Shown: positions 1 to 64,000 of the stretch, piece by piece
Layout of the letters: the number at the start of each line of letters is the position of its first letter
How positions within the stretch are numbered: the stretch's first letter is position 1
Assembly (NCBI GenBank): GCA_977017575.1
Contig: CDRNVI010000147.1
Location: forward strand, 1 to 64,000
Reading direction: 5' to 3'
Source: Paramoeba atlantica
Lineage: Eukaryota; Protista; Discosea
Length of the DNA stretch: 64,000 nucleotides
The notes under the pieces: model-generated
The model's database searches: none
The model's input: the letters and a program-made list of their open reading frames with translations, nothing else
Told to the model about the DNA's origin: nothing
Position numbers and translations under genes: made by a program

Positions 1-3000
1 AGTGGTCTTAATACAAAAAGTGGTCTTAATACAAAAAGTGGTCTTAATACAAAAAGTGGTCTTAATACAAAAAGTGGTCTTAATACAAAAAGTGGTCTTA
101 ATACAAAAAGTGGTCTTAATACAAAAAGTGGTCTTAATACAAAAAGTGGTCTTAATACAAAAAGTGGTCTTAATACAAAAAGTGGTCTTAATACAAAAAG
201 TGGTCTTAATACAAAAAGTGGTCTTAATACAAAAAGTGGTCTTAATACAAAAAGTGGTCTTAATACAAAAAGTGGTCTTAATACAAAAAGTGGTCTTAAT
301 ACAAAAAGTGGTCTTAATTCAAAAAGTGGTCTTAATACAAAAAGTGGTCTTAATACAAAAAGTGGTCTTAATACAAAAAGTGGTCTTAATACAAAAAGTG
401 GTCTTAATACAAAAAGTGGTCTTAATACAAAAAGTGGTCTTAATACAAAAAGTGGTCTTAATACAAAAAGTGGTCTTAATACAAAAAGTGGTCTTAATAC
501 AAAAAGTGGTCTTAATACAAAAAGTGGTCTTAATACAAAAAGTGGTCTTAATACAAAAAGTGGTCTTAATACAAAAAGTGGTCTTAAAACAAAAAGTGGT
601 CTTAATACAAAAAGTAGTCTTAATACAAAAAGTGGTCTTAATACAAAAAGTGGTCTTAATACAAAAAGTGGTCTTAATACAAAAAGTGGTCTTAATACAA
701 AAAGTGGTATTAATACAAAAAGTGGTCTTAATACAAAAAGTGGTCTTAATACAAAAAGTGGTCTTAATACAAAAAGTGGTCTTAATACAAAAAGTGGTCT
801 TAATACAAAAAGTGGTCTTAATACAAAAAGTGGTCTTAATACAAAAAGTGGTCTTAATACAAAAAGTGGTCTTAATACAAAAAGTGGTCTTAATACAAAA
901 AGTGGTCTTAATACAAAAAGTGGTCTTAATACAAAAAGTGGTCTTAATACAAAAAGTGGTCTTAATACAAAAAGTGGTCTTAATACAAAAAGTGGTCTTA
1001 ATACAAAAAGTGGTCTTAATACAAAAAGTGGTCTTAATACAAAAAGTGGTCTTAATACAAAAAGTGGTCTTAATACAAAAAGTGGTCTTAATACAAAAAG
1101 TGGTCTTAATACAAAAAGTGGTCTTAATACAAAAAGTGGTCTTAATACAAAAAGTGGTCTTAATACAAAAAGTGGTCTTAATACAAAAAGTGGTCTTAAT
1201 ACAAAAAGTGGTCTTAATACAAAAAGTGGTCTTAATACAAAAAGTGGTCTTAATACAAAAAGTGGTCTTAATACAAAAAGTGGTCTTAATACAAAAAGTG
1301 GTCTTAATACAAAAAGTGGTCTTAATACAAAAAGTGGTCTTAATACAAAAAGTGGTCTTAATACAAAAAGTGGTCTTAATACAAAAAGTGGTCTTAATAC
1401 AAAAAGTGGTCTTAATACAAAAAGTGGTCTTAATACAAAAAGTGGTCTTAATACAAAAAGTGGTCTTAATACAAAAAGTGGTCTTAATACAAAAAGTGGT
1501 CTTAATACAAAAAGTGGTCTTAATACAAAAAGTGGTCTTAATACAAAAAGTGGTCTTAATACAAAAAGTGGTCTTAATACAAAAAGTGGTCTTAATACAA
1601 AAAGTGGTCTTAATACAAAAAGTGGTCTTAATACAAAAAGTGGTCTTAATACAAAAAGTGGTCTTAATACAAAAAGTGGTCTTAATACAAAAAGTGGTCT
1701 TAATACAAAAAGTGGTCTTAATACAAAAAGTGGTCTTAATACAAAAAGTGGTCTTAATACAAAAAGTGGTCTTAATACAAAAAGTGGTCTTAATACAAAA
1801 AGTGGTCTTAATACAAAAAGTGGTCTTAATACAAAAAGTGGTCTTAATACAAAAAGTGGTCTTAATACAAAAAGTGGTCTTAATACAAAAAGTGGTCTTA
1901 ATACAAAAAGTGGTCTTAATACAAAAAGTGGTCTTAATACAAAAAGTGGTCTTAATACAAAAAGTGGTCTTAATACAAAAAGTGGTCTTAATACAAAAAG
2001 TGGTCTTAATACAAAAAGTGGTCTTAATACAAAAAGTGGTCTTAATACAAAAAGTGGTCTTAATACAAAAAGTGGTCTTAATACAAAAAGTGGTCTTAAT
2101 ACAAAAAGTGGTCTTAATACAAAAAGTGGTCTTAATACAAAAAGTGGTCTTAATACAAAAAGTGGTCTTAATACAAAAAGTGGTCTTAATACAAAAAGTG
2201 GTCTTAATACAAAAAGTGGTCTTAATACAAAAAGTGGTCTTAATACAAAAAGTGGTCTTAATACAAAAAGTGGTCTTAATACAAAAAGTGGTCTTAATAC
2301 AAAAAGTGGTCTTAATACAAAAAGTGGTCTTAATACAAAAAGTGGTCTTAATACAAAAAGTGGTCTTAATACAAAAAGTGGTCTTAATACAAAAAGTGGT
2401 CTTAATACAAAAAGTGGTCTTAATACAAAAAGTGGTCTTAATACAAAAAGTGGTCTTAATACAAAAAGTGGTCTTAATACAAAAAGTGGTCTTAATACAA
2501 AAAGTGGTCTTAATACAAAAAGTGGTCTTAATACAAAAAGTGGTCTTAATACAAAAAGTGGTCTTAATACAAAAAGTGGTCTTAATACAAAAAGTGGTCT
2601 TAATACAAAAAGTGGTCTTAATACAAAAAGTGGTCTTAATACAAAAAGTGGTCTTAATACAAAAAGTGGTCTTAATACAAAAAGTGGTCTTAATACAAAA
2701 AGTGGTCTTAATACAAAAAGTGGTCTTAATACAAAAAGTGGTCTTAATACAAAAAGTGGTCTTAATACAAAAAGTGGTCTTAATACAAAAAGTGGTCTTA
2801 ATACAAAAAGTGGTCTTAATACAAAAAGTGGTCTTAATACAAAAAGTGGTCTTAATACAAAAAGTGGTCTTAATACAAAAAGTGGTCTTAATACAAAAAG
2901 TGGTCTTAATACAAAAAGTGGTCTTAATACAAAAAGTGGTCTTAATACAAAAAGTGGTCTTAATACAAAAAGTGGTCTTAATACAAAAAGTGGTCTTAAT

Positions 3001-6000
3001 ACAAAAAGTGGTCTTAATACAAAAAGTGGTCTTAATACAAAAAGTGGTCTTAATACAAAAAGTGGTCTTAATACAAAAAGTGGTCTTAATACAAAAAGTG
3101 GTCTTAATACAAAAAGTGGTCTTAATACAAAAAGTGGTCTTAATACAAAAAGTGGTCTTAATACAAAAAGTGGTCTTAATACAAAAAGTGGTCTTAATAC
3201 AAAAAGTGGTCTTAATACAAAAAGTGGTCTTAATACAAAAAGTGGTCTTAATACAAAAAGTGGTCTTAATACAAAAAGTGGTCTTAATACAAAAAGTGGT
3301 CTTAATACAAAAAGTGGTCTTAATACAAAAAGTGGTCTTAATACAAAAAGTGGTCTTAATACAAAAAGTGGTCTTAATACAAAAAGTGGTCTTAATACAA
3401 AAAGTGGTCTTAATACAAAAAGTGGTCTTAATACAAAAAGTGGTCTTAATACAAAAAGTGGTCTTAATACAAAAAGTGGTCTTAATACAAAAAGTGGTCT
3501 TAATACAAAAAGTGGTCTTAATACAAAAAGTGGTCTTAATACAAAAAGTGGTCTTAATACAAAAAGTGGTCTTAATACAAAAAGTGGTCTTAATACAAAA
3601 AGTGGTCTTAATACAAAAAGTGGTCTTAATACAAAAAGTGGTCTTAATACAAAAAGTGGTCTTAATACAAAAAGTGGTCTTAATACAAAAAGTGGTCTTA
3701 ATACAAAAAGTGGTCTTAATACAAAAAGTGGTCTTAATACAAAAAGTGGTCTTAATACAAAAAGTGGTCTTAATACAAAAAGTGGTCTTAATACAAAAAG
3801 TGGTCTTAATACAAAAAGTGGTCTTAATACAAAAAGTGGTCTTAATACAAAAAGTGGTCTTAATACAAAAAGTGGTCTTAATACAAAAAGTGGTCTTAAT
3901 ACAAAAAGTGGTCTTAATACAAAAAGTGGTCTTAATACAAAAAGTGGTCTTAATACAAAAAGTGGTCTTAATACAAAAAGTGGTCTTAATACAAAAAGTG
4001 GTCTTAATACAAAAAGTGGTCTTAATACAAAAAGTGGTCTTAATACAAAAAGTGGTCTTAATACAAAAAGTGGTCTTAATACAAAAAGTGGTCTTAATAC
4101 AAAAAGTGGTCTTAATACAAAAAGTGGTCTTAATACAAAAAGTGGTCTTAATACAAAAAGTGGTCTTAATACAAAAAGTGGTCTTAATACAAAAAGTGGT
4201 CTTAATACAAAAAGTGGTCTTAATACAAAAAGTGGTCTTAATACAAAAAGTGGTCTTAATACAAAAAGTGGTCTTAATACAAAAAGTGGTCTTAATACAA
4301 AAAGTGGTCTTAATACAAAAAGTGGTCTTAATACAAAAAGTGGTCTTAATACAAAAAGTGGTCTTAATACAAAAAGTGGTCTTAATACAAAAAGTGGTCT
4401 TAATACAAAAAGTGGTCTTAATACAAAAAGTGGTCTTAATACAAAAAGTGGTCTTAATACAAAAAGTGGTCTTAATACAAAAAGTGGTCTTAATACAAAA
4501 AGTGGTCTTAATACAAAAAGTGGTCTTAATACAAAAAGTGGTCTTAATACAAAAAGTGGTCTTAATACAAAAAGTGGTCTTAATACAAAAAGTGGTCTTA
4601 ATACAAAAAGTGGTCTTAATACAAAAAGTGGTCTTAATACAAAAAGTGGTCTTAATACAAAAAGTGGTCTTAATACAAAAAGTGGTCTTAATACAAAAAG
4701 TGGTCTTAATACAAAAAGTGGTCTTAATACAAAAAGTGGTCTTAATACAAAAAGTGGTCTTAATACAAAAAGTGGTCTTAATACAAAAAGTGGTCTTAAT
4801 ACAAAAAGTGGTCTTAATACAAAAAGTGGTCTTAATACAAAAAGTGGTCTTAATACAAAAAGTGGTCTTAATACAAAAAGTGGTCTTAATACAAAAAGTG
4901 GTCTTAATACAAAAAGTGGTCTTAATACAAAAAGTGGTCTTAATACAAAAAGTGGTCTTAATACAAAAAGTGGTCTTAATACAAAAAGTGGTCTTAATAC
5001 AAAAAGTGGTCTTAATACAAAAAGTGGTCTTAATACAAAAAGTGGTCTTAATACAAAAAGTGGTCTTAATACAAAAAGTGGTCTTAATACAAAAAGTGGT
5101 CTTAATACAAAAAGTGGTCTTAATACAAAAAGTGGTCTTAATACAAAAAGTGGTCTTAATACAAAAAGTGGTCTTAATACAAAAAGTGGTCTTAATACAA
5201 AAAGTGGTCTTAATACAAAAAGTGGTCTTAATACAAAAAGTGGTCTTAATACAAAAAGTGGTCTTAATACAAAAAGTGGTCTTAATACAAAAAGTGGTCT
5301 TAATACAAAAAGTGGTCTTAATACAAAAAGTGGTCTTAATACAAAAAGTGGTCTTAATACAAAAAGTGGTCTTAATACAAAAAGTGGTCTTAATACAAAA
5401 AGTGGTCTTAATACAAAAAGTGGTCTTAATACAAAAAGTGGTCTTAATACAAAAAGTGGTCTTAATACAAAAAGTGGTCTTAATACAAAAAGTGGTCTTA
5501 ATACAAAAAGTGGTCTTAATACAAAAAGTGGTCTTAATACAAAAAGTGGTCTTAATACAAAAAGTGGTCTTAATACAAAAAGTGGTCTTAATACAAAAAG
5601 TGGTCTTAATACAAAAAGTGGTCTTAATACAAAAAGTGGTCTTAATACAAAAAGTGGTCTTAATACAAAAAGTGGTCTTAATACAAAAAGTGGTCTTAAT
5701 ACAAAAAGTGGTCTTAATACAAAAAGTGGTCTTAATACAAAAAGTGGTCTTAATACAAAAAGTGGTCTTAATACAAAAAGTGGTCTTAATACAAAAAGTG
5801 GTCTTAATACAAAAAGTGGTCTTAATACAAAAAGTGGTCTTAATACAAAAAGTGGTCTTAATACAAAAAGTGGTCTTAATACAAAAAGTGGTCTTAATAC
5901 AAAAAGTGGTCTTAATACAAAAAGTGGTCTTAATACAAAAAGTGGTCTTAATACAAAAAGTGGTCTTAATACAAAAAGTGGTCTTAATACAAAAAGTGGT

Positions 6001-9000
6001 CTTAATACAAAAAGTGGTCTTAATACAAAAAGTGGTCTTAATACAAAAAGTGGTCTTAATACAAAAAGTGGTCTTAATACAAAAAGTGGTCTTAATACAA
6101 AAAGTGGTCTTAATACAAAAAGTGGTCTTAATACAAAAAGTGGTCTTAATACAAAAAGTGGTCTTAATACAAAAAGTGGTCTTAATACAAAAAGTGGTCT
6201 TAATACAAAAAGTGGTCTTAATACAAAAAGTGGTCTTAATACAAAAAGTGGTCTTAATACAAAAAGTGGTCTTAATACAAAAAGTGGTCTTAATACAAAA
6301 AGTGGTCTTAATACAAAAAGTGGTCTTAATACAAAAAGTGGTCTTAATACAAAAAGTGGTCTTAATACAAAAAGTGGTCTTAATACAAAAAGTGGTCTTA
6401 ATACAAAAAGTGGTCTTAATACAAAAAGTGGTCTTAATACAAAAAGTGGTCTTAATACAAAAAGTGGTCTTAATACAAAAAGTGGTCTTAATACAAAAAG
6501 TGGTCTTAATACAAAAAGTGGTCTTAATACAAAAAGTGGTCTTAATACAAAAAGTGGTCTTAATACAAAAAGTGGTCTTAATACAAAAAGTGGTCTTAAT
6601 ACAAAAAGTGGTCTTAATACAAAAAGTGGTCTTAATACAAAAAGTGGTCTTAATACAAAAAGTGGTCTTAATACAAAAAGTGGTCTTAATACAAAAAGTG
6701 GTCTTAATACAAAAAGTGGTCTTAATACAAAAAGTGGTCTTAATACAAAAAGTGGTCTTAATACAAAAAGTGGTCTTAATACAAAAAGTGGTCTTAATAC
6801 AAAAAGTGGTCTTAATACAAAAAGTGGTCTTAATACAAAAAGTGGTCTTAATACAAAAAGTGGTCTTAATACAAAAAGTGGTCTTAATACAAAAAGTGGT
6901 CTTAATACAAAAAGTGGTCTTAATACAAAAAGTGGTCTTAATACAAAAAGTGGTCTTAATACAAAAAGTGGTCTTAATACAAAAAGTGGTCTTAATACAA
7001 AAAGTGGTCTTAATACAAAAAGTGGTCTTAATACAAAAAGTGGTCTTAATACAAAAAGTGGTCTTAATACAAAAAGTGGTCTTAATACAAAAAGTGGTCT
7101 TAATACAAAAAGTGGTCTTAATACAAAAAGTGGTCTTAATACAAAAAGTGGTCTTAATACAAAAAGTGGTCTTAATACAAAAAGTGGTCTTAATACAAAA
7201 AGTGGTCTTAATACAAAAAGTGGTCTTAATACAAAAAGTGGTCTTAATACAAAAAGTGGTCTTAATACAAAAAGTGGTCTTAATACAAAAAGTGGTCTTA
7301 ATACAAAAAGTGGTCTTAATACAAAAAGTGGTCTTAATACAAAAAGTGGTCTTAATACAAAAAGTGGTCTTAATACAAAAAGTGGTCTTAATACAAAAAG
7401 TGGTCTTAATACAAAAAGTGGTCTTAATACAAAAAGTGGTCTTAATACAAAAAGTGGTCTTAATACAAAAAGTGGTCTTAATACAAAAAGTGGTCTTAAT
7501 ACAAAAAGTGGTCTTAATACAAAAAGTGGTCTTAATACAAAAAGTGGTCTTAATACAAAAAGTGGTCTTAATACAAAAAGTGGTCTTAATACAAAAAGTG
7601 GTCTTAATACAAAAAGTGGTCTTAATACAAAAAGTGGTCTTAATACAAAAAGTGGTCTTAATACAAAAAGTGGTCTTAATACAAAAAGTGGTCTTAATAC
7701 AAAAAGTGGTCTTAATACAAAAAGTGGTCTTAATACAAAAAGTGGTCTTAATACAAAAAGTGGTCTTAATACAAAAAGTGGTCTTAATACAAAAAGTGGT
7801 CTTAATACAAAAAGTGGTCTTAATACAAAAAGTGGTCTTAATACAAAAAGTGGTCTTAATACAAAAAGTGGTCTTAATACAAAAAGTGGTCTTAATACAA
7901 AAAGTGGTCTTAATACAAAAAGTGGTCTTAATACAAAAAGTGGTCTTAATACAAAAAGTGGTCTTAATACAAAAAGTGGTCTTAATACAAAAAGTGGTCT
8001 TAATACAAAAAGTGGTCTTAATACAAAAAGTGGTCTTAATACAAAAAGTGGTCTTAATACAAAAAGTGGTCTTAATACAAAAAGTGGTCTTAATACAAAA
8101 AGTGGTCTTAATACAAAAAGTGGTCTTAATACAAAAAGTGGTCTTAATACAAAAAGTGGTCTTAATACAAAAAGTGGTCTTAATACAAAAAGTGGTCTTA
8201 ATACAAAAAGTGGTCTTAATACAAAAAGTGGTCTTAATACAAAAAGTGGTCTTAATACAAAAAGTGGTCTTAATACAAAAAGTGGTCTTAATACAAAAAG
8301 TGGTCTTAATACAAAAAGTGGTCTTAATACAAAAAGTGGTCTTAATACAAAAAGTGGTCTTAATACAAAAAGTGGTCTTAATACAAAAAGTGGTCTTAAT
8401 ACAAAAAGTGGTCTTAATACAAAAAGTGGTCTTAATACAAAAAGTGGTCTTAATACAAAAAGTGGTCTTAATACAAAAAGTGGTCTTAATACAAAAAGTG
8501 GTCTTAATACAAAAAGTGGTCTTAATACAAAAAGTGGTCTTAATACAAAAAGTGGTCTTAATACAAAAAGTGGTCTTAATACAAAAAGTGGTCTTAATAC
8601 AAAAAGTGGTCTTAATACAAAAAGTGGTCTTAATACAAAAAGTGGTCTTAATACAAAAAGTGGTCTTAATACAAAAAGTGGTCTTAATACAAAAAGTGGT
8701 CTTAATACAAAAAGTGGTCTTAATACAAAAAGTGGTCTTAATACAAAAAGTGGTCTTAATACAAAAAGTGGTCTTAATACAAAAAGTGGTCTTAATACAA
8801 AAAGTGGTCTTAATACAAAAAGTGGTCTTAATACAAAAAGTGGTCTTAATACAAAAAGTGGTCTTAATACAAAAAGTGGTCTTAATACAAAAAGTGGTCT
8901 TAATACAAAAAGTGGTCTTAATACAAAAAGTGGTCTTAATACAAAAAGTGGTCTTAATACAAAAAGTGGTCTTAATACAAAAAGTGGTCTTAATACAAAA

Positions 9001-11853
9001 AGTGGTCTTAATACAAAAAGTGGTCTTAATACAAAAAGTGGTCTTAATACAAAAAGTGGTCTTAATACAAAAAGTGGTCTTAATACAAAAAGTGGTCTTA
9101 ATACAAAAAGTGGTCTTAATACAAAAAGTGGTCTTAATACAAAAAGTGGTCTTAATACAAAAAGTGGTCTTAATACAAAAAGTGGTCTTAATACAAAAAG
9201 TGGTCTTAATACAAAAAGTGGTCTTAATACAAAAAGTGGTCTTAATACAAAAAGTGGTCTTAATACAAAAAGTGGTCTTAATACAAAAAGTGGTCTTAAT
9301 ACAAAAAGTGGTCTTAATACAAAAAGTGGTCTTAATACAAAAAGTGGTCTTAATACAAAAAGTGGTCTTAATACAAAAAGTGGTCTTAATACAAAAAGTG
9401 GTCTTAATACAAAAAGTGGTCTTAATACAAAAAGTGGTCTTAATACAAAAAGTGGTCTTAATACAAAAAGTGGTCTTAATACAAAAAGTGGTCTTAATAC
9501 AAAAAGTGGTCTTAATACAAAAAGTGGTCTTAATACAAAAAGTGGTCTTAATACAAAAAGTGGTCTTAATACAAAAAGTGGTCTTAATACAAAAAGTGGT
9601 CTTAATACAAAAAGTGGTCTTAATACAAAAAGTGGTCTTAATACAAAAAGTGGTCTTAATACAAAAAGTGGTCTTAATACAAAAAGTGGTCTTAATACAA
9701 AAAGTGGTCTTAATACAAAAAGTGGTCTTAATACAAAAAGTGGTCTTAATACAAAAAGTGGTCTTAATACAAAAAGTGGTCTTAATACAAAAAGTGGTCT
9801 TAATACAAAAAGTGGTCTTAATACAAAAAGTGGTCTTAATACAAAAAGTGGTCTTAATACAAAAAGTGGTCTTAATACAAAAAGTGGTCTTAATACAAAA
9901 AGTGGTCTTAATACAAAAAGTGGTCTTAATACAAAAAGTGGTCTTAATACAAAAAGTGGTCTTAATACAAAAAGTGGTCTTAATACAAAAAGTGGTCTTA
10001 ATACAAAAAGTGGTCTTAATACAAAAAGTGGTCTTAATACAAAAAGTGGTCTTAATACAAAAAGTGGTCTTAATACAAAAAGTGGTCTTAATACAAAAAG
10101 TGGTCTTAATACAAAAAGTGGTCTTAATACAAAAAGTGGTCTTAATACAAAAAGTGGTCTTAATACAAAAAGTGGTCTTAATACAAAAAGTGGTCTTAAT
10201 ACAAAAAGTGGTCTTAATACAAAAAGTGGTCTTAATACAAAAAGTGGTCTTAATACAAAAAGTGGTCTTAATACAAAAAGTGGTCTTAATACAAAAAGTG
10301 GTCTTAATACAAAAAGTGGTCTTAATACAAAAAGTGGTCTTAATACAAAAAGTGGTCTTAATACAAAAAGTGGTCTTAATACAAAAAGTGGTCTTAATAC
10401 AAAAAGTGGTCTTAATACAAAAAGTGGTCTTAATACAAAAAGTGGTCTTAATACAAAAAGTGGTCTTAATACAAAAAGTGGTCTTAATACAAAAAGTGGT
10501 CTTAATACAAAAAGTGGTCTTAATACAAAAAGTGGTCTTAATACAAAAAGTGGTCTTAATACAAAAAGTGGTCTTAATACAAAAAGTGGTCTTAATACAA
10601 AAAGTGGTCTTAATACAAAAAGTGGTCTTAATACAAAAAGTGGTCTTAATACAAAAAGTGGTCTTAATACAAAAAGTGGTCTTAATACAAAAAGTGGTCT
10701 TAATACAAAAAGTGGTCTTAATACAAAAAGTGGTCTTAATACAAAAAGTGGTCTTAATACAAAAAGTGGTCTTAATACAAAAAGTGGTCTTAATACAAAA
10801 AGTGGTCTTAATACAAAAAGTGGTCTTAATACAAAAAGTGGTCTTAATACAAAAAGTGGTCTTAATACAAAAAGTGGTCTTAATACAAAAAGTGGTCTTA
10901 ATACAAAAAGTGGTCTTAATACAAAAAGTGGTCTTAATACAAAAAGTGGTCTTAATACAAAAAGTGGTCTTAATACAAAAAGTGGTCTTAATACAAAAAG
11001 TGGTCTTAATACAAAAAGTGGTCTTAATACAAAAAGTGGTCTTAATACAAAAAGTGGTCTTAATACAAAAAGTGGTCTTAATACAAAAAGTGGTCTTAAT
11101 ACAAAAAGTGGTCTTAATACAAAAAGTGGTCTTAATACAAAAAGTGGTCTTAATACAAAAAGTGGTCTTAATACAAAAAGTGGTCTTAATACAAAAAGTG
11201 GTCTTAATACAAAAAGTGGTCTTAATACAAAAAGTGGTCTTAATACAAAAAGTGGTCTTAATACAAAAAGTGGTCTTAATACAAAAAGTGGTCTTAATAC
11301 AAAAAGTGGTCTTAATACAAAAAGTGGTCTTAATACAAAAAGTGGTCTTAATACAAAAAGTGGTCTTAATACAAAAAGTGGTCTTAATACAAAAAGTGGT
11401 CTTAATACAAAAAGTGGTCTTAATACAAAAAGTGGTCTTAATACAAAAAGTGGTCTTAATACAAAAAGTGGTCTTAATACAAAAAGTGGTCTTAATACAA
11501 AAAGTGGTCTTAATACAAAAAGTGGTCTTAATACAAAAAGTGGTCTTAATACAAAAAGTGGTCTTAATACAAAAAGTGGTCTTAATACAAAAAGTGGTCT
11601 TAATACAAAAAGTGGTCTTAATACAAAAAGTGGTCTTAATACAAAAAGTGGTCTTAATACAAAAAGTGGTCTTAATACAAAAAGTGGTCTTAATACAAAA
11701 AGTGGTCTTAATACAAAAAGTGGTCTTAATACAAAAAGTGGTCTTAATACAAAAAGTGGTCTTAATACAAAAAGTGGTCTTAATACAAAAAGTGGTCTTA
11801 ATACAAAAAGTGGTCTTAATACAAAAAGTGGTCTTAATACAAAAAGTGGTCTT
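1..11853. repeat. 18-bp tandem satellite (AGTGGTCTTAATACAAAA)n, block 1, ~658 units; open at the window start
   Basis: Unit read directly. The only variants I noticed are single substitutions at about 319, 588, 616 and 709. Confidence 0.99.
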
Positions 11854-12087
11854 GGCTCCACGGGCACTTCAGTGAGTTTTTGAGACACTTCGATGATTTC
11901 TCATCGAAGTGCCTACGTGTCACAGGGTGACTCATCGAAACGTCAATCTTCTCATCGAAGGTGATTTTAATTGCTTTGGCAAGAAAAAAATCGAGAACAT
12001 GAAAATAAGAAAGCGGCGACACTGAGAATCTGTGTCTGCCACTTCCGCAGGTTTGTGTATTTGTTTTCCTATACTATGACACCTAGT

Positions 12088-12363
12088 TTACGTGTCTGGA
12101 GGCAAGGCCCAACTTTGAGCGAAGCCCACTTCTGGAGGCAAAAGCCCCCGTTTGCGAGCAAGGCCCAACTGTGAGCGTAGCCCTGGGACAAAATTATATT
12201 TTTTGGCGACCCGCGCGCTCCATGCGGAGGTGGTGGATATTGGCACGGCGGGCGGAGGAGGAGTTGGCATCACGGCCTTCTTTTTCCGGCGGGCAGGAGG
12301 GAGCGGCAAATTCTCAGGAGCCACTCCTGATTCTTTTGCTTTGGAGCGTGTGAACACTCCCAT
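12088..12363 (-). CDS. 91-aa basic/proline-rich ORF directly downstream of a full SL-like sequence inside the TIR element (repeated at 16257-16532)
   Basis: The ATG lies 23 nt after the SL 3' end. No recognisable domain; coding status unproven. Confidence 0.3.
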   Translation of the reverse strand: MGVFTRSKAKESGVAPENLPLPPARRKKKAVMPTPPPPAVPISTTSAWSARVAKKYNFVPGLRSQLGLARKRGLLPPEVGFAQSWALPPDT

Positions 12364-12386
12364 GAAAGGTAAAAAAAGTAAATAAT

Positions 12387-12425
12387 CAACAAGGTGCAGA
12401 AACTGTATCTTTATCGTTAAAGATT
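12387..12425 (-). other. Full 39-nt spliced-leader-like sequence (one T>C variant); second copy at 16556-16594
   Basis: Reverse complement reads AATCTTTAACGATAAAGATACAGTTTCTGCACCTTGTTG and matches 21069-21107 at 38/39. Confidence 0.8.
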
Positions 12426-12448
12426 ATTGTACGTGTGCTTCTCTCTAG

Positions 12449-12656
12449 ATTCGTGGGAAGCAATTTGCGAAGCCCAACTACCTTGATAACAAATTTTAGT
12501 ACCCATTTTGGCCGCGCGGGGGCCCCCGCGTGAGCGGGGGTGCGCGCGGCCGCGAAACGGCGAGGGCCCGCGTGAGCGGGCCTGAGCCGTACCCCGCGTA
12601 GGATTCCCCTGTGCGTCGTTAGTGGGAAGCAATTTGCGAAGCTCACTGAATTTCGT
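12449..12656. repeat. 208-bp GC-rich hairpin module; also at 16618-16825 and 62366-62573
   Basis: Near-identical copies (one difference seen vs 62366-62573). Bounded by the 21-bp direct repeat GTGGGAAGCAATTTGCGAAGC. Contains nested stems with GTGA loops. Confidence 0.9.
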
Positions 12657-13152
12657 AGTTTTCGCTACGCAGGCGTTGTCAACGTATATCTTCTTATAAT
12701 TTATTCTTAAAAAAAGGGTCCGTTGATTTCTAATGCATTTTTTTACTCCATATTTTCAGCGTTCTGATATCTTTGCCCCTTCAAGGGCTTTACTTCATAC
12801 TAATCTGTCTTACAAACAGACTTCCAAAAGACACGCCCCACAGCTACACCCTTCATATTCATCCCGACGTTTACGCCAACCAGTGCCTCGAGGTCCAACC
12901 GAGCAGAATGGGATTTTCGGCGCTCAAGATTAGAGCACGAGAGGTGGAGGATATTAACTCCGCACTGAGATCGCGCACTGAGGACCTATGTCTGCCACTT
13001 CCGCAGTATTGTGTATTTGTTTTTTAGTCGAAAATGCAGCTACCACCTCAAAAGTAATTAAAATCACCTTCGATGAGTTTCTTTCGTTTCGATGAGTTTC
13101 GTTTTGACACGTGGGCGTTTCGATGAGTACTCACGGAAGTGTCCTCGTACCC

Positions 13153-16022
13153 GTGGTCTTAATACAAAAAGTGGTCTTAATACAAAAAGTGGTCTTAATA
13201 CAAAAAGTGGTCTTAATACAAAAAGTGGTCTTAATACAAAAAGTGGTCTTAATACAAAAAGTGGTCTTAATACAAAAAGTGGTCTTAATACAAAAAGTGG
13301 TCTTAATACAAAAAGTGGTCTTAATACAAAAAGTGGTCTTAATACAAAAAGTGGTCTTAATACAAAAAGTGGTCTTAATACAAAAAGTGGTCTTAATACA
13401 AAAAGTGGTCTTAATACAAAAAGTGGTCTTAATACAAAAAGTGGTCTTAATACAAAAAGTGGTCTTAATACAAAAAGTGGTCTTAATACAAAAAGTGGTC
13501 TTAATACAAAAAGTGGTCTTAATACAAAAAGTGGTCTTAATACAAAAAGTGGTCTTAATACAAAAAGTGGTCTTAATACAAAAAGTGGTCTTAATACAAA
13601 AAGTGGTCTTAATACAAAAAGTGGTCTTAATACAAAAAGTGGTCTTAATACAAAAAGTGGTCTTAATACAAAAAGTGGTCTTAATACAAAAAGTGGTCTT
13701 AATACAAAAAGTGGTCTTAATACAAAAAGTGGTCTTAATACAAAAAGTGGTCTTAATACAAAAAGTGGTCTTAATACAAAAAGTGGTCTTAATACAAAAA
13801 GTGGTCTTAATACAAAAAGTGGTCTTAATACAAAAAGTGGTCTTAATACAAAAAGTGGTCTTAATACAAAAAGTGGTCTTAATACAAAAAGTGGTCTTAA
13901 TACAAAAAGTGGTCTTAATACAAAAAGTGGTCTTAATACAAAAAGTGGTCTTAATACAAAAAGTGGTCTTAATACAAAAAGTGGTCTTAATACAAAAAGT
14001 GGTCTTAATACAAAAAGTGGTCTTAATACAAAAAGTGGTCTTAATACAAAAAGTGGTCTTAATACAAAAAGTGGTCTTAATACAAAAAGTGGTCTTAATA
14101 CAAAAAGTGGTCTTAATACAAAAAGTGGTCTTAATACAAAAAGTGGTCTTAATACAAAAAGTGGTCTTAATACAAAAAGTGGTCTTAATACAAAAAGTGG
14201 TCTTAATACAAAAAGTGGTCTTAATACAAAAAGTGGTCTTAATACAAAAAGTGGTCTTAATACAAAAAGTGGTCTTAATACAAAAAGTGGTCTTAATACA
14301 AAAAGTGGTCTTAATACAAAAAGTGGTCTTAATACAAAAAGTGGTCTTAATACAAAAAGTGGTCTTAATACAAAAAGTGGTCTTAATACAAAAAGTGGTC
14401 TTAATACAAAAAGTGGTCTTAATACAAAAAGTGGTCTTAATACAAAAAGTGGTCTTAATACAAAAAGTGGTCTTAATACAAAAAGTGGTCTTAATACAAA
14501 AAGTGGTCTTAATACAAAAAGTGGTCTTAATACAAAAAGTGGTCTTAATACAAAAAGTGGTCTTAATACAAAAAGTGGTCTTAATACAAAAAGTGGTCTT
14601 AATACAAAAAGTGGTCTTAATACAAAAAGTGGTCTTAATACAAAAAGTGGTCTTAATACAAAAAGTGGTCTTAATACAAAAAGTGGTCTTAATACAAAAA
14701 GTGGTCTTAATACAAAAAGTGGTCTTAATACAAAAAGTGGTCTTAATACAAAAAGTGGTCTTAATACAAAAAGTGGTCTTAATACAAAAAGTGGTCTTAA
14801 TACAAAAAGTGGTCTTAATACAAAAAGTGGTCTTAATACAAAAAGTGGTCTTAATACAAAAAGTGGTCTTAATACAAAAAGTGGTCTTAATACAAAAAGT
14901 GGTCTTAATACAAAAAGTGGTCTTAATACAAAAAGTGGTCTTAATACAAAAAGTGGTCTTAATACAAAAAGTGGTCTTAATACAAAAAGTGGTCTTAATA
15001 CAAAAAGTGGTCTTAATACAAAAAGTGGTCTTAATACAAAAAGTGGTCTTAATACAAAAAGTGGTCTTAATACAAAAAGTGGTCTTAATACAAAAAGTGG
15101 TCTTAATACAAAAAGTGGTCTTAATACAAAAAGTGGTCTTAATACAAAAAGTGGTCTTAATACAAAAAGTGGTCTTAATACAAAAAGTGGTCTTAATACA
15201 AAAAGTGGTCTTAATACAAAAAGTGGTCTTAATACAAAAAGTGGTCTTAATACAAAAAGTGGTCTTAATACAAAAAGTGGTCTTAATACAAAAAGTGGTC
15301 TTAATACAAAAAGTGGTCTTAATACAAAAAGTGGTCTTAATACAAAAAGTGGTCTTAATACAAAAAGTGGTCTTAATACAAAAAGTGGTCTTAATACAAA
15401 AAGTGGTCTTAATACAAAAAGTGGTCTTAATACAAAAAGTGGTCTTAATACAAAAAGTGGTCTTAATACAAAAAGTGGTCTTAATACAAAAAGTGGTCTT
15501 AATACAAAAAGTGGTCTTAATACAAAAAGTGGTCTTAATACAAAAAGTGGTCTTAATACAAAAAGTGGTCTTAATACAAAAAGTGGTCTTAATACAAAAA
15601 GTGGTCTTAATACAAAAAGTGGTCTTAATACAAAAAGTGGTCTTAATACAAAAAGTGGTCTTAATACAAAAAGTGGTCTTAATACAAAAAGTGGTCTTAA
15701 TACAAAAAGTGGTCTTAATACAAAAAGTGGTCTTAATACAAAAAGTGGTCTTAATACAAAAAGTGGTCTTAATACAAAAAGTGGTCTTAATACAAAAAGT
15801 GGTCTTAATACAAAAAGTGGTCTTAATACAAAAAGTGGTCTTAATACAAAAAGTGGTCTTAATACAAAAAGTGGTCTTAATACAAAAAGTGGTCTTAATA
15901 CAAAAAGTGGTCTTAATACAAAAAGTGGTCTTAATACAAAAAGTGGTCTTAATACAAAAAGTGGTCTTAATACAAAAAGTGGTCTTAATACAAAAAGTGG
16001 TCTTAATACAAAAAGTGGTCTT
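13153..16022. repeat. 18-bp satellite, block 2 (159 units + 8 bp)
   Basis: Same unit; 2870 bp between the two TIR elements. Confidence 0.99.
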
Positions 16023-17321
16023 GGCTCCACGGGCACTTCAGTGAGTTTTTGAGACACTTCGATGATTTCTCATCGAAGTGCCTACGTGTCACAGGGTGAC
16101 TCATCGAAACGTCAATCTTCTCATCGAAGGTGATTTTAATTGCTTTGGCAAGAAAAAAATCGAGAACATGAAAATAAGAAAGCGGCGACACTGAGAATCT
16201 GTGTCTGCCACTTCCGCAGGTTTGTGTATTTGTTTTCCTATACTATGACACCTAGTTTACGTGTCTGGAGGCAAGGCCCAACTTTGAGCGAAGCCCACTT
16301 CTGGAGGCAAAAGCCCCCGTTTGCGAGCAAGGCCCAACTGTGAGCGTAGCCCTGGGACAAAATTATATTTTTTGGCGACCCGCGCGCTCCATGCGGAGGT
16401 GGTGGATATTGGCACGGCGGGCGGAGGAGGAGTTGGCATCACGGCCTTCTTTTTCCGGCGGGCAGGAGGGAGCGGCAAATTCTCAGGAGCCACTCCTGAT
16501 TCTTTTGCTTTGGAGCGTGTGAACACTCCCATGAAAGGTAAAAAAAGTAAATAATCAACAAGGTGCAGAAACTGTATCTTTATCGTTAAAGATTATTGTA
16601 CGTGTGCTTCTCTCTAGATTCGTGGGAAGCAATTTGCGAAGCCCAACTACCTTGATAACAAATTTTAGTACCCATTTTGGCCGCGCGGGGGCCCCCGCGT
16701 GAGCGGGGGTGCGCGCGGCCGCGAAACGGCGAGGGCCCGCGTGAGCGGGCCTGAGCCGTACCCCGCGTAGGATTCCCCTGTGCGTCGTTAGTGGGAAGCA
16801 ATTTGCGAAGCTCACTGAATTTCGTAGTTTTCGCTACGCAGGCGTTGTCAACGTATATCTTCTTATAATTTATTCTTAAAAAAAGGGTCCGTTGATTTCT
16901 AATGCATTTTTTTACTCCATATTTTCAGCGTTCTGATATCTTTGCCCCTTCAAGGGCTTTACTTCATACTAATCTGTCTTACAAACAGACTTCCAAAAGA
17001 CACGCCCCACAGCTACACCCTTCATATTCATCCCGACGTTTACGCCAACCAGTGCCTCGAGGTCCAACCGAGCAGAATGGGATTTTCGGCGCTCAAGATT
17101 AGAGCACGAGAGGTGGAGGATATTAACTCCGCACTGAGATCGCGCACTGAGGACCTATGTCTGCCACTTCCGCAGTATTGTGTATTTGTTTTTTAGTCGA
17201 AAATGCAGCTACCACCTCAAAAGTAATTAAAATCACCTTCGATGAGTTTCTTTCGTTTCGATGAGTTTCGTTTTGACACGTGGGCGTTTCGATGAGTACT
17301 CACGGAAGTGTCCTCGTACCC
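16023..17321. mobile_element. 1299-bp TIR element, copy 2
   Basis: Offset by exactly 4169 bp from copy 1, with the same GTGGTCTT flanks and identical translated ORFs. Confidence 0.8.
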
Positions 17322-19420
17322 GTGGTCTTAATACAAAAAGTGGTCTTAATACAAAAAGTGGTCTTAATACAAAAAGTGGTCTTAATACAAAAAGTGGTCT
17401 TAATACAAAAAGTGGTCTTAATACAAAAAGTGGTCTTAATACAAAAAGTGGTCTTAATACAAAAAGTGGTCTTAATACAAAAAGTGGTCTTAATACAAAA
17501 AGTGGTCTTAATACAAAAAGTGGTCTTAATACAAAAAGTGGTCTTAATACAAAAAGTGGTCTTAATACAAAAAGTGGTCTTAATACAAAAAGTGGTCTTA
17601 ATACAAAAAGTGGTCTTAATACAAAAAGTGGTCTTAATACAAAAAGTGGTCTTAATACAAAAAGTGGTCTTAATACAAAAAGTGGTCTTAATACAAAAAG
17701 TGGTCTTAATACAAAAAGTGGTCTTAATACAAAAAGTGGTCTTAATACAAAAAGTGGTCTTAATACAAAAAGTGGTCTTAATACAAAAAGTGGTCTTAAT
17801 ACAAAAAGTGGTCTTAATACAAAAAGTGGTCTTAATACAAAAAGTGGTCTTAATACAAAAAGTGGTCTTAATACAAAAAGTGGTCTTAATACAAAAAGTG
17901 GTCTTAATACAAAAAGTGGTCTTAATACAAAAAGTGGTCTTAATACAAAAAGTGGTCTTAATACAAAAAGTGGTCTTAATACAAAAAGTGGTCTTAATAC
18001 AAAAAGTGGTCTTAATACAAAAAGTGGTCTTAATACAAAAAGTGGTCTTAATACAAAAAGTGGTCTTAATACAAAAAGTGGTCTTAATACAAAAAGTGGT
18101 CTTAATACAAAAAGTGGTCTTAATACAAAAAGTGGTCTTAATACAAAAAGTGGTCTTAATACAAAAAGTGGTCTTAATACAAAAAGTGGTCTTAATACAA
18201 AAAGTGGTCTTAATACAAAAAGTGGTCTTAATACAAAAAGTGGTCTTAATACAAAAAGTGGTCTTAATACAAAAAGTGGTCTTAATACAAAAAGTGGTCT
18301 TAATACAAAAAGTGGTCTTAATACAAAAAGTGGTCTTAATACAAAAAGTGGTCTTAATACAAAAAGTGGTCTTAATACAAAAAGTGGTCTTAATACAAAA
18401 AGTGGTCTTAATACAAAAAGTGGTCTTAATACAAAAAGTGGTCTTAATACAAAAAGTGGTCTTAATACAAAAAGTGGTCTTAATACAAAAAGTGGTCTTA
18501 ATACAAAAAGTGGTCTTAATACAAAAAGTGGTCTTAATACAAAAAGTGGTCTTAATACAAAAAGTGGTCTTAATACAAAAAGTGGTCTTAATACAAAAAG
18601 TGGTCTTAATACAAAAAGTGGTCTTAATACAAAAAGTGGTCTTAATACAAAAAGTGGTCTTAATACAAAAAGTGGTCTTAATACAAAAAGTGGTCTTAAT
18701 ACAAAAAGTGGTCTTAATACAAAAAGTGGTCTTAATACAAAAAGTGGTCTTAATACAAAAAGTGGTCTTAATACAAAAAGTGGTCTTAATACAAAAAGTG
18801 GTCTTAATACAAAAAGTGGTCTTAATACAAAAAGTGGTCTTAATACAAAAAGTGGTCTTAATACAAAAAGTGGTCTTAATACAAAAAGTGGTCTTAATAC
18901 AAAAAGTGGTCTTAATACAAAAAGTGGTCTTAATACAAAAAGTGGTCTTAATACAAAAAGTGGTCTTAATACAAAAAGTGGTCTTAATACAAAAAGTGGT
19001 CTTAATACAAAAAGTGGTCTTAATACAAAAAGTGGTCTTAATACAAAAAGTGGTCTTAATACAAAAAGTGGTCTTAATACAAAAAGTGGTCTTAATACAA
19101 AAAGTGGTCTTAATACAAAAAGTGGTCTTAATACAAAAAGTGGTCTTAATACAAAAAGTGGTCTTAATACAAAAAGTGGTCTTAATACAAAAAGTGGTCT
19201 TAATACAAAAAGTGGTCTTAATACAAAAAGTGGTCTTAATACAAAAAGTGGTCTTAATACAAAAAGTGGTCTTAATACAAAAAGTGGTCTTAATACAAAA
19301 AGTGGTCTTAATACAAAAAGTGGTCTTAATACAAAAAGTGGTCTTAATACAAAAAGTGGTCTTAATACAAAAAGTGGTCTTAATACAAAAAGTGGTCTTA
19401 ATACAAAAAGTGGTCTTAAT
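17322..19420. repeat. 18-bp satellite, block 3 (~116 units)
   Basis: Same unit. Confidence 0.99.
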
Positions 19421-19762
19421 GAGAACTTGTGAAAGTAATCTGCGTATTCAATTTAGTTCAATACACATGAATATTTCAGCACGTAAACCATAATATTTTA
19501 TTATATACCAAGGAAAGTGTTTATATCCACGTTTAAAAAGTTAGGGAGGCTATTGAAGTAGTTTCCCATTCGTTAGTACTGTGAGAAAATGAATTATAGT
19601 AGCGCTACTAAGTGACATATGTTGTTTTACTTTATACTTTATATATTGATGTACAAACATATTCGATGGATTTGACGAAGGGTAGGATTACATTAATGTA
19701 TTTTACACTTGATTTGAGTTTTTCAATCTTCACGAATACAATTTTATACGAATGCGCTGATT
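19421..19762. other. 342-bp AT-rich insert in the satellite, possibly a retroelement 3'-UTR fragment
   Basis: Interrupts the unit at CTTAAT^ACAAAA with only AT repeated. Its start (CTTGTGAAAGTAATCTGCGTA) resembles the 3' UTR at ~53776 (CTTGTGAAGGTAATCGAAGCGTA). Confidence 0.5.
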
Positions 19763-20274
19763 ATACAAAAAGTGGTCTTAATACAAAAAGTGGTCTTAAT
19801 ACAAAAAGTGGTCTTAATACAAAAAGTGGTCTTAATACAAAAAGTGGTCTTAATACAAAAAGTGGTCTTAATACAAAAAGTGGTCTTAATACAAAAAGTG
19901 GTCTTAATACAAAAAGTGGTCTTAATACAAAAAGTGGTCTTAATACAAAAAGTGGTCTTAATACAAAAAGTGGTCTTAATACAAAAAGTGGTCTTAATAC
20001 AAAAAGTGGTCTTAATACAAAAAGTGGTCTTAATACAAAAAGTGGTCTTAATACAAAAAGTGGTCTTAATACAAAAAGTGGTCTTTAATACAAAAAGTGG
20101 TCGTTAATACAAAAAGTGGTCTTTAATACAAAAAGTGGTCTTTAATACAAAAAGTGGTCTTTAATACAAAAAGTGGTCTTTAATACAAAAAGTGGTCTTT
20201 AATACAAAAAGTGGTCTTTAATACAAAAAGTGGTCTTTAATACAAAAAGTGGTCATTAATACAAAAAGTGGTCT
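19763..20274. repeat. Satellite block 4: ~17 18-bp units, then ten 19-bp variant units (AGTGGTCTTTAATACAAAA) from 20077
   Basis: Extra T read directly; two 19-bp units carry further substitutions (GTCGTT, GTCATT). Confidence 0.97.
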
Positions 20275-21070
20275 GCAGGTAGGGCATGCAATGCCAATTC
20301 CGGGGATATTTTACCGAAAGGGGATGCTCTACACCGGTTGCTTACATCCCTAAATGTAACCCTCATGAGATCCCAAGCCCGCATGCTCGTCCTACGCCGG
20401 CCTGCTGTGGGTCCTGATTCAGCGCTCCTAGGCTATGGGAACGAGTAGTGGATCACTCGCCACACCCAAAGACTTCCTCGCCTGCGAAATCTGGCCGCTA
20501 TACAACGTTTTCCCGCGGCAAACGCCGACCCGGCTCTCGTTGTGTATGACCAGGGGTATGGCCAGGTGACTTTCGTGGGAAACTCCCGGTACGGATGCTG
20601 GTCGGGTCGACAGAGTCTATGCTCACGCCTAGTCCGTCAGGGCTAGGTACCCCAAGTGAGGTAGTACACGGGTAGTGAATCTCCTCCCCGTCGGCCAGCA
20701 TCCTGTTTCGTGACCGTGTCGTTGTCGACACAGGCCCGCGCCTGCGCCCTCCCGTATAGCAAGGGAAGGGTTCACAAGTCAGGCCGTGGAGAGGTCGAAA
20801 GACCCGGTCCGGAACGCGCGAATGGATTGGGTCTGGATTGCTTGTTTTAATTTTTACTGTGTCTTATTTGTCGTATATACTTAGGGGAGATTGAATTGCT
20901 AGTTTTGGGCTGAGAAAAAAGAAAAAGAAAAAAAAAAAAAGGTGAATTGCTAGTTTTGGGCTGAGAAAAAAAAGAAAAAGAAAATATGCTTCTGTGGAAA
21001 TAAAAAGAATTGCCAATTTGATTGCTTGTTTTAAATTCATATACCCAAAAAAAAAAAAAAAAAAAAAAAA
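20275..21070 (+). ncRNA. Putative structured non-coding retroposed segment ending in A-rich tracts and poly(A) (21047-21070); identity unknown
   Basis: Multiple stems: 20320-20350, 20593-20601/20695-20703, 20628-20647, GGTC-GAAA-GACC at 20793-20804. Region 20702-21046 is homologous to 54131-54391. No credible ORF. Confidence 0.4.
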
Positions 21071-21107
21071 TCTTTAACGATAAAGATACAGTTTCTGTAC
21101 CTTGTTG
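21069..21107 (+). other. Full 39-nt spliced-leader-like sequence heading a retrotransposon ORF
   Basis: The 3' half CAGTTTCTGTACCTTGTTG differs at 2/19 from the conserved kinetoplastid SL 3' half CAGTTTCTGTACTTTATTG. Followed by a 44-nt T-rich UTR and ATG 21152. The first two A's are shared with the upstream poly(A). Confidence 0.8.
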
Positions 21108-21151
21108 AATTTTTTCTATTTCATCTCTTTCCGAGGTACGGGTTAATTTTT

Positions 21152-22567
21152 ATGTCTGGTATCATCCCCCCCGCAGTCACACTTCCTCCCATAGACGACA
21201 ACAGCGGAAATCCGGACCACGAAGCCGAAGCCATGGAGACGGACGACAAATGCTTAGAAATTAATGGCAGAACTCACCGACCGGGGTCTTGGGACCAATT
21301 TAAAGGAAACGAACATTTAATCACGGGGACGAGCACATACCATGAAGACCTTTACACGACCCCCATCCCTCAGAATATTCCTGAAGATTGGATCCGCCGA
21401 ACGAACGCGATCGTAGGTGGGGTTAATGAAACACCGGACACAGGTCACACGGAGGTCGAAAATGAAGAGATGCAACACTCCGCTGTTATCAGGCAAGTAA
21501 CGCCAGCGAAGAAGACGAAAGAGGCTTTGAATGCTACACAGCATCTAAGTACACCACTCAAAACTGCTCTATCCGCCCAAGCACGTAGCAATGAGGACAT
21601 TAAAGGTCACTCCAAGAAAACCCCTACTCCACGGAGAAATAAGCTCATCCGATACCGGGTAGACCCAGAGACACCTTCACTCTTGCATCCTTATGAACTT
21701 ATTCCGGGCCCATCTCAAGAGCAACCAGGAAGAAGACACGAAACCCAGAATATTGAAAACGCTGGCGTTAGCCTCGCTGAGCCCAACTCATTGTCCCAAG
21801 GAAAGTCTGCCGCGCTCCGAGAGTGCCCGGCCCAGGGATGTTCATGGCGCAGTCCGTCGCATGGCGGATCCTGGCAAGCCTTCTATAACCATGTCGCATG
21901 CCGGCACGGTAACAGCATCCCTAATGAATGGTGGTACAGAGAAGGCCGTTTTCTATGCACCTCATGCGGACGCCACTACGACAACCACAAACGATCATCG
22001 CACACACACAGCTGCAAAGGAACGAAAACCGTCGCGCTCCTTTCTCCCGAACTTCTTACTCCACCCAACGAAGTGAGCACCGCACCAACACCAGAGAACA
22101 CCAACTTTGAGCTCCCACCTCTTCCTTCTGTCTGCTCTCTTCAGCTGAGTACGTGCAAAGACGTGCCTTATCGTTGCCGCCAGATCTGGGAAGAAATCCT
22201 CTCCTCCGCCATTCGGAACGCGGTCTCTGAAAACTCCTTAAAGGCATGGACGCTTCTGGCCATGCTTCCCAAATGCGTTTTACCAGCTCCGCATCGAGGG
22301 GGCCGCAAAGGCCACATGGCATATGCCTCACATGCGTATAAATGCATGCAGCGTTGGGCGGAACAAGAGTACTCGGACCTATGGAGCGAAGCAATTGTAG
22401 CCTGTCGAAAAAAGCAAAAATCTCCAACGGAATTCCCTGACGAAGACGAGAAGGCAGCGATTCGAGCAGAACTCCTCGTCCGCCACGGCGAGCTCTCTAG
22501 AGGGTTGGCCTCCCTAACGTCAGATCCAATGGCGCCTGACGATGACGAACATTTGAAAAATTGCTAG
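21152..22567 (+). CDS. N-terminal part of the CRE-like polyprotein (GSWDQF module, zinc fingers, pre-RT region)
   Basis: ORF track. It ends at a -1 frameshift near TTGAAAAATTG (~22553-22563), where the protein continues as LLEKHP in the next ORF. Confidence 0.8.
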   Translation: MSGIIPPAVTLPPIDDNSGNPDHEAEAMETDDKCLEINGRTHRPGSWDQFKGNEHLITGTSTYHEDLYTTPIPQNIPEDWIRRTNAIVGGVNETPDTGHTEVENEEMQHSAVIRQVTPAKKTKEALNATQHLSTPLKTALSAQARSNEDIKGHSKKTPTPRRNKLIRYRVDPETPSLLHPYELIPGPSQEQPGRRHETQNIENAGVSLAEPNSLSQGKSAALRECPAQGCSWRSPSHGGSWQAFYNHVACRHGNSIPNEWWYREGRFLCTSCGRHYDNHKRSSHTHSCKGTKTVALLSPELLTPPNEVSTAPTPENTNFELPPLPSVCSLQLSTCKDVPYRCRQIWEEILSSAIRNAVSENSLKAWTLLAMLPKCVLPAPHRGGRKGHMAYASHAYKCMQRWAEQEYSDLWSEAIVACRKKQKSPTEFPDEDEKAAIRAELLVRHGELSRGLASLTSDPMAPDDDEHLKNC

Positions 22568-25500
22568 AAAAACACCCCCGTCGTCTTCAAATTGACTCGT
22601 GCGAAAACTGCCCGCCCCCGAACTGCGCTCCACTGGAACTTGACGAACGCGAAGTTGCAAAGACGCTGAAGAGCTTCAACAGGGGTTCCTCTGCCGGCAC
22701 TATGGGATTACGCCCAGAGCACCTACAGGCAGCACTGCTCGTACACGGAAATGACTTTCTCCGATCCCTCACAAAGCTAACAAATCACCTCCTAGCTGGG
22801 AAGGCACCCTCTGAAGTACAGGCGCACTTCGCAGGGGCGCGCTTATGCGCCCTATCAAAGGGTGAAAATGATGTTCGTCCGATCGCTGCCGGTGAAACCC
22901 TTCGGCGATTAGCGAGCAAAGCCGTATGCAACGCAATCCGACCCAAAGCGAGCGAGCTCTTTGAAGGCAAACAGTACGGAGTGGCAGCTCCAGCCGGGGC
23001 CGAAAGAGTCATTCACATGTGTCGCCTGGCCATGTCGTCCAATATGGAAAACCCGAACTTCGTCATGTGCAAAGTGGACCTACGTAACGCTTTCAATAAC
23101 GTAAGCAGGGCTGCCTTCCTTCCACTAGTACAGGAATATTTCCCGGAACTCTTCCCTTGGATCAATTGGTGCTATTCCGACCCCAGCTCTCTTACCTACG
23201 GGGCCCGATTCATCTCCTCCGAGGAAGGAGTACAACAGGGCGATCCCCTAGGACCATTGCTCTTCTCGTTAGTGGCCCTGGAGCTCTCAGAAGCCATTAA
23301 CCTTCAAACTGATATTCCCGCCCAACTCTGGTATCTCGACGATGGCGTCCTCGTTGGCCAGGCGCAGGAAGTTAGAGACGCCCTAGACACGATCGCCCGA
23401 GTAGGACCTCAATGGGACTTGTATCTCAATACGTCGAAATGCGAAATTATTACTTCCCCCAGCTCGGCCCACCAGGCTGATTACTTCCCAGACATACCCG
23501 ACGAGAAGATCAATTCGCAGGGGAACTTTGACATACTAGGGAGTCCTGTAGGATCCGCCGACCACTGCTCTGCTTATCTTCTTTCTCACGCCCTAGAACC
23601 AGCCGAGGATACCCTCGATGCCATCACCAACATTCAGGACCCCCAGGTCGCGCTTGCCCTAATTCGTCAATGTGCAGGGTTCTGTCAAATGGTGTATGCC
23701 ATGAGAAGCACGCCCCCACAGTCCCTGATTCACCTTTGCTCCCGTTTAGACGACTTTCTCATGACCGCTATAGAGGCAATCATCTGTCCTCTGGACAGGT
23801 CAGCACAATCTCAAGCACAGCGACTGAAGCGTCATGGGGGATTAGGTCTGAGATCCGCAGCTCTCCACGCCTCCGCGGCTTACGTTGCATCCGTCGCCTT
23901 TGCCACAGATTCCTGGGATCCCACAGACGCTGAAGGTTTCTCGGAGGCCATCCTCGACATCAATCAGAAGGCCGGCACTGCTCTCCTCGATCCCCGAGGT
24001 CGTGTTCTCACAACTCCCAACGCCCCATGCGAGAAGGCCCTGAGCGCGCCGTACTCCTACCGGAAGAGAAGGCGCCCTCCGCCAGGGAATGATCCTCACC
24101 CCCCGGACGAGCCTCCGGGACATATTCTTCGTACGACTTCCCGCACGGCCAACACACCCACGGATGCCTACCCACTCTCGACTCCCCTCTACGGTTCTGA
24201 AGAATGCCAGGACATGTTACCCCCACAGTGGCCCAAAGGGAAGATCCCGCGCCAGCGGGTAATCAGTTATGCTATTGCAGCCCATGCCTTTTCCCAGGAA
24301 TATGAGACAACTGACGCACGAACCCGTGCAAGGTGGATCTCCCAGTGTGGCACGGGAGCGAGCAGCTGGGCCTTTGTGACTCCTTCGAAAGACCTTGGGC
24401 ACGCCTTTACCCCCACACAATTCCGAACTTTGGCCCGTTGGTGGTTAGGCGTGGACATCTACCATGAAGATAGCACGTGCCCCATGCCGAAATGCTCGCT
24501 CCCCCTTGACAGCAAAGGGGACCATGCACTGTCTTGCAAACATGGCCATGGTATTGTGACAAGACACAACGCTGTTACGGACCAGTTCGCGGACGTGTGC
24601 AGTCGAGCCCGCCTCGCCCCTCAACGAGAAAAGAGTCTCGGGAACAGGGGCCCAGGCGGGGCCCTCACCAGACCTGGCGACATATACTTGCCCAGCCTTT
24701 TTCTTGGAAATCCCATTGTGCTTGACTTCGCGGTCACCCATGCTCAGCAATTAAAATATACGGACAAAGTCCGAAACGCTAGCTGGGTTGCCGCGGGGTC
24801 ATTTGCCGAACATTATTCCTCAATGGAGAAGGGCAAGCAGCGTCGAGAAGCCGTAGAGGCAGGATGCGACTTTACGGCCATGGTTGTCGAAAGTTATGGC
24901 GCCTGGAGCCCCAGCGCTTCAGCCGTGCTCCGCAAAGTCGGTGAGAGGTGTTCGCACGCCTCGGGGGGTCTCAGAACGGAATCGCTTTATCCTACTGACT
25001 TAAAACCGGAAACAGTAATTAAGACACAGAGAGCTTCCTTAATAGGGCATCTTGTGCGCCATCCTACACCGTTTACTACAGCAGTACTATGGAGAACAAA
25101 TGATGAGGCCTCTAAACCAACATTGTCCGAACGGTGTGCCCACGAACTACACTCTGATGTTACTGAAATTCTACAACTTGGACAAGATCGCCCCACATGG
25201 CGGAAGAAACTGGAAAAACTACAGGTGGAGCTGGAACCACGGCCTTCTTACACAAAGTCTTGTTCTCCTGCTTGGGAAAAAAGTATTAAAAAGATATTGG
25301 AAAACAAGGGCTATCAAACTCTACAGTACGTGGAAGAAAGTAGCACCCCTTTTCCAATAAGCGACTCGGAAACACACTTATATACGGATGGGTCGCTCAT
25401 TCCGGGTACAAAGAAACAACTCCAAGGATGCGGCATAGTAATAATACGAAACAACGAACGTACATTATTCTACGGGACAAGACCTCCGGAAAAATTCTGT

Positions 25501-26343
25501 GATTCCATACAATCTATAGAGGCATATGCTGTTGTCGAGGCAATTTCTCTGGCTAGCAACTACGAGGGAGATGTAATACTTCACACGGATTCAGAGTACA
25601 TATGGGATTTCTTCCACGAAACTGTGCATCGGTATCGGCTCATTGGGTTCCACTCATTCAAAGGGTGCGAAGCAATGCGATCCCTTCAAAACGCTTACTA
25701 CAGTACAAAACATACTAAAAGATTCTACTGTATCAAGGTCAAATCACACAATGAAAATATGTACAACGATACGGCAGATTATTTAGCCAAAAAGGCGTGC
25801 AAGCTGGAAGGAAATGAACTAGCTATAAAATACTACGGGGATATATTGCACGGCAATGCAAAGAGGAAATCAGAGCAAAATAATACCTCAAGATGTCTTA
25901 AAACTCAGAGGACTAGAAAAGGCACAAACCAAAGAGCAGTACCTGTATCTACGGGGCCCCCTTTGTCGGAAAACTCAAACGATTCACGTTCAACGAAACA
26001 ACCCAAACGGAGCATTCGAATAAATGAAAAGAGGACGAAATCTCCCATACGCAAAGCTTCTTTACATAAGAAGACAAAGGGTATCAACTTAATTTCCAGC
26101 CCCCCACAGATAACCAATTCGAACGTAAGCATTGAGGTGAAACGAAATAAACCGCAAATGAAGCGTCTAAAAGATACAAGTTTGGACTTATCATCATCCC
26201 AGACAAAGAGTGAACCAGAAAAAGAAAAGGAGTCACAAAAGCGAGTGAAAAGGACATCAAAGAAAAAACCTTGTTTTACAGCTAAAGGAAAAGACAAGAG
26301 TATAATTGATGTAAAAAAGCATGGAAATAAGCGGGAGAATTAG
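22561..26343 (+). CDS. Chimeric ORF: CRE-like RT + REL (to ~24975) fused in frame to a LINE post-RT + RNase H fragment
   Basis: After the REL domain the sequence switches to LYPTDLKP...RASLIGHLVRH, then RNase H motifs LYTDGS, IEAYAV, HTDSEY, KVKSH, NDTADYLAK. Confidence 0.85.
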   Translation: MLEKHPRRLQIDSCENCPPPNCAPLELDEREVAKTLKSFNRGSSAGTMGLRPEHLQAALLVHGNDFLRSLTKLTNHLLAGKAPSEVQAHFAGARLCALSKGENDVRPIAAGETLRRLASKAVCNAIRPKASELFEGKQYGVAAPAGAERVIHMCRLAMSSNMENPNFVMCKVDLRNAFNNVSRAAFLPLVQEYFPELFPWINWCYSDPSSLTYGARFISSEEGVQQGDPLGPLLFSLVALELSEAINLQTDIPAQLWYLDDGVLVGQAQEVRDALDTIARVGPQWDLYLNTSKCEIITSPSSAHQADYFPDIPDEKINSQGNFDILGSPVGSADHCSAYLLSHALEPAEDTLDAITNIQDPQVALALIRQCAGFCQMVYAMRSTPPQSLIHLCSRLDDFLMTAIEAIICPLDRSAQSQAQRLKRHGGLGLRSAALHASAAYVASVAFATDSWDPTDAEGFSEAILDINQKAGTALLDPRGRVLTTPNAPCEKALSAPYSYRKRRRPPPGNDPHPPDEPPGHILRTTSRTANTPTDAYPLSTPLYGSEECQDMLPPQWPKGKIPRQRVISYAIAAHAFSQEYETTDARTRARWISQCGTGASSWAFVTPSKDLGHAFTPTQFRTLARWWLGVDIYHEDSTCPMPKCSLPLDSKGDHALSCKHGHGIVTRHNAVTDQFADVCSRARLAPQREKSLGNRGPGGALTRPGDIYLPSLFLGNPIVLDFAVTHAQQLKYTDKVRNASWVAAGSFAEHYSSMEKGKQRREAVEAGCDFTAMVVESYGAWSPSASAVLRKVGERCSHASGGLRTESLYPTDLKPETVIKTQRASLIGHLVRHPTPFTTAVLWRTNDEASKPTLSERCAHELHSDVTEILQLGQDRPTWRKKLEKLQVELEPRPSYTKSCSPAWEKSIKKILENKGYQTLQYVEESSTPFPISDSETHLYTDGSLIPGTKKQLQGCGIVIIRNNERTLFYGTRPPEKFCDSIQSIEAYAVVEAISLASNYEGDVILHTDSEYIWDFFHETVHRYRLIGFHSFKGCEAMRSLQNAYYSTKHTKRFYCIKVKSHNENMYNDTADYLAKKACKLEGNELAIKYYGDILHGNAKRKSEQNNTSRCLKTQRTRKGTNQRAVPVSTGPPLSENSNDSRSTKQPKRSIRINEKRTKSPIRKASLHKKTKGINLISSPPQITNSNVSIEVKRNKPQMKRLKDTSLDLSSSQTKSEPEKEKESQKRVKRTSKKKPCFTAKGKDKSIIDVKKHGNKREN
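24976..26343 (+). mobile_element. 5'-truncated RNase H-bearing LINE fragment (Ingi/L1Tc-like architecture inferred)
   Basis: Homologous to 29470-30622 and 62900-64000. No APE domain is present, so the clade is inferred. The left boundary is approximate. Confidence 0.7.
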
Positions 26344-26653
26344 CCTTACGACATTAACTTTCCGATTTGAGAGATGCTATTGGAGCCTATGCTTCTGTTA
26401 TATTTAAGTTAATTACCATCAGATTTGGTGAATTAAAGAATTACGTTCGCTGACGTGATTGCGGCGGTGAGTTGTCTTATAGTGTTCAAAAGCTAAGTAC
26501 TAATGGTTCATAGAGATCGATTGATTAGGAGGCTTGAAATTGAAAGTCTGTTTGTTTTTGAAAAATTTTCTGTAAGTGTGTTCTGTGTTGATATTTTGAG
26601 GGTGGAAATATTTAGGGGAAATTTTTGAATCCTTTAACTGGGCTAACATCTCA

Positions 26654-27223
26654 GTGTTGGTTGGTTGGTTGGTTGGGGCTCAAATACCGGAGCATCAGGC
26701 GCCCCCGGCTACACGCGAACAAGTATTGGAGGCGTGCGAATGGCTGCTTCCGGACGAAGCCGCGGGCCTGACCTTGGCGTGGAAGACATGCAGCAGAATA
26801 GACGATGTCAAACATCTGAGGAAATTAGATTTACAAGTGGTAGATCTCGAGCGGAGAATACTGGGAGTAACGTTTCCGACTCACAAAGGGGATCCCTTCA
26901 GAGTAGGGACTGCTATTCCAATGACTTGCAACTTGACGGAGTGGAAAATCTTCATGGACCAATTGGACAAGCTGAAGCCAGAAGACAAGTTCACGACTTT
27001 AACGACGCTGAGAGCCAATGCCGTGCTGAAGCGGGTGAAAGCAGAGTTGTCGGCACATTCTGTAAAAAGAGGGGCTCTAGTATCACTCCTCAGAAAGGGA
27101 GTTCCACTGTCGGTAATACAGCTGTTGGCCAAGCACAAAGATCTGGAGACATTGTGGATATATCCCCCTCGACTGGAAGTGGCCTTGTCCCTAGGGCTAC
27201 AGGACGCGACAAAATTACTGTGA
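26654..27223 (+). CDS. Tyrosine recombinase catalytic domain of a YR retrotransposon
   Basis: Motifs in the expected order: SRIDD (R), AHSVKRG (HxxR), LAKHK (H), LWIY (Y). N-terminus probably missing. Confidence 0.8.
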   Translation: MLVGWLVGAQIPEHQAPPATREQVLEACEWLLPDEAAGLTLAWKTCSRIDDVKHLRKLDLQVVDLERRILGVTFPTHKGDPFRVGTAIPMTCNLTEWKIFMDQLDKLKPEDKFTTLTTLRANAVLKRVKAELSAHSVKRGALVSLLRKGVPLSVIQLLAKHKDLETLWIYPPRLEVALSLGLQDATKLL

Positions 27224-27531
27224 ACCCAGAAAACACCAAAGGACATGACAAGAAAACTAAATCAGCTGTTTACATACTAAAACGTCAATTACAAGGTAGG
27301 TTCCCCTTGCACATCGGTAAGATCACGCTAGACAGCGATAACATTATAGGCGAACCGAATCCCGAACCTATCTACGTGCATAATTCAACGGACATTGCTA
27401 ACATTGCAACGAAGAAAATTGAAGACACAAACAATCAGTCTATGTCTCGCGGGCAGCTCACCCGACCACCGAGCGTGCGAGCGTACAAAAATCAGGGAAT
27501 AATTGCTCCTATCACAACCACAAGACTGTAA
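26665..27531 (+). pseudogene. Overlapping ORF in the same frame as the downstream RT-RNase H ORF; probably its N-terminal part, cut by one TAA
   Basis: 26665 and 27550 are in the same frame; only TAA (27529-27531) and 18 nt separate them. Confidence 0.5.
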
Positions 27532-27549
27532 TATTCTATACTGAACAAT

Positions 27550-28977
27550 ATGAATGACGATGGCAGCCTAGACTTTTTACATCTACTACAGAACGTCAAC
27601 GCCTTTCACGCGCACATGCTGCGTGCACCTAAAGGCAATCGACCAGTGTCTCGATTTATGAGACATCATTTACCAGACTTATTACGCATGGGGGTTGTAG
27701 AGAAGACCGAAGGACCGATAGTAGTACATCGTACCTTTACAGTTCCGAAGAAAGACTCCACACTTCGTCTAATCTGCGATTGTAGGAAACTCAACCGAGT
27801 TTTCGAATGCCCCCCCGCAATGCACCTACCATCCATACATAACGTGATTGAAAATCTGCTAGATTCGGAATGGATGGCTCACGCGGACGCACGGAGTTAC
27901 TTTTACCAATTTTCCCTCGCTCCCGAGATCCGATCCTACTTTGGAGCGGTTTTAGGTCACGCTAGAGGAGAAACATGCAGTATTCAATTTTCTTCCATGC
28001 CCATGGGATGGTCATGGGCCCCGGCTATTGCACAGCGAGTTTCAAATCGCATTGTCCGGGACATTGGATTGGCCTGTGTAGACAATTTTCTTTTGTTCGG
28101 AAAATCCAAGTCAGAAGTAGAAAACCATGCAAAAGAATTTCGCGCCCGAGTCCACGCAGTTCAACTAGAAGTAGATGATCTCACCATGAAGCCACTACAG
28201 GAAGCGTGCGTACTTGGTATTGAATTTGATCTAAAAAATAAGAAGTACCGCATGTCAGAAAAGTGGACTGAAAAGGCGTATTCAAGATACAATGACATAA
28301 TCGGGAATGGGACGTGGACAGCTGTGGAACTGTATACGCTTTCTGGTTTACTAATGTGGAGGGCCACGGTTATGAAAATCCCACTATGCACTTTTGCACA
28401 CCTTCTTCAAACACTAGGAAAAGTTGCCAGAAAAGTGCACGACGAAAAGTCTTGGGAGATCTCCTTCTCTCCGACCGACCACCTGTTAGGCGAACTGACT
28501 GATGCATTTTCCGCACTCAAGCGAAATGTTTGGTTAAAAAAGATAGGTCATATACCCAAAGAAGAAAAGGTGGAAGTTTGGACTGATGCCAGTTCAATCG
28601 CATGGGCTATTCTGTTGTTCAATCAAGGCATTCTCGAAACTGCAAAACAGGGCATGACAAAGCCCGGAGCCCATATATTCTACTCAGAGCTGAGTGCGGC
28701 TCTTGGTGGAATTATGGCAGCAGTCAGAAAAGGACATCGGGACATTCTATTGAACGTCGACAACGCGCCTGTGGCCATGGCCCTCCAGAGGCGGGCAAGC
28801 ACTAACTTCACTGCCAATAGGTGGATGCAGTACATCCCATCAAACACTAACCTGGAAGTAAAGTGGGTACCTACCAACGCCCAAATAGCAGATCCCTTCA
28901 CGGGAAAATCCAGCGCTGAAGAATTGACACCACTGCCCTCCATCGGTACTTATATTGAGAGCCTACGGCGCCCGTAG
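27550..28977 (+). CDS. DIRS/VIPER-type reverse transcriptase + RNase H
   Basis: FTVPKKDSTLRLICDCRKLN, ADARSYFYQF, MPMGWSWAP, CVDNFLL; RNase H VWTDAS, ELSAA, VDNAP, VKWVPTNAQIADPFT. Confidence 0.9.
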   Translation: MNDDGSLDFLHLLQNVNAFHAHMLRAPKGNRPVSRFMRHHLPDLLRMGVVEKTEGPIVVHRTFTVPKKDSTLRLICDCRKLNRVFECPPAMHLPSIHNVIENLLDSEWMAHADARSYFYQFSLAPEIRSYFGAVLGHARGETCSIQFSSMPMGWSWAPAIAQRVSNRIVRDIGLACVDNFLLFGKSKSEVENHAKEFRARVHAVQLEVDDLTMKPLQEACVLGIEFDLKNKKYRMSEKWTEKAYSRYNDIIGNGTWTAVELYTLSGLLMWRATVMKIPLCTFAHLLQTLGKVARKVHDEKSWEISFSPTDHLLGELTDAFSALKRNVWLKKIGHIPKEEKVEVWTDASSIAWAILLFNQGILETAKQGMTKPGAHIFYSELSAALGGIMAAVRKGHRDILLNVDNAPVAMALQRRASTNFTANRWMQYIPSNTNLEVKWVPTNAQIADPFTGKSSAEELTPLPSIGTYIESLRRP

Positions 28978-29149
28978 GGAATTCCGTATTTTCAAAGCAA
29001 ACCATACTTAGACCTCATCTAGTTTGCCCATTAGAAGAAAATAGAAGAACATATAGCACATGGAATGAGTCTAATATTTAATGAGTTACACTTTTGCAAG
29101 AATTGAAGAGTTTAGTTTATCCTATTTTCTAAAACAGACGAAATTAAAA

Positions 29150-29413
29150 TGTATGTCCTTTTCTGAAAACCAAAACCTGAGACCACGCGCAGCAGCAGGT
29201 GCGCGCCAAAGTGGATTTATGCACTCGTGAGTGCGCATTCCGAATGTTGATGGATTTGAGTTGCGTGATCCGAGGCACCGCACACGCAAATCGCCGCGAT
29301 TGAAGTCGTGAAGTCGCAAAACTTTGATGCGCCTTTTTCTGAAAACCGAAAGCTGAGACCACGCGCAGCACGCAGGGGCGCGCCAAAGTGGATTTATGCA
29401 CTCGTGAGTGTGC
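29150..29413. repeat. ~1.5 units of the ~177-bp satellite
   Basis: Matches units at 48445-49795 (e.g. GCGCGCCAAAGTGGATTTATGCACTCGTGAGTG). Confidence 0.93.
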
Positions 29414-29469
29414 CTCACGCTTGTCACAAATCCTCAATCAGGCCTCACGCTTGTCACAGAATTTCACTT

Positions 29470-30622
29470 ATTCGAATCTCTGGTTTCACCTTTATTGCTG
29501 TATGGCTGTAGAAACTTTTCCCTAATAAAAAAAGACGCTGATTTAATTGACTGTGAAGTGAACCGAATGAGAAGACTAGCGCTCGGGGTTCGTACTTGGG
29601 ATGGTACAAGATGTACACCATGTGATGCACTATATGGGAACAGAATGCGACTTTCTAACGCATGTCGAGTCCTCCGAGTTCAAATGCTAGGACACCTGAT
29701 CCGCGGCAATAATCCCTTCAAATCGGTAATGCTACGGCGCAAAGCAACAGGAAAGAAATATCGTCCCACTCTATCAGAGGCATGTGCTGAAGACATGGAA
29801 CTAGATGTCGAAGATCTCAATGCCCTAGCGGGAGATCGGGATTGGTGGGCGTCGAGAGTTAAATTTTTGCGTGAATATCTTGAATCTCACAAATCCTACA
29901 TGGTTTTCGGCTCTAGATCCTGGAAGAAGGTATGCCAGGACTTAGATACTACCACCTACAAAGTACTCGAAGGAATTGAAGAAGGCACGGACCATTCTCC
30001 TCTCTCAGCTGATTCCGAACACATATACGTAGATGGGGCTGTCAGTTCAGAAGCAGGAAAACCAGCCGCGGGTTCGGGGATAGTTATTGTTAATTCAAAT
30101 GGTGTAAGAACCAGACAACACGTTTTACCACCGGAATGCACTTCACCGGATCGGGCTGAACTTCGCTCCTTTCTTTTAGGCATTCAGGCAGCTTCGTCTT
30201 CTACGAGGAACACAGTTATACATACTGATTCTCATTATGTATGGGACTGGTATCATAATGTTAGGGTTCGTTTTTCAATCATTGGACACGGTGGCATGCC
30301 AAATGCTGACCTACTCACGCAGATACAAGGAGCAATTAAAGAGCGTTGTACAGATAGTAGTCTCTACGTTATTAAAGTGCGGGCACAATGCGGGAATTCC
30401 TTCAATGAAAAAGCTGATGAAATAGCACGCAAAGCACAGAGAACAGCTGCACGTCGTTTTTCATGCGTCATTCACACGCAAAGGGAGGGAAACAAATCTA
30501 ATCACGGTCAAAAAAGGGAGCATGATCTCCAAGAAAAATCTCCACACAAAGTGAATAATAATAATAATAATAACAAAAGACTATACACATGCAACTTTCA
30601 ACGTACACTCTCCTTAGCGTGA
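29470..30622 (+). mobile_element. 5'-truncated RNase H-bearing LINE fragment; parent of the 748-bp array
   Basis: LYGCRNF...EVNRMRR...MLGHLIRG...LSEACAED...DRDWW, then RNase H YVDG/RAEL/HTDS/EKADE. The left boundary is approximate. Confidence 0.8.
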
Positions 30623-33600
30623 ATATCTTGAATCTCACAAATCCTACATGGTTTTCGGCTCTAGATCCTGGAAGAAGGTATGCCAGGACTTAGATACTAC
30701 CACCTACAAAGTACTCGAAGGAATTGAAGAAGGCACGGACCATTCTCCTCTCTCAGCTGATTCCGAACACATATACGTAGATGGGGCTGTCAGTTCAGAA
30801 GCAGGAAAACCAGCCGCGGGTTCGGGGATAGTTATTGTTAATTCAAATGGTGTAAGAACCAGACAACACGTTTTACCACCGGAATGCACTTCACCGGATC
30901 GGGCTGAACTTCGCTCCTTTCTTTTAGGCATTCAGGCAGCTTCGTCTTCTACGAGGAACACAGTTATACATACTGATTCTCATTATGTATGGGACTGGTA
31001 TCATAATGTTAGGGTTCGTTTTTCAATCATTGGACACGGTGGCATGCCAAATGCTGACCTACTCACGCAGATACAAGGAGCAATTAAAGAGCGTTGTACA
31101 GATAGTAGTCTCTACGTTATTAAAGTGCGGGCACACTGCGGGAATTCCTTCAATGAAAAAGCTGATGAAATAGCACGCAAAGCACAGAGAACAGCTGCAC
31201 GTCGTTTTTCATGCGTCATTCACACGCAAAGGGAGGGAAACAAATCTAATCACGGTCAAAAAAGGGAGCATGATCTCCAAGAAAAATCTCCACACAAAGT
31301 GAATAATAATAATAATAATAACAAAAGACTATACACATGCAACTTTCAACGTACACTCTCCTTAGCGTGAATATCTTGAATCTCACAAATCCTACATGGT
31401 TTTCGGCTCTAGATCCTGGAAGAAGGTATGCCAGGACTTAGATACTACCACCTACAAAGTACTCGAAGGAATTGAAGAAGGCACGGACCATTCTCCTCTC
31501 TCAGCTGATTCCGAACACATATACGTAGATGGGGCTGTCAGTTCAGAAGCAGGAAAACCAGCCGCGGGTTCGGGGATAGTTATTGTTAATTCAAATGGTG
31601 TAAGAACCAGACAACACGTTTTACCACCGGAATGCACTTCACCGGATCGGGCTGAACTTCGCTCCTTTCTTTTAGGCATTCAGGCAGCTTCGTCTTCTAC
31701 GAGGAACACAGTTATACATACTGATTCTCATTATGTATGGGACTGGTATCATAATGTTAGGGTTCGTTTTTCAATCATTGGATACGGTGGCATGCCAAAT
31801 GCTGACCTACTCACGCAGATACAAGGAGCAATTAAAGAGCGTTGTACAGATAGTAGTCTCTACGTTATTAAAGTGCGGGCACACTGCGGGAATTCCTTCA
31901 ATAAAAAAGCTGATGAAATAGCACGCAAAGCATAGAGAACAGCTGCACGTCGTTTTTCATGCGTCATTCACACGCAAAGGGAGGGAAACAAATCTAATCA
32001 CGGTCAAAAAAGGGAGCATGATCTCCAAGAAAAATCTCCACACAAAGTGAATATGTAAAAAGGGAAACTGAAAAATACAGAAGAAGGCAGCACAGTCAGG
32101 ATTGCTCGTTCACTCAACCCAGAAGCTAATACCGGGGATCCAGTAACGTTTTCTCAGTACAAGACATCACGGGGTAGACTGACGAATGCCCCCATTTTTG
32201 TGAAGAAAAGCCGCTATATGTAATCGAAATTTGCTGTGTATAACTTTGCGCATTAATCTGGAACGCTTATTTTCAGGAGTGTTATGTCCTCTTGGTACAT
32301 TTATTTATCAACGCGTTAATAATATTCTGGAGCATTTATGTATATTTCATTGCTAAATATCCGTACTCATACGAAAACACTGAGTGGGGTACGAAAACAC
32401 TGAGTGGGGATAGTATACGGTGGTTTATTTGGCAAGCAGAAGAAGGTATGCCAGGACTTAGATACTACCACCTACAAAGTACTCGAAGGAATTGAAGAAG
32501 GCACGGACAATTCTCCTCTCTCAGCTGATTCCGAACACATATACGTAGATGGGGCTGTCAGTTCAGAAGCAGGAAAACCAGCCGCGGGTTCGGGGATAGT
32601 TATTGTTAATTCAAATGGTGTAAGAACCAGACAACACTTTTTACCACCGGAATGCACTTCACCGGATCGGGCTGAACTTCGCTCCTTTCTTTTAGGCATT
32701 CAGGCAGCTTCGTCTTCTACGAGGAACACAGTTATACATACTGATTCTCATTATGTATGGGACTGGTATCATAATGTTAGGGTTCGTTTTTCAATCATTG
32801 GACACGGTGGCATGCCAAATGCTGACCTACTCACGCAGATACAAGGAGCAATTAAAGAGCGTTGTACAGATAGTAGTCTCTACGTTATTAAAGTGCGGGC
32901 ACACTGCGGGAATTCCTTCAATGAAAAAGCTGATGAAATAGCACGCAAAGCACAGAGAACAGCTGCACGTCGTTTTTCATGCGTCATTCACACGCAAAGG
33001 GAGGGAAACAAATCTAATCACGGTCAAAAAAGGGAGCATGATCTCCAAGAAAAATCTCCACACAAAGTGAATAATAATAATAATAATAACAAAAGACTAT
33101 ACACATGCAACTTTCAACGTACACTCTCCTTAGCGTGAATATCTTGAATCTCACAAATCCTACATGGTTTTCGGCTCTAGATCCTGGAAGAAGGTATGCC
33201 AGGACTTAGATACTACCACCTACAAAGTACTCGAAGGAATTGAAGAAGGCACGGACCATTCTCCTCTCTCAGCTGATTCCGAACACATATACGTAGATGG
33301 GGCTGTCAGTTCAGAAGCAGGAAAACCAGCCGCGGGTTCGGGGATAGTTATTGTTAATTCAAATGGTGTAAGAACCAGACAACACTTTTTACCACCGGAA
33401 TGCACTTCACCGGATCGGGCTGAACTTCGCTCCTTTCTTTTAGGCATTCAGGCAGCTTCGTCTTCTACGAGGAACACAGTTATACATACTGATTCTCATT
33501 ATGTATGGGACTGGTATCATAATGTTAGGGTTCGTTTTTCAATCATTGGACACGGTGGCATGCCAAATGCTGACCTACTCACGCAGATACAAGGAGCAAT

Positions 33601-36600
33601 TAAAGAGCGTTGTACAGATAGTAGTCTCTACGTTATTAAAGTGCGGGCACACTGCGGGAATTCCTTCAATGAAAAAGCTGATGAAATAGCACGCAAAGCA
33701 CAGAGAACAGCTGCACGTCGTTTTTCATGCGTCATTCACACGCAAAGGGAGGGAAACAAATCTAATCACGGTCAAAAAAGGGAGCATGATCTCCAAGAAA
33801 AATCTCCACACAAAGTGAATAATAATAATAATAATAACAAAAGACTATACACATGCAACTTTCAACGTACACTCTCCTTAGCGTGAATATCTTGAATCTC
33901 ACAAATCCTACATGGTTTTCGGCTCTAGATCCTGGAAGAAGGTATGCCAGGACTTAGATACTACCACCTACAAAGTACTCGAAGGAATTGAAGAAGGCAC
34001 AGACAATTCTCCTCTCTCAGCTGATTCCGAACACATATACGTAGATGGGGCTGTCAGTTCAGAAGCAGGAAAACCAGCCGCGGGTTCGGGGATAGTTATT
34101 GTTAATTCAAATGGTGTAAGAACCAGACAACACTTTTTACCACCGGAATGCACTTCACCGGATCGGGCTGAACTTCGCTCCTTTCTTTTAGGCATTCAGG
34201 CAGCTTCGTCTTCTACGAGGAACACAGTTATACATACTGATTCTCATTATGTATGGGACTGGTATCATAATGTTAGGGTTCGTTTTTCAATCATTGGACA
34301 CGGTGGCATGCCAAATGCTGACCTACTCACGCAGATACAAGGAGCAATTAAAGAGCGTTGTACAGATAGTAGTCTCTACGTTATTAAAGTGCGGGCACAC
34401 TGCGGGAATTCCTTCAATGAAAAAGCTGATGAAATAGCACGCAAAGCACAGAGAACAGCTGCACGTCGTTTTTCATGCGTCATTCACACGCAAAGGGAGG
34501 GAAACAAATCTAATCACGGTCAAAAAAGGGAGCATGATCTCCAAGAAAAATCTCCACACAAAGTGAATAATAATAATAATAATAACAAAAGACTATACAC
34601 ATGCAACTTTCAACGTACACTCTCCTTAGCGTGAATATCTTGAATCTCACAAATCCTACATGGTTTTCGGCTCTAGATCCTGGAAGAAGGTATGCCAGGA
34701 CTTAGATACTACCACCTACAAAGTACTCGAAGGAATTGAAGAAGGCACGGACAATTCTCCTCTCTCAGCTGATTCCGAACACATATACGTAGATGGGGCT
34801 GTCAGTTCAGAAGCAGGAAAACCAGCCGCGGGTTCGGGGATAGTTATTGTTAATTCAAATGGTGTAAGAACCAGACAACACTTTTTACCACCGGAATGCA
34901 CTTCACCGGATCGGGCTGAACTTCGCTCCTTTCTTTTAGGCATTCAGGCAGCTTCGTCTTCTACGAGGAACACAGTTATACATACTGATTCTCATTATGT
35001 ATGGGACTGGTATCATAATGTTAGGGTTCGTTTTTCAATCATTGGACACGGTGGCATGCCAAATGCTGACCTACTCACGCAGATACAAGGAGCAATTAAA
35101 GAGCGTTGTACAGATAGTAGTCTCTACGTTATTAAAGTGCGGGCACACTGCGGGAATTCCTTCAATGAAAAAGCTGATGAAATAGCACGCAAAGCACAGA
35201 GAACAGCTGCACGTCGTTTTTCATGCGTCATTCACACGCAAAGGGAGGGAAACAAATCTAATCACGGTCAAAAAAGGGAGCATGATCTCCAAGAAAAATC
35301 TCCACACAAAGTGAATAATAATAATAATAATAACAAAAGACTATACACATGCAACTTTCAACGTACACTCTCCTTAGCGTGAATATCTTGAATCTCACAA
35401 ATCCTACATGGTTTTCGGCTCTAGATCCTGGAAGAAGGTATGCCAGGACTTAGATACTACCACCTACAAAGTACTCGAAGGAATTGAAGAAGGCACGGAC
35501 CATTCTCCTCTCTCAGCTGATTCCGAACACATATACGTAGATGGGGCTGTCAGTTCAGAAGCAGGAAAACCAGCCGCGGGTTCGGGGATAGTTATTGTTA
35601 ATTCAAATGGTGTAAGAACCAGACAACACTTTTTACCACCGGAATGCACTTCACCGGATCGGGCTGAACTTCGCTCCTTTCTTTTAGGCATTCAGGCAGC
35701 TTCGTCTTCTACGAGGAACACAGTTATACATACTGATTCTCATTATGTATGGGACTGGTATCATAATGTTAGGGTTCGTTTTTCAATCATTGGACACGGT
35801 GGCATGCCAAATGCTGACCTACTCACGCAGATACAAGGAGCAATTAAAGAGCGTTGTACAGATAGTAGTCTCTACGTTATTAAAGTGCGGGCACACTGCG
35901 GGAATTCCTTCAATGAAAAAGCTGATGAAATAGCACGCAAAGCACAGAGAACAGCTGCACGTCGTTTTTCATGCGTCATTCACACGCAAAGGGAGGGAAA
36001 CAAATCTAATCACGGTCAAAAAAGGGAGCATGATCTCCAAGAAAAATCTCCACACAAAGTGAATAATAATAATAATAATAACAAAAGACTATACACATGC
36101 AACTTTCAACGTACACTCTCCTTAGCGTGAATATCTTGAATCTCACAAATCCTACATGGTTTTCGGCTCTAGATCCTGGAAGAAGGTATGCCAGGACTTA
36201 GATACTACCACCTACAAAGTACTCGAAGGAATTGAAGAAGGCACAGACAATTCTCCTCTCTCAGCTGATTCCGAACACATATACGTAGATGGGGCTGTCA
36301 GTTCAGAAGCAGGAAAACCAGCCGCGGGTTCGGGGATAGTTATTGTTAATTCAAATGGTGTAAGAACCAGACAACACTTTTTACCACCGGAATGCACTTC
36401 ACCGGATCGGGCTGAACTTCGCTCCTTTCTTTTAGGCATTCAGGCAGCTTCGTCTTCTACGAGGAACACAGTTATACATACTGATTCTCATTATGTATGG
36501 GACTGGTATCATAATGTTAGGGTTCGTTTTTCAATCATTGGACACGGTGGCATGCCAAATGCTGACCTACTCACGCAGATACAAGGAGCAATTAAAGAGC

Positions 36601-39600
36601 GTTGTACAGATAGTAGTCTCTACGTTATTAAAGTGCGGGCACACTGCGGGAATTCCTTCAATGAAAAAGCTGATGAAATAGCACGCAAAGCACAGAGAAC
36701 AGCTGCACGTCGTTTTTCATGCGTCATTCACACGCAAAGGGAGGGAAACAAATCTAATCACGGTCAAAAAAGGGAGCATGATCTCCAAGAAAAATCTCCA
36801 CACAAAGTGAATAATAATAATAATAATAACAAAAGACTATACACATGCAACTTTCAACGTACACTCTCCTTAGCGTGAATATCTTGAATCTCACAAATCC
36901 TACATGGTTTTCGGCTCTAGATCCTGGAAGAAGGTATGCCAGGACTTAGATACTACCACCTACAAAGTACTCGAAGGAATTGAAGAAGGCACGGACAATT
37001 CTCCTCTCTCAGCTGATTCCGAACACATATACGTAGATGGGGCTGTCAGTTCAGAAGCAGGAAAACCAGCCGCGGGTTCGGGGATAGTTATTGTTAATTC
37101 AAATGGTGTAAGAACCAGACAACACTTTTTACCACCGGAATGCACTTCACCGGATCGGGCTGAACTTCGCTCCTTTCTTTTAGGCATTCAGGCAGCTTCG
37201 TCTTCTACGAGGAACACAGTTATACATACTGATTCTCATTATGTATGGGACTGGTATCATAATGTTAGGGTTCGTTTTTCAATCATTGGACACGGTGGCA
37301 TGCCAAATGCTGACCTACTCACGCAGATACAAGGAGCAATTAAAGAGCGTTGTACAGATAGTAGTCTCTACGTTATTAAAGTGCGGGCACACTGCGGGAA
37401 TTCCTTCAATGAAAAAGCTGATGAAATAGCACGCAAAGCACAGAGAACAGCTGCACGTCGTTTTTCATGCGTCATTCACACGCAAAGGGAGGGAAACAAA
37501 TCTAATCACGGTCAAAAAAGGGAGCATGATCTCCAAGAAAAATCTCCACACAAAGTGAATAATAATAATAATAATAACAAAAGACTATACACATGCAACT
37601 TTCAACGTACACTCTCCTTAGCGTGAATATCTTGAATCTCACAAATCCTACATGGTTTTCGGCTCTAGATCCTGGAAGAAGGTATGCCAGGACTTAGATA
37701 CTACCACCTACAAAGTACTCGAAGGAATTGAAGAAGGCACGGACCATTCTCCTCTCTCAGCTGATTCCGAACACATATACGTAGATGGGGCTGTCAGTTC
37801 AGAAGCAGGAAAACCAGCCGCGGGTTCGGGGATAGTTATTGTTAATTCAAATGGTGTAAGAACCAGACAACACTTTTTACCACCGGAATGCACTTCACCG
37901 GATCGGGCTGAACTTCGCTCCTTTCTTTTAGGCATTCAGGCAGCTTCGTCTTCTACGAGGAACACAGTTATACATACTGATTCTCATTATGTATGGGACT
38001 GGTATCATAATGTTAGGGTTCGTTTTTCAATCATTGGACACGGTGGCATGCCAAATGCTGACCTACTCACACAGATACAAGGAGCAATTAAAGAGCGTTG
38101 TACAGATAGTAGTCTCTACGTTATTAAAGTGCGGGCACACTGCGGGAATTCCTTCAATGAAAAAGCTGATGAAATAGCACGCAAAGCACAGAGAACAGCT
38201 GCACGTCGTTTTTCATGCGTCATTCACACGCAAAGGGAGGGAAACAAATCTAATCACGGTCAAAAAAGGGAGCATGATCTCCAAGAAAAATCTCCACACA
38301 AAGTGAATAATAATAATAATAATAACAAAAGACTATACACATGCAACTTTCAACGTACACTCTCCTTAGCGTGAATATCTTGAATCTCACAAATCCTACA
38401 TGGTTTTCGGCTCTAGATCCTGGAAGAAGGTATGCCAGGACTTAGATACTACCACCTACAAAGTACTCGAAGGAATTGAAGAAGGCACAGACAATTCTCC
38501 TCTCTCAGCTGATTCCGAACACATATACGTAGATGGGGCTGTCAGTTCAGAAGCAGGAAAACCAGCCGCGGGTTCGGGGATAGTTATTGTTAATTCAAAT
38601 GGTGTAAGAACCAGACAACACTTTTTACCACCGGAATGCACTTCACCGGATCGGGCTGAACTTCGCTCCTTTCTTTTAGGCATTCAGGCAGCTTCGTCTT
38701 CTACGAGGAACACAGTTATACATACTGATTCTCATTATGTATGGGACTGGTATCATAATGTTAGGGTTCGTTTTTCAATCATTGGACACGGTGGCATGCC
38801 AAATGCTGACCTACTCACGCAGATACAAGGAGCAATTAAAGAGCGTTGTACAGATAGTAGTCTCTACGTTATTAAAGTGCGGGCACACTGCGGGAATTCC
38901 TTCAATGAAAAAGCTGATGAAATAGCACGCAAAGCACAGAGAACAGCTGCACGTCGTTTTTCATGCGTCATTCACACGCAAAGGGAGGGAAACAAATCTA
39001 ATCACGGTCAAAAAAGGGAGCATGATCTCCAAGAAAAATCTCCACACAAAGTGAATAATAATAATAATAATAACAAAAGACTATACACATGCAACTTTCA
39101 ACGTACACTCTCCTTAGCGTGAATATCTTGAATCTCACAAATCCTACATGGTTTTCGGCTCTAGATCCTGGAAGAAGGTATGCCAGGACTTAGATACTAC
39201 CACCTACAAAGTACTCGAAGGAATTGAAGAAGGCACGGACAATTCTCCTCTCTCAGCTGATTCCGAACACATATACGTAGATGGGGCTGTCAGTTCAGAA
39301 GCAGGAAAACCAGCCGCGGGTTCGGGGATAGTTATTGTTAATTCAAATGGTGTAAGAACCAGACAACACTTTTTACCACCGGAATGCACTTCACCGGATC
39401 GGGCTGAACTTCGCTCCTTTCTTTTAGGCATTCAGGCAGCTTCGTCTTCTACGAGGAACACAGTTATACATACTGATTCTCATTATGTATGGGACTGGTA
39501 TCATAATGTTAGGGTTCGTTTTTCAATCATTGGACACGGTGGCATGCCAAATGCTGACCTACTCACGCAGATACAAGGAGCAATTAAAGAGCGTTGTACA

Positions 39601-42600
39601 GATAGTAGTCTCTACGTTATTAAAGTGCGGGCACACTGCGGGAATTCCTTCAATGAAAAAGCTGATGAAATAGCACGCAAAGCACAGAGAACAGCTGCAC
39701 GTCGTTTTTCATGCGTCATTCACACGCAAAGGGAGGGAAACAAATCTAATCACGGTCAAAAAAGGGAGCATGATCTCCAAGAAAAATCTCCACACAAAGT
39801 GAATAATAATAATAATAATAACAAAAGACTATACACATGCAACTTTCAACGTACACTCTCCTTAGCGTGAATATCTTGAATCTCACAAATCCTACATGGT
39901 TTTCGGCTCTAGATCCTGGAAGAAGGTATGCCAGGACTTAGATACTACCACCTACAAAGTACTCGAAGGAATTGAAGAAGGCACGGACCATTCTCCTCTC
40001 TCAGCTGATTCCGAACACATATACGTAGATGGGGCTGTCAGTTCAGAAGCAGGAAAACCAGCCGCGGGTTCGGGGATAGTTATTGTTAATTCAAATGGTG
40101 TAAGAACCAGACAACACTTTTTACCACCGGAATGCACTTCACCGGATCGGGCTGAACTTCGCTCCTTTCTTTTAGGCATTCAGGCAGCTTCGTCTTCTAC
40201 GAGGAACACAGTTATACATACTGATTCTCATTATGTATGGGACTGGTATCATAATGTTAGGGTTCGTTTTTCAATCATTGGACACGGTGGCATGCCAAAT
40301 GCTGACCTACTCACGCAGATACAAGGAGCAATTAAAGAGCGTTGTACAGATAGTAGTCTCTACGTTATTAAAGTGCGGGCACACTGCGGGAATTCCTTCA
40401 ATGAAAAAGCTGATGAAATAGCACGCAAAGCACAGAGAACAGCTGCACGTCGTTTTTCATGCGTCATTCACACGCAAAGGGAGGGAAACAAATCTAATCA
40501 CGGTCAAAAAAGGGAGCATGATCTCCAAGAAAAATCTCCACACAAAGTGAATAATAATAATAATAATAACAAAAGACTATACACATGCAACTTTCAACGT
40601 ACACTCTCCTTAGCGTGAATATCTTGAATCTCACAAATCCTACATGGTTTTCGGCTCTAGATCCTGGAAGAAGGTATGCCAGGACTTAGATACTACCACC
40701 TACAAAGTACTCGAAGGAATTGAAGAAGGCACGGACAATTCTCCTCTCTCAGCTGATTCCGAACACATATACGTAGATGGGGCTGTCAGTTCAGAAGCAG
40801 GAAAACCAGCCGCGGGTTCGGGGATAGTTATTGTTAATTCAAATGGTGTAAGAACCAGACAACACTTTTTACCACCGGAATGCACTTCACCGGATCGGGC
40901 TGAACTTCGCTCCTTTCTTTTAGGCATTCAGGCAGCTTCGTCTTCTACGAGGAACACAGTTATACATACTGATTCTCATTATGTATGGGACTGGTATCAT
41001 AATGTTAGGGTTCGTTTTTCAATCATTGGACACGGTGGCATGCCAAATGCTGACCTACTCACGCAGATACAAGGAGCAATTAAAGAGCGTTGTACAGATA
41101 GTAGTCTCTACGTTATTAAAGTGCGGGCACACTGCGGGAATTCCTTCAATGAAAAAGCTGATGAAATAGCACGCAAAGCACAGAGAACAGCTGCACGTCG
41201 TTTTTCATGCGTCATTCACACGCAAAGGGAGGGAAACAAATCTAATCACGGTCAAAAAAGGGAGCATGATCTCCAAGAAAAATCTCCACACAAAGTGAAT
41301 AATAATAATAATAATAACAAAAGACTATACACATGCAACTTTCAACGTACACTCTCCTTAGCGTGAATATCTTGAATCTCACAAATCCTACATGGTTTTC
41401 GGCTCTAGATCCTGGAAGAAGGTATGCCAGGACTTAGATACTACCACCTACAAAGTACTCGAAGGAATTGAAGAAGGCACGGACCATTCTCCTCTCTCAG
41501 CTGATTCCGAACACATATACGTAGATGGGGCTGTCAGTTCAGAAGCAGGAAAACCAGCCGCGGGTTCGGGGATAGTTATTGTTAATTCAAATGGTGTAAG
41601 AACCAGACAACACTTTTTACCACCGGAATGCACTTCACCGGATCGGGCTGAACTTCGCTCCTTTCTTTTAGGCATTCAGGCAGCTTCGTCTTCTACGAGG
41701 AACACAGTTATACATACTGATTCTCATTATGTATGGGACTGGTATCATAATGTTAGGGTTCGTTTTTCAATCATTGGACACGGTGGCATGCCAAATGCTG
41801 ACCTACTCACGCAGATACAAGGAGCAATTAAAGAGCGTTGTACAGATAGTAGTCTCTACGTTATTAAAGTGCGGGCACACTGCGGGAATTCCTTCAATGA
41901 AAAAGCTGATGAAATAGCACGCAAAGCACAGAGAACAGCTGCACGTCGTTTTTCATGCGTCATTCACACGCAAAGGGAGGGAAACAAATCTAATCACGGT
42001 CAAAAAAGGGAGCATGATCTCCAAGAAAAATCTCCACACAAAGTGAATAATAATAATAATAATAACAAAAGACTATACACATGCAACTTTCAACGTACAC
42101 TCTCCTTAGCGTGAATATCTTGAATCTCACAAATCCTACATGGTTTTCGGCTCTAGATCCTGGAAGAAGGTATGCCAGGACTTAGATACTACCACCTACA
42201 AAGTACTCGAAGGAATTGAAGAAGGCACAGACAATTCTCCTCTCTCAGCTGATTCCGAACACATATACGTAGATGGGGCTGTCAGTTCAGAAGCAGGAAA
42301 ACCAGCCGCGGGTTCGGGGATAGTTATTGTTAATTCAAATGGTGTAAGAACCAGACAACACTTTTTACCACCGGAATGCACTTCACCGGATCGGGCTGAA
42401 CTTCGCTCCTTTCTTTTAGGCATTCAGGCAGCTTCGTCTTCTACGAGGAACACAGTTATACATACTGATTCTCATTATGTATGGGACTGGTATCATAATG
42501 TTAGGGTTCGTTTTTCAATCATTGGACACGGTGGCATGCCAAATGCTGACCTACTCACGCAGATACAAGGAGCAATTAAAGAGCGTTGTACAGATAGTAG

Positions 42601-45600
42601 TCTCTACGTTATTAAAGTGCGGGCACACTGCGGGAATTCCTTCAATGAAAAAGCTGATGAAATAGCACGCAAAGCACAGAGAACAGCTGCACGTCGTTTT
42701 TCATGCGTCATTCACACGCAAAGGGAGGGAAACAAATCTAATCACGGTCAAAAAAGGGAGCATGATCTCCAAGAAAAATCTCCACACAAAGTGAATAATA
42801 ATAATAATAATAACAAAAGACTATACACATGCAACTTTCAACGTACACTCTCCTTAGCGTGAATATCTTGAATCTCACAAATCCTACATGGTTTTCGGCT
42901 CTAGATCCTGGAAGAAGGTATGCCAGGACTTAGATACTACCACCTACAAAGTACTCGAAGGAATTGAAGAAGGCACGGACCATTCTCCTCTCTCAGCTGA
43001 TTCCGAACACATATACGTAGATGGGGCTGTCAGTTCAGAAGCAGGAAAACCAGCCGCGGGTTCGGGGATAGTTATTGTTAATTCAAATGGTGTAAGAACC
43101 AGACAACACGTTTTACCACCGGAATGCACTTCACCGGATCGGGCTGAACTTCGCTCCTTTCGTTTAGGCATTCAGGCAGCTTCGTCTTCTACGAGGAACA
43201 CAGTTATACATACTGATTCTCATTATGTATGGGACTGGTATCATAATGTTAGGGTTCGTTTTTCAATCATTGGATACGGTGGCATGCCAAATGCTGACCT
43301 ACTCACGCAGATACAAGGAGCAATTAAAGAGCGTTGTACAGATAGTAGTCTCTACGTTATTAAAGTGCGGGCACACTGCTGGAATTCCTTCAATGAAAAA
43401 GCTGATGAAATAGCACGCAAAGCACAGAGAACAGCTGCACGTCGTTTTTCATGCGTCATTCACACGCAAAGGGAGGGAAACAAATCTAATCACGGTCAAA
43501 AAAGGGAGCATGATCTCCAAGAAAAATCTCCACACAAAGTGAATAATAATAATAATAATAACAAAAGACTATACACATGCAACTTTCAACGTACACTCTC
43601 CTTAGCGTGAATATCTTGAATCTCACAAATCCTACATGGTTTTCGGCTCTAGATCCTGGAAGAAGGTATGCCAGGACTTAGATACTACCACCTACAAAGT
43701 ACTCGAAGGAATTGAAGAAGGCACGGACAATTCTCCTCTCTCAGCTGATTCCGAACACATATACGTAGATGGGGCTGTCAGTTCAGAAGCAGGAAAACCA
43801 GCCGCGGGTTCGGGGATAGTTATTGTTAATTCAAATGGTGTAAGAACCAGACAACACTTTTTACCACCGGAATGCACTTCACCGGATCGGGCTGAACTTC
43901 GCTCCTTTCTTTTAGGCATTCAGGCAGCTTCGTCTTCTACGAGGAACACAGTTATACATACTGATTCTCATTATGTATGGGACTGGTATCATAATGTTAG
44001 GGTTCGTTTTTCAATCATTGGACACGGTGGCATGCCAAATGCTGACCTACTCACGCAGATACAAGGAGCAATTAAAGAGCGTTGTACAGATAGTAGTCTC
44101 TACGTTATTAAAGTGCGGGCACACTGCGGGAATTCCTTCAATGAAAAAGCTGATGAAATAGCACGCAAAGCACAGAGAACAGCTGCACGTCGTTTTTCAT
44201 GCGTCATTCACACGCAAAGGGAGGGAAACAAATCTAATCACGGTCAAAAAAGGGAGCATGATCTCCAAGAAAAATCTCCACACAAAGTGAATAATAATAA
44301 TAATAATAACAAAAGACTATACACATGCAACTTTCAACGTACACTCTCCTTAGCGTGAATATCTTGAATCTCACAAATCCTACATGGTTTTCGGCTCTAG
44401 ATCCTGGAAGAAGGTATGCCAGGACTTAGATACTACCACCTACAAAGTACTCGAAGGAATTGAAGAAGGCACGGACCATTCTCCTCTCTCAGCTGATTCC
44501 GAACACATATACGTAGATGGGGCTGTCAGTTCAGAAGCAGGAAAACCAGCCGCGGGTTCGGGGATAGTTATTGTTAATTCAAATGGTGTAAGAACCAGAC
44601 AACACTTTTTACCACCGGAATGCACTTCACCGGATCGGGCTGAACTTCGCTCCTTTCTTTTAGGCATTCAGGCAGCTTCGTCTTCTACGAGGAACACAGT
44701 TATACATACTGATTCTCATTATGTATGGGACTGGTATCATAATGTTAGGGTTCGTTTTTCAATCATTGGACACGGTGGCATGCCAAATGCTGACCTACTC
44801 ACGCAGATACAAGGAGCAATTAAAGAGCGTTGTACAGATAGTAGTCTCTACGTTATTAAAGTGCGGGCACACTGCGGGAATTCCTTCAATGAAAAAGCTG
44901 ATGAAATAGCACGCAAAGCACAGAGAACAGCTGCACGTCGTTTTTCATGCGTCATTCACACGCAAAGGGAGGGAAACAAATCTAATCACGGTCAAAAAAG
45001 GGAGCATGATCTCCAAGAAAAATCTCCACACAAAGTGAATAATAATAATAATAATAACAAAAGACTATACACATGCAACTTTCAACGTACACTCTCCTTA
45101 GCGTGAATATCTTGAATCTCACAAATCCTACATGGTTTTCGGCTCTAGATCCTGGAAGAAGGTATGCCAGGACTTAGATACTACCACCTACAAAGTACTC
45201 GAAGGAATTGAAGAAGGCACAGACAATTCTCCTCTCTCAGCTGATTCCGAACACATATACGTAGATGGGGCTGTCAGTTCAGAAGCAGGAAAACCAGCCG
45301 CGGGTTCGGGGATAGTTATTGTTAATTCAAATGGTGTAAGAACCAGACAACACTTTTTACCACCGGAATGCACTTCACCGGATCGGGCTGAACTTCGCTC
45401 CTTTCTTTTAGGCATTCAGGCAGCTTCGTCTTCTACGAGGAACACAGTTATACATACTGATTCTCATTATGTATGGGACTGGTATCATAATGTTAGGGTT
45501 CGTTTTTCAATCATTGGACACGGTGGCATGCCAAATGCTGACCTACTCACGCAGATACAAGGAGCAATTAAAGAGCGTTGTACAGATAGTAGTCTCTACG

Positions 45601-46924
45601 TTATTAAAGTGCGGGCACACTGCGGGAATTCCTTCAATGAAAAAGCTGATGAAATAGCACGCAAAGCACAGAGAACAGCTGCACGTCGTTTTTCATGCGT
45701 CATTCACACGCAAAGGGAGGGAAACAAATCTAATCACGGTCAAAAAAGGGAGCATGATCTCCAAGAAAAATCTCCACACAAAGTGAATAATAATAATAAT
45801 AATAACAAAAGACTATACACATGCAACTTTCAACGTACACTCTCCTTAGCGTGAATATCTTGAATCTCACAAATCCTACATGGTTTTCGGCTCTAGATCC
45901 TGGAAGAAGGTATGCCAGGACTTAGATACTACCACCTACAAAGTACTCGAAGGAATTGAAGAAGGCACGGACCATTCTCCTCTCTCAGCTGATTCCGAAC
46001 ACATATACGTAGATGGGGCTGTCAGTTCAGAAGCAGGAAAACCAGCCGCGGGTTCGGGGATAGTTATTGTTAATTCAAATGGTGTAAGAACCAGACAACA
46101 CGTTTTACCACCGGAATGCACTTCACCGGATCGGGCTGAACTTCGCTCCTTTCTTTTAGGCATTCAGGCAGCTTCGTCTTCTACGAGGAACACAGTTATA
46201 CATACTGATTCTCATTATGTATGGGACTGGTATCATAATGTTAGGGTTCGTTTTTCAATCATTGGATACGGTGGCATGCCAAATGCTGACCTACTCACGC
46301 AGATACAAGGAGCAATTAAAGAGCGTTGTACAGATAGTAGTCTCTACGTTATTAAAGTGCGGGCACACTGCGGGAATTCCTTCAATAAAAAAGCTGATGA
46401 AATAGCACGCAAAGCACAGAGAACAGCTGCACGTCGTTTTTCATGCGTCATTCACACGCAAAGGGAGGGAAACAAATCTAATCACGGTCAAAAAAGGGAG
46501 CATGATCTCCAAGAAAAATCTCCACACAAAGTGAATATGTAAAAAGGGAAACTGAAAAATACAGAAGAAGGCAGCACAGTCAGGATTGCTCGTTCACTCA
46601 ACCCAGAAGCTAATACCGGGGATCCAGTAACGTTTTCTCAGTACAAGACATCACGGGGTAGACTGACGAATGCCCCCATTTTTGTGAAGAAAAGCCGCTA
46701 TATGTAATCGAAATTTGCTGTGTATAACTTTGCGCATTAATCTGGAACGCTTATTTTCAGGAGTGTTATGTCCTCTTGGTACATTTATTTATCAACGCGT
46801 TAATAATATTCTGGAGCATTTATGTATATTTCATTGCTAAATATCCGTACTCATACGAAAACACTGAGTGGGGTACGAAAACACTGAGTGGGGATAGTAT
46901 ACGGTGGTTTATTTGGCAAGCAGA
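29869..46924 (+). repeat. 748-bp tandem array, 22 copies of a LINE RNase H domain, with two longer terminal-type units (31365-32440, 45849-46924)
   Basis: Unit start GCGTGAATATC at 29869 and 30617. ORF starts step by 748 from 33164 to 45880 (18 copies), plus copies at 29900, 30648, 31396 and 32441 (partial). Confidence 0.97.
30648..31370 (+). CDS. Representative 240-aa stand-alone RNase H1-like ORF, present in most array units
   Basis: D(YVDG)-E(RAEL)-D(HTDS)-H(RAHCG)-D(KADE) intact. Whether it is expressed is unknown. Confidence 0.55.
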   Translation: MVFGSRSWKKVCQDLDTTTYKVLEGIEEGTDHSPLSADSEHIYVDGAVSSEAGKPAAGSGIVIVNSNGVRTRQHVLPPECTSPDRAELRSFLLGIQAASSSTRNTVIHTDSHYVWDWYHNVRVRFSIIGHGGMPNADLLTQIQGAIKERCTDSSLYVIKVRAHCGNSFNEKADEIARKAQRTAARRFSCVIHTQREGNKSNHGQKREHDLQEKSPHKVNNNNNNNKRLYTCNFQRTLSLA

Positions 46925-47185
46925 GAACAAGTTGGCGCTGAGTTGCTCTTCGGGCATATGACGCGGCAATGAAGGCAAGAACTTGCGTACTGCTTAACCC
47001 TTGGTACCGCGTTGAATATCGATGGTGAAATATTGAGCTGAAAATGGCTAATTGTAAGATTGTTCTGGTTTGCTTGTGCTCGTTTGTACACGTTTTCTCC
47101 TAATTGCAAAAGAGGATAGGTCTCCTACCTCCATTCGCATAATCCGCGGTTTTGCCTATTCGTGATGTGGATAGATGTTTCAGTG

Positions 47186-47245
47186 CGCTAAGGAGAGTGT
47201 ACGTTGAAAGTTGCATGTGTATAGTCTTTTGTTATTATTATTATT
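47186..47245 (-). repeat. Inverted single-copy counterpart of the ~60-bp tail of each 748-bp unit
   Basis: Reverse complement AATAATAATAATAACAAAAGACTATACACATGCAACTTTCAACGTACACTCTCCTTAGCG equals the unit tail apart from AAT copy number. Confidence 0.93.
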
Positions 47246-47279
47246 GATGGATTTGCGTTGCGCGATCCGAGGTTTTTGA

Positions 47280-48444
47280 TTTTACAGCTGATAACGGTGT
47301 CAGAAATGCCCAATCACATAGTAAAATAATTTTTCATATACCATCCCAGAACTCACAAAAGGATAACGATAGCAATGACACTTGTCCCCTCGAAACCAGC
47401 AAAGCCTCAAAGTAAAAAAGAACAGTTCCCGGATCAATTATTGTATACGCGCCAATTGTTGTCAAACGTGATGAAGAATCAATGCAGAAGTAGCAGTATC
47501 TAATATATTCGAAAGGACCTAATATATTCGAAGGCAACTAATCAATACTTATTTGTACGGAGATATACGTGTGGTAGTGAACTCTTTTAGAGTCGTAAAC
47601 TCCCAATCCACTTTTCATCGGTGATGTAATCTCGGAGTTGAGACACTACCGTGTAAGCCGATAGCTTTTCAAGTTCCAGCTGAAAAGCCTCACGCACGTT
47701 TTCATATTTTCGATTCGCGCGCTGAGCCAACGCCTTTAATAGTTGTTTTGTGTCGTTGTGCAACACACCACAATCTGAGGCGGCGATGCAACGAAATGCC
47801 TCACTGTCCACACCTTTCTCTGTCACATATTTCTTGAACTTAAATATTAAAGATCTTAAATATTAAGAGATCTACATACATTCATATCCCCCCCAATAGA
47901 GAAATATTAAGAGATCTACTGAACTTCCTTTCCTGGGCTTGCTGCAGTAGGTAGTTGCTTGTTTGTTTCTTGTAATAAAAAAACAAAAATTTGTAGCTTG
48001 TAACTGTTGCAGCAAGTGTGAACCACTGTGAAATCATAGAGGACTTCTCCCATATGGGGCCACATGATAGCGAGGTCGGGGCCAGATCGAATCCTGCGCG
48101 CCTTACATGGATGTTGGTCAGAAACCTCCGCAGAAATAGAGCATTTACACTTTGTACAATAAAATGAGGAGTGAATTCGCGGTTCGATAACACACGGAAG
48201 TCCTGCCTTCGCGCACAAGTCAGCTAGATAGCGCACGATGTGAGAGTGTTTACGAGTGCAGTTCATACCTGAGCATCTCGAGCATCCTGCGATATGTGGA
48301 ATAATACTAGAAGATGTTTCTGGACCACAGCATCCCGGGCATACGACGTTTATTGGCGCTTTCGGTAGACTTATTCCAAGTCGCATCATTAGGGTGTAGC
48401 GGAAAAGGTAAGGATTCACATAGTTATTCGTACTCTCTAAATGT
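47280..48444 (-). pseudogene. 5'-truncated CRE-like element 3' end (CCHC + REL + 3' UTR), disrupted by two small insertions
   Basis: HLESTNNYVNPYLFRY...CPGCC...PHIAGC...SGPDLAIMW...LYDFTVVH, closely similar to the 50186 ORF C-terminus. Shares a 3'-UTR motif with 53968-53998. Confidence 0.88.
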
Positions 48445-49795
48445 CCGAGGCAGCGCACATGCAAATCGCCGCGATTGAAGTCGTGAAGTCACAAAACTTT
48501 GATATGCCTTTTTCTGAAAACCGAAAGCTGAGACCACGCGCAGCACGCAGCGGCGCGCCAAAGTGGATTTATGCACTCGTGAGTGCGCGCTCCGAATGTT
48601 GATGGATTTGCGTTGCGCGATTCGAGGCAGCGCACACATCGCGCAAATCGCCGCGATTGAAGTCGTGAAGTCACAAAACTTTGATATACATTTTTCTGAA
48701 AACCAAAAACTGAGACCACGCGCAGCACGCAGCGGCGCGCCAAAGTGGATTTATGCACTCGTGAGTGCGCGCTCCGAATGTTGATGGATTTGCGTTGCGT
48801 GATCCGAGGCAGCGCACATGCAAATCGCCGCGATTGAAGTCGTGAAGTCACAAAACTTTGATATGCCTTTTTCTGAAAACCGAAAGCTGAGACCACGCGC
48901 AGCACGCAGCGGCGCGCCAAAGTGGATTTATGCACTCGTGAGTGTGCGCTCCGAATGTTTATGGATTTGCGTTGCGCGATTCGAGGCAGCGCACACATCG
49001 CGCAAATCGCCGCGATTGAAGTCGTGAAGTCACAAAACTTTGATATACATTTTTCTGAAAACCAAAAACTGAGACCACGCGCAGCACGCAGCGGCGCGCC
49101 AAAGTGGATTTATGCACTCGTGAGTGCGCGCTCCGAATGTTGATGGATTTGCGTTGCGCGATCCGAGGCACCGCACACGCAAATCGCCGCGATTGAAGTT
49201 GTGAAGTCACAAAACTTTGATATGCCTTTTTCTGAAAGCCGAAAGCTGAGACCACGCGCAGGAGCAACGGTGCGCCAAAGTGGATTTATGCACTCGTGAG
49301 TGCGCATTCCGAATGTTGATGGATTTGCATTGCGTGATCCGAGGCACCGCACACGCAAATCGCCGCGATTGAAGTCGTGAAGTCACAAAACTTTGATATA
49401 CATTTTTCTGAAAACCAAAAACTGAGACCACGCGCAGCACGCAGCGGCGCGCCAAAGTGGATTTATGCACTCGTGAGTGCGCGCTCCGAATGTTGATGGA
49501 TTTGCGTTGCGCGATCCGAGGCACCGCACACGCAAATCGCCGCGATTGAAGTTGTGAAGTCACAAAACTTTGATATGCCTTTTTCTGAAAACCGAAAGCT
49601 GAGACCACGCGCAGCACGCAGCGGCGCGCCAAAGTGGATTTATGCACTCGTGAGTGTGCGCTCCGAATGTTGATGGATTTGCGTTGCGTGATCCGAGGCA
49701 CCGCACACGCAAATCGCCGCGATTGAAGGCGTGAAGTCGCAAAACTTTGATGCGCCTTTTTCTGAAAACCGAAAGCTGAGACCACGCGCAGCACT
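48445..49795. repeat. ~177-bp GC-rich satellite, ~7.5 units (182,177,182,177,176,177,177 bp)
   Basis: GCAAATCGCC anchors at 48461, 48643, 48820, 49002, 49179, 49355, 49532 and 49709. Confidence 0.95.
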
Positions 49796-49929
49796 CGTGC
49801 AACCGGTATGATTCCAGAGTTCGCGTTTCAATGTCTTCCGATCTTTTCTTGCGGTTCTCTCCACCAGAACACAAGATTTCTGATACATGCACTTGCGGAT
49901 GCAAAGGGCACAGTTGTAGGCACAGTTGT

Positions 49930-50120
49930 TTTCAACTTGCAAAGGGCACAGTTGTAGGCAGAACTTCACGTAAGGGACAAGTTAAAATAAAGATTTCGTA
50001 CGGGCCAGAATCTGAGAGTGAAGGTCCAAGCGGTTTTCTTTACTTACCACAATCACACAAGATCAGAATCCGCAGTATTCGAGCAACAAAATTGCTGAAA
50101 GTTGAGATTCCAACTTTCTC
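49930..50120 (+). pseudogene. Fragment of the CRE-like N-terminal WGKG/GFLYLP domain
   Basis: KGTVVGRTSRKGQVKIKISYGP...GFLYLPQSHKIRIRSIRATKLLKVE aligns with 50701-50945. Confidence 0.8.
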
Positions 50121-50143
50121 AAACGCGGATGATATTGTATTGT

Positions 50144-53100
50144 ATTTCTGTACCTTGTTGTTGTTTTTTTATATATTTAATCGCTATGACACGCCTTGCT
50201 CGCGTAGATTCTCAGACGTCGAAAGGCTTAGGTGTGAAAACTGGTCGATCGAAAGTGAAATCAAGCGTACCAGAAAAGAAATACCAAAAGAACAAGGAGA
50301 AAAAGCACGTAGTCAATGACTTTTCGGGCGACAAATTTGGCGAGACCATTCCCCCCACCCCGACAAAGACGAGAATACCACGAATAAGAATCATCGGAAC
50401 AACTACTACCCCCACCCCGACAAAACCGAAGAAAACGCCACGAATCAGAATCATCGGAGGAGAGCCACTTTCAAAGATTTGGGCAGACCACGGGACTGAC
50501 CAGGCTACTCACCACCTGCGAAACGAGACCTCCGAAGAACCGACTGATAGGGGTGAAGTTGCCACTGGCGAACTACACGAATCTCATAAAAAAGATCTGC
50601 GTGACGAATGTGACGGGATGTCGTTAGACAGCGAGTGCGAAGCAGAGCGAGAGATGGCGACACGGAGCAGCAGCTCAAAGTCAGCAGACCATGTACACAA
50701 CGTTGTGTCTAAGTGGGGAAAAGGGACGGAATGTGTAATCGAATGGGGATTCCGACAGAATGCCGCAACATACACTTCAAAAGGTATCGTTGTCGGTCGA
50801 TCTGCTCGAAAAGGAAATGTGAAAATCAAGATATCCTACGAACCTGCTCCAGGGAACGAAGGCCCAAATGGTTTCCTTTATCTTCCTCAGTCCAACAAAA
50901 TCAAAATCTATAGTCTTCGAGCCACCAAACTGCTTAAAGTTGAGACGACAATAAGAAACTTGGAGGAACAGGCGGACAACATTTCTAGTGAAGATGGTCA
51001 AAGCGACCTCGAACCTCTTCCACCCATGGCGCAAATCGATCCATCCTTCTCAGTCCATGTCGTGGCTATCTTCCGCGCAATCATTCGAGGCTATTCCGCC
51101 GTGAAACTCGACTCTGAAAAAGCAGCAATATGGCATAAATTCCTGAACGCACCCCGAGATTCGCTGGCTACAGTTCGTCAAATGTCTCGACGGAAACAAA
51201 GTATAGGACACACACGCAAGACAGAGGAACTATCAACAGAATGCAATCTCAGTGCAGATGAACGCGAAGAACTGCAGGTCGACAGACGCTCGATAAGAAA
51301 CGCATTGACGACCGCCCGAGCTTCGAATCTGGGGAAAGCCACCCGCATCATTGACAACGTATATAGGGACTCTGTGCTTACAGCCGACGAAAAAGTTCAG
51401 AAATTGAAGGAGCTACATCCTGAGGGCCATGCCATTCAAATCCCGGAAACCGATTTTCCACGCATTGGCATAGTAGAGAAATCGGAACTTCGGCTAGCCG
51501 TCGACAAGTTAGCTCGGGGAGCTTCACCAGGACCAAGCGGGCTCAGCGAGAGTATGATGCGTTTACTTGGGGACGACGATGAATCAAGCCTCTCATTGTG
51601 CCACATGATTCGGGACGTTATCAACGGTGAAATTCCGCTATGTGTTCGGAAACGTCTCACTCGATGTCGAATAATTGCCCTTCCGAAGCCACAGAATGGG
51701 ATACGTCCAGTTGCCATGGGAGACACCATCCTTAAAATTTGTGGGTCTATACTACTTCAGCGACATGAATCTTCATTAAAAGCTTTCTTTGCGCCAATCC
51801 AACGAGGAGTGTTGTGTAAGAATGCCTGCGAATCAATCATTCATGAGTTGCTACAAGAATACGAAGATGGACATGCGTTGCTCGCGGTCGATTTCAGCAA
51901 CGCCTACAATACGCCACGGCGCGATACCATTGCACAGGCCCTGACGGAAAACTCCATATTCAAACCTTTCATGCGATTGTTCTATTTGGAATATGGGCTT
52001 CCGTCAGAGTTACTCTTTTTCGCGCACAACTCTCTTTTCGCAACCATTGAAAGCACATCTGGTATTCGTCAGGGCTCCGCTCTATCTTCCATGTATTTTT
52101 GCGCACTTTTACAAGCCCCACTTCGAGAAGTCGCAAGTCTATACCCTGATGTCAAAATTCGGGCATACCAAGATGACGTGACCCTGAGTTCAAAAAATGT
52201 GCAATCGCTCGAGGCAGCTTTCCTCCATTTACGCGAAATCACTGGAGAGCTCAATCTGCATGTTAAGTTTCAAAAGTGCGAATGGTTCCAGAAAGATACT
52301 CCACGAACCGATGTACCCTTGCCGCTGGAACAACTAGGTGTCAACTTCCGTACCGATGCAATAAAAATTCTTGGAGCTTACATCGGCGCAGATGAAGTTG
52401 TAGAGAATCTTCTCCTGCAGAAAATGGAAAAACACAAATGCCTCTTTCGTCGCCTTTTGCTCATGGGTCCAAGTAACCTATCTCTCGCCATTCTGCGAAG
52501 ATGCACAATCCCGCGACAAGATTACCATTTGCGAGTCCATCGACCAAATGCCACCCTCCGGCTTGCACAATCTTTTGAAACACAGGTTCATAGAGTTTTA
52601 CAAAAATGGTGCGGTGCCGACGAAAATGCACTCAAACTCGCAGCACTTCCTCAAAAACTTGGTGGATTAGGTCTGATTTCTTCCACTCTGAAGCAGAAAT
52701 TTTGTTTTGAATCTGCCCGAACATCTATCGAAGAGCAATTTAAACCCATTTACGCTCCGGTAGATATTACAGGCGGAGTCAAGGCAATAGAAAAAGCTCA
52801 GAGCCGCGGAGAACTCTCGCAAAGGCTACTCAAAAAGAAAATAAGCAATGAACATGAAAAACAACTGGCAGAACTGCAGAAAAACACTGAGATTGAACAC
52901 ATCTTGAAGCGCACGAAGGAATCCAATTTTCATCTGGAAAGCACGAGTAACTATGTCAATCCCTACCTCTTTCGCTACACACTCAAGATGCGCTTGGGCA
53001 TCAGCCTGTCAAAAACACCTGCAAAGATTACATGCCCGGGTTGCTGCAGTCAAGAATCTCCTTCCAACATTATTCCTCACGTCGCAGGCTGTTCCCGTTG

Positions 53101-54095
53101 CTCTGGGATGAATTGTACGCGGAAACATTCCCACATTGTCCGCTATCTTGCAGAATTATGCTCCAAAGCAGGCCTGCCTTCCGTCATTGAACCGCGTATT
53201 CATTCATCATACTATTGTACCAAATGCAAATGCACCATCTCCGCGGAAGTGTCAGAACAACACCCGTGTAAAGCTCGACGAATACGTTCCGGCCCAGATA
53301 TTGCCATTATGTGGCCTCACATGGGCGAGGTCCTATACGATTTCACGGTCGTCCACACTTGCTGCACGAGCTACGTCAAACAGACCAGCAACGCTCTCTT
53401 ACAACAAGCAATCGACCGAAAGATCAAGAAATATGTCACTGAAAAAGGCGTTGATAGCGATTCTTTTCGATGTTTGGCCACTACAGACTGTGGCCTTCTG
53501 CACAGCGATACAAAAGCCCTTTTGAAAGCACTCGCTCACCGTGCCCAAGCGAATTATGAAAATGTACGTCATGCTCTTCAACTTGAAATCGAGAAGATGG
53601 GGGCATATACCGTAGTATCTCAACTGCGTGAATATATTCCGAAAGAAAACTGGATAGGAGGACTTCGGTTTTAGACACCCCAGAAGCCCAACTCAAATTT
53701 TTTATTATGGATATTCATATTGTTGTTGTTGGATATTCATATTATTTTCATTAATTATTATTTTCATTAATAGATCTTGTGAAGGTAATCGAAGCGTACA
53801 CGTAAAAAAACATAAAAGTATACGGATTGAAATTCAGGAGGGATTATATTTGAATAGGGATTCTGAACACTAGGAAATAAATGATGCTAAACCTGACTGA
53901 CACATGATGATGGTGAATTATCCAAACAAGTCATGGCTAGGCTTCGTCGCGCCAGACTCGTAAAAACATTGCTATCGTTATCCTTGTACGAGTTCTGTAA
54001 GTGAGGTTTGATTATGATTTCTTTTCTATATATGATTTACTATGTGTCCGGGCATTTTTATACAGGTTTTATTTTGTGTGACGTGTGTGCGGGCA

Positions 54096-54129
<34 letters not shown>

Positions 54130-54496
54130 TCCTGTTTCGCGACCGTGTCGCTGTCGACACAGGCCCGCGCCTGCGCCCTCCCATATAACAAGGGAAGGGT
54201 CCACAAGTCAGGCCGTGGTGAGGTCGAAAGACCCGGTCCGGAACGCGCGGATGGATTGGGCGTGGATTGCTTCCTTTTTTATTATTATTGTTATCAGAAT
54301 CATAAATAACTTAAGGCAGGTTGAATTACTAGTTTTGGGCTACAACATGTGAAATTGCTAATTTGATTGCTTGTTTACAAATCATATACCCCCCCCAATG
54401 GACCTTCATGGTTCATGTATTGGGTAATATAGAGGCAATGCCGCGTTTCATACTTCTCCCCCCTTATTAATCGCAAAAAAAAAAAAAAAAAAAAAA
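50144..54496 (+). mobile_element. Complete CRE-like retrotransposon insertion: truncated SL, ORF, 3' UTR, poly(A), transduced segment, poly(A)
   Basis: TSD ATATTGTATTGT at 50132-50143 and 54496-54507; SL remnant 50145-50160; A28 at 54099-54126; A22 at 54475-54496. Confidence 0.9.
50186..53674 (+). CDS. Intact CRE-like RT + REL polyprotein (1162 aa from the ATG after the SL remnant)
   Basis: VDFSNAYN, IRQGSALSS, AYQDDV; CPGCC...HVAGC, RKHSH, IEPR, SGPDI, YDFTVVH. The ORF-track start at 50102 runs through the flank and the SL. Confidence 0.9.
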   Translation: MTRLARVDSQTSKGLGVKTGRSKVKSSVPEKKYQKNKEKKHVVNDFSGDKFGETIPPTPTKTRIPRIRIIGTTTTPTPTKPKKTPRIRIIGGEPLSKIWADHGTDQATHHLRNETSEEPTDRGEVATGELHESHKKDLRDECDGMSLDSECEAEREMATRSSSSKSADHVHNVVSKWGKGTECVIEWGFRQNAATYTSKGIVVGRSARKGNVKIKISYEPAPGNEGPNGFLYLPQSNKIKIYSLRATKLLKVETTIRNLEEQADNISSEDGQSDLEPLPPMAQIDPSFSVHVVAIFRAIIRGYSAVKLDSEKAAIWHKFLNAPRDSLATVRQMSRRKQSIGHTRKTEELSTECNLSADEREELQVDRRSIRNALTTARASNLGKATRIIDNVYRDSVLTADEKVQKLKELHPEGHAIQIPETDFPRIGIVEKSELRLAVDKLARGASPGPSGLSESMMRLLGDDDESSLSLCHMIRDVINGEIPLCVRKRLTRCRIIALPKPQNGIRPVAMGDTILKICGSILLQRHESSLKAFFAPIQRGVLCKNACESIIHELLQEYEDGHALLAVDFSNAYNTPRRDTIAQALTENSIFKPFMRLFYLEYGLPSELLFFAHNSLFATIESTSGIRQGSALSSMYFCALLQAPLREVASLYPDVKIRAYQDDVTLSSKNVQSLEAAFLHLREITGELNLHVKFQKCEWFQKDTPRTDVPLPLEQLGVNFRTDAIKILGAYIGADEVVENLLLQKMEKHKCLFRRLLLMGPSNLSLAILRRCTIPRQDYHLRVHRPNATLRLAQSFETQVHRVLQKWCGADENALKLAALPQKLGGLGLISSTLKQKFCFESARTSIEEQFKPIYAPVDITGGVKAIEKAQSRGELSQRLLKKKISNEHEKQLAELQKNTEIEHILKRTKESNFHLESTSNYVNPYLFRYTLKMRLGISLSKTPAKITCPGCCSQESPSNIIPHVAGCSRCSGMNCTRKHSHIVRYLAELCSKAGLPSVIEPRIHSSYYCTKCKCTISAEVSEQHPCKARRIRSGPDIAIMWPHMGEVLYDFTVVHTCCTSYVKQTSNALLQQAIDRKIKKYVTEKGVDSDSFRCLATTDCGLLHSDTKALLKALAHRAQANYENVRHALQLEIEKMGAYTVVSQLREYIPKENWIGGLRF

Positions 54497-54543
54497 TATT
54501 GTATTGTTTGCTGCAACGAAACCTGAATTAAAAATCATGCTTA

Positions 54544-57151
54544 CTGTACCTTGTTGATTCATTTTAATTTTCTATTTTTCTACGCTTATGACACGCCTTT
54601 CTCGTACGTCTTCTCGTTTAGATTCCGAAAACACGCGGAAAAAGGGCAGCAGAACAACAGTGAACAACGGGAAGTCTCACGGGAGAGTTGAAAAACAACG
54701 TACTCAACGAGATCAAAGCAAGACGAACGGAATAAAGGTAGCAGAAGAATCAGGATCGCACACGGAGACACCAGTGAAGGTGAAGAAGACTCCAAAGATC
54801 AAGATAATAGGTTCCAAAACACTAGCCCCGAATTGGGCGGACCATGAGCCTCCGTGTGAAATCACATCGCGGAATCTAATCAAAATCAAAGCCAAGAACT
54901 TCCGCATCGGATCTACGAGTCAATCACACGAGAACATAGCCCATGACGAAAACCATATCCAAGAGGACCCAGCCAAAGAAATGTCCGAAACAGAAAGCGA
55001 GACCAGTGATACAATGTGTCTGGACGACGATGGATCGACGCAAGATCGAGTACAGGAGCTAATGACACAGGCCGGCAACAAATCGCCCGACCAAGTGTAC
55101 AACATCGTTTCCAAGTGGGGCAAGGGTACAGAATGTGTGATCGAATGGGGCTTCCGACAGAACACTACAAACTACAAGTCAAACGGCATCGTTGTAGGCA
55201 GGACCGTGCGAAAATCAACCGTGAAAGTCAAGATTTCATACGAGCCGGCTCTAGGTCACGATGGTCCATGCGGTTTTCTTTATCTTCCACCGTCCAATAA
55301 AATCAGAATCTGTAACCTCCAAGCCACTAAGTTATTCAAAATCGAGATGCCGACACAAAATTTGGAGGAACAAGCGGAGCACATCTCATGCGAAGACGGT
55401 CAGAGTGACCTTGATCCGCTCCCGCCTATGGCTCAAATAGGCCCATCTTTCGCGGTTCATGTTGTGGCGATTTTCCGTGCGATAATTCGGGGATATGCAG
55501 CGGCGGAGCTTGACTCAGAAAAAGAGGCGATATGGCACAAATTTTTGAATGCGCCTCGCGATTCACTTGCGACAGTACGTCAAGCAATTCGACGAAACCA
55601 AAAAGTAGCTCATGTTCGCAACGACCGAGAAAACTTGGAAGCTAGCAACTTGAGTGCGGAACAACGGGCGGAGTTAGAAATTGACAGGCGTTCGATCAGG
55701 CACGCCCTACAGACGGCGCGGGCAGGAAACCTTGGCAAAGCAACTCGGATCCTGGACAATGTCTACAAGGAATCAGCTCTCACTCCTGAAGAAAAAGTGC
55801 GAAAGCTTCAACAACTTCATCCTGAAGGCGACGCCATACGAATCCCGGAAGCAGACTTCCCACGGACTGGCGTTGTTGAGAAATCAGAGGTTCGCCTAGC
55901 GACCGAAAAATTATCCAGAGGCGCTTCACCAGGACCAACCGGCCTGAGTGAAAGCATGATGCGACTGCTCGTAGACGACGAAGAGTCATGTCTTTCACTT
56001 TGCCACATGCTTCGGGATGTCATCAACGGCGAAGTTCCTCTGAATGTGCGAAAACGTCTAACCCGATGCAGAATCATCGCGCTAGCGAAACCTCAAAATG
56101 GAATTCGACCTATTGCGATGGGGGATACCATTCTGAAGATTTGCGGTTCCATCCTTCTACAACGACATGAAAACGCTCTGCAAAATTTTTTCTCCCCAAT
56201 TCAACGAGGCATTTTGCAAAAAAACGCATGTGAGTCCATCGTTCACGAACTTTTAAATGAATACGAAGAAGGACATGCTCTCCTCACCGTCGATTTTAGC
56301 AACGCGTATAATACACCACAACGCAACGCCATTGCTGAGGCACTCCTTGGTAATCCCATTTTCAAGCCTTTCATGCGCCTATTCTACCTAGAATATGGGA
56401 TTCCCTCTGAGCTGCTATTTTTTGCGCACAATGCTCTGTTTGCTACCATCGAAAGCTCTTCAGGAATTCGCCAAGGATCGGAACTTTCATCAATGTACTT
56501 CTGCGCACTTTTGCAAGGCCCGCTACGAGAACTCATGCACCTCTATCCTGACGTGAAGATCCGAGCATACCAAGACGATGTGACTTTGAGCTCCAAAAAC
56601 GTGCAAGCATTGGAGGCAGCTTTCTTTTACCTGCGTGAGATCGCCGCAGAGATGAACCTCCGAATTAATTTCCAGAAATGCGATTGGTTTCAGAAGAACA
56701 TTCCCAACATAGCTCAGCCTCCTCCGTTGGAAAAACTTGGAGTAAACTTTTGCAGTGATGCGATAAAAGTCTTAGGCGCATACGTAGGTACAGACCAAGT
56801 CGTGGAAAATCTGCTGATCAAGAAAATGGAGAAACACAAGTGCCTATTCCGCAGGTTGTTGCTTATGGGTCCCAGTAATTTGTCTCTTGCCATTCTCCGC
56901 CGTTGTACGATTCCACGGCACGATTACCATCTACGAGTACATCGGCCAGGCGCTACTTTCCAACTAGCACAATCCTTCGAGAACCAAGTAAACAAAGTTC
57001 TAGAAAAGTGGAGTGGAGCAGACGCAAACGCCCTGAAACTCGCCGCTCTACCACAGAAACTCGGTGGCCTAGGCTTAATTTCCTCGACTCTGAAGCAGAA
57101 ACATTTCTTCGAAACTGCCAGCAAATCTATATCGGAAGACGGTCAGAGGAG
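54544..57151 (+). mobile_element. SL-headed CRE-like element, 3'-truncated after RT (no REL); ATG at 54588
   Basis: SL remnant CTGTACCTTGTTG at 54544-54556. RT motifs RQGSELSS and AYQDDV. Homology stops at KHFFETASK, where the next SL remnant begins. Confidence 0.87.
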
Positions 57152-60100
57152 GTTTCTGTACCTTGTTGCCTTGTTGAATTTTTACTACTTTGCTTTTCTT
57201 TCTTTTATGTCAGAACCTCCCCCGAGGGCGGCGCAAGGCACGCCGTCGCATCAGCAGCAGAACACTGCAGCAGTGAGGTCCACTGGCGTAAAGGAGCACA
57301 ACTTGAACTTTACGGAACAAGCGAATAGACACGAGATTGGATCATGGGACCAGTTTGAGGCAAACAAGAAACTCATCCAAGACGCTAGCACGTACGACGA
57401 CCTCATGTACACAACCCCCATTCCACAGCATATTCCCCTCAACTGGCAAAAGAAGATGGAACACAAAGCGCAAAGCATCGAGAAAAACCCAACGTCAGAC
57501 CACGGCCGCCACAACACGAAAGACGAGGAAACCGCTTTTGCCAGTGTTCGGAGAAATGAAATTCTACGAAGAAGTCAAACTGGAGAGTCATCCTTGAAAA
57601 TTAAGATCAGAAAAGAGACACGACTGAAGAAAACTCCGAAAAAGGTAAAAGTGATACTCCGTAGCTCTGATCTAACGAAGGCGAACCTCGGACAAGCGGA
57701 CATGTCACATGACGAAGGATCGGAGAGCTCATCTGCATCAGGATCAGACATCTCGGAGGACGATCGGGTGGCCGAGGTCGCCGAAGAAACAATGAAAGCT
57801 CCGGACCAAATACTAAAGATAATCAACGACTGGGGAAAAGGAACTACTTGCGAGCTACATTGGAAATTCCGCCACAGCAGTGAGATTTATCAGTCGATTG
57901 GAGAAGTTGTTACGCGACATTCTAGAAAAGGTGCAATCAGGGTAAAGATTTCCTACACACCGCAGCATCAGCCAGGTCCATCAGGATTTCTATATCTACC
58001 TGCATCTCACAAGATTAACATCTTCCGATTACGGGTGGTAAAGCTCAACCGTATTGTGACACAAACGCCATTTTTGGATATCGAAGAAACACAAGATTGT
58101 GACACGGGATGCGACTTGGAGCCTCTTCCCCCACTCGCCCACATCGACCCCACGTTTGCCGCTCACGTCATAGCAATCTTTAGATCAATCCTGCGAGGAT
58201 ATCCCACGCTCAAGCTTATAACAGAGAAAACATCCGTCTGGCACAAGTTTCTAAACGCACCCCGCGACTCACTCACCACTGTGCGACAAGCGATCCAGCG
58301 GAAGTATCATGTGCCAAACAAATTGCGCAACGAGGAGCCGGCGTTCTCCTCACCTGACGAGAAACTTGAACGTGAAGTCGACCGCCGATCAATCCGCAGT
58401 GCGCTTCGAACGGCTAGGGCTGGTAACCTAAGCAAAGCTACGCGTATCCTCGACAACGTATATTTTGACTCGAACCTTAGCGTTGAGGAGAAAGTAGCGG
58501 AGCTCAAGAGTCTACATCCCGATGGAGAGCGCCCACAAGCTCAGACGGACGCAGACCCCCGAACAGGAATCATCGAAAAACACGAACTTCGGGCCGCGAT
58601 AGAGAAACTGGCTCCGGGAGCTTCCCCGGGCCCTACGGGATTGAGTGAAGCCATGTTGCGCCTACTTGCGGATGACGAGGAATCCAGCACCGCGCTCTGC
58701 CATATGTTACGCGATGTAGTGAACGGGGAGATCGCATCGTCGGTGCGTGACAGACTGACACGATGTCGACTAATGGCCATCAACAAACCGCAGAACGGAA
58801 TACGACCGATTGCAATTGGGGAGACTCTATTGAAAGTATGTGGCTCGATCCTTCTAAACAGGAACGAAGAGAAACTGAAGAAATTTTTCCAGCCTGTCCA
58901 AAGAGGGATCCTCCAAAAGAATGCGTGCGAGGGAATTGTTCACGAGGTGCTCGATGAATATGACAAGGGACACGCCATCTTGGCGATCGATTATAAGAAT
59001 GCCTACAATACCCCCACGCGTCAAGCAATCTTCGAAGCACTCAAGAAAGACGGCATCTTCAAACCTTTCATGCGGATTTTTAATCTTGAGTACGGGGACT
59101 CGTCTGATCTGCTCTTCTTTGCCAATAACTCGCTCCATTCGATCGTGAAGAGCACTTCTGGCGTTCGACAGGGCTCAGCGCTTTCGTCACTATACTTCTG
59201 TGCCCTGATACAGGATTCGCTCAAAGAAATCGAAGAGTCCTTTCCAGATGTAACGGTTCGAGCGTACATGGACGACATAACCTTGTCATCAACAAATCCC
59301 CTATCCTTGCAGACCGCCTTTCTACACCTGCACGAATCTTCACGACTTCTGGGACTGGAAATGAACTTCCAGAAATGCGAATGGTTCAAGAAAACAGACA
59401 CTCCATGGACGCCCCAAACTCTGCAAGCGATGGGGGTAGCCTGCCCGCAAGAAACAGTGAAAATTCTAGGTGCATATATCGGACAGGACGAGATGGTAAG
59501 TGAATGCCTAAAGAAAAAGATGGACAAACACAAGTGTCTCTTTCGCCGTCTTCGACTCATGGGACCGAGCAACCTATCCCTCGCAATTCTGAATCGGTGC
59601 GCCATCCCCCGTCAAGACTATCACCTCCGAGTACACAAGCCCGAAGCATCCCTTGAAATCGCCCAGCAGTTCGACGCGGAAGTAGGCAGTATTATTCAGC
59701 ATTGGTTTAATGCAACGGGCCCTACTGCAAAACTCGCCACACTTCCGCAATATCTCGGCGGACTCGGACTTACTCCGTCATGTTTGAAGCAAAAGCACTT
59801 TTTCCAAGCGTCTCGCAAAGCCATTGAAGAGCAATCCAAAACCAATAACGCTCCGGTGGTCATAGCGGGATCCAAGCGAAACAGGGCTCTGAACGAACGT
59901 GACAGCCAGAAGAATGATACTTCCAAGCGATTAGTCATGAAAGCAATACGATCTGAACAAAAACGATTTGCAACCGAGCTGAGAAAGGACATGCGCCTCA
60001 AAGAACTAATGGAGCGAGGATCCGCAACATTTCACCACCTGCAATCAACCAGCAACTACATCAATCCGTACCTCTTCCGTTTCTGTATAATGATGCGCCT

Positions 60101-60779
60101 GGGAATAGTGCCAGAAAATATGCCTAAGAGTGTGGTATGCCCGGGATGCCTGACAGAATATTCTTCTGATACCATCTTCCAGCACATTCCTGGATGTACA
60201 CAATGCTGTGGGATAAATGCAACGAAGAAGCACACACGATTAGTCCGTTTCCTAGGTGAATTGTGTGCCAAAGCAGGGGTGCCCCATGTTATAGAACCTC
60301 GAGTACATTCATCATTCTTCTGCACCAAATGTAAGGCCACCATATCCGAAGAGCTCTCTGAACATCACCCATGCAGAGCAAGACGTATGCGATCAGGCCC
60401 TGATCTCGGTATCATGTGGTCCCATCTCGGAGAAATTCTCTACGATGTCACCGTAGTTCACAGTTGTGCCCCGAGCTATGCCAAAACCTCCGTCGAGCAG
60501 TTAATCCAAAATGCCCTTGAGCGCAAGCACAAAAAATACGTTGTACAAGGGGGCATACCGAAAGAAAGTTTCAGCTGCTTGGCAATGACCGAATTAGGAC
60601 AGTTGCACAACAACACGAAAACTCTCATTGTCTCGCTCGCACAACGGTCACAACAAAACGTGAAGGATGTCAAAGAAGCGTTCCAACTTGAAATAGAGAA
60701 GATGAACGCGTACACAATTGCCACGCAACTCCGACAATACTTTCCACCGATTCAGTGGCTCGGAGGACTTGAACACTAA
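57152..60779 (+). mobile_element. SL-headed CRE-like element with intact ORF 57207-60779 (RT + CCHC + REL)
   Basis: SL remnant 57152-57168 plus extra CCTTGTTG. IDYKNAYN, VRQGSALSS, AYMDDI; CPGC...HIPGC, SGPDL, YDVTVVH. The 3' end and TSD were not found. Confidence 0.88.
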
Positions 60780-61017
60780 TCTGAATTTCCTTTCACTTAC
60801 AACCTCTATTCGATTTGATAAAATTCCCCGTCATCTACGTTGATATCATCTCATGATCTAAGTTGATATTAACTTATTTCAGATAAAGAGCTCACGGAGA
60901 GTATTGCTGCTGTTAATGTCTGTACTTTTCTCAATATGCTTTACAATAGGAGGAACCAAGGAGTGAATTTTGTTTGTTTGGAGTGAATTTTGCTTGTTTT
61001 AATAGTTTACTCATTAT

Positions 61018-61891
61018 TCATTCTTTATATTCTTGGTAGGTGTTCTTTATAAAAAGTGTGTTCTTTATAAAAAGTGTGTTCTTAAGCTTGTGAATTTTAT
61101 TAAGCAAAGAATGTAAAGTCACTGGAGGCAGTAGTTTTGTTCGCTCCCGCCCACCTCCCCACGCCGTGTGCCGGCGAACACCCACTCGTAAGTCAGGAAG
61201 TACTGCCGGGCCATCTCCTAAAGGTCCTCGCCGGTGTTCTCGGTACGTGGCAGCCTCGAGAAGAGAAATGAAACTTCTGAGAATAGCGTCAGGATCCTGC
61301 TGATTGTTGTTGTTATTGTTCATGATGAAAAGCAGAACTGAGTAAAAAGGAAGCGCTGAGACTTTTATCTGCTTTGATGGTGGTGGTTTAAGTTTTCTCT
61401 CGTGTTTTGACCCCGAGTGTGGGCTAGATTTGATTCGAATAGCTTCTTGTGTCTGACTTGAATTGGGAGAAGCTCTGGGTCGCAGCTGCATTCCGTTTGA
61501 AAGCTTCTTTATGACTGGAGGTTCCTGCGTTTTAGAGGCTGTCACACTGGAATACTTGTCCTCTTCGTCTCGATGCTTATCGTGTCCTTGATCCGGCGTT
61601 GTGTCTACACCTATCTCTTCCACGACGCGTGTTAGTTTCTCGTTCCACTCTTTCGATGTGTGTGCGGGTATGCCTGTTGTATAAAGCAAATCGTTGTATG
61701 TACTTGGCTTGTTGTTCGTGAGTTTTTCGTTAGCGGCAAATTGGTTCCATGATCCGAGTTCATGCCTGTTAGCTTCTCTGGTGAAATCAACATTCTGGTC
61801 TTCGTAGTCGCGTTCTCTGCAGGTGAATTGACGCGTGAACATTCGGTTTTTGAATAGAATAGATATAATGAAATCAACAAGGTACAGAAAC
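61018..61891 (-). pseudogene. SL-headed 5' fragment of a CRE-like element (ATG 61842), joined to unrelated sequence
   Basis: SL remnant at 61875-61891. NRHELGSWNQF...STYNDLLYTTGIP matches the 57207 and 21152 N-termini. No RT. Confidence 0.75.
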
Positions 61892-61894
61892 AAC

Positions 61895-62573
61895 GGCTAG
61901 GGGGGACCTTCGATGAATCTTCGTCGAAGGTGTTTTTGACTTTTTTTGACTTTTTTTCTGTATTGTTAGATAACGTCCCGCCCACCCACCGGCCCCCGCG
62001 CCGGCCAGGCGCGATGCCCTATCGTATAGTTTTGATTTTTTTTAAGACCCTTTCTTTTGTTAAGACTTTTTTTGACTTTTTTAACTTTTTGTTTTTGAAC
62101 GAATTTTTCCATTGGCTGTTGAAAACACGTTGCATGAAACATATAATTTCATTTTAATTTCAATAATTTTTTGTTTTTTTGTCTGAATTCTGACTTTCCG
62201 TTTTCTTTCACATTTTGGCTTGGGGGTACGTTCGTTGATTTCTCAACGAACGTACCCTGTGACCGTAAAAAATCTGCAGGACCTTAGAGGGAGGAGGAAG
62301 AAAGGCCCAACTGATAACTACTTGATAATCTTGACCAACTACCTTGATAACAAATTTTAGTACCCATTCGTGGGAAGCAATTTGCGAAGCCCAACTACCT
62401 TGATAACAAATTTTAGTACCCATTTTGGCCGCGCGGGGGCCCCCGCGTGAGCGGGGGTGCGCGCGGCCGCGAAACGGCGAGGGCCCGCGTGAGCGGGCCT
62501 GAGCCGTACCCCGCGTAGGGTTCCCCTGTGCGTCGTTAGTGGGAAGCAATTTGCGAAGCTCACTGAATTTCGT
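61895..62573. mobile_element. Diverged partial relative of the satellite-embedded TIR element
   Basis: Hairpin ACCTTCGATGA-ATCT-TCGTCGAAGGT (61905-61930) resembles the TIR motif; AAGGCCCAACT at ~62302; 208-bp module at 62366-62573. Confidence 0.55.
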
Positions 62574-62574
62574 T

Positions 62575-62720
62575 CTTTCGGTTCTCCCCTATACAGCGCA
62601 CATGTTGGTATTTGCTTATAACCATCCCACAACGGCGTCCCTGTCGCTATTCTGCGCATCTTATTGACTTCTGTGTCAAGTATCTTTAATTCTACACCTG
62701 TCGGAATCAAAGAGGCTAAA
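62575..62720 (-). pseudogene. Short LINE post-RT fragment; 62575-62656 is identical to 63919-64000
   Basis: LDTEVNKMRRIATGTPLWDG...ALY aligns with LIDCEVNRMRRLALGVRTWDG...ALY in the 29408 ORF. Confidence 0.75.
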
Positions 62721-62899
62721 CCGTTACCTTAGGTAATGCAAATAAGGCGCCCCTTGACCAAAAAAAAAACCACTCTATCTTTTGAGGGTGGATATAAAAA
62801 AAAACACATCACACATTCCAAAAATTTGACCGAATGGCACCCACCCTAGTTTCTTAGTACCTTGTTATATATTCGGTACCGGGCGGTGCCACCCATTCT

Positions 62900-64000
62900 G
62901 CATTGTCGGAAAGTCCATCATAATGACCCAGTTGATATGCGCGACGGTAATTGTGCCAGAAATTCCATGTATGCTCGGAGTGTACGTGTACTATGAAAGA
63001 TACTTCTCTTGACCAGTTGATAATGCCAATAAGAAAGTTGAAAGCTCTGCCCGTATTGGTGTTGCGTTAATAGAGTCCAACGTTTTGTCGTTAGTCGCTA
63101 GAATCTCGTTTCCTTCGAAGGCTACAGCACATGCCCCTGCGAATATATTGTTCGAAAGCTTTCTCACTGAACCATCACAATATATATGAAGCAAGTTGTT
63201 ATGGGGCCAAAGTGTCTCACCCTCCTCTTGAAACTGCAATGCGTGCCATTTTTCCAGAGAGTTTTGATTCGATTGCAGAATCTTTGCAACTTCTGCTATT
63301 CTTTTAGTTGAATCAAAAGGATTATAATAGGCGATAGGTTCTAGTCGTTGGTACAAATTCTGAATAAGATTACGCCAAGAACATCGATCAAGTGCCCGTT
63401 CGTGCATTTCTATTGGATCTATTGCTAGATCCTGGGCACAAGCTTCAGACAATGAGCGTATGCGTGCCTCTTCCCTTATGTTCCATAATGCAACATTCGC
63501 AAAAGGGGAATCATGCCGCAAAAGAAAGTCGCAACATATGTGGACTCCAATTTAATTCCGCGCGAGCAATTCGTATGCCTACCGCTTTTGACAGGTGGTG
63601 CCATGAACAAGAGCACTATAAATTTCCTCCATAGCCTCGCGGATGCAAACGGATTCGAACGCCGTCATATTCTTGAGGACTTCAAGTTGCTTCTTCAAGA
63701 ATTGAACGGAGCTCTCCTGGCTTCGCAACTGCGAAAGACAATGCAATAAAACAGGTCATCTCATATTACAAGATGTTATTATTACAAGATTTTATCATTA
63801 CTAAGATCACTATCAGATTACAACCAAACATTAAATGGCATTTTCCATACTTCATCTCATGGTCTTAGCAAAAGGTGTCCAACTAGTTTAGCGCGGTTGA
63901 CTCTCAGGAGCGTTGAAACTTTCGGTTCTCCCCTATACAGCGCACATGTTGGTATTTGCTTATAACCATCCCACAACGGCGTCCCTGTCGCTATTCTGCG
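62900..64000 (-). pseudogene. Degenerate RNase H-bearing LINE fragment, split by the 63525-63867 insertion
   Basis: Removing the insert and one GCAAAAG joins AKLVGHLL to RHDSPF. RNase H IYCDGS and RAELST are present, then a frameshift near 62995. Confidence 0.8.
63525..63867 (+). mobile_element. 343-bp 5'-truncated CRE-like 3'-end insertion with a 7-bp TSD
   Basis: GCAAAAG at 63518-63524 and 63868-63874. The encoded KVATYV...FKLLLQELNGALLASQLRK resembles the C-termini of the 50186 and 57207 ORFs. Confidence 0.75.

What the first reader, a model, noticed from the sequence alone, without database searches (positions are those of the whole stretch)
21069..61891. CRE-like retrotransposons that integrate as spliced-leader-capped mRNAs
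Seen: every retroelement 5' end in the window starts with the same SL-like sequence: 39 nt at 21069, 16 nt at 50145, 13 nt at 54544, 17 nt at 57152 and 17 nt at 61891 on the minus strand. All end exactly at ...CCTTGTTG and are followed by a 25-44-nt T-rich UTR and the ATG; none is followed by a GT-initiated SL intron. Known: kinetoplastid and diplonemid SLs are 39 nt with a conserved CAGTTTCTGTAC..TTG 3' half; SLACS, CZAR and CRE1/2 insert site-specifically into SL RNA genes; dinoflagellates recycle SL-bearing cDNAs. Inference: here the SL is part of the transposition intermediate rather than the target, so these CRE-clade elements would be dispersed, promoter-less and dependent on host trans-splicing. 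I do not know of this combination being described.
Basis: partly seen in the sequence, partly recalled or inferred. Interest (0 to 1): 0.9.

Follow-up and report, generated by a model that had tools for sequence, protein, structure and literature searches.

The report
Retrotransposons headed by the spliced leader
In this kinetoplastid-type protist, jumping genes of several kinds begin with a DNA copy of the short leader the cell splices onto its messenger RNAs. They were therefore copied back into the genome from finished, leader-carrying mRNA, not by landing in leader genes as their known trypanosome relatives do.

Summary
Two more full copies lie on the minus strand at 12387-12422 and 16556-16591.

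- **The true SL.** The genome (45.7 Mb) holds about 40 real SL RNA genes in SL-5S rRNA arrays on other contigs. There the exon is followed by a GTATGAG intron.
- **The element copies.** The genome also holds 359 dispersed SL copies. In those examined the exon stops exactly at its 3' end and runs into element-specific 5' UTRs. I counted 49 UTR clusters among 142 junction sites.
- **Not the target.** The window has no SL intron and no duplicated SL half. An insertion with an empty sister site shows that the SL remnant belongs to the insert.
- **RNA template.** The two cap-proximal bases are miscopied and vary within families. This fits an RNA template carrying the cap.
- **The elements.** They are young R2/CRE-type elements (RT plus restriction-like endonuclease), plus a tyrosine-recombinase-type element.

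Best reading: retrotransposition from trans-spliced mRNA, with frequent template switching by the reverse transcriptase.

Tandem SL relics mostly do not follow an AG, so dinoflagellate-style re-splicing explains only a minority.

The scan has already reported this on other contigs of this genome. I found no published description.

The parts
21047..21071 (+). A-run (24 A) plus A-T. This is the junction in front of the SL copy. The A-run is the tail of a stacked 3' fragment of another element.
21072..21107 (+). SL copy, 36 nt, identical to SL RNA gene exon positions C3-G38
21108..26678 (+). Element 1 body. 44-nt T-rich UTR; ORF1 21152-22567 with an LsmAD-like N-terminus; ORF2 22561-26343 with RT, CCHC/restriction-like endonuclease and RNase H; 3' UTR ending in a (TTGG)n run at about 26655-26678. 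Twelve copies in the genome are 98-100% identical over the first 393 nt.
50133..50144 (+). Left target-site duplication (ATATTGTATTGT) of the composite insertion 50145-54496
50145..50160 (+). SL remnant, 16 nt (5'-truncated copy), followed by an extra TTG
50161..54126 (+). R2/CRE-type single-ORF element. UTR 25 nt; ORF 50186-53674 with RT, then CCHC and PD..D..K endonuclease; poly(A) at 54099-54126. It is 98.9% identical over 3.7 kb to a copy on contig C9 that has the full SL.
54127..54496 (+). 348-nt 3' fragment of another family plus A22, inside the same target-site duplication. This is a chimeric, template-switch type insertion.
54497..54508 (+). Right target-site duplication (TATTGTATTGT after the A-run)
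54544..54556 (+). SL remnant, 13 nt
54557..57151 (+). Element A, a paralogue of the 50145 element (65% aa identity). It covers only aa 1-850 of about 1163, so it is 3'-truncated and abuts element B.
57152..57176 (+). SL remnant of 17 nt (57152-57168) plus a tandem 8-nt relic CCTTGTTG (57169-57176)
57177..61030 (+). Element B. ORF 57207-60779 (1191 aa) with an LsmAD-like N-terminus, RT and endonuclease. The 3' end is approximate.
61875..61891 (-). SL remnant, 17 nt, preceded by GTTG
61036..61874 (-). Short element. UTR 32 nt; ORF from 61842 with the LsmAD-like domain; 18-nt tail repeats at 61036-61088.
12387..12422 (-). Full SL copy (C3-G38, one T>C change) inside a 1303-bp element with inverted terminal repeats (11845-13147). 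Upstream sequence is fixed (...GTACAAT).
16556..16591 (-). Identical second copy, inside the 16014-17316 insert. It is a segmental duplicate of the first.

Best explanation
**What it is.** The SL sequences are DNA copies of the 5' ends of mature, trans-spliced element mRNAs.

**Steps.**
1. Shown for the host's genes: SL RNA genes lie in SL-5S arrays, with the exon followed by a GTATGAG intron.
2. Inferred from kinetoplastid biology: element transcripts made by read-through RNA polymerase II (Pol II) transcription receive this exon by trans-splicing, like any mRNA.
3. Shown by anatomy: the element's R2/CRE-type reverse transcriptase (RT) and endonuclease copy that mRNA into a nicked target by target-primed reverse transcription. 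A cDNA that reaches the RNA's 5' end writes the SL into DNA, and one that stops early leaves a 5'-truncated SL of 13-17 nt. The insert is flanked by a target-site duplication.
4. Inferred: the RT stumbles on the two cap-proximal bases and often switches template. It switches within the SL at short homologies and onto poly(A) tails of other RNAs. This gives stacks of A-run-joined fragments, chimeras and SL stutters or relics.

The SL is cargo of the intermediate, not the integration target.
For: **Gene versus copy.**
- About 40 genes have the SL followed by GTATGAGAAGC, in arrays with 5S rRNA.
- A metagenome SL gene has the same exon.
- 359 dispersed copies match with at most 2 mismatches, and the reversed-pattern control gives 0.
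- In all 58 distinct sites read in full, the exon ends exactly at G38 and joins an element UTR or a short SL relic, except one copy of the SINE-like family (L033) where GTAC follows.
- There are 49 UTR clusters among 142 junction sites, covering at least three element types.

**Not a target.**
- No SL intron in the window, and no SL 5' half apart from the three full copies.
- An 11-12-bp target-site duplication flanks the 50145 composite.
- An insertion in an SL-5S spacer on contig C74 starts with 7 nt of SL. Its empty site is preserved in the neighbouring array unit.

**Graded 5' truncation.** In a position-ordered sample of one junction type, 38 of 56 copies keep at least 35 nt, 9 keep 32-34 nt and 9 keep 28 nt or fewer.

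**Cap-proximal signature.**
- All 17 intact array genes among the 25 loci inspected read A-A-C; the other 8 are two variant copies and six retropseudogenes.
- At 71 full-length sites outside the recombinase family, the copies read A-T-C at 36, A-A-C at 21 and something else at 14.
- These states are mixed inside single families and subfamilies.
- Retropseudogenes of the SL RNA itself, intron included, also differ from the gene only at their first few bases; four of six begin at C3.

**Template switching.**
- SL 8-22 is joined to SL 4-38 at TTT, and SL 2-12 to SL 1-38 at AA.
- 57 of 71 sites have an A-run within 30 nt upstream.
- Mosaics of A-run-joined fragments occur.

**Enzymes and youth.**
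- RT, CCHC/PD..D..K endonuclease and RNase H are present, with weak matches to solved R2 structures.
- Copies are 98-100% identical.
Against: - There is no RNA evidence. The one possible RNA run holds next to none of element 1's words.
- Daughter copies have ...TTG, not AG, in front of the UTR. How they regain an exact SL-UTR junction in the next cycle is unexplained.
- Some families end in (TTGG)n or have no A-tail, so 'polyadenylated mRNA' does not hold for all of them.
- The T at position +2 could come from an SL gene variant that I did not see.
- Loci L001-L094 were chosen by an A-A-T-C pattern, which inflates the A-T-C count.
Confidence: 0.85

Rival explanations
1. SLACS/CZAR/CRE-type site-specific insertion. 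The elements integrate into SL RNA genes, and the SL next to them is interrupted target sequence.
For: The elements have the same enzyme layout as that clade. One family member sits inside an SL-5S array.
Against: - That insertion is in the spacer, not the exon, and its SL remnant is absent from the empty site.
- The window has no SL intron and no downstream SL half.
- Upstream flanks are A-runs or unrelated DNA.
- All 17 intact array gene copies inspected have an uninterrupted exon.
Confidence: 0.02
2. The SL was captured once (or a few times) and is now a DNA-encoded 5' module. It would be passed on through full-length transcripts that start at its first base, for example from an internal initiator, as the Pr77 5' promoter does for L1Tc/ingi elements.
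For: - Daughter copies lack a splice acceptor at the SL-UTR junction.
- Many unrelated families share AATTATTT right after the SL.
- The recombinase-type family has a fixed upstream sequence before its SL.
Against: - 49 UTR clusters, from element classes with different replication modes, all join at exactly G38.
- SL positions 3-38 stay gene-identical while the UTRs diverge.
- The two cap-proximal bases differ between near-identical copies of one subfamily. Inheritance through DNA would not produce this.
Confidence: 0.08
3. The SL is added at the cDNA stage. The RT reaches the 5' end of an SL-less or 5'-shortened element RNA and jumps onto the 3' end of a free SL exon (a trans-splicing intermediate) or onto another SL-bearing RNA.
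For: - Tandem relics have preferred lengths of 10, 7 and 16 nt, in many families.
- 16 of 74 have 1-9 extra bases at the joint, as at RT template jumps.
- Multi-layer partial SLs occur without any full SL (L104).
- Within-SL switches at microhomologies are seen.
Against: - Trans-splicing of all Pol II mRNAs is the established default in kinetoplastids and explains the plain junctions by itself.
- Free SL exon is a rare species.
- UTR starts are constant within families, as expected for a fixed splice acceptor.
Confidence: 0.05

Closest known systems
SLACS (Trypanosoma brucei), CZAR (T. cruzi), CRE1/CRE2 (Crithidia): SL-gene-specific non-LTR retrotransposons
   Same: Same host lineage type. RT followed by a C-terminal zinc-knuckle and restriction-like endonuclease. 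Intimate link with the SL.
   Different: Those elements insert between nt 11 and 12 of SL RNA gene exons and stay in SL arrays (my own knowledge). Here the SL's 3' end is fused to the element UTR, the copies are dispersed, and SL genes are intact. Clade membership by phylogeny was not tested.
Dinoflagellate retrogenes with DinoSL relics (PMC5585692, PMC6050394, PMC8045281)
   Same: A DNA-encoded spliced leader at the 5' end marks copies made from trans-spliced mRNA. Tandem relic leaders occur.
   Different: There the cargo is host genes, and relics are cut at the leader's own AG by re-splicing. Here the cargo is the retrotransposons themselves. Only 11 of 74 relics (the 16- and 22-nt forms) follow an AG.
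L1Tc/ingi elements with the Pr77 internal promoter (PMC1874656, PMC8190864)
   Same: Non-LTR retrotransposons of kinetoplastids, which face a genome without gene-specific Pol II promoters.
   Different: Pr77 gives unspliced transcripts that start at the element's first base. Here the first bases are the host SL. The Pr77 hallmark was not searched for.
R2 retrotransposon reverse transcriptase (solved structures 8gh6, 9nl3)
   Same: Best, though weak, match among solved structures for ORF2 of element 1. The chimeras, extra bases at joints and end-to-end joins seen here match the template jumping known for R2 RT (my own knowledge).
   Different: R2 is specific for 28S rDNA and is processed from a co-transcript by a ribozyme. 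These elements are dispersed and carry a trans-spliced leader. Element 1 adds an RNase H domain.

Membership tests
CRE clade (CRE1/2, SLACS, CZAR) | RT followed by a C-terminal CCHC motif and a PD-(D/E)xK restriction-like endonuclease | tested here: met
   Motifs were read in the translations. In an 11-sequence alignment C950, C953, H965, D1052 and K1079 are invariant and C969 nearly so. Pfam RVT_1 hits. No Pfam model hit the endonuclease itself.
CRE clade (CRE1/2, SLACS, CZAR) | Site-specific insertion into the SL RNA gene exon, with SL gene sequence on both flanks | tested here: not met
   No SL intron or second SL half in the window. Flanks are A-runs or unrelated DNA. The array insertion lies in the spacer.
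CRE clade (CRE1/2, SLACS, CZAR) | RT groups with CRE/SLACS/CZAR in a phylogeny | not testable with these tools
   Two protein searches and one atlas search returned no named reference sequences.
Non-LTR retrotransposons that use target-primed reverse transcription (R2-like) | Target-site duplication, variable 5' truncation, and a 3' tail (poly(A) or simple repeat) | tested here: met
   An 11-12-bp duplication at 50133/54497, and poly(A) of 28 and 22. A duplication of about 16-22 bp with an empty site on C74. SL remnants range from 38 down to 7 nt.
Dinoflagellate-type SL recycling | DNA-encoded SL at the 5' end of a copy made from mRNA | tested here: met
Dinoflagellate-type SL recycling | Relic leaders truncated at the leader's internal AG through renewed trans-splicing | tested here: not met
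   Of 74 tandem relics, 27 are 10 nt (after TG), 15 are 7 nt (after AC) and 4 are 8 nt (after TA). Only 9 (16 nt) and 2 (22 nt) follow AG.
Kinetoplastid SL RNA gene (for the reference exon) | Tandem gene with exon, GTATGAG 5' splice site, short intron, T-run end and linkage to 5S rRNA | tested here: met
   Arrays on C97 and C107 with a period of about 2560 bp, and 5S rRNA at 99 bits in each unit.

The most novel reading that the evidence does not exclude
The DNA-encoded SL may be a working part of a self-sustaining cycle, not just a fossil. A template-switching, R2-like RT would use SL homology (other SL-bearing mRNAs, SL RNA or free SL exon) to heal and complete 5' ends. That would explain why about two thirds of copies are full length and why relics have fixed lengths. 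In the same reading, the systematic A-to-T reading at SL position +2 would record an undescribed base modification in this organism's cap structure.
Probability: 0.18. Interest if true: 0.8.

Novelty: new variant of a known kind. Interest (0 to 1): 0.6.

Why it matters
- **A third solution to the promoter problem.** Kinetoplastid genomes lack gene-specific Pol II promoters. Retrotransposons are known to cope by parasitising SL genes (SLACS/CRE) or by carrying an internal promoter (Pr77). Here they simply ride the host's trans-splicing.
- **A built-in tag.** The encoded SL marks RNA-derived copies and shows exactly where their RNAs are spliced. It also records what a cellular RT does at a hypermodified cap and how often it switches templates.
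- **An open question.** How do daughter copies that lack an acceptor re-enter the cycle?
- **Possible use.** R2-type enzymes with relaxed target choice and strong template switching are of interest for RT biochemistry.

Tried and rejected
**RNA evidence**
No RNA test was possible.
- The look-up of sequencing runs gave only contig-level runs, with one doubtful RNA run lacking the element.
- No exact gene for ORF1 is on record.
- Distant homologues on metagenome contigs carry no SL motif.
- A metagenome scan for the SL-UTR junction found nothing. The SL alone found one SL RNA gene.

**Phylogeny against SLACS/CZAR/CRE**
- No named references were retrievable.
- Only weak R2 hits among solved structures for ORF2, and none for the 50186 ORF.

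- Leading N characters are trimmed from patterns.

**Ideas rejected**
- SLACS-type targeting.
- Re-splicing at the SL's internal AG as the main source of relics.
- The SL+GTAC family as SL RNA genes. It is a roughly 580-nt dispersed element.
- A target-site duplication for the A+B pair at 54544-61030 was not found, nor a clear one for the C9 copy.
Full report
**Observation.** The five sites are in the sequence as described. Each ends at ...CCTTGTTG, is followed by a T-rich stretch of 25-44 nt and then an ATG, and none continues with GT.
- A 14-mer from the 3' end of the motif hits 7 times with up to 2 mismatches, against 0.59 expected from shuffles.
- The two extra hits are full-length copies on the minus strand, at 12387-12422 and 16556-16591. 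They lie in two 100% identical 1303-bp inserts in the 18-bp satellite.
- The 57152 site carries a further 8-nt CCTTGTTG right behind the 17-nt remnant.

**Is this the organism's spliced leader?** The genome (45.7 Mb, 248 contigs) has about 40 places where the motif is followed by GTATGAGAAGC.
- Most lie in tandem arrays on contigs C97 and C107, with a period of about 2560 bp. Each unit also holds a 5S rRNA gene at 99 bits. This is the usual layout of euglenozoan SL RNA genes.
- In all 17 intact array copies I read, the exon is the 38-mer whose first bases are A-A-C and whose last 36 bases equal window 21072-21107.
- An environmental contig carries an SL RNA gene with the same exon.
- I could not show the exon on host mRNAs.

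**What carries the motif elsewhere?** The 39-mer, with up to 2 mismatches, occurs 359 times across the contigs. A reversed-pattern control gives none.
- In the loci I fetched, the exon always stops at its last base and continues into an element 5' UTR and ORF. I counted 142 distinct junction sites falling into 49 UTR clusters.
- The elements are of several kinds:
  - **Single-ORF elements** with RT followed by a CCHC and PD..D..K endonuclease (50186-53674, 57207-60779).
  - **A two-ORF element** whose ORF2 has RT, the same endonuclease motifs and an RNase H domain (21152-26343). Solved R2 proteins are its best, weak, structural relatives.
  - **An element with inverted terminal repeats**, of the tyrosine-recombinase type described by earlier notes of this scan, in which the SL is internal after a fixed sequence.
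  - **A roughly 580-nt SINE-like family** that starts near SL position 11.
- The copies are young. Element 1 has twelve copies that are 98-100% identical over its first 393 nt. The 50145 element is 98.9% identical over 3.7 kb to a copy on C9 that has the complete SL.

**Target or cargo?**
- The window contains no SL intron. It contains no SL 5' half apart from the three full copies.
- The composite at 50145-54496 is flanked by an 11-12-bp direct repeat (50133-50144 and 54497-54508).
- On C74 a 4.7-kb element lies in the spacer of an SL-5S array. The neighbouring unit preserves the empty site, the insert is flanked by a duplication of about 16-22 bp, and it begins with 7 nt of the SL 3' end followed by its UTR. 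The SL remnant is therefore part of what was inserted.
- In a position-ordered sample of one junction type, 38 of 56 copies keep at least 35 nt of SL, 9 keep 32-34 and 9 keep 28 or fewer. This is the graded 5' truncation expected from reverse transcription that starts at the 3' end.

**A mark of the capped RNA template.**
- From C3 to G38 the copies equal the gene. The two bases before C3 do not.
- Among 71 full-length sites outside the recombinase family they read A-T in 36, A-A in 21 and nine other pairs in 14.
- The A-T count is inflated, because many loci were found with an A-A-T-C pattern. In the unbiased sample both states are still common.
- A-T also occurs where the upstream DNA is not an A-run (L070, L076, L090, L091), so it is templated, not flank.
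- Both states occur inside single subfamilies with near-identical UTRs.
- Retropseudogenes of the SL RNA itself, intron included, also differ from the gene only at their first few bases; four of six begin at C3.
- From what is known of the hypermethylated cap 4 of kinetoplastid SLs, I infer that the RT misreads or stalls at the cap-proximal bases anew at each event. An unseen SL gene variant reading A-T-C is the alternative.

**Template switching.**
- 57 of 71 full-length sites have an A-run of at least 8 within 30 nt upstream. These A-runs are the tails of 3' fragments of other elements stacked in the same orientation.
- The 50145 composite has one target-site duplication around two units: a full element plus a 348-nt 3' fragment of another family.
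- Element A (54557-57151) lacks its last 310 codons and abuts complete element B. The two happen to be in frame, giving the 2063-codon ORF.
- At the SL itself there are stutters joined at short homologies: SL 8-22 to SL 4-38 at TTT, and SL 2-12 to SL 1-38 at AA.
- I read these as serial template switches of an R2-like RT. Repeated insertion into A-tails cannot be excluded for the stacks.

**Tandem relics.** 74 places have an SL 3' part repeated behind an SL copy.
- 27 are 10 nt, 15 are 7 nt, 9 are 16 nt, 4 are 8 nt, 2 are 22 nt and 1 is 9 nt.
- 16 have 1-9 extra bases at the joint.
- They occur in many unrelated families, and some have two or three layers.
- Only the 16- and 22-nt forms follow an AG in the SL, so re-splicing of DNA-encoded leaders, as in dinoflagellates, can explain only a minority.
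- The commonest form shares a TG at the joint, and the extra bases resemble RT jump products. The acceptor template is unknown. I leave this unexplained.

**What is not shown.**
- There is no RNA evidence of any kind.
- How copies that now have ...TTG instead of an AG in front of the UTR regain an exact junction is open.
- 'Promoter-less' is inference.
- Some families end in (TTGG)n or have no A-tail.
- CRE-clade membership could not be tested, for lack of reference sequences. The clade's defining site specificity is not met.

**Comparison and novelty.**
- *Known relatives in trypanosomatids.* They either insert into SL genes or carry the Pr77 promoter, which gives unspliced RNAs (PMC1874656, PMC8190864).
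- *Dinoflagellates.* Leaders encoded in DNA are known there for host retrogenes (PMC5585692, PMC6050394, PMC8045281).
- *No published description found.* Full-text searches found no description of SL-headed retrotransposons in Euglenozoa. The searches included the SL sequence itself, the Diplonema genome paper and a kinetoplastid intron study.
- *Within this scan.* The same phenomenon has already been reported on other contigs of this genome.
- *Verdict.* I rate it a new variant of a known kind. A specialist could have predicted it from universal trans-splicing. It is undocumented, clear-cut and informative about RT behaviour at the cap.

Noticed in passing
window 1-20274; L049 and L053; window 61036-61088: The 18-bp satellite (unit AGTGGTCTTAATACAAAA, about 1100 copies) resembles the 18-nt repeats that form the 3' tails of SL RNA retropseudogenes and of the short minus-strand element. 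These satellites may be RT-made tail repeats.
   Followed up: partly
window 29866-46927: A 748-bp tandem array of about 22 units, 99.5% identical. Its unit carries an RNase H-coding fragment of a retroelement (ORF 29408-30622). The tandem repeat tool missed it because its period limit is 500.
   Followed up: partly
window 48444-49794 and 29152-29416: A 177/359-bp tandem array, with a 265-bp piece of the same repeat next to the 748-bp array.
   Followed up: no
L049-L054 (C6, C11, C24, C83, C87): Retropseudogenes of the unspliced SL RNA, exon plus intron. Four of the six run to ...GGGGCTT. They are then followed by an A-run or 18-nt repeats. They place the SL RNA 3' end and show the same loss of the first bases.
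   Followed up: partly
L031-L042 and 172 genome hits: A roughly 580-nt dispersed SINE-like family. It starts at SL position 11-14, continues with GTACATTTT and a GC-rich hairpin, and ends in ...CATCAAAA. Its start coincides with the SLACS/CRE insertion point (nt 11/12) in the SL.
   Followed up: partly
window 21152-22567, 57207-57600, 61842-61540 (minus strand): A shared N-terminal domain (GSWxQF...NE...STY...LYTT.IP) with weak Pfam LsmAD matches. It is found in ORF1 of element 1, in element B and in the short element (E 1e-14 to 2e-22 between them).
   Followed up: partly
L162 (C21:1-5200) and C22:137-156 kb: A 2277-bp mosaic of at least six retro-fragments, joined at A-runs and headed by an SL copy. 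It has been amplified as a DNA tandem array.
   Followed up: partly
window 54588-60779: The 2063-codon ORF is a chance in-frame fusion of 3'-truncated element A with complete element B. It is not one gene.
   Followed up: yes
L165 (metagenome contig Ga0316204_10168667): An SL RNA gene with an exon identical to this organism's, in an environmental assembly. A close relative therefore occurs in nature.
   Followed up: no

Follow-up and report, generated by a model that had tools for sequence, protein, structure and literature searches.

The insertion, its target and its spliced leader

On the forward strand of the window (the whole 64-kb stretch of DNA analyzed), a LINE with an intact ORF is followed by a poly(A) tract, further DNA and a second poly(A) tract, all enclosed by a 12-bp target-site duplication (TSD). 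An earlier, sequence-only reading had proposed this duplication, and it was borne out: the window contains the 12-mer ATATTGTATTGT at two positions only, 50132–50143 (left copy, +) and 54496–54507 (right copy, +), which are the two edges of the insert, with no occurrence on the minus strand. At two given junctions, with a few bases' slack, such agreement would arise by chance with a probability of about 1e-6. As had been predicted, excision of 50144–54507 restores ...GCGGATGATATTGTATTGTTTGCTGCAACG..., which encodes ADDIVLFAATKPELKIML in frame with the upstream flank. The reading went astray in taking ADDIVLF for an RT motif: the flank aligns to the N-terminal domain (residues 197–256) of a LINE ORF of the same kind, whose RT box is YQDDVTL at residue 661, and no box of the ADDIVL type was found in any frame of 104 kb (the window plus loci L001–L007). 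The target DNA is an older CRE-like LINE ORF remnant at 49935–50131 (+), with a 71% DNA match to 50774–50945 and a protein alignment with both neighbouring ORFs, so the proposal that an RT remnant and not a spliced leader (SL) gene had been hit stands as to the LINE remnant and the non-SL target, and falls as to the RT. What remains of the target on the other side (54508–54540, +) stops where the next LINE begins, at 54541, and that LINE is headed by the same 16-nt SL stub, bar one mismatch. The insertion is recent. In a search of the 256 kb sampled for a paralogous empty site, the homology of other copies stopped about 30 nt short of the junction, and in the public runs no joint of an empty or tail-less allele was reported, contigs breaking at the A-tracts.

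The LINE itself begins with a T-rich 5′UTR of 25 nt (50161–50185, +), followed by an intact ORF of 1162 aa (50186–53674, +) that comprises an N-terminal domain, an RT (RVT_1 at residues 500–722, E=8.6e-17) and a C-terminal block of CCHC and putative restriction-like endonuclease (RLE) motifs. The endonuclease assignment is based on motifs (CPGC..H..C, KH..VR, EPR and PD..(12)..D.T.VH) that are conserved in six family members; the C-terminal region had no sequence match in Pfam, NCBIfam or PDB, and an AlphaFold2 model of this domain was poor (pLDDT 44.5). When a family profile was searched, R2 proteins were the best solved-structure matches, with E about 5e-7 and over the RT region only, and a PDB sequence search with the single protein gave no match. 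The 3′UTR (424 nt, 53675–54098, +) shares its first ~200 nt with sister copies L001 and L002, while over its distal ~200 nt the k-mer depth falls to roughly a quarter of that of the family, and its last 69 nt are 100% identical at L011:8672–8740. It leads into the first poly(A) (A28, 54099–54126, +), the tail of the LINE transcript. The second (54475–54495, +; A22 at 54475–54496 when the first A of the right TSD copy is counted) adjoins the right TSD and, with the RT ORF and the duplication, marks the insert as a non-LTR retrotransposon that entered by target-primed reverse transcription. RNA run X5 had zero depth on the element.

At its 5′ end (50144–50160, +), the insert carries one extra A and TTTCTGTACCTTGTTG, the final 16 nt of a spliced leader, starting right after ...ACAG. 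The full 39-nt leader occurs at other positions of the window as well as at sister loci, and sister L001 has the complete leader at the same 5′UTR junction. The published euglenozoan SL has a 23+16 architecture in which ...ACAG is followed directly by TTTCTGTAC..., and the leader here agrees with it (PMC3795323). No SL exon with its intron was found in 256 kb. Among the copies, leaders come in two lengths, the complete 39 nt and precisely 16 nt. Since the 5′ end is a piece of the host's spliced leader, the template was a processed mRNA, and the presence of this piece and both A-tracts inside one TSD, in an old LINE fragment, supports copying from trans-spliced RNA. The mRNA intermediate that the earlier reading had argued for, on the grounds of an SL-to-poly(A) insert in a non-SL target, is thereby upheld, and the RNA carried a spliced leader. 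This locus is among the few at which a TSD establishes the leader fragment and the two tails as parts of the insert, and our literature search found no paper on a euglenozoan LINE that inserts outside SL genes with a leader at its own 5′ end.

The segment between the poly(A) tracts

The two poly(A) tracts enclose exactly 348 bp (54127–54474, +), as had been noted from the letters, and these are the last 348 nt of the 3′UTR of a second, far more abundant LINE family with a putative RLE, which we refer to as Z. The segment consists of a GC-rich conserved core (~146 nt) and an AT-rich tail, and encodes no protein. Its reference copy in the window is a 5′-truncated Z LINE at 20275–21072 (+), made up of the last 57 codons, the 3′UTR and A24, the first 170 nt of which encode the C-terminus of the Z ORF; the 348 bp align to 20698–21046. 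This reference copy lies inside an 18-bp satellite, with a full-SL Z-like LINE directly after it. Z elements are LINEs with a spliced leader, an LsmAD-like region, zinc-finger-like cysteines, an RT and CCHC/PD..D motifs, and poly(A) is added to their 3′UTR at no fewer than four sites (at least 4). The closest matches to the segment were L006:2218(−), with 100% identity over 204 nt, where the Z tail sits on a Z body, and L004:7245, with 99.7%, where the same variant stands behind a different LINE. Origins from tRNA-, 7SL-, rRNA- or HDV-ribozyme-like sequences were considered and were unsupported: Rfam searches at gathering and E-value thresholds of the window, 53600–54700 and 20200–21150 returned no family for the 348 bp or the longer copy, no tRNAs were found, and the single-strand fold of the Z core (z = −1.2) was not distinctive. 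A metagenome scan with a 25-mer of the core had no match.

The layout of the locus, in which an element, an A-tract, extra DNA and a second A-tract share one TSD, is the textbook signature of classic 3′ transduction, whereby unique non-element DNA is carried along from the source locus, and the sequence-only reading had accordingly taken the 348 bp for the downstream flank of a source copy. The extra DNA is instead a repeat and the native 3′ end of Z LINEs, with eight core copies plus one tail-end fragment in the 256 kb sampled and, across three runs, a k-mer depth 60–120x that of the LINE body, and we regard classic transduction as very improbable. The alternative by which that reading would have been refuted, a segment serving all copies as a constitutive 3′ end, is true of family Z and not of the LINE itself: the segment is missing from the sister copies L001, L002 and L003, the two closest sisters having 98.8% and 99.65% identity. 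These three copies were also checked for the predicted source arrangement of A-tract plus 54127–54474, and none holds it.

Those absences also weigh against an inherited composite, in which a source locus already of the form LINE-A28-Z-tail would have been read through, polyadenylated in the Z tail and copied as one unit, amounting to 3′ transduction of a neighbouring repeat and not of a unique flank. The differing 3′ ends of the LINE sisters speak for such a composite, as does a sister family in which a LINE 3′UTR, A12/13 and a further segment, W, follow one another at two loci (L010:2489–3141 and L011:10435–11088). These two are 98.9% identical with different 5′ ends. As read-through from one composite source predicts, they have nearly equal internal A lengths but different second poly(A) sites, at ...AAATTATGATT followed by A16 and ...AAATT followed by A23, respectively. 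The earlier expectation that such elements transduce 3′ flanks routinely thus gains some support for the passing on of composites by read-through, and none here for a unique flank. At the locus itself we consider an inherited composite unlikely; no second copy of ...GCGGGCAGGT, an A-run and GCTTCCTGTTTCG on this LINE subfamily was found in the loci sampled, and the pairing of the same Z-tail variant (99.7–100%) with another LINE (L004:7245) as well as with a Z body (L006:2218) indicates that the joint formed repeatedly, with different partners.

Any genome-wide count depends on whether such segments are called transduced flanks or tails from another LINE family: double-tailed copies of the present kind would gauge the frequency of joining or stacking among retroelement RNAs, and not that of flanking genes being carried along.

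How the two parts may have been joined

Tail-only Z fragments in the 256 kb, at window position 54127, L004:2029, L004:7245, L011:2475 and L011:~11085, each stand immediately after another LINE's poly(A) and share that LINE's orientation (5/5), so that the joint of poly(A) to Z tail recurs at four places besides that in the window. Since only 62 A/T tracts of ≥12 exist in this sample, the association is not due to chance. Three of the five begin at the identical nucleotide, GC(T/A)TCCTG. Alongside the anatomy, the identity and abundance of the Z tail, its absence from the sisters and this strict association, all of them observed, we infer that the parts were joined by template switching and not in two separate events. 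Our favored reading, which we hold at somewhat short of an even chance, is a two-part retrocopy in which the cDNA of a LINE mRNA and that of a Z tail were made in one target-primed reverse transcription event with a template switch, leaving LINE-A28 and Z tail-A22 in the same orientation within one shared 12-bp TSD. The first part would be the full-length cDNA of a trans-spliced, polyadenylated mRNA from a non-site-specific CRE/R2-like LINE with a putative RLE, and the second a cDNA that covers the final 348 nt of the Z 3′UTR and has a poly(A) of its own. Reverse transcription would start on the polyadenylated Z-tail RNA, proceed to the 5′ end of that RNA or to a strong stop at the base of the conserved core, switch onto the LINE mRNA at the 3′ terminus of its poly(A), and copy that mRNA up to leader position 24. 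The R2 reverse transcriptase reportedly makes end-to-end template jumps of this kind in vitro.

Alternatively, the LINE may have inserted first, creating the 12-bp TSD, and a 5′-truncated or processed Z-tail RNA later, within the LINE poly(A), where the T-run of the opposite strand would pair with the incoming poly(A) and prime reverse transcription. Because such an insertion would produce an A-only duplication and the same picture, one locus cannot separate one event from two. In other genomes, LINEs and SINEs are known to insert frequently into existing A-tails. It is Z elements, both full-length and tail-only, that stand behind poly(A), which could reflect a target preference specific to Z, and a possible A(n)GG duplication around a LINE plus Z-tail unit (L004:2410 and 7592) would fit integration at the terminus of a tail already present. 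Set against this, the primary duplications of the CRE-like LINE are not A-rich (ATATTGTATTGT; possibly TGGGGGG at L002), and some chains hold very short pieces, such as 20 nt plus A23, each of which would need a separate endonuclease event. At L011:8672–8740, furthermore, the 3′UTR end of this LINE is fused to an internally truncated LINE with no A's between, a junction (L011:8740) that insertion into an A-tract cannot produce. Around the L011 chain, a candidate 7-bp duplication (CAGCCTT) was dismissed, as its upstream flank is not contiguous with the Z ORF downstream.

The leaders provide a further distinction between these readings. Poly(A) directly precedes full-SL copies in 3 of 9 independent cases (4 of 9 if a copy with 8 nt between A-run and leader is included) and stub copies in 0 of 17, a difference that would arise if the enzyme jumps once a template has been finished and that target preference does not predict. 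We rate two separate events as rather unlikely, although a template switch and a later insertion into the tail are between them the likely source of the joint.

More broadly, we suggest, tentatively and as something that could well prove otherwise, that the RTs of the RLE LINEs in this euglenozoan routinely chain cDNAs in vivo by jumping from a finished polyadenylated RNA to the next poly(A) end. Were this true, the genome would be a natural record of R2-type jumping, with LINE-A(n)-fragment-A(n)-fragment chains in single target duplications; the Z 3′UTR module would be a preferred start site and in effect a SINE-like rider; and the split between 39-nt and 16-nt leaders, the stub starting just after ACAG, would mark either a defined RNA 5′ end or an RT stop.

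Comparison with known systems

The LINE resembles the CRE clade (CRE1/CRE2, SLACS, CZAR) in its single long ORF, its RT followed by a CCHC and PD..D block of putative RLE motifs, its euglenozoan host and its tie to the spliced leader. CRE-type LINEs are known for inserting exclusively into SL RNA genes, whereas the putative relative described here lies in a LINE remnant with a 12-bp TSD, and its sisters L001 and L002 lie in unrelated flanks. It bears the SL sequence at its own 5′ end instead, joined to the 5′UTR like a trans-splice product. R2 elements, which gave the best profile matches, are similar in another respect, in that the head-to-tail joints of poly(A) to the next cDNA resemble the products of R2 RT jumps in vitro. 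R2, however, targets 28S rDNA specifically, carries no spliced leader and generally lacks a long poly(A), and the jumping we propose would have taken place in vivo.

L1 3′ transduction offers the same succession of element, internal A-tract, extra sequence and second poly(A) within one TSD, with the difference that its extra sequence is unique DNA from downstream of the source, while the extra sequence of our locus comes from the 3′ end of a separate LINE family and is found again after several different elements. L1-U6 and other L1 template-switch chimeras, as well as Alu insertions in older A-tails, likewise combine two unrelated RNAs in the same orientation across a poly(A) joint with one TSD; in our case, the downstream partner is a LINE 3′UTR module whose 5′ end recurs, and a spliced leader heads the upstream partner. 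Finally, the relict SLs of dinoflagellate retrogenes are similar in that a genomic 5′ leader serves as evidence for retroposition of processed mRNA, and in that the stub starts right after an AG inside the leader. They differ from the present case in that the carrier here is an autonomous LINE in a euglenozoan, at a locus with no stacked leaders.

Anatomy of the insertion and its target

We found the LINE insertion in the region 50132-54543 to be flanked by a target-site duplication (TSD), ATATTGTATTGT, at 50132-50143 and 54496-54507, and a pattern search of the window revealed no further copy on either strand. Reading along the forward strand, a single A at 50144, the first base after the left TSD, precedes the stub TTTCTGTACCTTGTTG (50145-50160), which is the last 16 nt of the 39-nt spliced leader (SL). 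This is followed by a T-rich leader of 25 nt, an uninterrupted ORF of 1162 aa (50186-53674), a 424-nt 3'UTR, a first A-tract of 28 nt (A28, 54099-54126), an extra segment of 348 bp (54127-54474) and a second A-tract (A22). The sequence-only description of a TSD-bounded insert running from SL to poly(A), with two A-tracts enclosing 348 bp, was correct.

The layout of the ORF is that of LINEs carrying a restriction-like endonuclease (RLE), with an RVT_1 domain at residues 500-722 and a C-terminal block in which the CPGC..H..C, KH..VR, EPR and PD..D.T.VH motifs are invariant in six family members. A search of solved structures with the single ORF sequence gave no match, and a profile of eight family proteins gave R2 retrotransposon proteins as the best match (E about 5e-7), over the RT region only. 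Since AlphaFold gave a model of the C-terminal part that was too poor to use (pLDDT 44.5), assignment of the putative endonuclease rests on the motifs. Sister copies are present at other loci of ENA ERZ24900291, one partial (L003) and two 98.8% (L001) and 99.65% (L002) identical, and these identities indicate a young family; the window copy looks intact. Just downstream, a 2063-aa ORF (54588-60779) is not a single gene: Pfam detects two RT stretches, and a CRE-like LINE from 54541 breaks off near 57152, where another LINE with a stub at its head takes over from 57153, by chance in frame. Elsewhere, locus L005 (contig ctg3698c, 18,985 bp) holds three identical stub-headed LINE copies with a period of 5,371 bp, and the final "c" of the contig name may denote a circular assembly.

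The left flank (49935-50107) matches residues 197-256, in the N-terminal domain of the same kind of ORF, and the homologous stretch in two neighbouring ORFs runs on as ...NLEEQA(D/E)(N/H)IS.... As had been proposed, the target was an old LINE fragment and not an SL gene. The ADDIVLF stretch previously taken for an RT motif is not one, because the flank belongs to the N-terminal domain and the RT box of the neighbouring ORFs is YQDDVTL, at residue 661. No uninterrupted paralogous target site was found in our 256-kb sample (the window plus eleven further loci from the same ENA entry). The target remnant is closely preceded by a 177/359-bp tandem repeat (48444-49794). Other repeats of the window include a satellite with an 18-bp unit (AGTGGTCTTAATACAAAA) at 1-20274, which has about 1100 units and a few insertions, and about 22 tandem 748-bp units at 29870-46542, each containing an RNase H-like ORF of 240 aa (one unit matches Pfam RNase_H at E=2e-16).

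Identity of the 348-bp segment

BLAST within the window identified an 86% copy of the segment at 20698-20911 and 21008-21046, inside a longer unit (20275-21072) whose own A24 end lies at a different position. In the 256 kb, there are eight copies of the segment core, plus one tail-end fragment. Four copies have about 105 nt of conserved sequence immediately upstream and, ahead of that, the terminal part of a long ORF. The intact version of this ORF (L010:3219-7235, 1338 aa) is 23% identical to the 1162-aa ORF and contains an LsmAD-like region, zinc-finger-like cysteines, an RT and a CCHC/PD..D block; its last 57 residues are encoded by the first 170 nt of the unit at 20275-21072. As the longer copies carry this ORF end ahead of the segment, the 348 bp are the final portion of a 3'UTR that belongs to a second RLE LINE family, here named Z. 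Poly(A) was added in the Z tail at four or more different positions, as expected of imprecise polyadenylation. Summed k-mer depth, computed from contigs of three public runs and not equivalent to copy number, was 60-120 times that of the LINE body at 54059-54386 (20,000-26,000 versus about 220-300 in run X1, 680-840 versus about 11 in X2, and 17,500-19,600 versus about 50-250 in X3). The stretch 20275-26343 comprises a 5'-truncated Z LINE, A24 and, with no spacer, a full-SL Z-like LINE at 21075; the same joint of poly(A) and full SL is seen at L004:2410 and L006:6382(-).

All five tail-only Z fragments in the 256 kb lie directly behind another LINE's poly(A), in the same orientation: at window 54127-54474 behind A28; at L004:2029 after A12, 20 nt and A23; at L004:7245 behind the A28 of a Z-like LINE; at L011:2475 behind the A21 of a CRE-like LINE (38% identical); and at L011:~11085 in a chain of LINE-A13, a 95-nt piece (W), A23, 115 nt of Z tail and A21. 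Homopolymer runs of A or T that reach 12 nt number just 62 in the sample, so this association is not due to chance. Three of the five share a start nucleotide, the variant at 54127-54474 is 99.7-100% identical to copies with other partners, and the tail is absent from the closest sisters, L001 and L002. The segment is therefore a separate retroelement product joined to the LINE's tail. The sequence-only reading had considered it a 3' transduction, which in that simple form is not supported for a repeated Z 3'UTR found with several partners and missing from both sisters; transduction of unique flank DNA from a source locus is highly improbable. The accompanying idea of loosely positioned 3' ends is reasonable in itself, given that the poly(A) site of L001 precedes that of the window copy by about 200 nt, that L002 ends without A's, and that depth over the distal 3'UTR (53895-54058) falls to roughly one quarter of the body value in X1 and X2, but the 348 bp provide no evidence for it.

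Joining of the LINE and the Z tail

Three histories fit this anatomy. We tentatively favour a single event, in which the RT would have switched template, leaving the Z-tail RNA and continuing on the LINE mRNA from its poly(A) end. This is favoured by the very short pieces present in the chains, and by an A-less fusion in which the last 69 nt of the window LINE's 3'UTR (L011:8672-8740, 100% identical, ending at the same base) are joined at L011:8740 to a LINE from a different subfamily that has an internal truncation, in what looks like a template-switch joint. It is also favoured by the finding that full-SL copies often stand directly after poly(A) (3/9, or 4/9 counting one with 8 nt between) and stubs never do (0/17; Fisher p about 0.03 or 0.008, respectively), and by the ability of R2 RT to jump between templates in vitro. 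A second insertion, whereby the Z tail entered the LINE's existing A-tail, appears somewhat less likely; elsewhere, genomes are known to have insertion hot spots at A-tails, and L004 offers a hint in this direction with a possible A(n)GG duplication. Less likely still is inheritance from a source already carrying the LINE-A28-Z-tail composite. Here, L010:3007-3144 and L011:10953-11085 both carry a sister family's LINE 3'UTR, A12/13, the 95-nt W and poly(A), but differ from each other in their 5' ends and in the second poly(A) site, so composite read-through does seem to occur in this genome; this pair is the sample's best candidate for a composite inherited in that way.

Spliced leaders at the 5' ends of elements

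The stub 16-mer occurs seven times in the window with at most two mismatches (0.12 expected). In several places it makes up the 3'-terminal portion of a 39-nt unit, AATCTTTAACGATAAAGATACAGTTTCTGTACCTTGTTG, which joins directly to differing 5'UTRs from different element families. Both forms occur within one family, as L001 has the full SL at the exact 5'UTR junction where the window copy and L002 keep the last 16 nt only. Since the stub lies within the TSD, it arrived with the cDNA. This, together with the L001 junction and a target that is not an SL gene, supports the mRNA intermediate proposed earlier, as an RNA that had been trans-spliced. Across the 256 kb we counted nine independent full SLs, 17 independent stubs and zero intermediate lengths, with all 17 stubs starting immediately 3' of ACAG; this two-class pattern is not random 5' truncation.

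SL-headed elements are present at window 50145, 54541, 57153 and 61875(-), and also in L002 and L004-L011. The last 8-10 nt of the SL (TACCTTGTTG / CCTTGTTG) are reiterated between stub and 5'UTR at window 57153-57176, L004:18978(-), L007:11989, L009:20777-20830 and L010:19590(-), a pattern that resembles the outcome of stuttering or of realignment as the template was copied. A full SL altered at a single position (TGCACC) stands at the head of a short coding sequence at window 12387(-) and 16556(-), L004:19768(-) and L009:12808(-); these four places share their upstream flank and include two insertions in the 18-bp satellite, and the whole looks like a repeated unit bearing an SL-headed retrocopy.

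Our literature search found no paper on SL-headed LINE copies in Euglenozoa, and the Diplonema genome paper, which mentions SLACS-like RTs as well as rRNA pieces scattered in their thousands, does not report such an arrangement. Relict leaders have been described in dinoflagellate retrogenes. Published euglenozoan leaders have a 23+16 layout with a ACAGTTTCTGTAC core (PMC3795323), and the 39-nt unit shares both features with them.
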